Below are positions 1 to 22,700 of a stretch of 22,700 bases of DNA, one piece after another. The stretch spans positions 1-22,700 of the forward strand of contig JALVPN010000221.1 of the NCBI GenBank assembly GCA_027031765.1, written 5' to 3'. A program made the position numbers and the translations under genes. This stretch comes from Promethearchaeota archaeon. GTDB lineage: Archaea > Asgardarchaeota > Thorarchaeia > Thorarchaeales > Thorarchaeaceae. Below the pieces are notes generated by a model that was not told the origin of the DNA, made no database searches, and worked only from the letters and a program-made list of their open reading frames with translations. Each line of letters starts with the position of its first letter. The first letter of the stretch is position 1.

Positions 1-2
1 CG

Positions 3-476
3 CATGGCGACCACCACGGCCAGGCCGCAGGCAGTACTGACTCCGCGGAGCAGTTTGTCCAGGCGTCCGGACAGGCGGACGGGGGCGTTGCTGGCACGCA
101 GTGCCACCAGCTGGCGGGTCCCGGTCGGGTCACGCACCTGTAGTGAGTGCTCCCAACAGGAGGTGGTGGCATCATACGTACGGACATGCACCCACGGTGT
201 ATGCACGAGCGTGTCGGCCTCCGAGGCCCCCCTACCAGCCAGCGCCACCAGGTGCACCAGCGTGACCAGTACCACAACGGCCACACTGGCCCACGGGTAG
301 ACGACCGTGATGAGAGTGACCAGGATGAACGTGGCGACGACCGATGTCCACCGTCCACGGACGGCCCTGTCGGTCCACCTGAAGGAGTCGACCTCCCTGT
401 GTTCTCGTCGCGCCTCTGCGATGGCCTCAAGAGGGTCCTTCTCCGGACGCGAGCCCAGTACGTAGTCACTTGTCAA
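3..476 (-). CDS. Membrane protein with 2 N-terminal TM helices, 3'-partial (runs off window)
   Basis: Not in the ORF track. Manual translation from TTG at 476 (TTGA overlap with the stop at 473-475) is open to the window edge: MTSDYVLGSRPEKDPLEAIAE...WTSVVATFILVTLITVVYPWASVAVVVLVTLVHLVALAG...RQLVALRASNAPVRLSGRLDKLLRG. Confidence 0.75.
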   Translation of the reverse strand, partial: MTSDYVLGSRPEKDPLEAIAEARREHREVDSFRWTDRAVRGRWTSVVATFILVTLITVVYPWASVAVVVLVTLVHLVALAGRGASEADTLVHTPWVHVRTYDATTSCWEHSLQVRDPTGTRQLVALRASNAPVRLSGRLDKLLRGVSTACGLAVVVAM

Positions 477-748
477 CGGGTCACCCCCTGTGCTGCTATG
501 ACGTGCAACATCCGTGAGAGCCTGTCAGCTGCGCCCCTGTCACCACCCGATACCACGAGGTCTGTACCAATGATGAGCACCTCTGGCATGCCGCGCACCC
601 GTGAGATACCGTGTGCAATGGTGCCGGGCGATGAACGCAGTACTGTCCAGTGATAGCCATGTCCAGAACGGAGGACGCGCATGACACGGCGGGCGTCCAG
701 GGGCCGCGGGATCCGTACCTCGACCGTACCGGCAGTGGGGTCACTCAC
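473..748 (-). CDS. Small hypothetical protein (~91 aa, MSDPTAGTVEVRIPRP...)
   Basis: 3' part of track ORF 473..1273. The GTG at 748 overlaps the stop of the upstream gene, and this gene's stop overlaps the next start, so it fills the operon gap exactly. Confidence 0.6.
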   Translation of the reverse strand: MSDPTAGTVEVRIPRPLDARRVMRVLRSGHGYHWTVLRSSPGTIAHGISRVRGMPEVLIIGTDLVVSGGDRGAADRLSRMLHVIAAQGVTR

Positions 749-1328
749 GACGTACACCTCCAGTGCTGATGAGCAGCATGTCCTCCAGCGACGGCTCGCG
801 GACGGGGACATGTGGGTATGCGGCACGCATCGCACTCTCAAGGACGCCTGCATCAACGAGCACCCGCTCCTTGAGGGACTCTGCCGCCCGTACACCGTCA
901 CGCAGTCTGAGGCCCTTTCTGTGGACACAGAAGCCCACTCTGGTGGGCCCCTCACCATGCGGGCGCACAACAAAGAACCTGAGCTCGCCGGCGCCTGCGG
1001 AACTGTAGTGGACATGCATTGCCTCGAGGACACGCTCAGCAGAGTGCGTGAGGTCAATCCCGAGGGGCACGGTGCCCAGGAGGCGACAGGTCGACACCTC
1101 GACCGTCCACGCACGCAGGGCGGCCAGTACGTGCGCCTCATCATCCCAGAGCAGCTGGTGACGGTCCCGGTCATGACGGTGGACGAGTATGAGCACCAGC
1201 AGGACGGGCAGGCCCACGAGGGGTGCCATGGGGACTCCGGGGAGTGTCCAGAGCAGGACAGCGCCCCATGCAACGAACACCGAGACCGGGGCCACGATAC
1301 GCAGCGCCACCGAGTCGTACCAGCTCAT
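741..1328 (-). CDS. Hypothetical membrane protein (2 N-terminal TM helices plus soluble domain)
   Basis: Track ORF 741..1355. The ATG at 1328 makes an ATGA overlap with the helicase stop. Hydrophobic IVAPVSVFVAWGAVLLWTL and MAPLVGLPVLLVLILV segments. Confidence 0.75.
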   Translation of the reverse strand: MSWYDSVALRIVAPVSVFVAWGAVLLWTLPGVPMAPLVGLPVLLVLILVHRHDRDRHQLLWDDEAHVLAALRAWTVEVSTCRLLGTVPLGIDLTHSAERVLEAMHVHYSSAGAGELRFFVVRPHGEGPTRVGFCVHRKGLRLRDGVRAAESLKERVLVDAGVLESAMRAAYPHVPVREPSLEDMLLISTGGVRRE

Positions 1329-3349
1329 GTGCACACCTCCTGCGAGTCCTGACACGGGCGCGGCGTGGCCCCAGGCCCTGACCGAGAGCGTTCCGTGGAG
1401 GGCGGGTGGAGGTGGTGCGACCGCGACGACACGAACATCGAGATCGCCTCACGGAGCTCGTCGACGGAGCTGTAGGGCCAGACATCCGCCACGGCGTCGT
1501 CACCGAACATTGTGAGGTACTGCTGGAACCGCCTGTCCAGCAGGAGCACGACACCCCAGTCACTTGGCGACCTGCGCAGACGGCCGACGAGCTGGGCGAC
1601 CTGGCGCACAGAGGGCACCACCGATGCATAGTAGTAGCCAAGTCCCTCGCCGAACCGTTCCTCGTACCAGTCCTGCAGCGCACGCTGGTGCAGTGTCGGC
1701 GGGCTGAATGGGATGCCCACCCCCACAATCAGGTCCACCATGCTGGAGCCGCCACGCACGAGGTCGATGCCCTCACTGAACTTCCCACCGTACACACAGA
1801 ATATCGCCCGCGGGCCGGCCTCCACCTCGGCCTGGAGCTCCTCCAGCCTCGCATCGCGTGTCTCCACGACCCGCTCGCGCATGCCCGTCCTGACACCATA
1901 GCTGAGCACCTCCTGCATTATCGCGTAGCTGGGGAATGCGACTAGGGCGCTCTTGTCAGCAGGCATGTGACACAGTGCGACAGTGACCCGCTCTGCAATG
2001 CGGCGCCACATACTGGGAGAGCGCTCGGTATACTTGGTGCTCACGGTCCGGTCGAGGAGGACAAGGCGCGTCCCGTGAGGGTATGGACTGGCGAGGTCGG
2101 CAGTAATGGCATCCGCCACACCGAGCAGACGGGAGTAGTGTGACAGGGGCCGCAGCGTCCCCGACATGAGCAGTGCAGAGCGGGCACCACGGAGGACAGG
2201 CGCAGCAAGGCCCGCAGCATTGAGGGGGCGCACCCTGAGCACCAGGTCGGCGGGACTGCTGGCACCACCACGGTAGCCGTGGGACTCAAGGGTCACCAGC
2301 CAGTCAGACCCCTTCGACGCAAGATGTCCGGTGAGGAGCAGCTCCACCAGTCTGTCCAGTGGGGTCTCCAGTGCCGGGGCATCGTCTGCTATCTCCACCG
2401 GGACGACCATGTCACGGAGACGACGCAGGGCATCGACATCTGCAAACCGCGGCACTACGTCCCATATGTTGAGCCGGCGCTCCCCACTGTGCAGTGTCTC
2501 AAGGCCCCGTACCATAGTGTCCCACACGAAGTCGACCGTCTCGCCGAGCCACTGCATGCCCGTATCGCGGACGATGTCGTCACTGTTCTTCCTGAGCCAC
2601 TCGATGTCCTCCCCGCTCAGCGTGACCGTGTGGGACGACAGGACATGCTCTGGCAGGTTGTGTGCCTCGTCAACGACCAGGTCGACATCCAGTAGCCGGA
2701 CACCGAGGCTTGAGAGCAGCGCCCGCCGTGCGCGTTCCTGGAACATGTACCCATACGGGCCAATCACCACGAGGCTCCGACGGGCAGACCACCGCAGCAG
2801 TTCGTACGGGCAGAGGCCCTCCTCGGCACCCGTCCGCTCTGCGGCCTCCCTTGTCACGAGCCCTGCGGAGGCCAGGCGGGACACCACGTCACGTGCACGG
2901 TCACGTATAGAGTACCGTCCGTTCTGACCCCTGACATAGAAGTCATTATAGAAGCGGCACCGCCTTGACTGTATGAGCTCAGCACATGCCCTGTTGAACC
3001 CCACATTCGAGCGTGCACCCATGGAGTCCCGGAGGGGACAGATATGCACGCGCGAGGCCATGCTCGTGGCGGTGACCAGGGTGGAGTGACCGGCCGTGAC
3101 GCCGTGCTCCCGCAGGACTGACAGCTCGTTCTCGAAGACCCGGGTCTGTGAGTGGGTTCTTGTGAGGACGACGAGCCTGGATGTCGGGTCTGCGGCACGG
3201 GACGCCAGGAAGCCTGCAAGGACCGCTACTGTCTTGCCCACACCACAGTCCGCCGACAGTAGGCCCACGGTCTTCCCGTTGAACACGCGGGCTGCGAACT
3301 CCACCGCCTCGTCCTGGTGCGGCCGCGGACGGTAGGGGAACCACGTCAT
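1325..3349 (-). CDS. xpd: XPD/Rad3/DinG-family SF2 DNA helicase with 4Fe-4S cluster
   Basis: Q motif FPYRPRPHQ, Walker A ADCGVGKT, four Cys (ICPL, RAC, CRFY, CPYE), DEAH, SGTL, FPSY, GKFSEGID, QLVGRLRRSPSDWG. Start at ATG 3349 or GTG 3370. Confidence 0.93.
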   Translation of the reverse strand: MTWFPYRPRPHQDEAVEFAARVFNGKTVGLLSADCGVGKTVAVLAGFLASRAADPTSRLVVLTRTHSQTRVFENELSVLREHGVTAGHSTLVTATSMASRVHICPLRDSMGARSNVGFNRACAELIQSRRCRFYNDFYVRGQNGRYSIRDRARDVVSRLASAGLVTREAAERTGAEEGLCPYELLRWSARRSLVVIGPYGYMFQERARRALLSSLGVRLLDVDLVVDEAHNLPEHVLSSHTVTLSGEDIEWLRKNSDDIVRDTGMQWLGETVDFVWDTMVRGLETLHSGERRLNIWDVVPRFADVDALRRLRDMVVPVEIADDAPALETPLDRLVELLLTGHLASKGSDWLVTLESHGYRGGASSPADLVLRVRPLNAAGLAAPVLRGARSALLMSGTLRPLSHYSRLLGVADAITADLASPYPHGTRLVLLDRTVSTKYTERSPSMWRRIAERVTVALCHMPADKSALVAFPSYAIMQEVLSYGVRTGMRERVVETRDARLEELQAEVEAGPRAIFCVYGGKFSEGIDLVRGGSSMVDLIVGVGIPFSPPTLHQRALQDWYEERFGEGLGYYYASVVPSVRQVAQLVGRLRRSPSDWGVVLLLDRRFQQYLTMFGDDAVADVWPYSSVDELREAISMFVSSRSHHLHPPSTERSRSGPGATPRPCQDSQEVCT

Positions 3350-3376
3350 GTGCCCGGAACGCGCGTCCACTGGCCC

Positions 3377-3988
3377 TCACGCCTCCAGTCTGATGCAGGA
3401 CTCCGCGGTGTGGATCCTGAAGCGGATGGAGAAGTAGCTGCGCATGAGGCTGTGGAAGCGTGCGACCTGGCTGGGACGGTAGAACTCGGGGTCACGACTG
3501 CCAATCCGCTCGACAATCTCAGGACTGAAGCCCTTCTGGCGGGCTGCGGTCCAGAAGTACTGTTCGACCTCACGCATCGTCGAGACCACGAACACCACGC
3601 TCTTCTCCACCGTGGCCATGAGGAACCGGACGGCGTCACGCGCCCCGGCCGGGATGTCAGATAGCCTGACCGAGGTGGGGATGTAGACCGCGATGCCGTC
3701 GTTGCTGTCGAGATAGACCTCATGGGGCACGCTCTGGGTACCACGCAGGGCCTCCAGCAGGGACAGCACACGCGGTAGCTGTGGTAGGAGCGGCCGTGAC
3801 GGGTCGCGCCAGTCGACGCGTGTGACCACGAACAGCTCCGGGTCCGGCTCGTCAATACCCGGCATGCGCAGCACGGTCACCCTGTGATAGGTGTCCCTCA
3901 GGAGCAGGTTGACGAGGTTGATGACCGACATGCGTTCCCTCGGGCGCTGCTGCACCCTGCCCGGGGCCACCACGTCGCTCTGTGCCAT
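3377..3988 (-). CDS. Hypothetical protein (MAQSDVVAP...)
   Basis: Part of track ORF 3377..4114. The ATG at 3988 is preceded by a GGAGGTG ribosome-binding site and lies 4 bp after the upstream stop. Confidence 0.75.
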   Translation of the reverse strand: MAQSDVVAPGRVQQRPRERMSVINLVNLLLRDTYHRVTVLRMPGIDEPDPELFVVTRVDWRDPSRPLLPQLPRVLSLLEALRGTQSVPHEVYLDSNDGIAVYIPTSVRLSDIPAGARDAVRFLMATVEKSVVFVVSTMREVEQYFWTAARQKGFSPEIVERIGSRDPEFYRPSQVARFHSLMRSYFSIRFRIHTAESCIRLEA

Positions 3989-3992
3989 GGTG

Positions 3993-4445
3993 TCACACCA
4001 CCTCCTCACTGGCCGCGGGGGCCAGCGTATCGGCGTCCTGTTGCAGCAGGCCCTCTGACACCAGCAGGTCGATGAAGTGCATCGCCCTCTCCGGGTTGAT
4101 ACCGGCCTCTGCACACTCGACCAGCACCATGTCCAGCGTGACGACGTGACTGCGGGCGAGAGCTGCGAGGCTGCGGATGATGTCGAGCACTCTCCGCTTC
4201 ACACCGCGTCCACGGGCCCTCCCACGCTGTCGTGCAGAGCCCATGCGTGCCTCCTCCACAAGGCCCACGACCAGTTCCTGGGCCTCCTCACGGGTGGCTG
4301 CATACACGGACTGGGGCGTGTGTACTACGGGTGCTGCACACATCGAGCATGATGTCACCTCGTCCCTGTCAGTGACACGCACGTAGCCCGTATAGCCACA
4401 CCGCGGACAGGTATAGACCCTGAACACACTGCTGCGTCCTGTCAA
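3993..4445 (-). CDS. Zn-ribbon plus C-terminal winged-helix protein
   Basis: CPRC...CSMC pairs. The C-terminal VLDIIRSL...VTLDMVLVECAEAGINPERAMHFIDLLVSEGLLQQ has a wHTH-like pattern. TTGA overlap with the radA stop. Confidence 0.7.
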   Translation of the reverse strand: MTGRSSVFRVYTCPRCGYTGYVRVTDRDEVTSCSMCAAPVVHTPQSVYAATREEAQELVVGLVEEARMGSARQRGRARGRGVKRRVLDIIRSLAALARSHVVTLDMVLVECAEAGINPERAMHFIDLLVSEGLLQQDADTLAPAASEEVV

Positions 4446-5509
4446 GTCTCAAGTGCCACCTCCTCTACCTCTGGCTCCTCCTCGGGGGCCTTTGTCGGGA
4501 GCTCCGTGCTCATACCGAGCCCCTCGAGGTACTCGATTACCGTCGGCTCGACGCGCTTGCGCACCCGCTCGTCATCATAGAAGCCGCCCCAGCCGAGGGA
4601 CATGCTCACGTCAAAGTCGGGGAGCCCTGCATGGTCCTTCAGTTTGATGACCCTCTTCCGGTCGACGCCCGGTGCACACTGGAACCTGTAGTCGGACGCG
4701 TGTGCGACCACATGGCCACCCACAGGAGCGTTGACCTGGCCGAACCCACCGGCACCAGGCTTTGAGATGGCCTGGTTCGTATAGAGGAAGACCACACCTG
4801 TGGCCATGGCCACGCGACGCATCAGGTTCAGTAGCGCGTTGATGCGCTGCTGACGGATGCCGAGGTTGAACAGCCCCACATACTCGGCACGGAAAAAGCC
4901 GGTCAGCGAGTCCACCACGACCAGCCTGACATCGTCCTCCACGCAGATCTTTGGGATGCGCTCGAAGAGCTGGACGAGGTGGTTGGTCGTCACTGGCGTT
5001 GCTGTGCGGACACTGGCGAGCATGACGTCAGGGTCGAGGCCCCACCTGTAGATGTTGGCCCGCAGCGTCTTCGGCTTGAAGGAGTTCTCAGTGTCCAGCC
5101 ACAGGACGCGCCCTTCCAGTCCGCCGTCCTCAAGTGGCAGCAGCGCCCGCGCAGCAAGGTGCAGGCACATCTGTGTCTTGCCGCTGCTCGCCTTACCGTA
5201 GAACTCGACTATCGAACCGCTCTCGAGGCCGCCCTCCAACAGTGCGTCGAGCTTTGTAATCCCGGTCTTGAGCCGGGGACGGCTCCCGAGCTCAGCCTCG
5301 ACCTCTGTTGCCGGCCTGAAGTCGAACATCCCGAGCCGTTCCCGGGCGGCCCTGATGACCTTCTTACACGTGCCCTCACCAAGGCCCGTCCTCTCCTGCA
5401 GCTCCTCCGCGTTCTGGACTGCCAGCAGCTCCGCAGTCGTGATGAACGCCTCTTGCAGCTTCTTCGCTATGGTAGCACCGATACCTGGTACCTCTGTCAA
5501 CTCTGTCAT
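4442..5509 (-). CDS. radA: RadA/Rad51-family recombinase, divergent (probably a paralogue)
   Basis: N-terminal HhH (EVPGIGATIAKKLQEA), KTGITKLDALLEGGLESGSIVEFYGKASSGKTQ (Walker A), VVVDS (Walker B), FRAEYVG, RQQ, TNQ, PVGGHVVAHAS. Divergent C-terminus with an acidic tail. Confidence 0.88.
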   Translation of the reverse strand: MTELTEVPGIGATIAKKLQEAFITTAELLAVQNAEELQERTGLGEGTCKKVIRAARERLGMFDFRPATEVEAELGSRPRLKTGITKLDALLEGGLESGSIVEFYGKASSGKTQMCLHLAARALLPLEDGGLEGRVLWLDTENSFKPKTLRANIYRWGLDPDVMLASVRTATPVTTNHLVQLFERIPKICVEDDVRLVVVDSLTGFFRAEYVGLFNLGIRQQRINALLNLMRRVAMATGVVFLYTNQAISKPGAGGFGQVNAPVGGHVVAHASDYRFQCAPGVDRKRVIKLKDHAGLPDFDVSMSLGWGGFYDDERVRKRVEPTVIEYLEGLGMSTELPTKAPEEEPEVEEVALET

Positions 5510-5625
5510 GGGAACACCCCCAAAGGACTCTCCCGCTCGTACTCCCCTGCACCCGCCGGCTGCGACCGGTCACAACCCGGTCCAACGACAGGATTCATTG
5601 CCGTGGCCGGGGGGCGCCCTAGAGG

Positions 5626-6351
5626 CTACGCCCGTACACCTCCACCCACCGTGTCAGCGCCGGTCAGCGCCATGATGTGCTCAAGTGGTGCGAGTCCGTC
5701 GAGCCACTCAATGATATCTCGCACAGGCACCGCGTCAAGGTCGTCAGCACTGAGCACCGACACCAGGAGTGCCTTGCCAGCATCGGCCACCCGTCGCAGT
5801 GCCAGCCTGCGTTCCTCGACGCCCATCACCCTGTACCACGGCATCACCACAAAGCCCGACTCTCCGGCAAGGAACTCATCCCACTCGACCTCCCAGTCGC
5901 CGTTCACAGGCTCCTGACGCACAGCACTCAGCACGGTCTCTGTCCAGGTCTTCCACCTGTGCATTATCCTGTCGACACGCACTGCCAGCTCCCGGAGGTC
6001 TGGTGCCTGTACCATCACGGCCACCGATGTGTGCGTCTTCCGGATGATAGCCGCCCCAGCAAGTCCGGCCTCCTCCTGTGTCAGGATGACTGCAACCGCT
6101 GACACCAAGGACGGGATGTCACACGGCAAGTACCCGCCGGGCGCCCGCTCTGCGAACCGCTCGAACGGCTCCAGTATGCTGCTGCGCAGGCCGACCACAA
6201 CCACCATGTACGGGCCCGGGAGGAGCTCTGCCAGCAGTACGTTGTGGTAACCATCACTGTAGGCCGCCTGCACCGGGACCGTCACCTGGACGCGGCCCTG
6301 TTCTTCCAACTTCTCAGCGTAAGCCTCAAGGTCTAGGAGTCCTCGCGACAT
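5626..6351 (-). CDS. Hypothetical soluble protein (MSRGLLDLEAYAEKLEEQG...)
   Basis: 3' 241 codons of track ORF 5626..6588 have globular-protein composition. The first ~79 codons look like an intergenic extension. Confidence 0.7.
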   Translation of the reverse strand: MSRGLLDLEAYAEKLEEQGRVQVTVPVQAAYSDGYHNVLLAELLPGPYMVVVVGLRSSILEPFERFAERAPGGYLPCDIPSLVSAVAVILTQEEAGLAGAAIIRKTHTSVAVMVQAPDLRELAVRVDRIMHRWKTWTETVLSAVRQEPVNGDWEVEWDEFLAGESGFVVMPWYRVMGVEERRLALRRVADAGKALLVSVLSADDLDAVPVRDIIEWLDGLAPLEHIMALTGADTVGGGVRA

Positions 6352-6683
6352 CAACTGCTCACCGACAATGACATCGCATCCCAGAATATTCAACATTCCG
6401 GGCGCCCCCTCACGACCACGATAAGTACCCGTCTTTCCAACCAGACAGTGATATGGCCTGGCTGCGCATAACCGCCAATAAACACCTGTATAACCCGCTA
6501 CTATACCACTACCACCACCGACCGCCAGGTACTTACCAAGATTTCCGCGTGGTCTCCATGTCTTGTCGTTGGACCAGGTGCTCCGCAACCACGCATCATG
6601 GTCTCAAGATGTAATGCATTGTGGTCCCCTGACACATCATTGCAGTTGTCGCTGCAACATGAGAAGTGGTCTTCCGTGCCCCA

Positions 6684-7337
6684 TCACTCCGTCACGGGCT
6701 CTGATACTACAGGGCCCGAATACTTTGCCTGGAGCTCCTGCACGACCGCCCTTGCCTGGGCCCCCAACTCGTCCTCTCGTCCTACCAACGACTGCAATTC
6801 TGTCACTGCAATGGCATTGTGCCTGTGGGCCGCCAGGAACAGACTCTCAAGACAGTCGGTGAGCAGCTCCGTGTCCACTCCGCGGCCCTCCTCATATGCG
6901 ATAACTACTGGGTACGCAGCGTGTCTGTAAAAGTTGTTCTTGTATCCTTCCCCCAGAAAGGCAAGCCAGACATTCAGCACCAAGAGCATGATTCCGAAGG
7001 GAACATGCCCGCACATAAGCCCTTGGAACATGGGGTCAGCACTAGGACAGCAGAGAGAATACACAATCAAGAAGCCCAGGTTCCAGGGTAGGGCAACTAG
7101 GGTGAAATAGGAGCGGAGGTGGCTACCACACAGGAGCTGCCGCAAGCGACCAGCATGTCTGGTCGTGTATTCATCACCCCAGAAGTAGACATAGAGGATG
7201 GTCACAATGAAGGACTCTGGTACCATCACGCCTCCGAAAAAGATCATGATCCATGAGAAAAGGGCTATGTTTGAGAGAAAGATGTCGAAGACTGAGGAAA
7301 AGATGTCGAAGACTGAGGAAAAGATGTCGAGAGTCAT
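6684..7337 (-). CDS. Partner (putative immunity) membrane protein, family A
   Basis: ATGA overlap with the tip A stop. About 3 TM segments plus a helical C-terminal domain. Clear paralogue of 18747..19325 (shared FWGDEYTTRHAGRLR, AYEEGRGVDTELLTDCLES, QARAVVQELQAKYSGPVV). Confidence 0.75.
   Translation of the reverse strand: MTLDIFSSVFDIFSSVFDIFLSNIALFSWIMIFFGGVMVPESFIVTILYVYFWGDEYTTRHAGRLRQLLCGSHLRSYFTLVALPWNLGFLIVYSLCCPSADPMFQGLMCGHVPFGIMLLVLNVWLAFLGEGYKNNFYRHAAYPVVIAYEEGRGVDTELLTDCLESLFLAAHRHNAIAVTELQSLVGREDELGAQARAVVQELQAKYSGPVVSEPVTE
7278..7330. repeat. 21-bp tandem repeat, 2.5 copies (encodes DIFSSVF)
   Basis: aaagatgtcgaagactgagga x2 plus aaagatgtcga. Confidence 0.95.
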
Positions 7338-8257
7338 CGCTGTACCTCCGTGAACTCTTTGACCGAGGTTTCAAAATACTCTATCCATACGGATTGCATA
7401 GAGCCCACTATGAAGGAGTTGAACGCCGCACTTGCCATTCCCCGGAGAAGTCGGGGACAGTATATCTCTCTGAGCTTGCCAGACAGGTTCTCGGAAACAT
7501 GCCATAGCACTTGCAGTATGAAGGCATGCGTACCAGGTCCCATTGAGAACGTCAAGGCGGCCCACCATGCCCCCAATACCCCGACTACGAAATCGACCGT
7601 GACTCCACATGCTCCATAGGCCACTAGGAGTAGCGTCGACCGCTGACTCCAGGTCACATAGTGACCAGCCATGAGAGCCACTCTTGCAGCAGGTCCCATC
7701 ATGCACATTGTCATGCAGGCGTCTACTGCACCCAGACCAAGCAGCAGTGCGACACTCAACAGGAAGAGGACAGCTGAGGCGATACTCTCAACGGCAGTTG
7801 CCCCTGCCACATGCGCTGCCCAGGACTGTTCCTGTGGACTAGTCATCCGGTCGTCCACCGGCGTGCAAGTCTCACACCCTTCGACTCGAGAGTCACACAG
7901 CAGTTCCACTGAGACGTGCAGAGTAGCAGTGCCCCCTGCTGGAGTCGAGACCGTCAACGACAGGTGAATGCGCGGCCACCACCCTTCCCACCACGCCACA
8001 ACCTCCTCTGGCAACCTCTGGATGTCATCTGGGAGGAATCGGGCAGCTGGCAAGGGCTCGGCCTCTGCATGGCAGCCGTCAACATTCCCATGAGACTCCT
8101 CCGGCCCATCCGGGTCTGGCGCTGCCGGGTCGTGCCGCGTCAGCGCCGCTACCACCTTGATGTCGTGGGTGTGTATCTCCACCAGAGTGTACGAGGAGTA
8201 CCAATGTTTCATGATGACCACAGCATACTTGATGACTTGGGGGCCCCTGTCACTCAC
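7334..8257 (-). CDS. Orphan cassette, variable tip type A (junction module plus hydrophobic C-terminal domain)
   Basis: Begins directly in a degenerate junction module (QVIKYAVV...HDIKVVAALTRHDPAAPDPDGP). GTG overlaps the upstream stop. Paralogue of 19325..20389. Confidence 0.7.
   Translation of the reverse strand: MSDRGPQVIKYAVVIMKHWYSSYTLVEIHTHDIKVVAALTRHDPAAPDPDGPEESHGNVDGCHAEAEPLPAARFLPDDIQRLPEEVVAWWEGWWPRIHLSLTVSTPAGGTATLHVSVELLCDSRVEGCETCTPVDDRMTSPQEQSWAAHVAGATAVESIASAVLFLLSVALLLGLGAVDACMTMCMMGPAARVALMAGHYVTWSQRSTLLLVAYGACGVTVDFVVGVLGAWWAALTFSMGPGTHAFILQVLWHVSENLSGKLREIYCPRLLRGMASAAFNSFIVGSMQSVWIEYFETSVKEFTEVQR
8101..8240. repeat. Junction module copy 1 (degenerate)
   Basis: ccgggtcgtgccgcgtcagcgccgctaccaccttgatgtcgtg core shared with five other sites. 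Confidence 0.85.
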
Positions 8258-8790
8258 GGATGCCGGATATTATTAGTCGGCACTTGAGTGTTCCCAAGCC
8301 CTCCCGTAGGATCTGGGCTCGTACAACACACTCGTAAGAGGGCCATGAGAACTAACGGAAAGACCAACGAATACGTTAACTGCATGTCCTGCACCGTTTC
8401 CGGCAGTTCTTGGGGCCACAGTATTCCAATGACTAGCAAAGGCAGTCCGAAGAATATGGCGGTAGCACCGAGGTTGGCAATCAGACTTGCTCTCACGGTC
8501 CGGACAGTGGCCCCGTGAAGTCGGACGAGGAAAGGAAGAGGCCTCTCAGACTGGTCAGTCCTGGCCATAGCGGACTTTCTCGCATACCTCCTTGTTAGAT
8601 GACTTGCAATTCTAAGTACAATAAGTGGAAGGGAAGATATCATGTAAAGCCAGACCACAATCCATGGACTGATTGTCGTACGGACACCTCCTTTTCTCCT
8701 GCTATTTTGGACCTGAGAGGTAAATCCCTGCCATGACACCAAGTCCAAGCAATAGGAGCAGAGTTCGTGCACACTGCAAGAAAGTGTCAT
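8254..8790 (-). CDS. Partner (putative immunity) membrane protein, family C
   Basis: Three hydrophobic segments (WIVVWLYMISSLPLIVL, LGATAIFFGLPLLVIGILW, YSLVFPLVLMALL), directly after the 610-aa gene. The true start is uncertain and probably lies downstream of 8700 in transcription direction (GTG 8658 or ATG 8643). Confidence 0.65.
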   Translation of the reverse strand: MTLSCSVHELCSYCLDLVSWQGFTSQVQNSRRKGGVRTTISPWIVVWLYMISSLPLIVLRIASHLTRRYARKSAMARTDQSERPLPFLVRLHGATVRTVRASLIANLGATAIFFGLPLLVIGILWPQELPETVQDMQLTYSLVFPLVLMALLRVCCTSPDPTGGLGNTQVPTNNIRHP

Positions 8791-10534
8791 GGTACCCCCA
8801 CTCCTCTATTGTTTCGACCCTATACTTGCGTAGGGGTGTGAAAACTCGGCAGAAAAAAGTATGGGCAGCAAGCGTGTCCCCTCCAAAGACAATACCCCAT
8901 GTTAGTACAAATAACGAAACGACTGCATCACGCCATGCAATCTCTCTGAAAAGGTATCCCTGTGCAATGTTGACTATCAACGCAAATGCGAACCCAGTAT
9001 ATGCTAGCATGGACACCGTAAAAAGAAGTCTGGAATGCGGAATCAGTTGGAATGTGGCGAAAAACTGTGCCATCGTCAATGAAACCGTCACGCATATAGT
9101 GAGATCTCGGATTGCAGCGTGTCTGAGGACTCGCCCTACGGATGACTCGAAGTCCGCATCACTCATGGACTCTAGGAATGGGAAACTAAAGATACAGCTT
9201 TCTGTTGTGAGTGTTCCCAGTAGGTCCACATAGAAGACCATTGAGAATGTGAGCAATCCGATTACGAGGTTGAGAGTGAACTTCAAAGTTGGCCAAGGGC
9301 CTAACCATTCCAATTCGAGCGCATCTCTGGCCAGGTCTTCAAAACTAGCAACAAAACTTTCTGCCTGTGACCACCTACCTGCGCTCTGGGCAGTACCATC
9401 GGCAGTACCATCATACACCACCGGCTCATCCAGGTCCGGCGCTGTCGGGTCGTGCCGCGTCAGGTCCGCCACCACCCTGATGTCGTGGATTCGCATCCCC
9501 ACAAGGTCGGAACTGGAGTACCTGTAGCCCAGTATTGCCACGTACTTGATCACCCGGGAGGCATTGTTACAGTCGCCCAGTGCGAATGGGGCGGCCTGTC
9601 CATCGGTACTGGTAAAGACTGCGCCCTGTGGCGAGCCGTCGTGCTCGCCCCACGAGAACGTGACCGTCTTCTGGAAAAAGGACGTGTAGCTGTAGCCGGA
9701 CCACCTGCGGCAAGGCGACCCGCTGTCCTGTGGGTAGAAGTACGCATAGACGTAGCCCTTCCTGGCGTTGGACCACGAGTCACCAAACACCACCATCACT
9801 ACCCGTCGCATCTCCTCGTCACAGAGCGCGACGTACGTCTTGCCCATCCCGGCCCCGGAGTCCTGGAGCAGGTCGCAGACCACTGTGAACTCGCTGAGCT
9901 GGTAGAGCCTGAAGGGCCGGTCCAGGACGTGTACGTAGCACGGGCCGTGCCACCCCTCCCCGGTGGCTATCTCCGACCACGTCATGTAGCTCTGTCCTGA
10001 CGGTACTGTGAGCTCGCCGTCACCACGGGCACCGAAGGGGAACGACGGGTCGCTGTGGAACCCCTCCATGTCGTTGCACGTGTCGTGGAAGACCGTGGAC
10101 TCGGAGCCCACGTAGCTCACCCGGATGCCGTAGGCCCTCGCAAGGCCCTGAGTGACCCCATTGCGGTAGGCCTGTATGACGACGTACTGGATGGGCCTGT
10201 GACGGTCCACCTGGTCGTAGAGGTAGAGGACCTTCTCGTCAGCACCAGGCACGCCCGCCACCACTCCCTGTAGCGGGTCGTACCGCAGGGCCACCACGCC
10301 CGTGAACCGTCCCGGCACCGCCACCTGACTGCACGCGCTCGTACCGTCTTCCCGGTAGTAGTAGCGTGCGGTCACGTACACGGTTCTCCTGTTGAGGTGC
10401 CGCCCCAACAGCTGAGCTGTTTCGGGGGCACACCGACACACTCTGTCCTCTCTGAGCGTCCCCACAACACTACTGCGCGACACTGACACTGGAATGCTAC
10501 CTCTCCTCTTCTTTTCTCTCCTCTCCTCTCTCAC
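8702..10534 (-). CDS. Apparently full-length effector/surface protein: beta-rich N-terminal domain, junction module, hydrophobic tip type C
   Basis: 610-aa ORF. aa ~50-355 are rich in aromatic and beta-strand residues, DLTRHDP is at ~aa 357-363, and about 4 hydrophobic helices follow, ending TLLLLLGLGVMAGIYLSGPK. It is the only copy with a long intact N-terminus. Confidence 0.8.
   Translation of the reverse strand: MREERREKKRRGSIPVSVSRSSVVGTLREDRVCRCAPETAQLLGRHLNRRTVYVTARYYYREDGTSACSQVAVPGRFTGVVALRYDPLQGVVAGVPGADEKVLYLYDQVDRHRPIQYVVIQAYRNGVTQGLARAYGIRVSYVGSESTVFHDTCNDMEGFHSDPSFPFGARGDGELTVPSGQSYMTWSEIATGEGWHGPCYVHVLDRPFRLYQLSEFTVVCDLLQDSGAGMGKTYVALCDEEMRRVVMVVFGDSWSNARKGYVYAYFYPQDSGSPCRRWSGYSYTSFFQKTVTFSWGEHDGSPQGAVFTSTDGQAAPFALGDCNNASRVIKYVAILGYRYSSSDLVGMRIHDIRVVADLTRHDPTAPDLDEPVVYDGTADGTAQSAGRWSQAESFVASFEDLARDALELEWLGPWPTLKFTLNLVIGLLTFSMVFYVDLLGTLTTESCIFSFPFLESMSDADFESSVGRVLRHAAIRDLTICVTVSLTMAQFFATFQLIPHSRLLFTVSMLAYTGFAFALIVNIAQGYLFREIAWRDAVVSLFVLTWGIVFGGDTLAAHTFFCRVFTPLRKYRVETIEEWGYHDTFLQCARTLLLLLGLGVMAGIYLSGPK
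9421..9577. repeat. Junction module copy 2 (in the full-length gene)
   Basis: Encodes GDCNNASRVIKYVAILGYRYSSSDLVGMRIHDIRVVADLTRHDPTAPDLDEP. Confidence 0.92.
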
Positions 10535-11262
10535 TGTCTGCGTCTGTGTCTGTGTCCATGTCTGTGTTTCATGCAGGCGTCCTCTATCTTTCTCAGGCCC
10601 TCATGCGCGGTCCTGCACCCATGCCGGTGCATGGTACCACGCGACAGACGGGTGGATGAGGGTGCCCAGCCCCTACCCTGCACGGGGCCGGACCCGACTT
10701 TCTCTATCAAGTGCTACTCACATACGCGACAATATAAGGGGCGGGGTCACAGTGCCGTGCCGAACTCTGGCCCGGAGGGCCTGTCTGGCGCCATTCCGGG
10801 GATCATGGGAGAGGGAGAGGACGACGCGCCCACGAGGGTGTCCTGGAAAGGACAAAAATGGCCCTCTCTGCTTAACATCTGGCCACGCTGCTGGTGCGGC
10901 CACGACCACTCCGTCACGTGCTGTCCAGCGCCGGCTCCAGTGCAGGGTGTGCCACGGAGGAGAACCGGCCAGAAGACAGTCCACAACCCGTCCTTCAAGA
11001 GAGAGGGGAGCGACGGAAGAGAGATGAGTGAGGGATAGGACTGGCAACCAGATAGCATGTCTGCCGGAAAGGAGTTCAGCAGACGTTGTGGCCCGTCAAC
11101 TCAAGTCAATTCCGGCCCCGTATTTTGGGACACATCATTATCCGAAATATGCTCAGTCCTACTGTCAGTGCCGTGAAGACCAGTGTTGTCCGTCGTAGTC
11201 CGAGGAAATGGCAGTGGGCCTTTCCCTTGCAGGCCTGACAGCAGGAGGAAAATCTCAGTCCC

Positions 11263-11688
11263 TTACAACCGACCAAGAATGTTCAGTCCAATTATTCTTT
11301 CGAACTGGACAAGGTCATCGAGGTCGGACTTGAGTATGGTGAGCAGTATGGAGTTGTCAAAGTCCATGTAGCTGTGGACCAGGCGGTTCCTGAAGGCCGC
11401 CATCTTGGAAAGCCGCTCCGCAAAGTCCTGTGACAACAGACCATGCTTTGAAAGGACTGTGAACACTTCAGCATAGGAAGTGGGTTTTTCCCAGCCCATT
11501 CTACCTATGATTGCATTCCCGATGTCCAGACAGATCTGGATAGCTTCTATGAGATAGAACTTGGCGGCACCGAGATAGATACGGTTGTTCACCAGTTCGG
11601 CATGCCCTATTGATGCTATTTCTCTCAGGACAGCAATACTAGAGTCAAGTCGAGACAGTCTCTCCCTGATTGAACCAGAGGACATCAA
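11263..11688 (-). CDS. hepT: HEPN (DUF86/HepT-like) RNase toxin
   Basis: RNRLVHSY matches the R-X4-H-X-Y motif. EAIQICLDIGNAII and P-T-S-Y-A-E-V-F are typical of DUF86. Overlaps the MNT gene. Confidence 0.9.
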   Translation of the reverse strand: MMSSGSIRERLSRLDSSIAVLREIASIGHAELVNNRIYLGAAKFYLIEAIQICLDIGNAIIGRMGWEKPTSYAEVFTVLSKHGLLSQDFAERLSKMAAFRNRLVHSYMDFDNSILLTILKSDLDDLVQFERIIGLNILGRL

Positions 11689-12125
11689 GAGGCCTCACCG
11701 TCCACAAGGCGCCTGTGCAGATATGCGTAGTACGTGTCAAGGGCATACTTGAAGTCGAGGTACTCGATAAGCGTCCGGGTCTCAAAGGATGCCCGGATCT
11801 CATCGTCAAGACAATAGATGACGCGCCCGTCCTTGATGACCTGGTACCGGAACTCCACAGGGGCGTGGTCCAGGGACTGGAGGTCCACTTCGACATCAGG
11901 AACAATCCGGGACAGGTCGTAGGTCAGGTCTCTCAGGAGAGATGCGTACTCTGAGTCTGGTGTGCCATCTGGGAGCAGGACCGCAATATCGAGGTCACTG
12001 AGCGGAGTCGTAGCTCTCAAGGCGTAGGAACCATGGAGGTAGGCCAGTACAACGCCTTGGGTCGCCAGTATCTCGGTTATTGCCGGCAGCAATGCCTCCA
12101 GCTCTTCAGGACTCGGTCCAGTCAT
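11685..12125 (-). CDS. mntA: Minimal nucleotidyltransferase (MntA-like) antitoxin
   Basis: YLHGSYA...SDLDIAV catalytic motif, VDLQSL third Asp, 146 aa, directly upstream of the HEPN gene. Confidence 0.9.
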   Translation of the reverse strand: MTGPSPEELEALLPAITEILATQGVVLAYLHGSYALRATTPLSDLDIAVLLPDGTPDSEYASLLRDLTYDLSRIVPDVEVDLQSLDHAPVEFRYQVIKDGRVIYCLDDEIRASFETRTLIEYLDFKYALDTYYAYLHRRLVDGEAS

Positions 12126-12212
12126 CGGTACTTACCTGTTGATTGCGTCTCCTCGGAGTCCATTCTCAAGTATTCACACCGGCCTTACTGTAAAAAACGT
12201 ACTGGATGATGG

Positions 12213-12470
12213 CACCACAACTCCCTGTCTCGACAGGGGAGGAGACCATAGTCCCGGACGACTGCACACTACTACCTCCACCCTGTGGGTGGGAGTAGAC
12301 GTTGGGCCAGCCCTTCCCGTGCGGAGGACATCATCCGCCCCTCGCCCCTCGCCGTGGCCGCAACAGTGACCGCGCACAGGGCCCATGGCATGCGGCACAT
12401 ATCAACGCCCGTGCTCAGCGGGACTGCGGGGGCCACCCCTGGTCCTTCATGACTCAGAGTGGTCAGTCCG
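12213..12470 (-). pseudogene. Truncated cassette homology arm (no junction module or tip follows)
   Basis: Matches 22250-22490 and 14945-15040. Encodes SSAR/(frameshift)/KGWPNVYSHPQGGGSSVQSSGTM, homologous to SNARKGYVYAYFYPQDSG of the 610-aa gene. Homology ends at ~12213. Confidence 0.75.
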
Positions 12471-12666
12471 TGGTGGTCAAGCGCCGTCCTCGCACATGTC
12501 CATCTCGTCCAGTCCCGTGTCATCCTCCATCTCCTCCTCTATCTCCTCATCTGCCGGATATGGTCTGCCGGCGCCCCAGTACCTGTAGCGAGGGTCATAC
12601 ATAGGGTAACAGCACGTCATTACTACTACCCAGAGGACGAAGATGGGGTATCTTCCCATCTCATAC
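12283..12666. repeat. ~385-bp direct repeat, near-identical to 22318..22700
   Basis: Base-by-base comparison shows only scattered substitutions and small indels. Covers the 3' end of partner E plus the downstream arm. Confidence 0.93.
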
Positions 12667-12998
12667 ATGACACCTGACAGGAAAGCGGGGGGCAACAGGA
12701 GCCACCAGAACAAGGACGTGGGCAATACAGCGGAAGCATATGCCATGAGCATGTATGTGACCAGGTCTACTGGTCGTGTCACGTGTTCTGCGTACCATGC
12801 ACCACGTCTCGTGGGGTCAAGTCCCGCCCCTCTCATCTTCAGCACAAGCTGCCACTCACCGTCACGTCTGTAGCGACTGAACAAGATATAGATGGTCCCA
12901 CCAACCAGTACTCCAGTGCACCATGCAATCAAACTGAGGACACCTTCCTGCACCTGACAGCCCTCCGGCCGATAGTCCGGCCCGTAGTCACGTCCCAT
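12477..12998 (-). CDS. Partner (putative immunity) membrane protein, family E, with acidic tail
   Basis: About 4 hydrophobic segments and a C-terminal DEEIEEEMEDDTGLDEMD. ATG overlaps the stop of 12988..13203. Paralogue at 22511..22700. Confidence 0.72.
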   Translation of the reverse strand: MGRDYGPDYRPEGCQVQEGVLSLIAWCTGVLVGGTIYILFSRYRRDGEWQLVLKMRGAGLDPTRRGAWYAEHVTRPVDLVTYMLMAYASAVLPTSLFWWLLLPPAFLSGVMYEMGRYPIFVLWVVVMTCCYPMYDPRYRYWGAGRPYPADEEIEEEMEDDTGLDEMDMCEDGA

Positions 12999-13203
12999 CA
13001 GACCACTGATAAATCCACCCTACTAAGAAGCCAACTGCAAAGACGACTATAGTGAGCAAGACGACAAGATCCGCCAACATGAGTCCAAAATGTATCCGCC
13101 CCTCAAGGCCTCTCTTCTGCCACTGTTGCCCATGCTGATACCGCTCTCTGAAACACCTGGAGTACTCCGCAGCACCCCTACTCTTTTCACCCAAACGATA
13201 CAT
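12988..13203 (-). pseudogene. Probable remnant C-terminal end of a tip (type E)
   Basis: Ends in one long hydrophobic helix (FGLMLADLVVLLTIVVFAVGFLVGWIY), as tips B, C and D do, and overlaps the partner E start. No junction module upstream. Confidence 0.45.
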
Positions 13204-13239
13204 ACTCTACCTGAGCCGAGAGAAACAGGGAAAGGCAGA

Positions 13240-13890
13240 CTACTGTCTGCTGGACTCTTCTTTGAGCTTGTGTCGTTCCCAGAAGAACCTGACAATAGCA
13301 TGTGGTGAGTATCCAAAAGTGAGGCCCAGCAGCGGGATAATGAAAACACGTGGGTCTTGGAGTACAAACCAAATGGCCAGGAGCAAGGGCACATAGATCA
13401 CGACTATCGAAGAGAGCAAGAATGCTACAGTCCATTCTGTCTTGAAGAGGACCCTTCCGACAGGCGTTTCTTCAAACTCTTCTGAAAGTGTTTTTTCCCC
13501 TGACGTTGTGCGTCGCTCCCTCATCTTTTGCGAATGTCCCACAAGAGGGACGCCTATCAGCAGGGAATACAAGAACCATCCTATAGAAGATGAGAGGCCG
13601 ACCATCATTGCAGCTGGGAAGAGGGGTGACGACATCCCCAAGTCAGGCGGAAAGGGCTGTAGTAGGATTTTGACTGCAAGCCAGACCATCAGTATGGAAG
13701 GCACAATCATTACAAGGAATAAGACAGCAAGAAACACAAGAAATGAGAAGTCCCTCGTGTCCTTCATTCTCTCGCCGGGGTCTCTCATACCCAGTGACAT
13801 GACAGTAATCCCTTCCTTCCGGCTATTGTCCACATCCTTGTCAGGTTCAGACCCTGCTTGTACTTGGATGTCATACAAGGTCCATTCCAT
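13240..13890 (-). CDS. Partner (putative immunity) membrane protein, family D
   Basis: Four TM segments (FLVFLAVLFLVMIVPSILMVWLAV, MMVGLSSSIGWFLYSLLIGV, VAFLLSSIVVIYVPLLLAIWFV, FIIPLLGLTFG). Overlaps the tip D stop. Confidence 0.78.
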   Translation of the reverse strand: MEWTLYDIQVQAGSEPDKDVDNSRKEGITVMSLGMRDPGERMKDTRDFSFLVFLAVLFLVMIVPSILMVWLAVKILLQPFPPDLGMSSPLFPAAMMVGLSSSIGWFLYSLLIGVPLVGHSQKMRERRTTSGEKTLSEEFEETPVGRVLFKTEWTVAFLLSSIVVIYVPLLLAIWFVLQDPRVFIIPLLGLTFGYSPHAIVRFFWERHKLKEESSRQ

Positions 13891-14860
13891 TCAGGTAACA
13901 CCAGCTCAATACTCCAATTGCAGAGGCGAAGAGTCCTACAGCAGCAACCATCACAATCCCTGCTACAACAACATTTGAGACCACTTGTCTTGCTCTGTTG
14001 ATTTCCTCATCAGAGTGGAGTCTTGTTTCTATGTACTCAAAGTAGTCCATCTCGACAGGCGAGTTCAACCTGACTGCCTCAGCCAACGTGACAATACTGT
14101 CACACAGACACAGAAAGCCCATGAAAATCAACACAACAGCCGCAGTAAGCGGTCTGAGCACTCCATTGATGGTGTCCGTAACAACTCTTGCAGCTCCCAG
14201 GAAGATAGCTGTTGCGAAAGAAATGGCGAGTACCACGAAAAGAGCGCTGCCCAGACCAGTTTCTGCAGAGAGTGCAGCTGCAGCCATTGCTCGCTCCAGC
14301 AACTCCGCAACGAGCCAGGGAATTCCACCCGGTCCCAACAGATACTCAAAAGCATCATCGACAGCAGCACGGAAGACCGTGAGCGGGTCTTGTGTTCCCG
14401 CTGCATATCTCAGGAGAAGTGGCTGGAACAGGTCGATCATGCCATCCGGATGGACCTGGAAGCTTCCAAGAATATCAATGGAAAAATGTAGGCACATGTT
14501 CACCTCAGGGACTGGTGAGAACGTAATAAGAGAATGTAGTGTCGGCCACCACCCCGTCCAATACACCGTAAGATACTCTTGGACCGTTTCGAAGAGACTC
14601 TCCGCAAGGGTCTTGGCCTGGGCCGTCTGTCCGGTAACTGTACCATCATCTCCGACCGGCTCGTCCGGGTCTGGTGCTGTTGGGTCGTGCCGCGTCAGGT
14701 CCGCCACCACCCTGATGTCGTGAACCCGCATCCCCATAAGGTCGACACCGGAGTACCTGTAGGCCAAGACTGCCACGTACTTGATCACCCGGGAGGCATT
14801 GTCGCACCCGCCTATGAGACTTGGCGTCCCTGACCCACCAGTCCTCGCATACACCGCTCC
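13871..14860 (-). CDS. Orphan cassette, variable tip type D (5'-frameshifted)
   Basis: Homologous part of track ORF 13871..15277 starts at GAVYARTGGSGTPSLIGGCDNASRVIKYV...DLTRHDP, followed by YWTGWWPTL...DILG and hydrophobic helices. Confidence 0.72.
   Translation of the reverse strand, partial: GAVYARTGGSGTPSLIGGCDNASRVIKYVAVLAYRYSGVDLMGMRVHDIRVVADLTRHDPTAPDPDEPVGDDGTVTGQTAQAKTLAESLFETVQEYLTVYWTGWWPTLHSLITFSPVPEVNMCLHFSIDILGSFQVHPDGMIDLFQPLLLRYAAGTQDPLTVFRAAVDDAFEYLLGPGGIPWLVAELLERAMAAAALSAETGLGSALFVVLAISFATAIFLGAARVVTDTINGVLRPLTAAVVLIFMGFLCLCDSIVTLAEAVRLNSPVEMDYFEYIETRLHSDEEINRARQVVSNVVVAGIVMVAAVGLFASAIGVLSWCYLNGMDLV
14656..14810. repeat. Junction module copy 3
   Basis: Encodes CDNASRVIKYVAVLAYRYSGVDLMGMRVHDIRVVADLTRHDPTAPDPDEP. 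Confidence 0.92.
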
Positions 14861-14891
14861 CCGACCCACCGGTGCCCGCATACACCGCTCC
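14830..14891. repeat. 31-bp tandem duplication (frameshifting)
   Basis: ctgacccaccagtcctcgcatacaccgctcc / ccgacccaccggtgcccgcatacaccgctcc. Confidence 0.88.
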
Positions 14892-15198
14892 CTGACCACC
14901 CCGGTACGACTCCCACCAAGACTCCCCAGTTTCGACAGACCAAGACTCCCCAGTCTCGACAGAGGAGGAGGCCATGATCCCTGACGACTGCACACCACTA
15001 CCTCCACCCTGTGGGTAGGGGCAGACGTTGGGCCAGCCCCTGGTGGTACCACCTCACACACCGTCCAGATTCGCCCCATGCACCGCCCCAGTGGACACGC
15101 ATCACGGTTTCCCCCTACTTGTCGTCTGGGCCCAGCTGTGTCCTGTCCGCCACCAATGTCACTATGTCCGCCACCTTGTCCTATGGGGGGATTGTGGA
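14861..15198 (-). pseudogene. Frameshifted homology arm of cassette D
   Basis: Encodes in shifted frames VTLVADRTQ..., GWPNVCPYPQGGGSGVQSSGIM...ESWWESYRGGQGAVY, homologous to aa ~215-320 of the 610-aa gene. Confidence 0.7.
14915..14962. repeat. 24-bp tandem duplication (SVETGESW x2)
   Basis: accaagactccccagtttcgacag / accaagactccccagtctcgacag. Confidence 0.92.
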
Positions 15199-15858
15199 CT
15201 AATCCCCATTCTGTAGACGTGCCGCATACCATTCTGCGTACCATTCTCTGTAGGCCCTCCCAAATGCCTCTCCGCACTCATCGTCCCGCGCCAGCAGTTG
15301 TCTGAATGCTCTGGCAAAGCTGTTTCGCGTCCTCCCCTGACGCATCTTCTCGTACTTCGTGAGCAGACGGTGCACTAGTTCCTTGAATGCAGTCCTATCA
15401 GGTGTTGACTGACGAAATGCCGTTTCTACTGCCCCTACTATTTCATCTGTTGGAAGTTGTTCCCATGCCTCTTCCCATGCCCGCTCCCTGTCTGTCGTTT
15501 CTCTTCTCCCGAACCGTCTTAACGCACCTTTGTATGTGTCATAGAAGAAAGTTGGTGCAGTCAGGAAGATTGTCAATAGAACTCCAATCAGTGTAGTCTC
15601 GGCATTCTCGTAAGAGCCTGAGATGTAGGGCCACAAGCACAAGAATGTAATGAAGGCCACTGCCACAACATCGAACATACCATAGGTCGTCATTGCTCGC
15701 CTGAAAGTCCCACAGAAGAACCGTCCCACCCTCCGGAGTACGATGGGGCCACATTCATGCTCGGAACAAATGTCGGATACCCAGATGAAAACGGCCAACA
15801 GGAAGACCGTCCCGAACACTCCAAAGACTTGCAAGAGAAGGAGCTGTTGTTCAGTCAT
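15199..15858 (-). CDS. Partner (putative immunity) membrane protein, family B
   Basis: GAGGTG ribosome-binding site, 12 bp after the tip B stop. Three TM segments plus a helical C-terminal domain. Paralogue of 20537..21241. Confidence 0.8.
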   Translation of the reverse strand: MTEQQLLLLQVFGVFGTVFLLAVFIWVSDICSEHECGPIVLRRVGRFFCGTFRRAMTTYGMFDVVAVAFITFLCLWPYISGSYENAETTLIGVLLTIFLTAPTFFYDTYKGALRRFGRRETTDRERAWEEAWEQLPTDEIVGAVETAFRQSTPDRTAFKELVHRLLTKYEKMRQGRTRNSFARAFRQLLARDDECGEAFGRAYREWYAEWYAARLQNGD

Positions 15859-15870
15859 CAGATCCCCACC

Positions 15871-16842
15871 TCAAGAGTTCTCAAGACCCATTGTCAAGAA
15901 CCTGGAGATGCAATAGACACAAGTGACCAGGACTGCTACCTTTACCAGTGCTATTGCGGCATACCAAAGGCCTATTCTAAGGGGACCAGAAGGCATTGCA
16001 TCGAGTGGCCGTAGCAGTTCCCATAGACCAGACATGAACCATGCCATTCGGAGAGCATAGGCTAGCCCCGGGAAAAGCAGGCCTAACAATGTGGCTAGTG
16101 CTGTAGCTGCACCGAAGGGATGGACTATTCCCTCATCGACAACATAGAACAGATACGCCAAGTAAGATACAAATATCACAGTCCAAGCAGCAAGCATCGC
16201 TAGTAGGGTTCCCAAATCCATGCCAATCGTCAGAGGAGACGCCACAGCTTCTATTGCCCTCAACCCTAGTGATAGAGCATAGCTCAATGCTACAGGGATG
16301 ACAAAAAGGGAAATGAAATCAGTGTATTGTGTTTCCATTTCTGTAGCTGCACTCCGTAGCTCTTGTTCCGAATGTTCCCGTTCAACCGGAGTAACTATAC
16401 TCAGTGAATGTACTTGAAAGTCACCCAAGATATCAGTCGACACAAGGAATGTCAGAGTCCCCTCCCCATCAAATGTCCCAGTGAACTGCAAGAATAGACG
16501 GGGCCAGCAGTTGACCAGCTCCCAGGAGACATCAATTGACTGGAGGAATGGACTCAGGACTGCACCCACACTCTCTACGAGGTCGTCCTGATGCTCAACC
16601 GCCCCCATTCCTGTCCCATCAGATACCACCGGCTCCTCCGGGTCTGGCGCATCCGGGTCGTGCCGTGTCAGGTCTGCCACCACCCTGGTGTCGTGTATGC
16701 CCATCCCCATAAGGTCGACACCGGAGTACCTGTAGCCAAAAATCGCCACGTATTTGACCACGCGCGAGGCATTGTCGCACTTGCCTATCAGACCGGGCGT
16801 TCCAGACCCATCAGTGCCCGCATTCACCGCTCCCCGACCACC
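15871..16842 (-). CDS. Orphan cassette, variable tip type B (5'-frameshifted)
   Basis: Homologous part of track ORF 15871..17088: GGRGAVNAGTDGSGTPGLIGKCDNASRVV...DLTRHDP...NCWPRL...DILGDFQV plus hydrophobic helices. Paralogue of 21238..22302. Confidence 0.72.
   Translation of the reverse strand, partial: GGRGAVNAGTDGSGTPGLIGKCDNASRVVKYVAIFGYRYSGVDLMGMGIHDTRVVADLTRHDPDAPDPEEPVVSDGTGMGAVEHQDDLVESVGAVLSPFLQSIDVSWELVNCWPRLFLQFTGTFDGEGTLTFLVSTDILGDFQVHSLSIVTPVEREHSEQELRSAATEMETQYTDFISLFVIPVALSYALSLGLRAIEAVASPLTIGMDLGTLLAMLAAWTVIFVSYLAYLFYVVDEGIVHPFGAATALATLLGLLFPGLAYALRMAWFMSGLWELLRPLDAMPSGPLRIGLWYAAIALVKVAVLVTCVYCISRFLTMGLENS
16629..16785. repeat. Junction module copy 4
   Basis: Encodes KCDNASRVVKYVAIFGYRYSGVDLMGMGIHDTRVVADLTRHDPDAPDPEEP. 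Confidence 0.92.
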
Positions 16843-16965
16843 CTGAGAGGGCCCACCACAACTCCCCGGCCTTCTTGGACGGGGTGCGGACATGTCCGGG
16901 ACCCTAGTAGCCTGGAGGACCTGTCCTGTGGACAGAGGTATGCGTTGGACCAGCCCTTGGTGAGA
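16843..16965 (-). pseudogene. Frameshifted homology arm of cassette B
   Basis: Alternative frames encode KGWSNAYLCPQDRSSR and GELWW, matching the arm consensus. Confidence 0.6.
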
Positions 16966-17105
16966 CCGACCCCGCACACCACCCCGGAGGAGGGGCATCA
17001 CAGTTTCCTCCTGCCTATCAACTAGGCCTGCGCGTGTCCTATCCGTCATATTGGCGTCCTCATATACCCACTGGACCACGAGTGGCATTGCGATGCCAAC
17101 GATGA

Positions 17106-17576
17106 CTATTCTGATCCCAGTCCGGACTCCTCGTCTGCTCCCTCCTCGTCCTCCTCATCCTCCTCATCCTCCTCGTCCTCCTCGTCCTCCTCATCCTCCT
17201 CGTCCTCCTCCTCATCCATTGGCTCCTCCGTCACCATTATGGTCAACAGAATGGCATTCAGAAAGCCCCCCCAAGAAAAAGTCAGAAAGTCGTCAATGGA
17301 AGGATGAGGGGGTCCAAACAAGAAGTCTACGAGCTCGGATGGCGCAAGGAGATATCCTGCAAGGAGTATACACAGAAAAGGGGCTTCGAGTGCAATGATA
17401 TTGTACATGAACTCTGTAATCCGCTTCTCTGATGCTTTCAGATACAAGATGGCAATCACTGGACAGGCCTCTTCAGCTCCTCTGAGATGTCGGATGCCAT
17501 AGACACTCCCCACCCCTAGAACAATCAGTATCAAGACGCCTGCAACTAGGCCTAGCAAGAACCAATCGACATACAT
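17106..17576 (-). CDS. Orphan partner-like membrane protein with poly-acidic tail
   Basis: ATG at 17576 with GGAGG upstream (MYVDWFLLGLVAGVLILIVLG). About 3 TM segments and a C-terminal (EED)n tract. Confidence 0.75.
   Translation of the reverse strand: MYVDWFLLGLVAGVLILIVLGVGSVYGIRHLRGAEEACPVIAILYLKASEKRITEFMYNIIALEAPFLCILLAGYLLAPSELVDFLFGPPHPSIDDFLTFSWGGFLNAILLTIMVTEEPMDEEEDEEDEEDEEDEEDEEDEEDEEGADEESGLGSE
17142..17217. repeat. 9-bp tandem array encoding (EED)n
   Basis: (tcctc[ag]tcc)n, about 8 units. Confidence 0.92.
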
Positions 17577-17807
17577 AGTCTGTTCCTCCGCAGTGACATG
17601 TAGACAAAGACTGATTTGAATGCCAGCACTGTCCTCAGTCCCCTCCGGAGTAGACAAGAGATGCCAGTAGGACAGTATACGCGAGCAAGACTCATTGATG
17701 CTCCTGCTGTCCCGTCATTCATCACCGGCTGGTGACAATGAAGACCAAGGCATCGTCTCTGGAGCTCTGGAGTGATACTTCAGACATGCAGTGTTAACAA
17801 TCCGTTG

Positions 17808-18287
17808 TTAGTCCAGTCCTTCATTGCGGAACCAGAATTTGTCAACGACAAGAAGTACCAGGAAGATTCCCCCAAGAATGATGGTTAGTGTCCAGAGGGG
17901 GAGAAGGCCTTGGAGTACTCTGTTTGAGAGAGACTGGGGTCGATGAAAAGGAATGGGCCACAGCATTACGATACCGTTAAAGGCAATTATGAGCAGCTCC
18001 AGTACTCCCCGCCACCAGCGTGGCCTGGACTCCAAGAGAGCAACGTCCTCTGTTACCAGTCCTTCAAGGCCGAACAGGACTTCAATAAGGGATGTCCCGA
18101 GATACTTGTCGCAGAACCAGAGAGATAGAAAAAACGTGACAAGAGCAGTAACGAGCCAGATGAGAAACTTATGCCAGGGAGATAGAAACAACGTCGATAG
18201 AAACAGCGTCACAAGAGAGACGACGACCCAAATGACAAACAACTGGTATAGATGCGGTCCTCGGACTGTTCTAGTCATCACTGTCAC
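17808..18287 (-). CDS. Orphan partner-like 4-TM membrane protein
   Basis: Four hydrophobic segments, GAGGTG upstream, similar size and topology to partners C, D and E. No intact cognate tip. Confidence 0.75.
   Translation of the reverse strand: MTVMTRTVRGPHLYQLFVIWVVVSLVTLFLSTLFLSPWHKFLIWLVTALVTFFLSLWFCDKYLGTSLIEVLFGLEGLVTEDVALLESRPRWWRGVLELLIIAFNGIVMLWPIPFHRPQSLSNRVLQGLLPLWTLTIILGGIFLVLLVVDKFWFRNEGLD
18181..18210. repeat. 15-bp tandem duplication (TLFLS x2)
   Basis: gatagaaacaacgtc / gatagaaacagcgtc. Confidence 0.85.
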
Positions 18288-18299
18288 CTCTTTCAGTCC

Positions 18300-18632
18300 T
18301 CATACCACCCAACCTGGAGCGTGAAAAGGTGAATCCGCAGACTGCATGGCAGTGATCTGTCCCACTTCCCAGGCCACCGCCCGTAGCCACATAGTAGCGG
18401 GAACGGTCATCATCCACCCTGCAGCCCTCATTGCCACCCCTTGCCTCGTGTTGGCCCAAAGACACATCCCAGTGCTTACCGCCACTGCATAGACCGGGAA
18501 CACGGGATTTCCAAGGAGCGACACCAACAGAACCTCCAACTCGTTGTAGTCGGGTCGGTTCTTTGTCTTTTTTGGCAGCACCGGATGACTTGGTAGGGCC
18601 ATCCGGTACGGTTGACAGTCCGTCAAGACCAA
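18300..18632 (-). pseudogene. Possible degenerate tip remnant upstream of orphan partner 17808..18287
   Basis: Hydrophobic stretch LEVLLVSLLGNPVFPVYAVAVSTGMCLW...AAGWMMTVPATMWLRAVAW in the position where a tip is expected. No junction module. An overlapping frame (18271..18750) competes. Confidence 0.3.
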
Positions 18633-18746
18633 GAATGAACAGGTGCACCAACAAGGGGGCGGACAATACCACTGGCCCCGTCCTAGGCGACCGGGGCCAC
18701 ACCAGCAGTTGTCGCTGCAACGTGAGAAACGGTCTTCTGTGCCCCA

Positions 18747-19325
18747 TCACTCTGTCACGGGCCCTGGCACCACCGGGCCCGAATACTTTGCTTGGAGTTC
18801 CTGCACGACCGCCCTTGCCTGAACCCCCAACTCGTCCTCCCGGTCTATCAACGACTGTAATACCTCCTCTGCGATGACACTGTGCCTGTGGGCGGCCAGG
18901 AACACACTCTCAAGACAGTCCGTGAGGAGCTCCGTGTCCACTCCGCGGCCCTCCTCATACGCGGCAACTATCGGCTGCACAACATGTCTGGGAAAGCAGT
19001 CCTTGTACAGCTCTCCTATATAGACAGCCCCAATATTCAGCACCACCAGAGCGACAGCTCCGAGGAGGACATCCCACCACAGAGGAGTCCCCTGAAACAT
19101 GGGGTCATCACTGAGACTGTCGAGAAAATGCCCGATGAAGAAGCCCAGGTTCGCGGGCAGGGCAACAAGGGTGAAATAGGAGCGGAGGTGACTACCACAC
19201 AGGACTCGCCGCAGGCGACCAGCATGTCTGGTCGTGTACTCATCACCCCAGAAGACAGTGGTGATTGAACAGACCCACGCTAGTGCCATTACAGCTGCTA
19301 CCACAGCCAAGCGAAAAGAGGTCAT
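18747..19325 (-). CDS. Partner membrane protein, family A (allele A')
   Basis: ATG at 19325 in a TAATG overlap with the tip A' stop. Paralogue of 6684..7337. Confidence 0.78.
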   Translation of the reverse strand: MTSFRLAVVAAVMALAWVCSITTVFWGDEYTTRHAGRLRRVLCGSHLRSYFTLVALPANLGFFIGHFLDSLSDDPMFQGTPLWWDVLLGAVALVVLNIGAVYIGELYKDCFPRHVVQPIVAAYEEGRGVDTELLTDCLESVFLAAHRHSVIAEEVLQSLIDREDELGVQARAVVQELQAKYSGPVVPGPVTE

Positions 19326-20389
19326 TACTGTACCTCCATGAACTCTCTGACTGAGATCTCGTAAAACTTTGTCCATACGAACCACATAGATGCGACTATG
19401 AAGAAGTTGAACGCCGCAGCGACTATTCCCCAGAGAAGTCGGAAACGGTACGTTTCTCTGAGCTTACCAAACAAGTCCTCGGAAACATGCCACAAGAGTG
19501 GTACTATGAGGGCATACCCGACAAGCCCCGTTGGGTATGACAAGGCCATGCCCAACCACAGTCCCAGCAGTCCGACTACGAAATCGGCTGTGACCGCGCC
19601 TGCTCCATAGGCCGCTAGGAGTAGCGTAATCCACCGACTCCAAATCGCATAGTAACCAAGCATAAGGGCCACTTTTGCAGCAGGTTCTAGGCACGCCGCC
19701 ATCATGCAGGTGTCTACTACACCCAGACCAATTAGCAATGCGACACTCGACCACGCGATGGCAGTTGAAACAGTGTTCTCAACGGCAGTTGCCTCTGCCA
19801 CATGCACTGCCCAGGACTGCTCCTGTGCGTCAGTCATCCGGTCGTCCACCGGCGTGTCAATCTCACACCCTTCGACTCGAAAGTCACACAGCAGGTCGAC
19901 CGAGACGTGCAGAGTAGCCGTGCCACCTGCTGGAGTCGAGACCGTCAACGACAGGTGAATGCGGGGCCACCACCCTTCCCACCATGCCACAACCTGCTCC
20001 GGCAACCCCTGGATGTCATCCAGGAGGGACTGGACAGCTGGCGAGGGCTCGACCTCTGCATAGCACCCGTCAACAGTCCCATCGGACTCCTCTGGCTCCT
20101 CCGGGTCTGGCGCATCCGGGTCGTGCCGCGTCAGATCCGCCACCACCTTGATGTCGTGTATCCGCATCCCCACAAGGTCGAAACCAGAGTGCCTGTAACC
20201 CGAGACCGCCACGTACTTGGCCACACGCGGGGCATTGTCGCACTCGCCTATCGGACCAGGCGTCGCAGGCCCAGTGCTCACATTCACCGCTCCATCACCA
20301 CCCACCGGACAGTCCCCACCACAACGCCCCAGTCTTCCTGGACAGGGTGCACGAGTACCCTGGGTCCCAGTGGCCTGGAGGACTGTCAT
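19325..20389 (-). CDS. Orphan cassette, variable tip type A (allele A')
   Basis: IGECDNAPRVAKYV...DLTRHDPDAPDPEEP...WWEGWWPRIHLSLTV. In-frame homology starts ~20300 and upstream homology is in another frame. Confidence 0.72.
   Translation of the reverse strand: MTVLQATGTQGTRAPCPGRLGRCGGDCPVGGDGAVNVSTGPATPGPIGECDNAPRVAKYVAVSGYRHSGFDLVGMRIHDIKVVADLTRHDPDAPDPEEPEESDGTVDGCYAEVEPSPAVQSLLDDIQGLPEQVVAWWEGWWPRIHLSLTVSTPAGGTATLHVSVDLLCDFRVEGCEIDTPVDDRMTDAQEQSWAVHVAEATAVENTVSTAIAWSSVALLIGLGVVDTCMMAACLEPAAKVALMLGYYAIWSRWITLLLAAYGAGAVTADFVVGLLGLWLGMALSYPTGLVGYALIVPLLWHVSEDLFGKLRETYRFRLLWGIVAAAFNFFIVASMWFVWTKFYEISVREFMEVQ
20092..20248. repeat. Junction module copy 5
   Basis: Encodes ECDNAPRVAKYVAVSGYRHSGFDLVGMRIHDIKVVADLTRHDPDAPDPEEP. 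Confidence 0.92.
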
Positions 20390-20536
20390 GTAGAGAGGAG
20401 TAGACGTTGGACTGGCGTCTCATGCCGCCGGCCCACGCAACGCCCTGTCGACAGGCATCACGGTCGCTGTTGCTCGTCGTCCAAGCCCGGCTGTGTCATG
20501 TCCGCCACCAATGTACACTGTGTCCGCCACCCTGTC
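20390..20536 (-). pseudogene. Frameshifted homology arm of cassette A'
   Basis: A shifted frame reads RQSNVYSSLHDSPPGHWDPGYSCTLSRKTGALWWG (running into 20310), versus YAYFYPQDSGSPCRRWSGYSYTSFFQKTVTFSWG in the 610-aa gene. The TLVADMTQ segment is shared with 15100-15200. Confidence 0.68.
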
Positions 20537-21241
20537 CTATGGGGAGGCCATGGACTGGTCCCCGTCCTGTAGATATGTAGCATACCATTCTCTGTAGGCC
20601 CTCCTGAATGCCTCCCCGCACTCATCGTCCCGGGCCAGCAGCTGTCTGAATGCTCTGGCAAAGATGTTTCGCGTCCCCCCCTGACGCATCTTCTCGTACT
20701 CTGTGAGCAGACGGTGCACCAGTTCCTTGAATGCAGTCCTGTCAGGTGTTGACTTACGAAAGGCCGTCTCTACTGCCCCTACTACTGCATCTACTGGGAC
20801 CTGCTCCCACGCCTGTTCCAGGGCCCGCTCCCTGTCTGTCATCTCTCTTCTCCCGAACCGCCTTGAGAGCTCTCTGTATCTGCCGTAGACAGAGAAAATG
20901 AGAAAGAACAGTGGTAGAAGAATAAAAATCCAAATCACGGACAGAAGAAACAGGGATAGGCCATCCATCGGGCCTGCTGGCACTGACAATAGTGCTGACA
21001 GAAGTGGCACTGACAATAGTGCTGACAGAAGGAATGCTACCATAACATCAAACATGACATAGGTCGTCATTGCCCGTTTGAAAGTCCCACACAGGAAACG
21101 TCCCACCCTTCGCAGTACCATGGGGCCACATTCATGCTCGGAACAACAGTCGGATACCATGATAAACAAGCCGAACAACAGGAGTATTGCGGGCGCCCAG
21201 ATAATGAGGACTATCGGGAGGGGCGGTTGTTCGGTCATCAT
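20537..21241 (-). CDS. Partner membrane protein, family B (allele B')
   Basis: ATGA overlap with the tip B' stop. Paralogue of 15199..15858 (CSEHECGP, STPDRTAFKELVHRLLT, ARAFRQLLARDDECGEAF). Confidence 0.8.
   Translation of the reverse strand: MMTEQPPLPIVLIIWAPAILLLFGLFIMVSDCCSEHECGPMVLRRVGRFLCGTFKRAMTTYVMFDVMVAFLLSALLSVPLLSALLSVPAGPMDGLSLFLLSVIWIFILLPLFFLIFSVYGRYRELSRRFGRREMTDRERALEQAWEQVPVDAVVGAVETAFRKSTPDRTAFKELVHRLLTEYEKMRQGGTRNIFARAFRQLLARDDECGEAFRRAYREWYATYLQDGDQSMASP
20978..21031. repeat. Perfect 27-bp tandem duplication (LLSALLSVP x2)
   Basis: tggcactgacaatagtgctgacagaag x2. Confidence 0.95.
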
Positions 21242-22302
21242 GTTTCCACCTCAGAAGTCCAGTTCCTGAGACCCATCTCCAAGAACTTGACAATGTAATA
21301 GATACAGGTGACCAGGACCGCTACCTTTACCAGTACGACTGTGGCAGACCAGAGGCCTATCTTGCGGGAGCCAGAGGGCAGCCCTAGGTCGAAAGGTCGT
21401 CGTGTTCTCCATATACCAGACATGCACCAGGCCCTGCCAAGGACCAAGCGCATGGATCCGTCCCCAAGAAACGGTATCAAGAATGTGGTCAATGCTCCGG
21501 CGGCAGCAAGAGGACTGGTCACCCCCTCATCTACAGTATGGACTAGATACACCAAGTATGACACGAATGCCACAGTCCAAGCAGCAAGCATCACTAGCAG
21601 GACTCCCAGACTTGTGTCAATATTCAAAGGAGATGCCACAGCTTCTATTGCCTTCCATCCCAGTCCCACAGTAAGGGCAAGTGCCGTAGGGACAGCGTAT
21701 TCTGAAATGAGCTCGTCGTATTGTGTTTTCATTTCTGCCACTACATTCTGTAGCTCCTGCTCTGAGAGTCCCTGCTCAACCGAAGTAGCTATACTCAGTG
21801 AATGTATTTGAAAGTCACCCAAGATATCAGTTGAAACGAGTAGTGTGAGAGTCCCCTCCCCATCAAATGTCCCAGTGAACTGCAAGAATAGACGGGGCCA
21901 GAAGTTGACCAGCTCCCAGAAGACATCAATTGGCTGGAGGAATGGACTCAGGACTGCACCCACACTCTCTACGAGGTCGTCCTGATGCTCAACCGCCCCC
22001 ATTCCTGTCCCATCAGATACCACCGGCTCATCCGGGTCTGGCGCATCCGGGTCGTGCCGCGTCAGGTCCGCCACCACACTGGTGTCGTGTATGCGCATCC
22101 CCACCAGCTCGGGACTGGAGTACCTGTAGCCCAGGACTGCCACGTACTCGACCACCGGCAGGGACTTGTTGCACTCCGCTATCAGACATGCACTCTCCTG
22201 TCCGTCAATGCTCGGATACACCGTCCCGTGGCCACCCCGAAACGGATCCCACCACAACTCCCTTGTTTCGACAGAGGAAGTCATAGTCCCCGATGACAGC
22301 AC
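21238..22302 (-). CDS. Orphan cassette, variable tip type B (allele B')
   Basis: The frame is homologous to the 610-aa gene from KGWPNVYSYPQ (22350) through G-T-V-Y-P-S-I-D-G-Q and the junction module. In-frame stop at 22366-22368. Confidence 0.72.
   Translation of the reverse strand: MLSSGTMTSSVETRELWWDPFRGGHGTVYPSIDGQESACLIAECNKSLPVVEYVAVLGYRYSSPELVGMRIHDTSVVADLTRHDPDAPDPDEPVVSDGTGMGAVEHQDDLVESVGAVLSPFLQPIDVFWELVNFWPRLFLQFTGTFDGEGTLTLLVSTDILGDFQIHSLSIATSVEQGLSEQELQNVVAEMKTQYDELISEYAVPTALALTVGLGWKAIEAVASPLNIDTSLGVLLVMLAAWTVAFVSYLVYLVHTVDEGVTSPLAAAGALTTFLIPFLGDGSMRLVLGRAWCMSGIWRTRRPFDLGLPSGSRKIGLWSATVVLVKVAVLVTCIYYIVKFLEMGLRNWTSEVET
22023..22178. repeat. Junction module copy 6
   Basis: Encodes ECNKSLPVVEYVAVLGYRYSSPELVGMRIHDTSVVADLTRHDPDAPDPDEP. 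Confidence 0.92.
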
Positions 22303-22490
22303 ACCACTGCCTCCATTCTGTGGGTAGGAGTAGACGTTGGGCCAGCCCTTCCCGTGCGGAGGACATCATCCGTCCCTCGCCCCTCACCGTGGCCGCAACA
22401 GTGACCGCGCACAGGGCCCAGAGCATGCGTGACACATCAATGCCCGTGCTCAGCGGGACTGCGGGGGCCACCCCGGCCCTTCATGACTCA
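22303..22490 (-). pseudogene. Frameshifted homology arm of cassette B'
   Basis: tcc tcc gca cgg g aag ggc tgg: one extra G separates SSAR from KGWPNVYSYPQ (compare SNARKGYVYAYFYPQ). Confidence 0.7.
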
Positions 22491-22510
22491 TAGTGGTCAG
22501 TCCGTGGTGG

Positions 22511-22700
22511 TCAAGCGCCGTCCTCGCACATGTCCATCTCGTCCAGTCCCGTGTCATCCTCCATCTCCTCCTCTATCTCCTCATCTGCCGGATATGGTCT
22601 GCCGGCGCCCCAGTACTTGTAGCGGGGGTCATACATAGGGTAGCAGCACGTCATTACTACTACCGAGAGGACGAAGATGGGGTATCTTCCCATCTCATAC
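22511..22700 (-). CDS. Partner membrane protein, family E (allele E'), 5'-partial
   Basis: Near-identical to the C-terminus of 12477..12998. The frame runs off the right edge. Confidence 0.75.
   Translation of the reverse strand, partial: YEMGRYPIFVLSVVVMTCCYPMYDPRYKYWGAGRPYPADEEIEEEMEDDTGLDEMDMCEDGA

Follow-up and report, generated by a model that had tools for sequence, protein, structure and literature searches.

The stretch of DNA analyzed here (the window) is 22,700 nucleotides long and is one whole contig of a 229-contig MAG, breaking off within a repeat. A repeat search of the window located six copies of a conserved junction, all in minus-strand open reading frames, which carry the motif RIHDI..VADLTRHDP and are 70–83% identical over 127–229 nt, a level far exceeding chance. 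Every junction is followed by a divergent tip of 247–269 aa with several hydrophobic helices, and each tip is adjoined downstream by a small ORF with 2–4 hydrophobic helices, its partner. The original prediction had described these repeated units on one strand in an archaeon, together with additional orphan membrane genes; all six copies are there, as are three membrane ORFs without a tip (17106–17657, 17808–18287 and 12477–12998), and the host belongs to the Asgard group. Core genes (RadA and XPD) lie beyond the last gene of the array, whose features, all on the minus strand, are listed from the contig end toward these core genes.

Junction copies (minus strand, repeat search): 8076–8202, 9396–9631, 14631–14866, 16604–16839, 20067–20302, 21998–22233
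22511–22700, minus: 3' end of the partner gene after the full-length main gene, running off the contig (repeat match); 96% identical to 12429–12666, encoding the C-terminal 62 aa of the 12477–12998 partner type, whose 5' part is at the end of contig C137
21238–22350, minus: cassette B', with 5' arm from residue 101 of the last ConA-like domain (tblastn, 22350–22048), junction (21998–22233) and type-B tip, 67% identical to that of cassette B
20537–21241, minus: partner B', 234 aa, three hydrophobic helices and a charged C-terminal helical domain (similarity to partner B, 61% identical)
19325–20335, minus: cassette A, with arm from residue 133, junction and type-A tip, 66% identical to that of A' (repeats, tblastn)
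18747–19385, minus: partner A, 212 aa, hydrophobic helices (similarity to partner A', 71% identity across 168 aa)
17808–18287, minus: orphan membrane ORF, 159 aa, about four hydrophobic helices, no upstream tip; no relative among the tips, partners and loci compared
17106–17657, minus: orphan partner gene without its cognate tip (partner similarity); acidic D/E tail built from 9-nt repeats (repeat family D3)
15871–16851, ORF continuing to 17088, minus: cassette B, with arm from residue 141, junction and type-B tip (repeats, tblastn)
15199–15858, minus: partner B, 219 aa
13871–15041, minus: cassette C, with frameshifted arm, junction and tip C (tblastn); arm divided between frame -1 (15041–14862) and frame -2 (14866–14681), tip ORF open
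13240–13890, minus: partner C, 216 aa, about four hydrophobic helices
12988–13203, minus: 71-aa 3' remnant of a main-gene-type tip (similarity to the C137 gene; DNA 93% identical to the 3' end of that gene, protein end near-identical)
12477–12998, minus: second copy of the main-gene-type partner, 173 aa, its tip only a remnant
12213–12313, minus: lone piece of a cassette 5' arm (repeat family D12, common to 14949–15039, 22258–22348 and contig C42)
11263–12125, minus: MNT/HepT toxin–antitoxin pair (nucleotidyltransferase and HEPN RNase) inside the array (Pfam Polbeta 2.7e-17, HepT-like 2.8e-27)
8702–10534, minus: long cassette (the 610-aa ORF), with half the penultimate and the entire last ConA-like domain, junction and tip, without a signal peptide (homology to full-length relatives, AF2 model)
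8254–8790, minus: long-cassette partner, 178 aa as read; its true start is probably internal, given an 89-nt overlap with the tip end
7334–8257, minus: cassette A', with the shortest arm (from residue 166), degraded junction and type-A tip
6684–7337, minus: partner A', 217 aa, final gene of the array (similarity to partner A)

Each cassette begins with an arm of 40–105 codons from the last ConA-like lectin domain (tblastn); the arms are graded in length, one is frameshifted, and their retention is precise at the domain end. GC content is 48–58% in tips and partners alike, as against 61–64% in the arms, which fits the transfer of tip and partner as one unit. The orphan tips and partners are open frames with dN/dS of 0.38–0.63, and these silent sequences are under purifying selection. 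The orphan partner at 17106–17657 matches the partners of cassettes at two other loci, L003:3089–4390 (E 4e-53) and L002:12756–14171 (E 6e-5), and no tip of the cognate type occurs in the window. MNT/HepT-like pairs were also observed within the arrays at L002 and L004.

Because the window is an entire contig of a fragmented MAG and ends in a repeat, the order of its cassettes depends on short-read assembly, and an assembler could conceivably have strung together strain variants of a single gene end where no real array exists. Read depth estimated from unitigs is doubled at 12128–13241 and 14356–14912, as such an artefact might produce, and the Logan unitigs in the sole run containing the array are about 1 kb long, too short to verify cassette order. 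Against this, depth is even (about 9–15) over the unique parts of the window; the cassettes are 15–75% divergent in sequence, with partners and spacers unique to each; and the same layout occurs in independent assemblies, which include a genome of 10 contigs as well as contigs of 13.8, 31.7 and 35 kb. We therefore regard an artefact as very improbable. Misassembly had been raised as a concern in the original prediction, and the recurrence of the layout argues against it, with the order inside the window still taken from a short-read MAG.

A main gene followed by cassette–partner units was found at L001 (genome G332), L004 (G313, the 10-contig genome) and L007 (G334), and cassette–partner units with no main gene within the stretches examined at L003 and L002. 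Altogether, the arrangement of a main gene with ordered cassettes occurs in at least five genomes. The family is restricted to a single Asgard family, where it is present in 35 of 85 genomes, as against none of 314 elsewhere in the phylum.

The full-length gene and its lectin-like carrier

The 610-aa ORF had been read as an intact main gene, a reading that we revise: homology to full-length relatives of about 1000–1300 aa starts only at about residue 41–59 (10360–10414), midway through the penultimate repeat domain, and since the signal peptide and N-terminal domains are missing, this ORF ranks merely as the longest among the six truncated cassettes. The full-length gene of the same assembly resides on contig C137, which probably abuts the window end; the expressed gene is thus probably directly upstream of the window. 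It encodes at least 1283 aa ending in junction and tip, and its 3' end and partner are duplicated within the window. The window holds the reservoir of silent cassettes for a polymorphic locus that encodes a surface protein in an Asgard archaeon of a Thorarchaeota family.

The encoded protein, of about 1300 aa, comprises a signal peptide (read from homologues, as the N-terminus of the C137 copy lies off the contig), an N-terminal alpha/beta domain, ConA-like lectin domains (two or three) and the tip, which is preceded by a conserved, acidic linker rich in proline (HDPxAPxPxxP...DGT). By inspection, the N-termini of full-length homologues resemble Sec signals, in which a charged n-region leads into a hydrophobic stretch and then an AW-T/S-AD site; no secretion apparatus, delivery machine or release step was identified for the main protein. 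The N-terminal alpha/beta domain has no Pfam or PDB sequence match. It has an invariant His...Cys pair (invariant H-G-G and H...C-x-S), and its language-model neighbors are CHAT, Peptidase_C25, DUF6345 and DUF6642, at only 0.83–0.87. It may be a caspase-like peptidase and as such a candidate for the releasing (auto)peptidase role that caspase-like, HINT and ZU5 domains have in polymorphic toxins, which we take only as a lead.

The repeat domain, 40–60% identical between genomes in the ConA-like region, is predicted to form a two-sheet curved beta-sandwich of about 200–230 aa, i.e., the concanavalin-A-like lectin/glucanase fold. The AF2 model of the long cassette has a pLDDT of 87.8 (above 90 across most of residues 11–220), and Foldseek gave E 6e-8 for the domain. 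In VIA-align, the domain matched phage J-1 Dit CBM2 (5ly8; Z 17.2, rmsd 3.5 Å, 206 aligned), as well as calnexin, calreticulin and GH16 (Z 12–13), at identities of only 7–13% to solved members and with no matching Pfam model, so that the likeness is one of fold alone. The junction corresponds to the final two strands of this lectin domain. Of the original statement that the N-terminal part, the junction and the tips belong to no named family, the portion concerning the tips stands, and the other two are now accounted for by the ConA-like fold.

Diversity of the tips and co-variation with their partners

In predicted structures all tips share a single fold, in which a four-helix membrane bundle carries an extracellular helix and a four-strand sheet. 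Structure searches turned up no solved relative: the best Foldseek match was CorA (E 0.017, TM 0.19), VIA-align returned nothing more specific than generic helix bundles (Z no higher than 12.2), and comparison with the Atlas gave TM of at most 0.31. No Pfam, NCBIfam or PADLOC model matches any tip or partner, and across all of these searches no tip resembled a known toxin fold or family, which leaves room for a new membrane toxin. The sequences fit an N-out, C-out topology with four transmembrane helices; the linker is acidic, as are the helix and sheet, and K/R residues abound in a loop at tip residues 191–220.

Defining a tip type at 33% identity or more, we sorted 76 tips into 34 types, such that the family has at least 34 sequence types. 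Five of these occur on full-length genes as well as in orphan cassettes, and the type-B tip is also carried by a full-length 1113-aa gene in a Thorarchaeota MAG (L004). Among 18 units, 12 partner pairs are related at E<1e-3, and these coincide, pair for pair, with the 12 tip pairs of highest similarity; this co-variation is perfect in at least five genomes. Tip–partner linkage and tip variability had been proposed as features to seek in homologous loci, and both were found. Because the two genes are adjacent, linkage alone could explain their co-variation.

Structure prediction of the tip B–partner B complex, run on custom-built alignments, suggests that the two proteins may bind. The ipSAE was 0.56 (median of three runs; best control, 0.00), above a pass mark that 58 of 80 solved complexes reached, along with 2 of 110 mismatched pairs, and passing values at or below 0.60 were given by only seven of the 80 solved complexes and by both passing mismatches. 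The runs shared at least 68% of contacts, with a partner pLDDT of at least 75. Partner B has only six relatives among 5.8 billion proteins, and those with a source name are from Thorarchaeota. Partner types A, B and a third (that of the L001 cassette 10203–11096) have a soluble C-terminal motif in common, pointing to a shared function in the cytoplasm; in some partners, a conserved helical domain on the cytoplasmic side contains the motif R-x-D-E-x-G.

Possible roles of the array

The organization is that of a polymorphic toxin locus, as originally proposed and by the definition of Zhang et al. (2012): a conserved N-terminal and central region is followed, past a conserved junction, by a polymorphic C-terminal domain; tips co-vary with partners; and standalone 5'-truncated cassettes lie downstream, sharing tip types with main genes, with which we infer that they recombine. 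Toxicity, immunity and recognition we likewise infer from this layout. The reading that we favor, though with rather less than even confidence, is that the swappable tips are membrane-acting effectors that kill and that the partners are their cognate membrane immunity proteins. Recombination within the arm would exchange tip and partner jointly on the expressed gene; the lectin domains would grip surface glycans and the tip would be delivered to neighboring cells on contact, acting as, e.g., a depolarizing or pore-forming effector; tip and partner would bind specifically inside the membrane; and cells would hoard partner genes without tips. Two partners (17106–17657 and 12477–12998) have outlasted their tips, as expected for hoarded immunity genes (Zhang et al. 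2012, PMC3482391).

Several considerations weigh against an effector. No tip matches a known toxin fold, and all tips have one fold; moreover, four strongly hydrophobic helices and a signal peptide predict stable insertion into the producer's own membrane, with no delivery or release step identified. If the tips were instead determinants of a non-lethal self-identity, match or mismatch between tip and partner in the membrane would signal kin, and cassettes would let lineages switch identity. That tips are alleles of one fold, in at least 34 types that co-vary with their partners, suits a recognition determinant better than a toxin assortment; both proteins are integral to the membrane, the lectin-like ectodomain suits cell–cell contact, and in IdsD/IdsE the specificity of binding lies in variable, predicted membrane-spanning subdomains (PMC4471559). 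However, IdsD requires T6SS transfer between cells, and no transfer route is visible here; no homology to Ids was found; partner genes without tips are more typical of immunity hoarding; and windowed dN/dS is mostly below 1, so that strong diversifying selection is not evident. On balance, we consider a self-identity function rather unlikely, and less probable than the effector reading.

A third explanation assigns the array no role in conflict: the tip would be a polytopic anchor or signaling module of a lectin-like adhesin, the partner a structural or signaling subunit, and the cassettes leftovers from duplication and recombination within a variable island, where viruses or other exploiting agents may drive variation. 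A four-helix bundle with both termini outside is typical of a resident membrane protein, and the lack of a toxin fold among tips, the C-terminal motif common to three partner types and the position of the array in an island carrying toxin–antitoxin modules all accord with this account. It does not explain why silent tips and partners stay open under purifying selection, why a main gene with ordered cassettes recurs in at least five genomes, why arms are kept precisely at the domain end, or why partners outlast lost tips; and a membrane-buried region would be a poor target for virus-driven variation. We judge it doubtful, and a shade less probable than a self-identity function.

Comparison with known systems

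The closest organizational counterparts of the array are the bacterial polymorphic toxin systems with orphan cassettes, CdiA/CdiI, Rhs and MafB (Zhang et al. 2012, PMC3482391). These share with the array a large multidomain protein that is exported and has a variable C-terminal tip beyond a conserved junction, a co-varying partner gene directly downstream of the tip, 5'-truncated tip–partner cassettes with homology arms on the same strand, orphan partner genes and lower-GC tips. In contrast to them, the array showed no FHA, RHS or YD repeats and nothing of a T5, T6 or T7 system in Pfam searches, and it lacks VENN and PxxxxDPxGL motifs; its carrier is built of ConA-like lectin domains, its host is an Asgard archaeon and the toxicity of its tips is putative. 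Nor did the expectation of a CdiA-, Rhs- or MafB-like tip assortment hold, since the tips are many alleles of one homologous four-transmembrane-helix domain, whereas theirs are mixed unrelated enzymes. Identity with CdiA/CdiB, which are marked by a TPS domain, FHA repeats, the VENN pre-toxin motif and the CdiB transporter, was rejected because neither cassettes nor full-length homologues have any Pfam match and the junction carries its own motif rather than VENN; identity with Rhs/YD-repeat proteins, with their YD/RHS repeats and PxxxxDPxGL autocleavage motif, was rejected because there is no Pfam or NCBIfam match and the carrier domains fold as ConA-like sandwiches.

A precedent for a hydrophobic polymorphic tip beside a small membrane partner is Tse5-CT, a transmembrane Rhs tip that acts on membranes by forming pores and is encoded beside Tsi5, a small integral membrane immunity protein (PMC9637101, PMC10684867). 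Tse5-CT sits in an Rhs cage and is injected by the T6SS (PMC9637101, PMC10684867); the array tip is much larger and has an extracellular sheet, and no similarity between the two was detected. IdsD/IdsE of Proteus mirabilis are likewise two membrane proteins encoded by adjacent genes; their binding is allele-restricted, with its specificity set by variable subdomains that are predicted to be membrane-spanning, and export of IdsD is through a T6SS (PMC4471559). They lack homology to the array proteins, and Ids has no cassette array.

Among archaea, the VARTIG locus of Thermococcales encodes a large secreted or membrane protein of unknown function, in which recombination makes the C-terminal domain hypervariable; the proteins encoded after it are small and mostly of the membrane. 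The authors who described this module liken it to polymorphic toxin systems and found no counterpart outside Thermococcales (PMC8416519). The general plan, i.e., an archaeal large protein with a variable C-terminus and small membrane proteins after it, is common to both. We rejected membership in VARTIG, whose large protein is defined by Ig domains (arCOG07710), the C-terminal one being hypervariable and extracellular (PMC8416519); the Asgard protein instead has ConA-like constant domains and varies in a four-helix membrane bundle. The two also belong to different phyla, and explicit 5'-truncated cassettes are a feature of the Asgard array. An Asgard archaeon has a layout like that of bacterial contact-dependent toxin and kin-recognition loci, yet every component of the array is new.

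Organization of the array and its main gene

The contig is complete at 22.7 kb and comes from a metagenome-assembled genome (MAG) of 2.95 Mb in 229 contigs with 59% GC. Positions 1–6600 hold core genes on the minus strand plus two ORFs without a family; from about 6642 to the contig end, all genes lie on the minus strand and GC falls from ~64% to 48–58%. A repeat search recovered the junction six times (8076–8202, 9396–9631, 14631–14866, 16604–16839, 20067–20302 and 21998–22233; copies 70–83% identical), and at each copy the open reading frame runs on into a hydrophobic tip of 247–269 aa, 3' of which lies a small ORF with two to four hydrophobic helices. The original prediction was right to describe an array of such cassettes on one strand. 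Units A/A' and B/B' are each present twice in diverged form, with 74–89% DNA identity between the duplicates.

Gene order from the main gene to the core genes (window coordinates)
Contig C137 of the same assembly: main gene with tip 0
Ends at 22511, minus strand: partner 0
21238–22302 and 20537–21241, minus strand: cassette B' and its partner
19325–20389 and 18747–19385, minus strand: cassette A and its partner
17808–18287 and 17106–17657, minus strand: two orphan membrane genes
15871–17088 and 15199–15858, minus strand: cassette B and its partner
Minus strand: cassette C (arm frameshifted) and its partner
Minus strand: 71-aa remnant of tip 0, second copy of partner 0 (12477–12998) and arm fragment (12213–12313)
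11263–12125, minus strand: MNT/HepT toxin-antitoxin pair
8702–10534, minus strand: long 610-aa cassette, followed by its partner
7334–8257 and 6684–7337, minus strand: cassette A' and its partner
4442–5509, minus strand: RadA (core gene)
1325–3370, minus strand: XPD-type helicase (core gene)

The two ORFs between RadA/XPD and the array, at 5626–6588 (320 aa) and 3377–4114 (245 aa), both on the minus strand, have no Pfam match; the 320-aa ORF also has no PADLOC match, and a weak paralogue of it occurs on contig C140. Within the array, the MNT (Polbeta nucleotidyltransferase) and HepT (HEPN RNase) pair directly follows the isolated arm fragment, and MNT/HEPN and PIN/VapB pairs are likewise scattered through two related arrays (L002 and L004). 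The 728 nt that separate the HepT gene from the long cassette (10535–11262) start with GTCTGTGTC-like repeats and hold no convincing ORF.

That the 610-aa ORF is an intact long gene, as had been proposed, was not borne out. Its public relatives reach up to 1000–2000 aa, and by tblastn it corresponds to residues 530–868 of one homologue (P0005, 1061 aa) and 483–964 of another (P0007, 1057 aa). Homology to full-length relatives starts at 10360–10414 of the window (i.e., at about residue 41–59), in the middle of a repeat domain; there is no signal peptide, and the N-terminal domains are all missing. The full-length gene of this genome is instead on C137 (4105 bp), as a single open frame of 1283 codons whose 5' end runs off the contig. 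Because its last 458 nt, which include the end of the tip and the start of the partner, are 93% identical to 12739–13193, and the last 238 nt of the window are 96% identical to 12429–12666, the partner gene of the main tip is split between the ends of C137 and the window, with ~72 nt missing. On this basis, C137 would sit immediately upstream of the array, and the assembly probably broke at the internal duplicate 12213–13203, where unitig depth doubles. In Logan unitigs, depth is ~20 at 12128–13241 and 14356–14912 versus ~10 elsewhere. Near-identical second copies would fit this, those on C137 of the main gene's partner and tip end as well as those of the junction; at position 12757 the unitig agrees with C137 (A) and not with the window (G). 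Two or three further cassette-partner units lie on yet another contig (C42).

The array is very unlikely to be a product of misassembly. A search of sequencing runs returned one DNA run matching the window, a hydrothermal vent metagenome that is probably the source sample, and listed no matching RNA run; the unitigs of the DNA run, at ~1 kb, are too short to test the order of the cassettes or the join to C137. The same layout, all of it on one strand, is found on a JGI metagenome contig (L001) that is identical to part of another genome (G332): a 1061-aa gene with a signal peptide, a 135-aa three-helix partner, two small membrane ORFs and three cassettes (345, 337 and 297 aa), all with junction and tip, and then an arm fragment that ends the array. 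A Thorarchaeota MAG in 10 contigs (G313, GCA_021498125.1) has a 1113-aa gene and its partner followed by one cassette with its partner, and further cassette-partner units, with HEPN/MNT and PIN modules interspersed, occur in genome G334, an ENA contig and a second NCBI MAG. The adjacency of tip and partner that was to be expected in homologous loci held in G313 and for two of the three L001 cassettes, each followed by a small membrane partner, and failed for the 337-aa cassette, where the next called gene lacks a hydrophobic helix and the sole candidate partner is a weakly hydrophobic overlapping ORF.

Among 400 genomes of the phylum, the last lectin-like domain of the carrier was found in 35 of 85 from the window's own family, commonly with multiple copies, and in none of the 314 from 32 other families. 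An exhaustive phmmer search of 1.84 billion representatives gave only 207 matches at E≤0.001, many of them 280–400 aa long and starting just before the junction. A haloarchaeal origin, initially suspected from the high GC, was rejected: the names of homologues and a distribution limited to one family assign the genome to the Thorarchaeota family.

A lectin-like carrier with a membrane-embedded tip

The AF2 model of long-cassette residues 141–610 (mean pLDDT 87.8) predicts that model residues 1–216 form a beta-sandwich of the concanavalin-A (ConA)-like lectin/glucanase fold. Among solved structures it is closest to the CBM2 carbohydrate-binding module of phage J-1 Dit (5ly8; Z 17.2, rmsd 3.5 Å, 206 aligned), with calnexin, calreticulin and GH16 enzymes next (Z 12–13); the Foldseek E value is 6e-8. 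Full-length proteins have two or three ConA-like domains, and because every one of them ends in the same pair of strands, the junction corresponds to the two strands that close the last lectin-like domain. The earlier view that the junction belongs to no named family stands in so far as Pfam, NCBIfam and PADLOC have no match on the cassettes, and falls at the level of fold, which is recognizably ConA-like. Cassette arms comprise 40–105 codons of the last lectin-like domain, and the arm of cassette C is split over two frames.

Full-length homologues open with a Sec-type signal-like segment, followed by a domain of ~170 aa with invariant H-G-G and H...C-x-S motifs, reminiscent of the His/Cys dyad in clan CD (caspase-like) peptidases, which serve many polymorphic toxins as releasing peptidases (PMC3482391). 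The language-model neighbours of this domain (CHAT, Peptidase_C25, DUF6345 and DUF6642) are weak, at 0.83–0.87 (i.e., <0.9). Its profile gave only chance-level matches to PDB sequences, Pfam found no consistent match across 15 members, and the Atlas has no model of these proteins. A caspase-like peptidase is a lead for this domain. Some full-length proteins have an extra beta-sandwich between the lectin domains, as at residues 165–241 of the homologue P0030 and at ~1780–2260 of C137; the former matches the Pfam family Glce_b_sandwich (D-glucuronyl C5-epimerase beta-sandwich; E 3.5e-17, scored in P0030 only), and the latter is suggested by likeness to the P0030 repeat and a gap in the alignment to the 610-aa ORF.

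Between the ConA-like domain and the tip lies a conserved linker, HDPxAPxPxxP...DGT, which is acidic and proline-rich and shows hardly any variation at D15 and G16. When the tip was modelled by itself with 58 homologues (pLDDT 86.7), the prediction was a helix, then a four-strand antiparallel sheet with near-invariant motifs (W..WP and D.L), and finally four long hydrophobic helices. The family as a whole has a strongly acidic linker, helix and sheet and a K/R-rich loop joining helices 3 and 4, a charge pattern that fits an N-out, C-out topology with four transmembrane (TM) helices, continuous with an extracellular stalk. Comparison of the tip fold with the PDB (Foldseek, VIA wide and VIA re-rank) and the Atlas found generic helix bundles and no specific relative: CorA and claudin (TM 0.15–0.2), and the four-helix bundles of STAT and syntaxin (Z 9–12), were all taken as generic. 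Pfam, NCBIfam and PADLOC were run against the cassettes, their tips and partners and the full-length homologues, and matched only the Glce insert of P0030 and the MNT/HepT pair; in agreement with the original prediction, the tips belong to no family named in these resources. A protein search based on the tip profile was dominated by frequent hydrophobic words and returned only four proteins; both of those with a named source are from Thorarchaeota.

Partners are 128–262 aa long with two to four hydrophobic helices, and end in some cases in an acidic tail and in others in a ~110-aa helical domain. An R-x-D-E-x-G motif in this domain is common to types A, B and one more; beyond it, partners of different types have no detectable similarity among the units compared. 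The (D/E)n tail of the orphan partner at 17106–17657 is encoded by 9-nt tandem repeats (17127–17237), and short acidic tails also end other partner types. Short in-frame tandem duplications in the hydrophobic N-terminal parts of partner A' (7278–7337, FSSVFDI unit) and partner B' (20950–21031, LLSALLSVP unit) lengthen the TM regions.

Tips and partners as units of exchange

In a comparison of 18 tip-partner units, partners match at E<1e-3 in 12 pairs, and the tips of precisely these pairs, some of them from different genomes, are the 12 most similar. This co-variation marks tip plus partner as the unit of inheritance and exchange and does not speak to binding as such, since neighbouring genes that are inherited together would co-vary in this way too. 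Grouping at ≥33% identity sorts the 76 tips into 34 types, five of which occur both at the ends of full-length genes and as orphans (database proteins being called orphan by their length); the type B tip is an orphan in the window, L001 and L003 and sits on the main gene in L004. The ORF at 17106–17657 is of the type that partners cassettes in L003 (E 4e-53) and L002 (E 6e-5), and its tip is absent from the window. GC is lower in tips and partners than in arms, as would be expected if they moved between lineages as units.

Between duplicates, tips have dN/dS values of 0.63 and 0.53 and partners of 0.53 and 0.38, and the tips of all five short cassettes are open. Duplicates are near-identical beside the junction and divergent in the TM helices. 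Diversifying selection was rejected as the source of this gradient: dS falls together with dN near the junction (0–0.1, rising to 0.5–1 in the TM part) and windowed dN/dS is mostly <1, and the gradient is therefore a recombination mosaic. We consider it unlikely that the system is a resident anchor or signalling module whose cassettes are relics; the conservation of the arrays, the retention of arms and the purifying selection seen on silent units are less well explained on that reading. The second copy of partner 0 (12477–12998) is kept beside the 71-aa tip remnant. In one cassette of C42 (2564–3766) the tip is decaying, broken by a stop or frameshift at ~3115–3119, and the partner (1977–2582) is intact.

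The predicted complex of tip B with partner B reached an ipSAE of 0.56 (median of three runs; best control 0.00). Of 80 solved complexes, 58 reach the mark, and of 110 mismatched pairs, 2 do, but at ipSAE ≤0.60 it is reached by only seven of the 80 solved complexes and by both of the mismatches that passed. At least 68% of contacts agree between runs and partner pLDDT is ≥75, with self-made alignments. The model hints that tip B may bind partner B.

Candidate functions and comparison with known systems

Our tentative first choice, by analogy, is that the tips would be membrane-acting toxins and the partners membrane immunity proteins; it is ranked first because of the precedent of Tse5-CT/Tsi5, in which a hydrophobic polymorphic tip is paired with a membrane immunity protein (PMC9637101), and because orphan partner genes are compatible with the hoarding of immunity. 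A non-lethal identity system like IdsD/IdsE, in which allele-restricted binding maps to membrane-spanning variable regions (PMC4471559), is somewhat unlikely overall and accounts for one fold with many alleles at least as well as toxin and immunity do. Less probable still is an Asgard-specific allorecognition or contact system, in which four-helix membrane alleles on a lectin-like stalk would pass from cell to cell by membrane contact, fusion or vesicles and be checked in the recipient membrane by the cognate partner. Were this true, membrane exchange between cells of the closest prokaryotic relatives of eukaryotes would be gated by self/non-self discrimination, through a locus made wholly of undescribed protein families and diversified via silent cassettes. 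The locus gives concrete, testable access to the way in which these uncultured relatives of eukaryotes treat their neighbours, be it killing, kin discrimination or controlled membrane contact, and its tip-partner sets are a natural library of co-evolved intramembrane pairs for the study of specificity within membranes.

A full-text literature search, with Makarova et al. 2019 (mBio, archaeal polymorphic toxins) outside its coverage, found no paper tying such a system to Asgard archaea. The nearest archaeal analogue is VARTIG of Thermococcales, whose function is likewise not assigned; it is built of Ig domains and its variable part is extracellular (PMC8416519). In PMC3482391, polymorphic toxin systems are defined by C-terminal domains diversified by recombination with standalone cassettes and by immunity genes downstream, and in their classical form are described as rare in archaea, where most immunity families are absent. 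The locus has the same organization as this definition, so that the proposed likeness to polymorphic toxins holds for layout; it does not extend to delivery, since there are no FHA, RHS, MafB or T5/T6/T7 features, or to the tips, which are all alleles of one polytopic membrane domain, a difference relevant to function. One Asgard family has thus independently built the whole scheme, with its main gene, junction, tip, partner and silent cassettes, and has used novel components to do so: a surface protein that is lectin-like, a family of four-TM tips in at least 34 types and several unrelated families of membrane partners. Bacteria already have loci of this kind, with a main gene and silent tip-partner cassettes; what is new here is the set of parts, the lineage that hosts them and the allelic tip embedded in the membrane.

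Follow-up and report, generated by a model that had tools for sequence, protein, structure and literature searches.

Described polymorphic systems and the main surface protein

In polymorphic toxin systems such as CdiA/CdiI, Rhs and MafB, the exported protein is large; its body and a boundary motif are conserved, its C-terminal module is variable, and the small gene that follows co-varies with this module one-to-one. Spare C-terminus and partner cassettes with 5' homology arms lie downstream, and displaced fragments and orphaned partner genes also occur (Zhang et al. 2012, PMC3482391). We found the same arrangement, namely an exported body with a variable C-terminus, a co-varying downstream gene and an array of spare cassettes, in a Thorarchaeota (Asgard) archaeon. 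The 22,700-nucleotide stretch of DNA that was analyzed (the window) is the downstream portion of this polymorphic cassette locus. Unlike the polymorphic toxins, the locus has an archaeal host, lacks T5SS, T6SS or T7SS machinery and has no known pre-toxin or toxin domain. Its modules are alleles of a single membrane-embedded fold and not unrelated enzymatic toxins.

Pore-forming colicins, the T6SS pair Ssp6/Sip6 (PMC6889166) and the membrane-depolarising CDI toxins (PMC7858069) resemble the locus in having a hydrophobic helical module beside a small multi-pass membrane protein, and in both cases contacts between helices within the membrane presumably set the specificity. In contrast to these pairs, to which our searches found no sequence or fold similarity, the Thorarchaeota module is the C-terminus of a Sec-exported protein and its helices should enter the producer's own membrane. 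IdsD/IdsE of Proteus mirabilis are also encoded by two adjacent membrane-protein genes with co-varying variable regions, and variable subdomains of these proteins determine allele-restricted binding (PMC4471559). However, the Ids proteins are T6SS-delivered, have no cassette array and are unrelated in sequence. The VARTIG module of Thermococcales is likewise archaeal and confined to one lineage; its large surface protein has a recombination-driven hypervariable C-terminus in a polymorphic-toxin-like layout, and no counterpart outside Thermococcales was found in that paper's search (PMC8416519). What varies in VARTIG is an Ig domain, carried by an arCOG07710-type protein, and the genes downstream are different. 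A search for an Ig domain in the Thorarchaeota family found none, and what varies in this family is a module of membrane helices, paired one-to-one with a partner.

The main gene of the locus is on the adjoining contig, C137, the end of which overlaps the repeat structure of the window. Positions 1-458 of C137 match 12739-13193 of the window at 93%, and 22250-22700 of the window matches 12213-12666, also at 93%. This full-length gene specifies a surface protein that has a Sec signal, tandem beta-sandwich (lectin-like) domains and, after a conserved junction (..IHDI.VVADL.RHDP.APDP.EP..DGT), a variable tail of ~250 aa. Nineteen full-length relatives have the signal peptide, the conserved ectodomain, the junction motif, a variable tail and C-terminal membrane helices. 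When the tips, partners and main protein were searched against Pfam, PADLOC and PDB sequences, the only match was a weak one of the ectodomain to a Glce beta-sandwich/CBM. The N-terminal domain carries invariant SHGGP and HLF.AC motifs (His-Gly, Ala-Cys). In Foldseek, a model of this domain (pLDDT 63.6) weakly matched CHAT (8tl0, E 1.3e-3), legumain, caspase-6 and MALT1, intermixed with other alpha/beta folds, and its profile found nothing among PDB sequences; it is possibly a releasing peptidase. The Sec signal was the only export feature found on the main protein, and no delivery apparatus was evident.

Cassettes and partners in the window

All array genes in the window are on the minus strand. 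[quoted passage not shown] In each spare cassette, a 5' homology arm (short or frameshifted) leads into the junction and a tail, and a partner follows; the cassettes look promoter-less. Cassette B' (21238-22302) has a short 5' homology arm, the conserved junction and tip B', with 3-5 predicted membrane helices, and partner B' (20537-21241; 234 aa, three predicted membrane helices) overlaps the tip stop by ATGA within ATGATGA (21238-21241). Cassette A' (19325-20389; arm, junction, tip A') is joined to its partner by TAATG and, therefore, partner A' spans 18747-19325 (192 aa from this ATG) and does not reach up to 19385. Cassette B (15871-17088; arm, junction, tip B; AF2 model of junction and tip, mean pLDDT 78.5) is separated from partner B by a 12-nt Shine-Dalgarno-like spacer, GGTGGGGATCTG. 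Partner B (15199-15858; 219 aa) has three predicted membrane helices and a soluble C-terminal part, and is 56% identical to the partner of the main gene in genome G003. Cassette C (13871-15277) has a frameshifted 5' arm before its junction and tip C: relative to the main protein, the arm is in frame -1 (15041-14862), and the junction and tip are in frame -2 (14866-13916). Partner C (13240-13890; 216 aa, ~4 predicted membrane helices) begins at 13890, 20 nt within tip C. Cassette D (8702-10534) has the longest 5' arm, with ~350 aa of conserved ectodomain, followed by the junction and tip D. Its counterparts in the main protein are residues 496-607 and 778-1098, and no signal peptide was found in its ORF. 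The start codon of partner D (8254-8790) is uncertain; homology to the D-type partners of G009 and G085 starts at 8685, just past the AAGGAGGTG motif. Cassette A (7334-8257; very short arm, junction, tip A) shares an ATGA overlap (7334-7337) with partner A (6684-7337; 217 aa), the last gene of the array. The junctions of A, A', B, B' and C are all as the preliminary description gave them.

The window also has cassettes beyond those listed earlier. A remnant at 18306-18443, the last ~46 aa of a third type of tip, is 59% identical to residues 220-265 of tip G020_L015_1318, and its intact partner at 17808-18287 is 33% identical (E 2.5e-10) to the partner of that same tip. An orphan partner at 17106-17657, upstream of which no tip remnant was found, shares 66% identity (E 7e-54) with the one that accompanies tip G005_L020_2824. 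A remnant at 12991-13239 keeps the final 83 aa of a tip of the main gene's type, which share 73% identity with the C137 protein at residues 1201-1283, and is followed by a second copy of the main gene's partner at 12477-12998 (87% identical to the C137 partner fragment).

Tips A and A' had been described as followed by family-A partners and tips B and B' by family-B partners, and BLASTP identities bore this out. The variable parts of the tips are 66% identical for A/A' (E 5e-119) and 67% for B/B' (E 2e-115), and the partners are 71% and 61% identical, respectively. Between families, tips are 24-31% identical with weak yet significant scores, and partners gave no BLASTP match. In DNA, the homology blocks of A/A' pair 6642-7185 with 18705-19254 and 7333-8185 with 19321-20176, and those of B/B' pair 15072-15520 with 20429-20864 and 15660-16866 with 21037-22262. 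Homology between cassettes runs from the conserved junction through to 42-127 nt beyond the partner stop (42 nt beyond the stop of partner A for A/A'). A/A' and B/B' are block duplications. Since a cassette is copied in one piece, co-segregation in the window follows, and block duplication here demonstrates only linkage. Tips C and D had also been thought to have unique partners, which is true within the window; beyond it, D-type pairs were found in G009, G085, G014 and G002.

Co-segregation across Thorarchaeota genomes

The family is present in 47 of the 87 genomes of the class, and arrays with a main gene followed by spares occur in other genomes too (e.g., G022:C77 and G003:C12). A locus search with a single peptide pattern found only long-arm cassettes; the wider set, 70 tip and partner cassettes from 21 Thorarchaeota genomes, came from a genome search. 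In this set, 24 cassette pairs had both the tip and the partner cluster in common, whereas 10,000 shuffles averaged 0.42 such pairs and never exceeded 6, and no cassette pair had a common partner family with differing tip families. A Mantel-type comparison of tips and partners gave a rho of 0.22 (maximum of 0.089 in 2,000 permutations). For 18 of 22 cassettes, the foreign cassette with the closest partner also had the closest tip, and for the remaining four its tip ranked second. The association between tips and partners across genomes is far above chance. Free reassortment, which the preliminary description had named as an observation that would count against cognate pairs, was looked for in the 21 genomes and not seen. 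One possible discordance concerns tips G014_L021_9880 and G073_L022_6897, which are 46% identical and have partners, both genuine membrane ORFs, with no match to each other. Because partners diverge faster than tips (mean identity of 42% vs 52%), this mismatch may be due to divergence and not to a swap; it could represent either divergence past detection or a true swap.

The pairs were also found to change position together. One tip and partner pair can be the end of a full-length gene in one genome and a spare cassette elsewhere, with differing neighbors, and the main-gene ends in G003, G052 and G022 belong to families that are spares in other genomes. Additional concordant pairs or remnants were seen in G005, G002, G014, G009 and G015; in G002, an A-type partner adjoins an A-type tip remnant. 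Even as remnants, tip 3' ends remain joined to their own partner type. Intact partners were seen next to truncated tips or on their own, and their retention fits an immunity-like role.

The window stretch was found in one hydrothermal-vent DNA run, with no RNA run among those listed. The reads of this run gave short contigs only, with two joints (9820 to 20076 and 22277 to 14978). Neither joint was counted as switching at the population level, as both coincide with matches of a paralogous contig, C42, to the window.

Possible roles of the tail and its partner

The tips are alleles of one fold, which combines a helix with a four-stranded sheet and 4-5 membrane helices. A tip profile found 233 clusters at 50% identity, every time at the C-terminus, and the tail is confined to the main surface protein family, including variants with fibronectin-III inserts. 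Tips on unrelated scaffolds were considered and rejected, since in the few junction-less proteins a remnant resembling the junction is still present, with inserted fibronectin-III domains behind it. Partners are small proteins, generally with 2-3 predicted membrane helices, and 68 of 71 are membrane proteins by this prediction. No similarity of tips or partners to known toxin, immunity or defence families was found. With the tip model, Foldseek found nothing in the PDB at E<=0.001, Atlas gave only TM<=0.28 and VIA-align gave only generic helical bundles (Z up to 11.7); there were no colicin entries among the listed matches of these fold searches. Atlas feature searches with tip B and partner B gave no usable match. 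In both A/A' and B/B', divergence clusters in the membrane helices of tip and partner alike. In the A family, dN/dS reached 0.8-1.4 in membrane helices vs 0.07-0.3 in soluble parts, although high values in the helices can also mean relaxed constraint, above all in silent cassettes. Prediction of the tip B and partner B complex, from 5-row alignments and without controls, gave scores of 0.51, 0.00 and 0.19 against a mark of 0.32, which count neither for nor against a complex.

The preliminary description had read the pairs as interacting cognately and one-to-one, in the manner of effectors and immunity proteins. Co-segregation, the mobility of pairs, retained partners and helix-concentrated divergence all fit this reading. 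However, linkage of adjacent genes predicts the same co-segregation, since genes copied in one block co-segregate without interaction. The Sec signal and the strongly hydrophobic C-terminal helices predict that the tail is anchored in the producer's own membrane, which also argues against an effector. By comparison with classical polymorphic toxins, which have unrelated folds, the single tip fold would argue against it as well. We nonetheless regard it as somewhat probable that this is a polymorphic locus whose recombining tail and partner act as a matched, effector/immunity-like membrane pair. Recombination at the junction would swap tail and partner jointly and, thus, the pair is proposed to be the unit of inheritance. 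Helix-helix contacts within the membrane would let the partner recognize the tail of its own type and neutralize or license it, much as pore-forming colicins or T6SS pore toxins are countered by their membrane immunity proteins. Partners without a tail might guard against tails from neighboring strains. More tentatively, and with rather less confidence, the locus may be a so far unreported contact-dependent kin-discrimination or antagonism system of Thorarchaeota, in which a lectin-bearing surface protein carries an exchangeable membrane-helix effector, a small matched partner neutralizes it allele-specifically within the membrane, and a silent library allows both to be switched jointly.

To our knowledge, little is known about competition and mutual recognition among archaea, and least about Asgard archaea. 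The locus reproduces the complete gene arrangement of bacterial polymorphic toxin-immunity systems with parts that have no described relatives. If the pairs are cognate, they would offer direct, testable access to conflict between strains or self-recognition in Asgard archaea, a natural library of >200 specific helix-helix recognition pairs and an archaeal case of recombination-based cassette switching.

A single membrane-anchored tip fold may leave room for other roles. One explanation, which we consider rather unlikely, is non-lethal self/non-self recognition, with tail and partner forming an allele-restricted membrane complex that reports kinship and the array changing identity. IdsD-IdsE in Proteus and TgrB1-TgrC1 in Dictyostelium are such kinship-reporting pairs. 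One fold for all tip alleles and a lectin-like ectodomain suited to cell-cell contact would agree with this, as would the concentration of variation in membrane helices on both sides of the pair, comparable to the variable subdomains of IdsD/IdsE (PMC4471559). However, orphan partners without tails are better explained by protection, and there is no known route for cell-to-cell transfer. It is distinctly unlikely that tail and partner are a two-part membrane anchor, in which the tail anchors a surface lectin/protease, the partner is an assembly or stabilizing subunit, the array consists of decaying duplicates and diversity comes from drift of membrane helices or virus pressure on a surface receptor. 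The signal peptide and the membrane helices at the C-terminus do predict an anchored protein, the tail is restricted to this one surface family, and some cassettes are frameshifted or truncated. However, the anchor would leave unexplained why the constant/variable boundary is sharp and has homology arms, why tail types number in the hundreds, why pairs are exchanged between main gene and spares, and why intact partners persist without tails; virus pressure would be expected on the ectodomain, yet this is the conserved part. Lastly, linkage alone, with partners of unrelated function traveling inside the recombining block, suits the plain block duplications in the window, but is highly improbable given conserved translational coupling (ATGA, TAATG, overlaps), membrane proteins on both sides of the pair, no discordant family pairs in 21 genomes despite shuffled neighbors, and tip 3' ends that keep their partner type.

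The array also holds an inserted toxin-antitoxin pair at 11263-12125, consisting of an MNT nucleotidyltransferase (Pfam Polbeta, 2.7e-17) and a HepT RNase (HepT-like, 2.8e-27). The two ORFs adjoin with a 4-nt overlap, in agreement with an MNT/HepT pair. This pair cuts off a cassette 5' arm stump at 12213-12313, which is 87% identical to 14939-15039 and lies within the 93% block in common with 22250-22700.

Spare cassettes and the main gene

All the genes at issue are encoded on the minus strand. Six open reading frames (ORFs) in the window share the conserved core ..VIKYV..RIHD..VVADLTRHDP.APDP.EP, past which come about 250 variable residues with three to five hydrophobic helices, the tip. The preliminary description had paired each tip with the small membrane gene directly downstream, its partner, and the junctions agree with it: ATGA at 7337 and 21241, TAATG at 19325, a 20-nt overlap at 13890 and a 12-nt spacer with a Shine-Dalgarno-like sequence before 15858. 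Like tip also goes with like partner, as had been noted, with tips A/A' 66% and B/B' 67% identical and their partners 71% and 61%. Between families, tips keep a weak but significant likeness (24-31%), and sequence comparison found no significant likeness among the partners in the window. DNA self-comparison of the window showed that A/A' and B/B' are cassette-sized duplications, the duplicated block beginning at the core and ending 42 nt (A) or 127 nt (B) past the partner stop. Co-segregation within this genome is therefore expected from copying and is not yet evidence of interaction. In-frame short tandem duplications at partner N-termini were also seen, lengthening membrane segments by repeats of DIFSSVF in partner A (6684-7337) and LLSALLSVP in partner B' (20537-21241).

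The six ORFs are spare cassettes rather than independent full genes. The N-terminal part of the main protein is entirely absent from them, and their upstream homology to it is short, at 25-70 aa (about 350 aa for D); in cassette C this homology and the tip are in different frames. Remnants lie among them, all on the minus strand. The last ~46 aa of a third tip type (18306-18443), 59% identical to a tip of G020, one of the Thorarchaeota genomes compared, directly precede an intact partner (17808-18287), which shares 33% identity with that G020 tip's own partner. Another intact partner (17106-17657) has no tip upstream and is 66% identical to the partner of a tip in genome G005. The last 83 aa of the main gene's own tip type (12991-13239) are followed by a second copy of the main gene's partner (12477-12998). 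The partners at 17106-17657 and 12477-12998 end in long acidic tails (E/D runs) not seen in the other partners. At least two further cassettes with partners lie on contig C42 of the same genome, one with its tail split over two frames, and counting these the genome has at least 10 cassettes in all.

Contig C137 (4.1 kb) carries the genome's longest paralogue, the main gene (C137 256-4104, minus strand). Its frame stays open for more than 1,283 aa up to the contig edge, and the 5' end is missing. By sequence, C137 almost certainly adjoins the 22700 end of the window. The main gene's partner starts where C137 ends, and the final 62 aa of this partner lie at window 22511-22700, with an apparent gap of ~70 nt between the two contigs. 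Identity is 93% both between C137 1-458 and window 12739-13193 and between window 22250-22700 and 12213-12666, and the assembly probably broke at this 93%-identical repeat (12213-13239). Joining C137 to the window gives the order main gene, its partner, array, which is the layout of a polymorphic toxin locus.

Correspondence of tip and partner families across genomes

Of the 87 genomes of the class, 47 had matches to a profile of the conserved region, often many in each and often at contig ends, and ~690 kb around the matches were taken for cassette calling. A cassette was called as an ORF with a C-terminal core match and a tail of 200-340 aa, plus the next downstream ORF. This gave 71 complete cassettes from 21 genomes, and 70 were analysed after one mis-called cassette was dropped. 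Membrane helices were predicted in 68 of the 71 partners, most commonly three, so by prediction the partners, like the tips, are membrane proteins.

The cassette architecture and a one-to-one correspondence of tip and partner families hold in the 21 genomes. Whenever two tips were at least 48% identical, their partners were similar, and whenever two partners were clearly similar, so were their tips. Among clustered cassette pairs, 24 had both families in common, 17 the tip family only and none the partner family only; the 17 were all distant tips whose partner similarity had faded. With 10,000 shuffles, a mean of 0.42 and a maximum of 6 pairs sharing both families were obtained, compared to the 24 observed. 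Foreign partner matches existed for 22 cassettes; in 18 of them the top partner came with the top foreign tip, and in the other four it ranked second. Partners diverge faster, with a mean identity in matched pairs of 42% compared to 52% for tips. There was one possible exception, two tips 46% identical whose partners did not match each other. The preliminary description had proposed a cognate one-to-one interaction; free reassortment of partners relative to tips was looked for in these 70 cassettes and was not seen.

The same families occur both as spares and at main genes. Spares of the B family occur in G000 (twice), G022, G024 and G005, and in G003 this family forms the main gene's end. Likewise, the main gene of G052 has counterparts among spares of G014 and G026, and that of G022 has one in a spare of G023. 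Genome G002 has an A-type tip remnant with an A-type partner and then a D-type remnant with a D-type partner, in the reverse of the window's order. Such shuffling of cassette neighbours bears on the objection that linkage accounts for the pairing. About 20 partner-like ORFs in other genomes have no complete tip, and partners are kept without tails.

Protein structure and possible roles of the pairs

The AlphaFold2 model of the junction and tip B, built on a 70-sequence alignment, had a mean pLDDT of 78.5, with values above 90 over most of the tail. It shows one helix, a four-stranded sheet in which the conserved motifs W..GWWP.LH and DLLG lie, and five long hydrophobic helices. Fold searches with it found no similar structure or family except generic helical bundles. 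A tail-only profile found 233 clusters at 50% identity, C-terminal in every case, and the family junction precedes the tail in 71 of the 79 cases with enough upstream sequence; fibronectin-III domains are inserted in at least three of the remaining eight. The tails therefore represent a single fold in very many allelic forms, confined to this protein family. In a variant of the family (metagenomic proteins P0160, P0190 and P0130), the tail is separated from a junction-like remnant by one or two fibronectin type III domains.

Within A/A' and B/B', the tip's juxtamembrane sheet and the partner's soluble segments are 77-97% identical (dN/dS 0.07-0.3), and for the membrane helices of both proteins identity is 30-63% (dN/dS 0.4-1.4, highest in the A family). 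At the sequence level, this divergence fits a specificity that would be set by helix-helix contacts in the membrane. The alternative explanation is relaxed constraint on the helices.

Full-length relatives were found in Thorarchaeota-class bins only and measure 1,060-1,330 aa, with some at ~2,090 aa. A Sec-type signal peptide is followed by an N-terminal domain and two to three repeated beta-sandwich domains, in which weak signatures of Glce-beta-sandwich, DUF2341 or CBM type were seen; behind these come the junction motif, a Pro-rich linker and, last, the tail. The N-terminal ~200 aa hold the invariant motifs Y.SHGGP.G.VTG and HLF.AC.S (residues ~45-95 of the C137 protein), each after beta strands, as in caspase, legumain and CHAT cysteine peptidases. 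With Foldseek, a model of this domain (confidence 63.6) weakly matched SAVED-CHAT (8tl0), legumain, caspase-6 and MALT1, and other alpha/beta folds were interspersed among these hits. By this model, it may be a caspase-like peptidase similar to those that set toxins free in polymorphic toxin systems.

Recombination at the junction would exchange tail and partner together, and each partner would bind its own tail type and neutralise or license it. We give a role resembling effector and immunity protein a little better than an even chance, on the ground that orphan partners and displaced fragments of tips typify polymorphic effector-immunity loci (PMC3482391). Against it, the Sec signal and strong stop-transfer helices predict that the tail is anchored in the membrane of the producing cell itself, no delivery route was seen, and all tails have one fold. 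For these same reasons two other explanations stay live: non-lethal recognition like that of IdsD/IdsE (PMC4471559), and a membrane anchor made of two parts. We place the system among polymorphic effector-partner loci, as a variant form; a full-text literature search found no description of this protein family. The nearest archaeal analogue is VARTIG of Thermococcales, which varies in an Ig domain and for which its authors found no counterpart elsewhere (PMC8416519).

Genomic setting of the array

The source bin has 2.95 Mb in 229 contigs, and the window is one entire contig (C221) of 22.7 kb. All relatives of the window are labelled Candidatus Thorarchaeota. The region is flanked by RadA and an XPD-type helicase, and G+C drops from about 65% there to 49-58% within the array. 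A 320-aa ORF (5626-6588, minus strand) that separates the array from RadA had no Pfam match and no relative among the fetched loci. In two metagenome runs, unrelated contigs gave hundreds-fold depth at a short simple repeat upstream of cassette D (10535-10567); this excess is a mapping artefact and no feature of the locus. An MNT/HepT toxin-antitoxin pair (11263-12125, minus strand) is inserted in the array, where it breaks a cassette arm and cuts off 12213-12313. Such a pair also adjoins a related tail locus on an unrelated metagenome contig.

Follow-up and report, generated by a model that had tools for sequence, protein, structure and literature searches.

Bacterial polymorphic toxins (Rhs, CdiA, MafB, LXG) are large exported proteins with a variable C-terminal domain, followed downstream by 5'-truncated orphan cassettes in which a cognate small gene lies behind every tip; the junction before the tip is conserved (PMC3482391). 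In those exported by Sec, TM-helical toxin tips (Tox-WTIP) and caspase-like releasing peptidases both occur (PMC3482391). The locus described here is built likewise in all these traits, hydrophobic TM-helical tips included, the internal caspase-like processing domain being a possible one. A second comparison is with the pore-forming colicins (A, E1, Ia and N) and the class I CdiA-CT ionophores, whose membrane-active C-terminal domain is neutralised by a small immunity protein of 2-4 TM helices; tip and partner of our array are laid out alike. In these toxins the specificity of immunity depends on contacts between helices inside the membrane. Bacteriocins, too, include series of alleles that share one fold and have cognate immunity, for example the E-type DNase colicins. 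The array analysed here appears to be an archaeal toxin/immunity or self-recognition system not described before.

The window (the whole stretch of 22,700 nt that was analysed) is an orphan-cassette array from a Thorarchaeota-type Asgard archaeon. It contains six cassettes and two tip remnants (tblastn); tip types A and B are present twice each, C and D once each. All cassettes, partners, remnants and the MNT/HepT genes are on the minus strand, and the motifs quoted in the initial annotation were confirmed at their places in all six tips. The features are as follows:

22463..22700, minus strand: second copy of the partner gene pE, 3' part, 96% identical to 12429-12666
21238..22302, minus strand: orphan cassette B2, a type-B tip at 21241-21954 preceded by the linker and the final part of the last beta-sandwich (motifs)
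20537..21241, minus strand: pB2, with three TM helices and a soluble C-terminal domain carrying an RDDECG motif
19325..20389, minus strand: orphan cassette A2, tip at 19328-20020 (motifs, tblastn)
18747..19325, minus strand: pA2, likely start ATG at 19325 in a TAATG overlap with the tip stop
18306..18651, minus strand: tip remnant of a further type (P0017/P0007-like), about 46 aa and a weaker fragment (tblastn)
17808..18287, minus strand: intact small multi-TM protein adjoining the tip remnant, four or five hydrophobic helices
17106..17657, minus strand: small TM protein with a poly-acidic tail (hydropathy)
15871..17088, minus strand: orphan cassette B1, tip at 15874-16560 (motifs, tblastn), tip modelled (AlphaFold m07646d0740e4)
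15199..15858, minus strand: pB1, with homologues behind type-B tips
13871..15277, minus strand: orphan cassette D, tip at 13874-14596 (motifs), family homology from near 14866
13240..13890, minus strand: pD, multi-TM (hydropathy); the listed ORF overlaps the tip stop and the true start may differ
13003..13212, minus strand: type-E tip remnant, last about 70 aa (tblastn, E 1e-22)
12477..12998, minus strand: pE', intact, directly behind the truncated E tip
11263..12125, minus strand: MNT/HepT toxin-antitoxin pair, MNT at 11685-12125 and HepT at 11263-11688 (Pfam)
8702..10534, minus strand: long orphan C, a type-C tip at 8705-9343 preceded by the linker and by two beta-sandwich modules of lectin-like type
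8254..8790, minus strand: pC, three TM helices; the ORF as listed runs 89 nt into the tip, and its start is uncertain
7334..8257, minus strand: orphan cassette A1, stub degraded, tip at 7337-8029 (motifs)
6684..7337, minus strand: pA1, in ATGA overlap with the tip stop behind GGAGGT, homologous to pA2

Aligned by tblastn with full-length relatives, the orphans begin around residues 700-790 of the ~1060-aa protein. B2 covers residues about 702-966 only; the long orphan C matches residues 483-964 of the relative P0007 and the first ~480 full-length residues are absent. The stub before the tip is repeated in 5-6 copies in the window with a DNA identity of 70-83% between cassettes, and its invariant columns in a six-sequence alignment are V..Y..HD..VVA.LTRHDP.APD..P. 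Against 144 tips (tblastn), the remnant at 18306..18651 was detected as two fragments, 18306-18443 at E 4e-13 and 18487-18651 at E 1e-5, and is matched by residues 1013-1056 of P0007. The MNT gene (Pfam Polbeta, 2.7e-17) and the HepT gene (HepT-like, 2.8e-27) are an insertion in the array, outside the cassette system proper.

The full-length main gene is located on another contig of the same genome (C137), just beyond window position 22700, and its reading frame is open over 1283 aa. Window 12739-13193 recurs at C137:1-458 with 92.8% identity, the C137 end being a 93-95% copy of this region. The second copy of pE is split, its 3' part at the window end and its 5' part on C137 just downstream of the main gene, with an inferred gap of about 75 nt between the window and C137. 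The E cassette is duplicated, common to the main gene and the array: the remnant at 13003..13212 is of the same type as the main gene, with 92.8-94.8% DNA identity to the main-gene end. Only for the E cassette is there evidence of recent recombination, since the stubs of the cassettes share no more than 70-83% identity. The relatives are arranged in the same way, main gene and partner first and then several pairs of orphan and partner (L011, L019, G098, G155), and the same organisation was found in 14 genera.

That the window might be decaying debris, pseudogene fragments of a surface-protein family with no present function, we regard as very improbable. The N-terminal half is indeed absent from all six tip ORFs, the stub of A1 is degraded with two TAA stops in its upstream homology, two tips are reduced to remnants, and a dN/dS of 0.4-0.7 between duplicate cassettes (not >1) suggests relaxed constraint. 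However, the tip frames (~230 codons) and every partner frame are open, the start-stop coupling with SD-like motifs is kept, and both the intact main gene and the recurrence of the organisation across genera speak against decay.

The main gene and its relatives (1046-2092 aa) encode proteins with signal-like N-termini and the tip at the C-terminus. In the relatives, the order is a signal-peptide-like N-terminus, a domain with a caspase-like motif, 2-4 lectin-like beta-sandwiches, a linker and a tip of ~230 aa; the linker before the tip is conserved (LTRHDPxAPDPxEP). The beta-sandwich modules are conserved as well and match calreticulin, CBM and GH16-type folds, and also the ConA type. Five relatives have YxSHGG and HLFAAC without variation in the N-terminal domain of the full-length protein, a His-Gly/Ala-Cys motif likened to the clan CD dyad, whose two halves each follow a hydrophobic strand; this motif alone suggests that the domain may be caspase-like. 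Pfam and PDB sequence searches gave no match to it, and a weak match to CHAT (0.86) was found in the atlas.

Each tip has a type-specific partner gene with 2-4 TM helices directly behind it (hydropathy, BLAST), and hydropathy supports the earlier proposal that the cognate partners are membrane proteins. Within a type the partners are similar (pA1 and pA2 71% over 168 aa, pB1 and pB2 61%), and BLAST between partners of different types gave no cross-type match. At five loci a homologue of pB comes after a B tip; in four other genomes of the family the homologue begins 28-60 nt downstream of a tip. Partner start codons either overlap the tip stop (ATGA, TAATG) or follow it after 12 nt, with GGAGGT-like motifs upstream: pB2 starts in an ATGA overlap with the B2 tip stop preceded by GAGGTG, the start context of pA2 is GGAGGT, and pB1 is the one starting 12 nt after the B1 tip stop. 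As read from these start contexts, the tips are translationally coupled to their partners. A predicted complex of pB1 with the B1 tip was weak (0.36, vs 0.00 for the best control).

Behind both tip remnants (13003-13212 and 18306-18443) the partner genes are intact. Such retention behind remnants is typical of immunity genes kept under selection. The product of 17808..18287, which showed no family match, is read as an orphan partner from its position relative to the remnant; that of 17106..17657, which includes a nine-nt periodic GAG/GAT repeat at 17127-17237, is possibly a partner without a tip, and no tip remnant was detected upstream of it (tblastn, 144 tips).

W-x-G-x-WP and D[IL]L[GC] are common to all six tips of the window. 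In the six-sequence alignment W410, W414 and P415 of the tip are invariant; W13, W19 and P20 do not vary across 31 tips taken from the window and from relatives, and W..WP is present in 162 of the 174 proteins examined. Counted from 12 residues before the motif to the protein end, the tip length is 213-241 aa in 28 of 29 relatives, the exception being P0015 (partial, 189 aa), and the median in a larger set is 229 aa. Through hydropathy analysis, 3-4 strongly hydrophobic helices were found per tip. The initial annotation was correct that B, C and D end in a TM helix and slightly understated the case, because A2 also has a terminal hydrophobic helix (315-340); the last helix of A1 is below threshold.

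AlphaFold models were obtained for types B (B1, m07646d0740e4, pLDDT 79) and C (m85604c8ae7a1, pLDDT 80), both built from alignments mixing tip types. The two models have an identical order of elements, one to one: a short helix, a 4-strand beta meander and four long hydrophobic helices, B1 having 4 strands and 4-5 helices. The meander is Trp-rich and amphipathic, and carries W-x-G-x-WP ... D[IL]LG. For the helical part alone, after removal of the motif region, hhalign gave 97% for B-C, 98% for B-A and 64% for C-D against at most 4.9% in reversed controls; the direct links are A-B, B-C and C-D, and A-C, A-D and B-D are joined only through other types. The view that the tips are divergent versions of one domain, already put forward in the annotation, is supported by both models and profiles.

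For the window tips, Pfam gave no family at E <= 0.1, Foldseek with the tip models nothing at E <= 0.001, and the best VIA-align rows, with Z <= 8.5, were helical matches of a generic kind. The sequence and structure searches yielded no enzymatic family or fold, nuclease and deaminase included, in agreement with the earlier reading of the motifs. The suggested resemblance to pore-forming colicins found no support: no tip matched the Colicin family of Pfam, and neither the colicin bundle nor any other known pore-former appeared among the Foldseek or VIA-align rows.

The tip family comprises at least 203 clusters at 50% identity, the tip being C-terminal in all matches listed. The median pairwise identity among 142 cluster representatives is 15%, and by BLAST linkage the tips fall into 23 types. 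Within the phylum the tip family is all but confined to one Asgard family, where 26 of 76 genomes have it; with only about a third of the genomes carrying it, the system is accessory. Identical tip types recur across genera, and a single genome can have several types. Within a type, tip and partner diverge mainly in the membrane helices: the type-B tip is 89% identical in the beta part and 53% in the helical part, and pB 43% in the TM part and 78% in the soluble tail; for type A the values are 89/59 for the tip and 44/82 for the partner. This pattern fits the helix-helix immunity logic of the pore-forming colicins. The partners of A and B both have a conserved soluble domain of roughly 75-110 aa.

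The gene anatomy is that of the classical polymorphic-toxin plan, as the full-length gene with 5'-truncated orphans, the coupled partners, the partners behind remnants and the duplicated cassette indicate. Building on the observed architecture, single fold, cognate linkage, coupling, partner retention and duplicated E cassette, we give about an even chance to the joint reading that the window holds the orphan cassettes of a polymorphic surface protein restricted to Asgard archaea of the Thorarchaeota type, and that this protein is a membrane-acting effector with intramembrane immunity. The tip would be a membrane-perturbing, ionophore- or pore-like effector, and the small membrane protein behind it would be the cognate immunity protein, binding the tip helix-to-helix within the membrane. 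The conserved stub would let orphan cassettes recombine into the main gene, changing the tip and partner type expressed; we further infer toxicity, immunity, transfer to other cells and proteolytic release. The confident models, in which no enzymatic fold was matched, support this reading. Against it, the four strongly hydrophobic helices and the placement of the loops would suit a tip that stays anchored, N-out and C-out, in the membrane of the cell producing it, and the conserved soluble domain of the A and B partners would be superfluous for simple immunity. Further points against it are the failure to match any known pore-former, the lack of secretion or injection machinery among the window ORFs scanned, the limitation of recent recombination to the E cassette, the dN/dS of 0.4-0.7 between duplicate cassettes, and the missing Pfam and PDB sequence matches for the N-terminal domain.

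The predicted topology (N-out, C-out, with a basic loop between helices 3 and 4) would also suit a role outside conflict, in which the tip would simply hold a lectin-like adhesin or envelope protein in the membrane, with the partner as a subunit for its assembly or stabilisation. Cassette variation would then have another purpose, for example escape from viruses or foreign toxins that use the complex as receptor. The carbohydrate-binding-type beta-sandwiches of the protein body and the accessory distribution agree with this; yet variation against external agents is expected in the exposed parts, which are conserved, an anchor has no need of 23 or more sequence types with a separate partner for each, and the retention of partners without tips is hard to explain. 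We consider such a role quite unlikely.

Somewhat less improbable, though still doubtful, is a self-identity or kin-recognition code. Tip and cognate partner would form a membrane complex reporting "self", and after membrane contact, exchange or fusion an unmatched tip would alter behaviour or cause incompatibility, analogous in logic to IdsD/IdsE, to Myxococcus outer-membrane exchange with SitA/SitI and to fungal het loci. The single fold, the joint variation of tips and partners in their membrane helices, the very high allelic diversity with types recurring across genera, and the failure to match any enzymatic or known pore fold can all be read in this way; the tip has more in common with a stable membrane anchor than with a toxin that is soluble and deliverable, and the conserved cytoplasmic domain of the A and B partners could signal. 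But the variable part is membrane-buried and the exposed lectin-like modules are conserved, so two intact cells could recognise each other only by exchanging or fusing membranes, a process not known from these organisms, and no transfer apparatus was found among the window ORFs scanned. Truncated-orphan arrays with intact partners behind remnants are a toxin/immunity signature, and we know of none at Ids-type loci. The initial annotation held the array closer to allorecognition than to a toxin assortment; no tested evidence favours this over the toxin plan. The contrast it drew with classical arrays mixing unrelated tips is real, but not diagnostic, because single-fold series also exist among bacteriocins.

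Compared with the known systems, the array differs from IdsD/IdsE of Proteus mirabilis in its setting. Both have a variable TM-bearing protein and a cognate membrane partner, there defining identity. Ids proteins are delivered by a T6SS, and orphan-cassette arrays are not a feature of their loci; in a Pfam scan of 20 window ORFs, no T6SS or contractile-injection domain, nor other secretion or injection machinery, was found. Unlike the 10-helix bundle of colicins, the tip is modelled as a beta meander with four fully hydrophobic helices and no soluble "inside-out" bundle, and colicin-type receptor-binding or translocation domains were not seen. Membership in CdiA/CdiB was rejected: the window proteins and ten long relatives contain no TPS domain, FHA repeats, VENN junction or CdiB (Pfam), the junction here being LTRHDPxAPDPxEP vs VENN in CdiA, and RHS repeats, PAAR and LXG/WXG were likewise not found.

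The VARTIG system of Thermococcales is likewise archaeal, a large surface protein with a recombination-hypervariable C-terminal part followed by subfamily-specific small membrane proteins, with no recognisable toxin (PMC8416519), and the same three competing hypotheses were raised for it (Makarova et al. 2021, PMC8416519). Protein families and phylum differ, and the variable part of VARTIG is an extracellular Ig domain, whereas here it is a 4-helix membrane domain and the extracellular beta-sandwiches are conserved. VARTIG membership was rejected, as the variable part is TM and not the hypervariable C-terminal Ig domain of the arCOG07710 protein. The genomic traits by which polymorphic toxins are recognised (Zhang et al. 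2012), an exported body with a variable C-terminus, downstream orphans sharing a junction sequence and a type-specific small gene, are all found in the array; what sets it apart from the bacterial systems is the Asgard host, the lack of matches to their trafficking domains and tips that all belong to one new membrane-domain family instead of an enzyme mix.

The six tip ORFs in the window could be aligned with one another, from a conserved stub (V..Y..HD..VVA.LTRHDP.APD..P) through an invariant W/W/P to the D[IL]L[GC] motif. W..WP did not vary across 31 tips of the window and relatives, and was found in 162 of the 174 proteins of a larger set. Tips were strikingly uniform in length, measuring 213-241 aa in all but one of 29 relatives (median 229 aa in the larger set), and each tip carried three to four strongly hydrophobic helices. 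P0005, a full-length relative of 1061 aa, aligned to the window cassettes over its last 280-360 residues only; the match of the C ORF begins at about residue 530 in P0005 and at residue 483 in a second relative, P0007.

The genome's own full-length gene is located on another contig, C137, in an open frame that spans 1283 aa and is truncated at the end of the contig, and its tip belongs to a fifth type, E. The start of this contig (C137:1-458) showed 92.8% identity with window 12739-13193, a segment composed of the E-tip end and the start of gene 12477-12998, and the window's final 238 bases showed 96% identity with the 3' part of the same gene. C137 therefore almost certainly joins the window just past 22700, across a gap of about 75 nt. 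All genes concerned are on the minus strand, and we infer the following order.

Inferred gene order of the joined locus, in reading direction
C137: main gene with type E tip
partner pE
21238-22302, minus: cassette B2
20537-21241, minus: partner pB2
19325-20389, minus: cassette A2
18747-19325, minus: partner pA2
tip remnant
17808-18287, minus: small membrane-protein gene
17106-17657, minus: small membrane-protein gene
15871-17088, minus: cassette B1
15199-15858, minus: partner pB1
13871-15277, minus: cassette D
partner pD
E-tip remnant
partner pE'
11263-12125, minus: MNT/HepT (nucleotidyltransferase/HEPN) toxin-antitoxin pair, inside the array
8702-10534, minus: cassette C
partner pC
7334-8257, minus: cassette A1
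6684-7337, minus: partner pA1

The low-coordinate flank contained an XPD-type helicase gene (1325-3370) and a RadA gene (4442-5509), which mark the host as archaeal. G+C content was 49-61% in the array (6.7-22.7 kb) against 63-65% in the flank. Two ORFs on the minus strand (5626-6588 and 3377-4114), lying between the array and RadA/XPD, had the G+C content of the flank; no family was found for the former in Pfam, NCBIfam or PADLOC, nor for the latter in Pfam. We found no tRNA gene within the window. A 91-nt element (12223-12313) adjoins the MNT/HepT pair and also marks cassettes D and B2 at their 5' edges; in the related locus L012, HEPN/MNT and VapBC pairs adjoin a cassette. Immediately upstream of the truncated C ORF is a GACACA/GAGAGG low-complexity tract (10500-10570), where metagenome unitigs accumulate (depth 413, compared with about 12 elsewhere), presumably contributed by unrelated organisms.

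A third contig of this genome, C42, carried additional cassettes of the same system, including a C-like stub with 88% identity to window 9405-9820 and one tip frame interrupted by TAG. The related locus L011 comprises a main gene, its partner and then three pairs of orphan and partner, and comparable layouts were found in L019, G098, G155 and G069. Two intact partner genes were found behind tips shrunk to 46-70 codons. Pure decay of the array fits the data less well, and we consider it very improbable.

Directly behind every tip we found a gene for a small protein with two to five hydrophobic helices. The partner start overlaps the tip stop (ATGA, TAATG) or lies 12 nt downstream (B1/pB1), preceded by a GGAGGT-like motif. 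Partners are type-specific: pA1 and pA2 were 71% identical and pB1 and pB2 61%, and between types no BLAST match was obtained. Homologues of pB were found behind type-B tips in five loci, and in four further genomes 28-60 nt downstream of a tip. In type B, identity was 89% in the beta part of the tip and 53% in its helical part, and 43% in the transmembrane part of the partner and 78% in its soluble tail; the corresponding values in type A were 89%, 59%, 44% and 82%. Such within-type divergence, mainly in the membrane helices of tip and partner, suggests that specificity is determined within the membrane. When the B1 tip was predicted in complex with pB1, the signal was weak (median 0.36 against 0.00 in controls) and the three runs disagreed; it was given no weight here. 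Calculation of dN/dS revealed no positive selection over whole regions.

The soluble tail of partners of several tip types has a C-terminal helix motif, R-x-D-[DE]-x-G, detected in both pA and both pB proteins and in partners of the related loci L011 (8069-8455 and 11109-11786) and L020 (7704-8378); part of the partner repertoire may thus be one divergent family. The small membrane protein at 17106-17657 contains a long terminal D/E run, encoded by a 9-nt periodic repeat at 17127-17237, and acidic tails were also seen on the E partner and on one C42 partner.

The initial annotation had taken all tips for distant alleles of one fold. Two AlphaFold models were obtained, one of the last beta-sandwich with the type-C tip (pLDDT 80) and one of the type-B tip alone (pLDDT 79), and they match element by element: four strands, a short helix and four long helices, of which one has a kink. 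The input alignments combined several tip types, so the helical parts were additionally compared by type-specific profiles. Profiles of the helical part only were linked at 97% (B-C), 98% (B-A) and 64% (C-D); six of 13 groups were joined at ≥90%, and reversed-sequence controls did not exceed 4.9%. These connections confirm the single fold for types A, B and C and make it probable for type D.

Foldseek comparison of the tip-only model with the PDB gave nothing at E ≤ 0.001; the best row, a 4-strand Hia translocator unit (E 0.07, 50 residues), was treated as a generic beta meander. A wide VIA-align search with this model reached a best Z of 8.5 with generic helical bundles only, and its ClyA, Bak, CorA/Mrs2 and similar rows were at noise level for helical models. 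In the ESM atlas TM was at most 0.42 and no match was significant. No enzymatic toxin or colicin domain appeared in the tip-only comparisons with the PDB and the ESM atlas, and scanning the tips and partners with Pfam, NCBIfam and PADLOC gave no meaningful match.

A tip profile search against 1.84 billion representatives detected at least 203 clusters (50% identity), with the tip C-terminal in all matches listed; median pairwise identity among 142 tips was 15%. Among 301 genomes of the phylum, matches occurred in 26 of the 76 from the window's own family, spread over 14 genera including the window's own, with a single marginal match among the 224 genomes of the other 29 families. Homologues of the 8702-10534 protein came from metagenome-assembled genomes only, and those with a named source were Candidatus Thorarchaeota and one Lokiarchaeota. 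The stretch occurred in one public sequencing run only, from a hydrothermal-vent metagenome, probably the sample of origin, and no RNA run containing it was listed. Unitigs of this metagenome branch exactly within conserved stubs (14774-14807 and 20100-20154), and two bridge different cassettes (joints 9820>20076 and 22277>14978), being too short to separate recombinants from repeat collapse. The branching and joints could represent strain variants, recombinants or mere repeat collapse.

Judged by eye, the relatives start with charged residues and then about 20 hydrophobic ones, resembling a signal peptide or signal anchor. A conserved N-terminal domain of about 230 aa (L001 and L003 on C137, P0005, P0007, P0042, P0096 and P0152) has invariant YxSHGG and HLFAAC motifs separated by about 35 residues. 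These resemble the His-Gly/Ala-Cys dyad of clan CD peptidases (caspase, legumain), and the domain could accordingly be a candidate tip-releasing protease; a PDB profile search and Pfam gave no match for it, and atlas features gave only weak leads. The body is composed of repeated beta-sandwich modules, and Foldseek matched the one modelled module to lectin domains of calreticulin, a CBM from a phage and GH16 glucanases (E 1e-8 to 1e-5). The linker before the tip is predicted to be disordered. Some full-length proteins (L003, about 1540-2500; P0030, residues 165-241) contain an extra inserted beta-sandwich related to that of D-glucuronyl C5-epimerase (PF21174, 3.5e-17 in P0030), so the number of stalk modules varies.

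We favour the tips as membrane-acting effectors with intramembrane immunity, and hold this at about even chances, because the gene anatomy follows the polymorphic toxin plan, the tips form one new membrane-domain family and the partners are membrane proteins. Delivery is the chief problem for this reading. The consensus tip topology, with an acidic N-terminal part outside and a basic loop separating helices 3 and 4, is, as predicted, what a protein stably anchored in the membrane of its own producer would show. No export or injection machinery was seen in the window. A plain anchor role is a poorer fit to the data and decidedly unlikely. The anchor-like topology and the delivery difficulty leave an appreciable, if lesser, possibility that the tips are a code for self-identity or post-fusion incompatibility, which would also account for the cytoplasmic domain that is conserved in the A and B partners. 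We might even speculate, as an unlikely case, that tip-partner pairs form a membrane-embedded allorecognition code, by which cells exchanging or fusing membranes (protrusions, vesicles, bridges) would accept one another only if each tip that arrives finds its cognate partner; a tip left without one would cause depolarisation, an analogue of heterokaryon or fusion incompatibility.

The locus is well delimited and testable, with a new membrane-domain family, hundreds of allelic clusters and matching small membrane partners, and clearly predicts a helix-to-helix specificity readout within the membrane. If the tips are toxins, they would constitute a new family of membrane-acting effectors and give a first entry point to antagonism in Asgard archaea; if identity markers, they would bear on membrane contact, exchange or fusion between cells in the lineage closest to eukaryotes. 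The allorecognition code, if true, would place a prokaryotic counterpart of fusion incompatibility in the organisms known to be most closely related to eukaryotes.

The systems for conflict and recognition between archaeal cells are, to our knowledge, almost wholly uncharacterised. Literature searches found no such system described for Asgard archaea and no paper describing this tip family, of which a 2019 mBio survey of archaeal polymorphic toxins may hold an earlier mention. The closest archaeal analogue in logic, without sequence likeness, is VARTIG of Thermococcales, a module with a hypervariable Ig-domain surface protein. Polymorphic toxin systems match the gene anatomy here feature by feature (PMC3482391), whereas the tips here constitute a single new membrane-domain family and the partners are membrane proteins.

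Follow-up and report, generated by a model that had tools for sequence, protein, structure and literature searches.

Why does a single archaeal locus carry the same short coding segment six times over, each time joined to a tail and followed by a separate downstream gene? The window, by which we mean the whole stretch of DNA analysed, spans 22,700 nt (contig JALVPN010000221.1, positions 1 to 22,700, assembly GCA_027031765.1) of a Promethearchaeota archaeon (Thorarchaeota) from a hydrothermal vent metagenome. A preliminary description had taken the segment for a junction module that marks a constant/variable boundary, acts as a recombination handle and possibly contains a cleavage site releasing the tip. 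The reading we favour, with a probability of roughly 0.7, is that the locus encodes surface proteins of a family specific to Thorarchaeota and switches cassettes, the module being the homology arm, anchored at the 3' side, that makes this possible.

The six copies first described at 8101, 9421, 14656, 16629, 20092 and 22023 are real, and all lie on the minus strand. Their likeness in both DNA and protein was confirmed by a repeat search of the window, which returned a six-copy family (D2; 127 nt, 70-79% identity) and a five-copy family (D1; 229 nt, 74-83% identity), and by an alignment of the six window proteins, in which L-T-R-H-D-P and A-P-D, as well as a P and a G further on, do not vary. 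A 29-nt core encoding VVADLTRHDP, allowing at most three mismatches, matched at 8127, 9447, 14682, 16655, 20118 and 22049, as compared with 0 matches expected by chance (100 shuffles). The module as a whole measures about 180 bp, but some copies keep a longer stretch of upstream homology: about 110 codons, partly frameshifted, remain in cassettes 3 and 6. Conservation at synonymous sites reached 1.00 and 0.83 in the H-D-I-R-V-V-A-D-L-T-R-H-D-P core versus 0.69-0.81 in the flanks, with only 6-13 codons per bin; this difference is too weak to make a case for a DNA signal within the core.

Each module copy lies within a minus-strand cassette that continues into a tail and is followed by a partner gene, also on the minus strand. 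Cassette 1 (8702-10534; P0001) is a long, 5'-truncated ORF of 610 aa that encodes two lectin-like domains, the module (9404-9580, the Thr codon of TRHDP starting at 9460) and a 235-aa membrane tail of type D; partner D lies downstream (8254-8685, probably starting with the GTG at 8685). The most decayed module, with about 50 arm codons left, is that of cassette 2 (P0002, 7334-8257; module 8084-8260, Thr codon from 8140), which has a type-A tail and is followed by partner A1, a small membrane protein (6684-7337). Cassette 3 (P0003, 13871-15041; module 14639-14815, Thr codon from 14695) has a frameshifted upstream arm (14862-15041), a type-C tail and partner C downstream (13240-13890). Cassettes 4 (P0004, 15871-16851; module 16612-16788, Thr codon from 16668) and 6 (P0006, 21238-22350; module 22006-22182, Thr codon from 22062, the arm running on to about 22350) share tail type B and are 89% identical in DNA past the junction, their partners B1 (15199-15858) and B2 (20537-21241) being 61% identical. 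Likewise, cassette 5 (P0005, 19325-20335; module 20075-20251, Thr codon from 20131) has a type-A tail, is 88% identical in DNA to cassette 2 past the junction and precedes partner A2 (18747-19385), which is 71% identical to A1.

Remnants of further units were found on the same strand. In the stretch 12477-13239, the end of a type-E tail (12991-13239, its final 83 residues) has partner E directly after it (12477-12998). The DNA of this stretch matches, at 93% identity, the 3' end of a full-length gene on another contig of the genome (C137) and the start of that gene's partner. A seventh module fragment, an arm relic of repeat family D12, occupies 12223-12313 and is cut off just upstream of a HepT/MNT pair, and the 3' end of another partner E copy (repeat family D8), probably continuing from C137, lies at the contig end (22463-22700). 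The C137 gene, P0045 (1283 aa, its 5' end cut by the contig end), is the only one of full-length type in this genome, and contig C42 carries two further module copies. Since the start of partner E lies at the end of C137, and the end of a partner E copy at the edge of the window, the full-length gene probably sits immediately upstream of the window's cassette array.

Of 76 genomes belonging, like the window, to the Thorarchaeaceae, 27 contained the protein family, which was found in none of about 224 genomes sampled from 29 other Asgard families. Most of the protein family's 161 representatives are of orphan size (114), while 17 are at least 800 aa long. In other genomes, too, a full-length gene is followed by cassettes in the same orientation, and the combination of arm and sharp boundary recurs in independent genomes of other Thorarchaeota.

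Full-length proteins begin with a hydrophobic segment predicted to be an export signal. A domain in which a His and a Cys are invariant comes next, then several lectin-like beta-sandwiches; the junction leads from these into a tail of about 245 aa. The secretion signal, predicted from hydrophobicity only, was seen in 7/7 full-length relatives that start with Met and carry the His-Gly-Gly domain, as a hydrophobic segment followed by A-A-N-A-G-P; P0045, with its cut 5' end, stands outside this count. At the protein level, the module corresponds to the four final strands of a concanavalin-A-like lectin domain plus a flexible, proline-rich linker with a near-invariant D-G-T at its end. In an AlphaFold2 model of P0001, the beta-sandwich comprises residues 173-356 (pLDDT above 90) with its last strand at 346-356, HDP occupies 361-363 and residues 373-385 are disordered; the model thus places HDP at a domain boundary, exactly where the domain ends. 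Foldseek (E 3e-8 to 1e-4; TM-score by target 0.5-0.58) matched this curved two-sheet jelly-roll to the calreticulin lectin domain, a phage Dit carbohydrate-binding module and GH16 enzymes, in keeping with a ConA-like lectin/glucanase fold. Pfam searches at E up to 1 assigned none of the six window proteins to a family; for the full-length proteins, at E up to 0.1, they gave only a Glce beta-sandwich domain (in P0045 and P0030) and weak sub-threshold matches, none of them RHS or YD.

The boundary itself is sharp. When cassettes whose tails are unrelated are compared, their DNA is 75-100% identical over about -120 to +40 nt relative to the Thr codon of TRHDP. At +41 to +56 nt, just past DGT, identity is only 25-55%, having fallen to a random level, and information content drops directly after DGT across 158 representatives. 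Two other loci, L014 and L015, have the same boundary; over -270 to -45 nt, the main gene shares 80-100% identity with its own orphans. The proposed role as a constant/variable boundary therefore holds in so far as identity collapses after DGT, but the "variable" part is not unrelated sequence: the tails form one diverged family (median length 245 aa across representatives), in which W-x-G-x-W-P, about 35 residues downstream, and D-L-L-G, about 65 residues downstream, are kept in all copies. Each tail comprises one helix, a small four-stranded sheet bearing DLLG and then about five hydrophobic helices, and assorted, unrelated toxin folds were not found among them. Fold searches with the tail gave no significant match in the PDB by Foldseek (best E 0.03; claudin, CorA, TRPML), TM-scores of at most 0.36 and no relative in a structure atlas, and only designed or generic helical bundles in a wide VIA-align search (Z up to 11.6).

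Tails and partners travel together. Tail types A, B and E have each been duplicated jointly with their own partner, and type-D tails in three other assemblies are followed by a homologue of partner D (E 1e-17 to 1e-23), so that co-inheritance was observed in this genome and in 3/4 of the relatives checked elsewhere, the exception being a type-D tail, P0079, with a partner-C-like gene downstream. A complex prediction for the type-D tail with partner D scored 0.00, in a run without controls, and is evidence neither way.

Several lines of evidence support the earlier proposal that the module is a recombination handle. The mosaic breakpoints of the window cassettes fall inside it (permutation p 0.0005-0.0015): cassette 4 is like cassettes 3 and 5 upstream and like cassette 6 downstream, with maximum chi-square breakpoints at -42/-31 (p = 0.0005) and -72 (p = 0.0015) nt, and cassette 6 has a breakpoint at -33 (p = 0.001). 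The upstream signal of cassette 5 versus cassette 2 may stem in part from the decay of cassette 2 and not from exchange. Arms and tails also have uncoupled histories, since module identity is higher within genomes than between them (median 71% versus 60%, p = 5e-6, from pairs that are not independent), tail identity is the same (30% versus 30%), and the two are uncorrelated across pairs (Spearman -0.006). Twelve of 16 full-length proteins share tail clusters with orphan-size proteins, and nine have an orphan-size relative at 48-63% identity. In P0001, GC at third codon positions (GC3) steps from 84% in the constant part and 78% in the module to 48% in the tail, the neighbouring housekeeping genes lying at 77-83%, and the same arms occur in other Thorarchaeota. 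Identity among the arms of the window is no higher than 70-85%, and the stretches they have exactly in common measure 17-49 nt. For homologous recombination to be efficient this is modest, and the mosaics may date from long ago. No switching event was seen directly. The one DNA run that contains the locus, probably the source sample, consists of short contigs (at most 1.8 kb on this stretch) that break at modules, several of them ending at or near the module cores at 9470, 14711 and 22060, and no RNA run containing the locus was listed. Two joints considered as recombinants, from 9820 to 20076 (side 30) and from 22277 to 14978, were rejected, as their likeness is 90% and they may belong to other paralogues or organisms.

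Could the module instead have no function of its own, its conservation reflecting only that the cassettes were tandemly duplicated not long ago and that the sequence it encodes belongs to a constrained domain? Large segmental duplications are indeed present in the window (6642-8202 with 18705-20193, and 15118-16839 with 20473-22233), and in full-length proteins the module is predicted to belong to a well-folded domain. Duplication, however, sits poorly with an arm that is common to cassettes with unrelated tails, whose history conflicts with that of the tails, and at whose end GC3 shifts by about 30 points. Nor does it fit the orphan arms, which cannot fold because most of the domain is missing and yet show a dN/dS of about 0.34, or the appearance of the arm and its sharp boundary in independent genomes, and we regard it as an unlikely explanation.

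In the cleavage proposal put forward originally, the acidic, proline-rich linker would be self-cleaving or chemically labile at Asp-Pro (H-D|P, P-D|P) and so release the tip. Asp-Pro bonds are labile to heat and acid, which suits a hydrothermal vent origin; in the model HDP lies at the exit of the folded domain, in a disordered linker, and H-D-P is kept in 8/8 copies of the genome, with a second D-P in 5/6 window copies. Conservation across the family speaks against it, as the scissile Asp is present in only 49% of 150 representatives (N 21%, P/A/L 17%) and the preceding His in 53%, the Pro alone being conserved (97%). In addition, the linker varies in length (deleted in the full-length P0012, 12 residues longer in P0045), the model has no catalytic pocket around HDP, and release is topologically awkward, since a tip with several hydrophobic helices behind an exported ectodomain is expected to insert into the producer's own membrane. 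We consider Asp-Pro cleavage quite improbable. A different site, D|G-T, might be cut by the protein's own N-terminal domain, whose His-Gly...Ala-Cys pattern presumably resembles that of clan CD (caspase or legumain type) peptidases. Along with Pro363, D (92%), G (97%) and T or S (92%) are the best-conserved linker residues (158 representatives); nine full-length proteins share an invariant His in S-H-G-G and, 35 residues later, an invariant Cys in A-A-C; and a small residue after Asp matches the preference of Asp-specific clan CD enzymes. Searches with the N-terminal domain gave a weak atlas lead to the CHAT domain (rank 50, score 0.88) but no match in Pfam or, by sequence or profile, in the PDB. 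A role for DGT as a structural cap or a glycosylation site is just as conceivable. This proposal, too, is a long shot. Autoproteolysis of the GPS/GAIN or SEA type (H-L|T or G|S sites) was discarded, the Thr of D-L-T being T or S in only about one third of representatives.

Under the homology-arm reading, silent units of arm, tail and partner would follow the full-length gene in the same orientation, and the arms of a silent unit and of the expressed gene would undergo homologous recombination or gene conversion, so that tail and partner are exchanged together, each tail bringing along the small, type-matched membrane protein encoded right after it, much as has been proposed for orphan cassettes of Rhs and CdiA. 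Switching may be ongoing at present. We infer that the tail acts as a membrane-damaging effector or an identity determinant, which the partner would neutralise or recognise. Two further observations count against the homology-arm reading: all tails belong to one domain family, as opposed to the assorted folds of classical polymorphic toxins, and the type-D tail of P0079 has a partner-C-like gene after it.

Asgard archaea are the closest known prokaryotic relatives of eukaryotes, and to our knowledge very little is known about how they compete with or recognise each other. The locus is a concrete, family-specific candidate: its junction is clearly delimited, its tails make up a new family of membrane domains that have cognate partners, and the sequences point to a single site of tail exchange. 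With the junction motif and the W-x-G-x-W-P signature, metagenomes can be screened for such loci and the loci typed. A more speculative, and on present evidence improbable, scheme is an Asgard-specific system of recognition or antagonism, in which the lectin domains would bind the surface of a neighbour, a caspase-like N-terminal domain would cut D|G-T and the allele-like membrane tail would then meet a matching or non-matching small membrane partner. If true, self would be told from non-self within the membrane, and switching cassettes at the arm would change this specificity.

How does the locus compare with known systems? Orphan displacement is known in Salmonella Rhs, and E. coli rhs elements are classically described as having a GC-rich core and lower-GC tips, a contrast that the Thorarchaeota locus shares. 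Archaea have no outer membrane. Polymorphic toxin loci of the Rhs/YD-repeat and CdiA type carry orphan tip-immunity cassettes, according to the account of Zhang et al. (2012) cited in PMC6393860. As in these systems, a large, apparently exported protein has a conserved junction motif, a variable C-terminal part and a cognate small gene directly downstream, accompanied by co-oriented silent cassettes that each retain a stretch of the constant region. By the definition of Zhang et al. (2012), the sequences combine an N-terminal signal (by hydrophobicity only), a sharp junction, a co-varying downstream gene and orphan cassettes, but C-terminal domains from diverse toxin folds are not among their features, all tips belonging to one membrane-domain family of about 245 aa. 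Pfam searches found no YD repeats, haemagglutinin/FHA repeats, VENN pre-toxin motif, DPxGL motif or CdiB transporter, and the junction motif differs from the DPxGL aspartyl autoprotease motif of Rhs. The constant part consists of concanavalin-A-like lectin domains, and the host is a single-membrane Asgard archaeon. No paper linking Thorarchaeota to polymorphic toxins was found in the literature searched, and the family may already figure in the survey of Makarova et al. (2019).

Among archaea, the VARTIG modules of Thermococcales include an exported protein with a C-terminal region made hypervariable by recombination, shorter paralogues that align to the C-terminus and downstream genes mostly for membrane proteins, in a polymorphic-toxin-like layout; the paper describing them names no counterpart beyond Thermococcales, and Asgard archaea do not appear in it (PMC8416519). 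The Thorarchaeota locus is similar in having a large, apparently exported protein, a C-terminus that probably varies by recombination, short C-terminal paralogues and membrane-protein genes downstream. The variable part of VARTIG is an extracellular Ig domain, with no sharp junction motif described (PMC8416519), whereas that of the Thorarchaeota proteins is a membrane-embedded helical domain behind lectin-like constant domains and a sharp junction; a hypervariable C-terminal Ig domain of the arCOG07710 type was not found in them.

Pore-forming colicins and ionophore-type CdiA tips pair a hydrophobic helical effector with an integral-membrane immunity protein and have their specificity inside the membrane. 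The putative effector described here would likewise pair a hydrophobic helical tail with a small multi-helix membrane partner, although no similarity in fold or sequence to these proteins was found in the searches above. A last parallel is the self-recognition pair IdsD/IdsE of Proteus: there is no homology, and the window contains no type VI secretion genes, but in both cases one conserved fold shows allele-like variation, and a variable membrane protein is matched to a variable membrane partner.

The window spans an entire contig (22.7 kb) from a metagenome-assembled genome of Thorarchaeota. The relatives of its proteins that carry a name were all from 'Candidatus Thorarchaeota', an XPD-type helicase and RadA are encoded in the left flank, and the genes of interest are all on the minus strand. 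A repeat search recovered the junction module as a 127-nt unit present six times and a 229-nt unit present five times, and a 29-nt core encoding VVADLTRHDP had six matches at ≤3 mismatches as compared with none expected, in agreement with the six copies and places named in the preliminary description. The six module-bearing ORFs (610, 307, 468, 405, 354 and 354 aa), none of which matched Pfam, align around the shared motif V-V-A-D-L-T-R-H-D-P-x-A-P-D-P-x-E-P-x-x-x-D-G-T. Counting from the Thr codon of TRHDP (minus-strand starts at 9460, 8140, 14695, 16668, 20131 and 22062 in cassettes 1 to 6), DNA identity among cassettes with unrelated tails was 75-100% from about -120 to +40 nt and fell to 25-55% at +41 to +56 nt, immediately past DGT. 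Similarity past the junction was limited to two pairs, cassettes 2/5 (88%) and cassettes 4/6 (89%). The constant/variable boundary assigned to this motif is thus sharp, with identity collapsing right after DGT.

In an AlphaFold2 model of the 610-aa protein of cassette 1, P0001 (39 aligned relatives, mean pLDDT 78), residues 173-356 form a beta-sandwich (pLDDT >90) whose final strand spans 346-356, with HDP next at 361-363, so that HDP sits at a domain boundary, the point that the proposed structural check was to settle. Residues 373-385 are disordered; in the tail, one helix (381-405) leads into a sheet of four strands (406-450), after which come five long helices. Matches to the sandwich are lectins and glucanases of the concanavalin-A-like type, among them GH16 enzymes, the calreticulin lectin domain (E 3e-8) and a carbohydrate-binding module of a phage Dit protein. 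As protein, then, the module makes up the final four strands of this lectin-like domain and the flexible linker behind them.

P0001 is itself truncated: it matches residues 496-607 and 778-1098 of P0045, a 1283-aa reading frame found elsewhere in this genome, on contig C137. In full-length relatives (1057-2092 aa), a hydrophobic export segment comes first, followed by a His (S-H-G-G)/Cys (A-A-C) domain, several beta-sandwiches, the junction and the tail. At the end of C137 (1-252), a small gene starts and runs for ~84 codons; it is homologous to the window gene at 12477-12998 (partner E, the gene downstream of a type-E tail), with 93% DNA identity over 458 nt, tail end included; the right end of the window (22463-22700) carries the last ~60 codons of another copy, and joining the two contigs needs a gap of ~72 nt. 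Between them, the two ends hold the halves of near-identical partner E copies. The assembly probably broke at this repeat, with the full-length gene directly upstream of the array, and the likely order is therefore the full-length gene, partner E, cassettes 6, 5, 4 and 3, a relic of tail E and partner E, an arm relic, an inserted HepT/MNT pair, and cassettes 1 and 2. Two loci of other Thorarchaeota (L014 and L015) and several more genomes share this arrangement, in which short cassettes in the same orientation, each with its own small gene downstream, come after a full-length gene.

The HepT/MNT toxin-antitoxin pair (HEPN ribonuclease and nucleotidyltransferase; 11263-12125, minus strand) immediately follows the arm relic at 12223-12313. 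In a homologous array from another Thorarchaeota assembly (L013), several HEPN/MNT and PIN/VapB pairs are likewise interspersed (11544-12709, 16167-18719), one of them immediately past a cassette cut at the module. Contig C42 of the window's genome has another cassette (arm 84% identical; ORFs at 3116-3706 and 2561-3064), its tail apparently broken by a stop or frameshift into 196-aa and 167-aa ORFs; next comes a 202-aa membrane protein whose tail is acidic. A CT-rich low-complexity stretch (10503-10567) lying just upstream of the ORF for the 610-aa protein reached summed contig depths of 420 and 123 in vent metagenomes, as compared with ~10 elsewhere, and is probably a simple repeat common to other organisms.

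Five lines of evidence support the proposal that the module is a recombination handle. From about -30 nt onward, cassettes 4 and 6 are 96-100% identical, and upstream of this point cassette 4 is nearer cassettes 3 and 5. Maximum chi-square placed breakpoints at -42/-31 (p = 0.0005) and -72 (p = 0.0015) in cassette 4 and at -33 (p = 0.001) in cassette 6, so that the mosaic breakpoints fall inside the module. Arm and tail histories are uncoupled: across 20 cassettes from seven genomes, module identity was 71% within versus 60% between genomes, tail identity was 30% in both comparisons, and the two were uncorrelated (Spearman -0.006). At L014 and L015, main gene and orphans (short arm-plus-tail units) have arms that stay 80-100% identical over 150-300 nt, stopping at the junction. 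GC3 in P0001 goes down from 84% (constant part) through 78% (module) to 48% (tail), with adjacent housekeeping genes at 77-83%. Tail types are shared, in that 12 of 16 full-length proteins belong to tail clusters also containing orphan-size proteins, and nine have an orphan-size relative at 48-63% identity. Orphan arms, though unable to fold alone, show a dN/dS of ~0.34, which fits a periodic stay in, or conversion from, an expressed gene. With the caveats that exact runs common to the window arms reach just 17-49 nt, that cassette 2 is decayed and that no direct case of switching was seen, these sequence comparisons support the module as both boundary and recombination arm.

A profile of the module and the start of the tail retrieved 247 clusters at 50% identity, of which 161 carry the junction (114 of orphan size, 250-450 aa; 17 of at least 800 aa). 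Among 301 genomes sampled in the phylum, the family was present in 27 of 76 from the window's own family and absent from ~224 spanning 29 other families. Of the representatives whose matches start within their first three residues, 16 have the conserved Met of M-R-I-H-D as their very first residue, a start far more frequent than any other (e.g., P0102, P0115, P0117, P0136 and P0148); either gene callers settled on the earliest conserved ATG, or translation of orphans starts at this Met and yields short proteins of linker plus tail.

Column statistics over 158 representatives bear on the suggestion that an Asp-Pro bond at HDP is cleaved to release the tip. W-x-G-x-W-P (96-99%), D-L-L-G and the Pro of HDP (97%) are conserved, while the His (53%) and Asp (49%; Asn 21%) are poorly so; D-G-T stands at 92%, 97% and 85%, and information is near zero over the ~25 positions past it. 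Since linker length also varies among family members and no pocket was modelled around HDP in P0001, Asp-Pro self-cleavage is not supported, and a processing site, if any, might rather be D|G-T, which is better conserved than the HDP Asp. The His of S-H-G-G and the Cys of A-A-C are invariant and ~35 residues apart (P0012 residues 100-145; P0045 residues 47-90), a pattern reminiscent of the His-Gly ... Ala-Cys of clan CD peptidases (caspase, legumain, gingipain); this N-terminal domain of full-length members had no Pfam or PDB match. As a hydrophobic multi-helix domain placed behind an ectodomain that is exported, the tip would be expected to enter the membrane of the producer, making tip release a less natural reading than ectodomain release or action within a membrane.

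The tails, of median length 245 aa, group into ~25 BLAST clusters; a tail-only model was confident (pLDDT 88, pTM 0.77) and had no significant match in PDB or ESM Atlas. Hydropathy indicates 2-5 membrane-like segments per tail and 1-4 per partner. For types A, B and E, tail and partner are inherited together within the window's genome, and three other assemblies have type-D tails (37-40% identical to that of P0001), each with a partner-D homologue next (31-40% identity, E 1e-17 to 1e-23). P0079 (L021) is one exception: its type-D tail is 68% identical to that of P0015, yet the gene 120 nt further on (1171-1710) is partner-C-like, perhaps because a deletion took out partner D together with the cassette after it. 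Between cassettes 5 and 4 lie small membrane-protein ORFs without their own cassette (17106-17657, 17808-18287) and an overlapping 159-aa ORF with one hydrophobic segment (18271-18750), which may be stand-alone partners. A 9-nt tandem array (17103-17237) gives the product of the minus-strand gene at 17106-17657 a long C-terminal E-E-D run; partner E also has an acidic C-terminal tail.

In its workings, the locus would resemble polymorphic toxin/immunity loci that carry orphan cassettes. It belongs to none of Rhs, CdiA or MafB, however, and differs from such loci in using one single family of membrane tails, a pattern with which an allorecognition role is equally compatible. The closest archaeal analogue in the literature consulted is VARTIG (PMC8416519, a paper on Thermococcales, not on Asgard archaea), in which the variable part is an Ig domain rather than the membrane tail seen here.

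Follow-up and report, generated by a model that had tools for sequence, protein, structure and literature searches.

The 22,700-nucleotide contig analysed here in its entirety (the window) is a row of gene pairs, each consisting of a variable membrane tip and a small membrane partner, that are spare endings of a single large, lectin-like surface protein. Comparisons with related sequences indicate that the window is probably the downstream portion of a polymorphic locus restricted to Thorarchaeota. In the explanation that we favour, at a probability of roughly 70%, tips are swapped at a short junction, displaced units persist as an orphan array, and each tip and partner form a putative effector/immunity or recognition pair. 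An earlier note on this DNA had proposed a silent-cassette reservoir; the idea of spare cassettes is supported by pairs inherited as units and by tip exchange, whereas the parts that it assigned to the upstream homology arms, as recombination substrate, and to a 610-aa gene, as acceptor, are not.

The archaeal origin of the contig was shown by RadA and XPD, and all named homologues of the family belong to Thorarchaeota except one record labelled Lokiarchaeota. The family comprises 204 cluster representatives, many of which are 280–400 aa long, and start at query aa 250–350, as expected of orphans. The window has six tandem 5′-truncated orphan cassettes and contig C42 of the same genome another three, and similar arrays with staggered arms, some of them frameshifted, occur in L009, L001, L003, L011 and L021. 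A small multi-pass membrane partner gene, with 2–5 transmembrane (TM) helices, follows each tip. We found no previous descriptions of the protein families of the locus. From the 22.7-kb end, the modules are as follows; every feature listed lies on the minus strand.

22513..22700, minus: partner gene E′, 3′ portion only, truncated where the contig stops; the 5′ portion is found at C137:1-255
21238..22176, minus: cassette B′, junction (22007-22176) plus tip with TM helices, in ORF 21238-22302
20537..21241, minus: partner B′, three TM helices and a soluble tail, 61% aa identity to partner B
19325..20248, minus: cassette A′, junction plus tip, in ORF 19325-20389; 80% nt identity to A at 7333-8185
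18747..19385, minus: partner A′, 71% aa identity to partner A
18306..18443, minus: tip lost except for its 3′ end, which over 46 aa shares 59% identity with the C-terminal end of the L004 cassette
17808..18287, minus: partner outliving its tip, five TM helices; a homologue directly follows the L004 cassette
17106..17657, minus: lone tipless partner, acidic repeat tail with a 9-bp repeat at 17141-17217; 64% identity to L002:4131-4559, which comes after a cassette in L002
15871..16775, minus: cassette B, junction plus tip, holding a ~240-bp tract like that of B′
15199..15858, minus: partner B; homologues directly follow B-type tips in L002 and L009, as for B′
13871..14866, minus: cassette D, junction (14640-14802) plus tip
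13240..13890, minus: partner D, 3–4 TM helices
12999..13193, minus: 3′ remnant, copy of the tip of the main gene, 93% identity to C137:256-458
12477..12998, minus: partner E, a second and undamaged copy of the partner of the main gene
8702..10534, minus: 610-aa gene, a 5′-truncated, long-arm orphan with 1.3 lectin-like domains, junction and tip
8254..8790, minus: partner of the 610-aa gene, sharing 56% identity with L013:2023-2466, which comes after a 610-type tip in L013
7334..8257, minus: cassette A, starting inside the junction (HMM positions 160-205); paralogue of A′
6684..7337, minus: partner A ORF, paralogue of partner A′

The full-length (main) gene is located on C137, a 4.1-kb contig, as a 5′-open ORF of 1283 aa; it is cut by the contig end, so the complete protein exceeds 1283 aa (homologues span 900–2000 aa). 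The encoded protein consists of repeated concanavalin-A-like lectin domains, a junction of ~55 residues and a variable tip of ~240 residues. An AF2 model (pLDDT 83) contained a lectin/GH16-like sandwich that matched the CBM2 module of a phage Dit protein and calreticulin (E 4e-7). Pfam assigned no family to tips, partners or most of the body, neither a recognisable toxin domain nor a known trafficking module (such as T5SS, T6SS, T7SS or PrsW) was found, and a PDB sequence search returned no match. C137 most likely abuts the 22.7-kb end of the window contig (C221), because both match the copy at 12213-13193 at 93% identity (C137:1-458 against 12739-13193, and 22250-22700 against 12213-12666 over 455 bp), leaving a gap of only ~72 bp, or 25 codons, that would fall inside one partner gene. 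The 610-aa gene, which had been put forward as the expressed acceptor, proved to be an orphan itself: family homology within it begins near 10385, and it lacks the first several hundred family residues, including the part that carries a signal-like N-terminus in full-length homologues. The role of expressed acceptor does not fall to the 610-aa gene, given its missing family N-terminus and the full-length gene on C137.

All cassettes have in common the junction (~55 residues, ~165 bp; CDNASRVIKYV...RIHDIxVVADLTRHDP), at which variability starts. In blastn comparisons of the 610-aa gene with the cassettes, homology was confined to aa 320-378, at 80–88% (85% for the junction of B′ and 88% for that of D); over all cassettes, nucleotide identity in the junction is 79–91%. 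Exact matches of 18–41 bp between long genes and cassettes all lay in the junction; between arms and long genes, exact matches of at least 12 bp were absent, bar one 19-mer beside the junction. Junction dS between cassette types was 0.16–0.47 despite tips that are ~20% identical, and a tract of ~240 bp in B and B′ (16460-16700), 95–100% identical, begins in the junction; gene conversion runs from the junction into the start of the tip. The junction rather than the arm is thus the recombination handle, since the exact-match tracts lie in the junction, the arms are broken and diverged, and conversion extends from the junction into the tip. Counting against the explanation, recombinant molecules were not seen among the contigs of the source metagenome.

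Exchange at this boundary was also apparent across Thorarchaeota. The long alleles P0002 and P0037 share 84% identity up to the junction and 24% beyond it; for L010 and C137, the two values are 70% and 39%. Types that occur here as orphans are attached to long proteins elsewhere, as with the B-type tip on the 719-aa P0030; conversely, the main-type tip occurs on the short proteins P0059, P0063 and P0120. Sequence comparisons support the inheritance of tip and partner as a unit in other Thorarchaeota, with cognate pairs recovered for B (L002 and L009), the 610 type (L013) and the C42 pair (L002).

Arms were mapped with an HMM of the last domain of the family (219 positions) and by frameshift-aware protein–DNA alignment to the 610-aa protein. 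They are what is left of that lectin-like domain, corresponding to aa ~257-320 of this protein, with alignment scores 3.2 to 10.3 standard units (z) over dinucleotide shuffles, and each contains 1–3 frameshifts in that alignment, with the exception of D, which aligned off register. Cassette A (7334-8257) has no arm whatever. The remaining arm features are:

22177..22350, minus: arm of B′, in the frame of its tip; HMM 99-217, 119.5 bits; tblastn aa 259-469
20249..20412, minus: arm of A′, frameshifted relative to its tip; z 6.1, three shifts
16776..16967, minus: arm of B, in three frames; z 10.3, three shifts
14867..15047, minus: arm of D, out of frame with its tip
12213..12476, minus: duplicated spacer and arm remnant (arm at 12223-12315), followed by no junction or tip, its end adjoining an MNT/HepT pair

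The claim that cassettes carry shifted-frame arms accordingly applied to D, B and A′, the frames of which differ from those of their tips, and not to B′, which is in frame, or to the piece at 12.3 kb, a mere remnant. In D, the arm (14850-15047; HMM 97-154, 32.6 bits) is in frame 2, and junction plus tip (14624-14866; 88.6 bits) in frame 1, a shift caused by a 31-bp tandem duplication (14827-14897) that straddles the arm/junction border; the arm holds a second duplication, of 24 bp (14915-14963). The HMM matched the B arm weakly, in collinear pieces spread over frames 2, 1 and 0 (16911-16967, 16847-16891 and 16839 downward), and differs from the B′ arm, to which it is only 43–67% identical, by indels of 4 bp and 2 bp. 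The A′ arm is homologous to the B arm up to 16950/20412, and its piece at 20307-20366 (HMM 117-136) is in a frame other than that of 20066-20308. Non-triplet indels and strong divergence mark the arms as decaying relics, although part of the arm indels may be assembly errors in repeated sequence, as the assembly is a short-read metagenome-assembled genome.

Resemblance between KGWPNVYSYPQ and KGYVYAYFYPQ, cited earlier as an example of arm homology, is present. Homology of the 5′ part of the arms to aa ~215-257 did not rise above chance: at the DNA level, 65 to 198 of 200 shuffles reached the score in the three long-armed cassettes, and in frameshift-aware protein alignments of the upstream pieces alone, 37, 75, 90 and 27 of 100 shuffles did so (3 of 100 for the upstream piece of the 12.3-kb copy). 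An extra G, reported as the same frameshift in the 12.3- and 22.35-kb copies, is indeed shared, trivially, because the two copies are one segmental duplication; it cannot be called a frameshift, since it sits at the 5′ edge of detectable homology, with none above chance upstream of aa ~257. Nor are the arms the DNA substrates for recombination that they had been taken for, as the long exact matches to long genes sit in the junction. The decayed arms are by-products, the translated junction the handle and the 610-aa gene an orphan; for experimenters, the site at which to graft a spare tip is the junction, and the acceptor is the full-length gene.

Tips and partners presented a different picture from the arms. 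All six tips in the window (307–370 codons from junction or arm) are free of stops, and every partner ORF in the window is open, as the earlier note had described; genome-wide the statement on tips does not hold, as one C42 tip has an in-frame TAG. A and A′, and B and B′, differ at 20–22% of nucleotides with no stop, and their tip indels are multiples of three only, compared with 4 and 2 bp in arms. Neutral simulation gave probabilities of remaining stop-free of 0.011, 0.011, 0.08 and 0.003, about 0.01 per pair. Together with dN/dS of 0.55–0.62 for tips (0.41–0.56 for partners), these values point to selection on the tips, as had been proposed, albeit to constraint that is only moderate, tip dN/dS being only moderately below 1. 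Tip types are distant homologues of one domain, ~15–25% identical and uniform in length; partners of different cassette types are unrelated to one another. A tip-only model (pLDDT 88.8) comprised a helix, a four-stranded sheet and then a membrane bundle of 4–5 helices, and Foldseek searches of the PDB and ESM-Atlas found no match to this fold.

We propose that homologous recombination at the junction would join new tip-plus-partner units to the long gene, and that displaced units would accumulate downstream as 5′-truncated orphans with more or less of the last lectin domain left in front as arms. The tip would be a putative membrane-active (ionophore-like) effector or identity determinant, the partner a putative cognate in-membrane immunity or recognition protein, and the lectin domains would serve cell-surface contact. 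A harmful tip neutralised by its partner fits the observation that partners outlast tips and never the reverse (three partner-only modules and no tip-only module). Two points count against an effector: classical polymorphic toxins carry unrelated C-terminal folds whereas the tips here are one domain, and a signal-like N-terminus combined with a C-terminal helical bundle would anchor the protein in the producer's own membrane.

Junction swapping as proposed could instead serve kin or self recognition with no weapon, the pay-off alone being different: tip and partner would form an allele-specific membrane complex, like Proteus IdsD/IdsE or myxobacterial TraA, the latter with exchange of membrane proteins, and the spares would be identity alleles. 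Such a role, which we consider unlikely, would suit a pair of multi-pass membrane proteins, tips that vary one domain rather than differing in toxin fold, lectin-like ectodomains apt for cell–cell contact, and a tip placed in the producer's own membrane beside its partner. It accords less well with the excess of partner-only modules, an asymmetry typical of immunity genes, and no signalling domain was detected on the tip-bearing protein or the partner.

The cassettes might also not be silent, each being translated alone from an internal start near the junction as an ordinary paralogous two-gene membrane module with the arm as leader DNA. An ATG or GTG does lie upstream of the junction in every cassette ORF, gene callers predict hundreds of 280–400-aa products, and open frames with dN/dS below 1 are as in expressed genes. 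However, start positions lack conservation, with ORFs opening in arm or junk sequence; in the absence of a signal peptide, the N-terminal ~100–150 residues would need to pass through the membrane; these tips are fused to long bodies elsewhere; and the junction evolves in concert with the long gene. No TATA-like box was found upstream of any cassette, a weak argument as the other array genes also lack one. On balance we regard stand-alone translation as improbable. It is more improbable still that displaced tips are pseudogenes that look intact because they are recent, with only partners kept as collected immunity genes: the tip remnants at 12999-13193 and 18306-18443, the TAG in the C42 tip, the clearly decaying arms and the fairly high dN/dS fit such a graveyard, but the A/A′ and B/B′ tips remained intact at their present divergence while adjacent arms gained several frameshifts, the conversion tract in the tip start is recent, and dN/dS is similar for tip and partner.

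To our knowledge, almost nothing is known of competition or recognition among Asgard archaea, and models of eukaryote origins depend on Asgard cell–cell contacts. As an extension of junction-swapped tip and partner pairs that we view as speculative and improbable, Thorarchaeota might possess a lineage-specific contact system in which a lectin-studded surface protein is held in the membrane of its own cell by a putative toxic, channel-like tail silenced by the partner; at membrane fusion or exchange, through protrusions or vesicles, the tail would kill or reject neighbours that lack the partner. If true, the closest prokaryotic relatives of eukaryotes would discriminate kin by exchanging membrane, with cassette swaps at a 165-bp junction as the source of diversity.

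Three known systems bear comparison with the locus. The VARTIG module of Thermococcales, in which an arCOG07710 protein carries a hypervariable C-terminal Ig domain, is likewise archaeal and lineage-restricted, with a large surface protein, a hypervariable C-terminal region made by recombination, variable downstream genes and the same three functional hypotheses; its authors reported no VARTIG analogues from a search of other archaea (Makarova et al. 2021, PMC8416519). We rejected membership of the present locus in VARTIG on account of its ConA-like lectin/GH16-type body, membrane-bundle variable part and Thorarchaeota host, and clear tandem orphan cassettes with cognate partners distinguish it further. 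CDI ionophore toxins and their membrane-embedded CdiI (Halvorsen et al. 2024, PMC11630599) may resemble the tips and their partners in a C-terminal effector, putative here, for which about five helices bundled across the membrane are predicted (4–5 long helices after a small sheet in our model), in pairing, here putatively, with a highly polymorphic integral-membrane immunity protein, and in the divergence of one structural family into many cognate pairs. Unlike them, the tips have an extra helix and a four-stranded sheet before the bundle, show no structural match (Foldseek, solved structures) or sequence match to them, and come with no known receptor-hijacking entry domain.

The genetic layout is closest to, and by analogy corresponds to, that of the bacterial orphan cdiA-CT/cdiI and rhs-CT/rhsI arrays (Poole et al. 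2011, PMC3150448; Koskiniemi et al. 2014, PMC3967940), described within the polymorphic toxin framework (Zhang et al. 2012, PMC3482391) and for which the reservoir idea had already been proposed in the same words; toxin and immunity roles are putative here. The locus differs from CdiA/Rhs in its Asgard archaeal host, in the absence of any sequence or fold relation, in a body of ConA-like lectin repeats, in the lack of a T5SS or T6SS context, and in tips that all vary a single membrane domain instead of representing diverse enzyme folds. In both settings, a long surface-protein gene precedes 5′-truncated C-terminal fragments, each with a small downstream gene; a short conserved motif marks the onset of variability; orphans have varying upstream homology and no clear start signals; and modules change places between the main gene and the orphans from strain to strain. 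All genetic hallmarks of a bacterial polymorphic toxin/immunity system are present at the locus, from the conserved body and the swap junction to cognate pairs, orphan arrays and gene conversion.

Every gene of interest lies on the minus strand of the window, which is the entire contig C221 of a 2.95-Mb assembly in 229 contigs. The contig is archaeal, as it carries RadA (4442-5509) and an XPD helicase (1325-3370); its source sample seems to have been a hydrothermal-vent metagenome. Where homologues of the 610-aa protein (gene at 8702-10534) are named, they belong to Thorarchaeota MAGs, with the exception of one record labelled Lokiarchaeota; among GTDB species representatives we found 21 related loci, and those with a name are Thorarchaeota. 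Each cassette consists of a conserved junction and a variable membrane tip, accompanied by a small membrane partner gene. From 22.7 kb downward the array reads:

minus strand, end of partner gene E'
minus strand, cassette B' and partner
minus strand, cassette A' and partner
18443-17808, minus strand, tip remnant, then partner
17657-17106, minus strand, lone partner
minus strand, cassette B and partner
minus strand, cassette D and partner
13193-12213, minus strand, duplicated block: tip 3' remnant, partner E, arm remnant
12125-11263, minus strand, MNT/HepT toxin-antitoxin pair
minus strand, 610-aa gene and partner
minus strand, cassette A and partner

Paralogous modules share ~80% (A/A') and ~77% (B/B') nucleotide identity. 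The MNT (Polbeta nucleotidyltransferase)/HepT pair (11263-12125, minus strand) lies within the array at the very point where the duplicated block (12213-13193) breaks off, and may mark a rearrangement that split the array. G+C content is 0.63-0.65 across the housekeeping genes (RadA, XPD; 1-6000) and drops to 0.49-0.60 in the array (6600-22700), which suggests that the array is foreign or that its codon usage is relaxed. A 320-aa ORF with no Pfam match (5626-6588, minus strand) separates RadA from the first partner gene. An Rfam search of the window gave no match, and a promoter-box search over 17 kb of the coding strand yielded a single TATA-like hexamer, too sparse for any inference. We found no paper on this family, though the archaeal polymorphic-toxin survey of Makarova et al. 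2019 (mBio) may mention it.

Full-length homologues are 900-2000 aa long, with a signal-like N-terminus, an N-terminal region lacking any Pfam match and two or three copies of a ~200-aa domain. These repeats are followed by the junction (CDNASRVIKYV..GYRYS..LVDMRIHDIxVVADL) and a variable hydrophobic sequence of ~230-260 aa. When the 610-aa protein was modelled with AF2 (pLDDT 83), the repeated domain came out as a concanavalin-A-like sandwich; among its Foldseek matches (E 4e-7 to 1e-4) were the phage J-1 Dit CBM2 module, the lectin domain of calreticulin and glucanases of GH16. The tip modelled alone (pLDDT 88.8) comprises a helix, a four-stranded sheet and four to five long helices, and had no significant match in Foldseek against PDB or in an ESM-Atlas shape search; claudin and CorA, which appeared as weak rows (TM-scores 0.14-0.21), were rejected as fold relatives. 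Tips and partners each have 2-5 predicted transmembrane helices. Between types, the tips are 15-25% identical and distantly homologous forms of a single domain; different partner types are unrelated in sequence. Pfam found nothing in tips, partners or N-terminal parts, the sole exception being a Glce_b_sandwich/CBM-like insert in the long gene, and a PDB sequence search with the long protein gave no match. Complex prediction for tip B' with partner B' scored 0.01, which speaks neither for nor against binding. Partner B' contains a perfect 27-bp in-frame tandem duplication (20978-21031, LLSALLSVP twice), and in the lone partner a 9-bp repeat (17141-17217) encodes a (DEE)n acidic tail; partner E, too, has an acidic end.

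The 610-aa gene is not the master copy, as it lacks the several hundred N-terminal residues of the family. Its similarity to the family does not begin until residue ~55, midway through the penultimate lectin domain, and the preceding residues are translated low-complexity DNA. The stretch concerned, (ACAGAC)n/(GAGAG)n at 10500-10570, marks the 5' boundary of the ORF, its translation forming the annotated N-terminus, and contig depth over it is very high (413 and 122) in two metagenome runs. The single copy of the family N-terminal region that this genome has lies on another contig, C137, within a 1283-aa ORF left open by the contig end. C137:1-458 and 12739-13193 share 93% identity, and so do the last 451 bp of the window and 12213-12666; in the reference copy these two matched pieces are 72 bp apart, within partner gene E. 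These sequences are most simply read as an assembly break at this repeat, in which case C137, carrying the main gene and the start of partner E', would directly precede the 22.7-kb end. A third contig, C42, carries three further cassettes. In the long-protein N-terminal region (C137 locus L022, 3400-4104, minus strand), a His-Gly ... Ala-Cys-Glu-Ser spacing resembles that of caspase/legumain-type peptidases; an ESM-Atlas feature search of this region yielded only a weak CHAT-domain lead (0.90). If the resemblance is true, a caspase/CHAT-like N-terminal region could be a self-processing or releasing protease.

The remnants of the last lectin-like domain upstream of the junctions (arms) had been described as frameshifted in cassettes B', A', B and D. 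We searched all stop-to-stop fragments with an HMM built from the last domain and the junction:

22177-22350, minus strand, arm B': whole arm (HMM 99-217, 119.5 bits), in one frame with the tip
20307-20366, minus strand, arm A': one weak piece, in a different frame from junction and tip
16911-16967, 16847-16891, then 16839 downward, minus strand, arm B: weak collinear pieces in three frames
14850-15047, minus strand, arm D: HMM 97-154, 32.6 bits, in a different frame from junction and tip (14624-14866, 88.6 bits)
12223-12315, minus strand, 12.3-kb arm: remnant only
minus strand, cassette A: no arm; the cassette starts inside the junction

Thus three of the four arms (D, B and A') are frameshifted as described, but by HMM B' is in frame with its tip. 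Frameshift-tolerant protein-DNA alignment scored z = 3.2-10.3 against shuffled sequence and placed 1-3 shifts in every arm but D; the frame shift in cassette D coincides with a 31-bp tandem duplication (14827-14897). Homology to the 610-aa protein, placed earlier at aa ~215-320, held only for aa ~257-320; upstream of aa 257 it did not exceed chance in DNA or protein and was rejected. The 'extra G' reported for the 12.3- and 22.35-kb copies is present in both, because of the 93% duplication, but sits exactly at the limit of detectable homology. Four arms start at one domain position (HMM ~97-99, the KGY/W..Y.YPQ strand; 22350, 15047, 16967 and 12315), and the 610-aa gene is truncated (10385) at the matching position one repeat earlier; either a favoured breakpoint or shared ancestry of the arms could explain this.

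The proposal that arms persist as recombination substrates was not borne out. By blastn, similarity between the 610-aa gene and the cassettes was limited to aa 320-378 (80-88% identity). Where a cassette matches either long gene exactly over 18-41 bp, the match falls in the junction (equivalent to 9405-9567), and the arms have no exact match to the long genes of at least 12 bp except one 19-mer adjoining the junction. Junction dS between cassette types was 0.16-0.47, for types whose tips are barely alignable. A tract of ~240 bp that runs from the junction into the beginning of the tip (16460-16700) is 95-100% identical between B and B', against 43-67% for their arms and 55-80% for the membrane part; a comparable block (92-93%) is present in partner B. 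Together, the blastn similarity, exact matches, low dS and B/B' tract indicate, at the level of sequence, that the junction is the recombination handle and the arms are relics. Frameshifted arms are what the displacement of cassettes would be expected to leave behind, and they are not a mechanism. A single DNA data set with this sequence was found, a hydrothermal-vent metagenome in the form of Logan contigs, and no RNA data set was listed. Two joints in these contigs as mapped on the window (9820>20076 and 22277>14978) were rejected as recombinants, as C42 paralogues match them at 83-89% and their sides are short, pointing to cross-mapping.

Tips and partners have largely stayed open. NG86 dN/dS was 0.62 (A/A') and 0.55 (B/B') for tips and 0.56 and 0.41 for the respective partners. 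When the observed number and spectrum of substitutions were placed at random sites, tips remained stop-free in 1.1% of trials for both pairs, and partners in 8% and 0.3%. In the B/B' module alignment, indels were 6 and 3 bp in the tip versus 4 and 2 bp in the arm. Decay also occurs, as an in-frame TAG in one C42 tip and as tip remnants at 12999-13193 and 18306-18443. The C42 cassette with the TAG (L023, 2564-3766, minus strand) has an intact in-frame arm of ~100 codons with 87% DNA identity to the 610-aa gene, and its single TAG falls after the sheet region of the tip. Three partners (12477-12998, 17808-18287 and 17106-17657) outlive their tips; no tip lacks a partner.

Tip exchange is visible across genomes. 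Adjacent tip-partner units recur at other loci: the B type in L002 and L009, the 610 type in L013 and a C42 type in L002. The B-type tip forms the end of a 719-aa protein (P0030), and the tip type of the main gene is found on short proteins elsewhere. Up to the junction (329 residues), homologues P0002 and P0037 share 84% identity; beyond it they share 24%. In L009, a full-length gene is followed by four orphans with staggered arms, the arm piece of the first being frameshifted.

The original observation was partly confirmed and its interpretation partly supported: open tips, cognate pairs and tip exchange favour a reservoir of spare cassettes, but neither the arms as handle nor the 610-aa gene as master has a place in it. 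The architecture of the Thorarchaeota array is that of bacterial orphan CT/immunity arrays, whose upstream homology of varying extent and lack of start signals were described, along with the idea of a 'reservoir', in 2011 (Poole et al. 2011, PMC3150448). The nearest functional analogue would be the CDI ionophore family of five-helix toxins and membrane immunity proteins (Halvorsen et al. 2024, PMC11630599), and the nearest archaeal one VARTIG (Makarova et al. 2021, PMC8416519). Because these systems include no sequence or fold relative and toxicity is only putative, we suggest that the array works like CT/immunity, CDI ionophore and VARTIG systems, rather than that it belongs to any of them.
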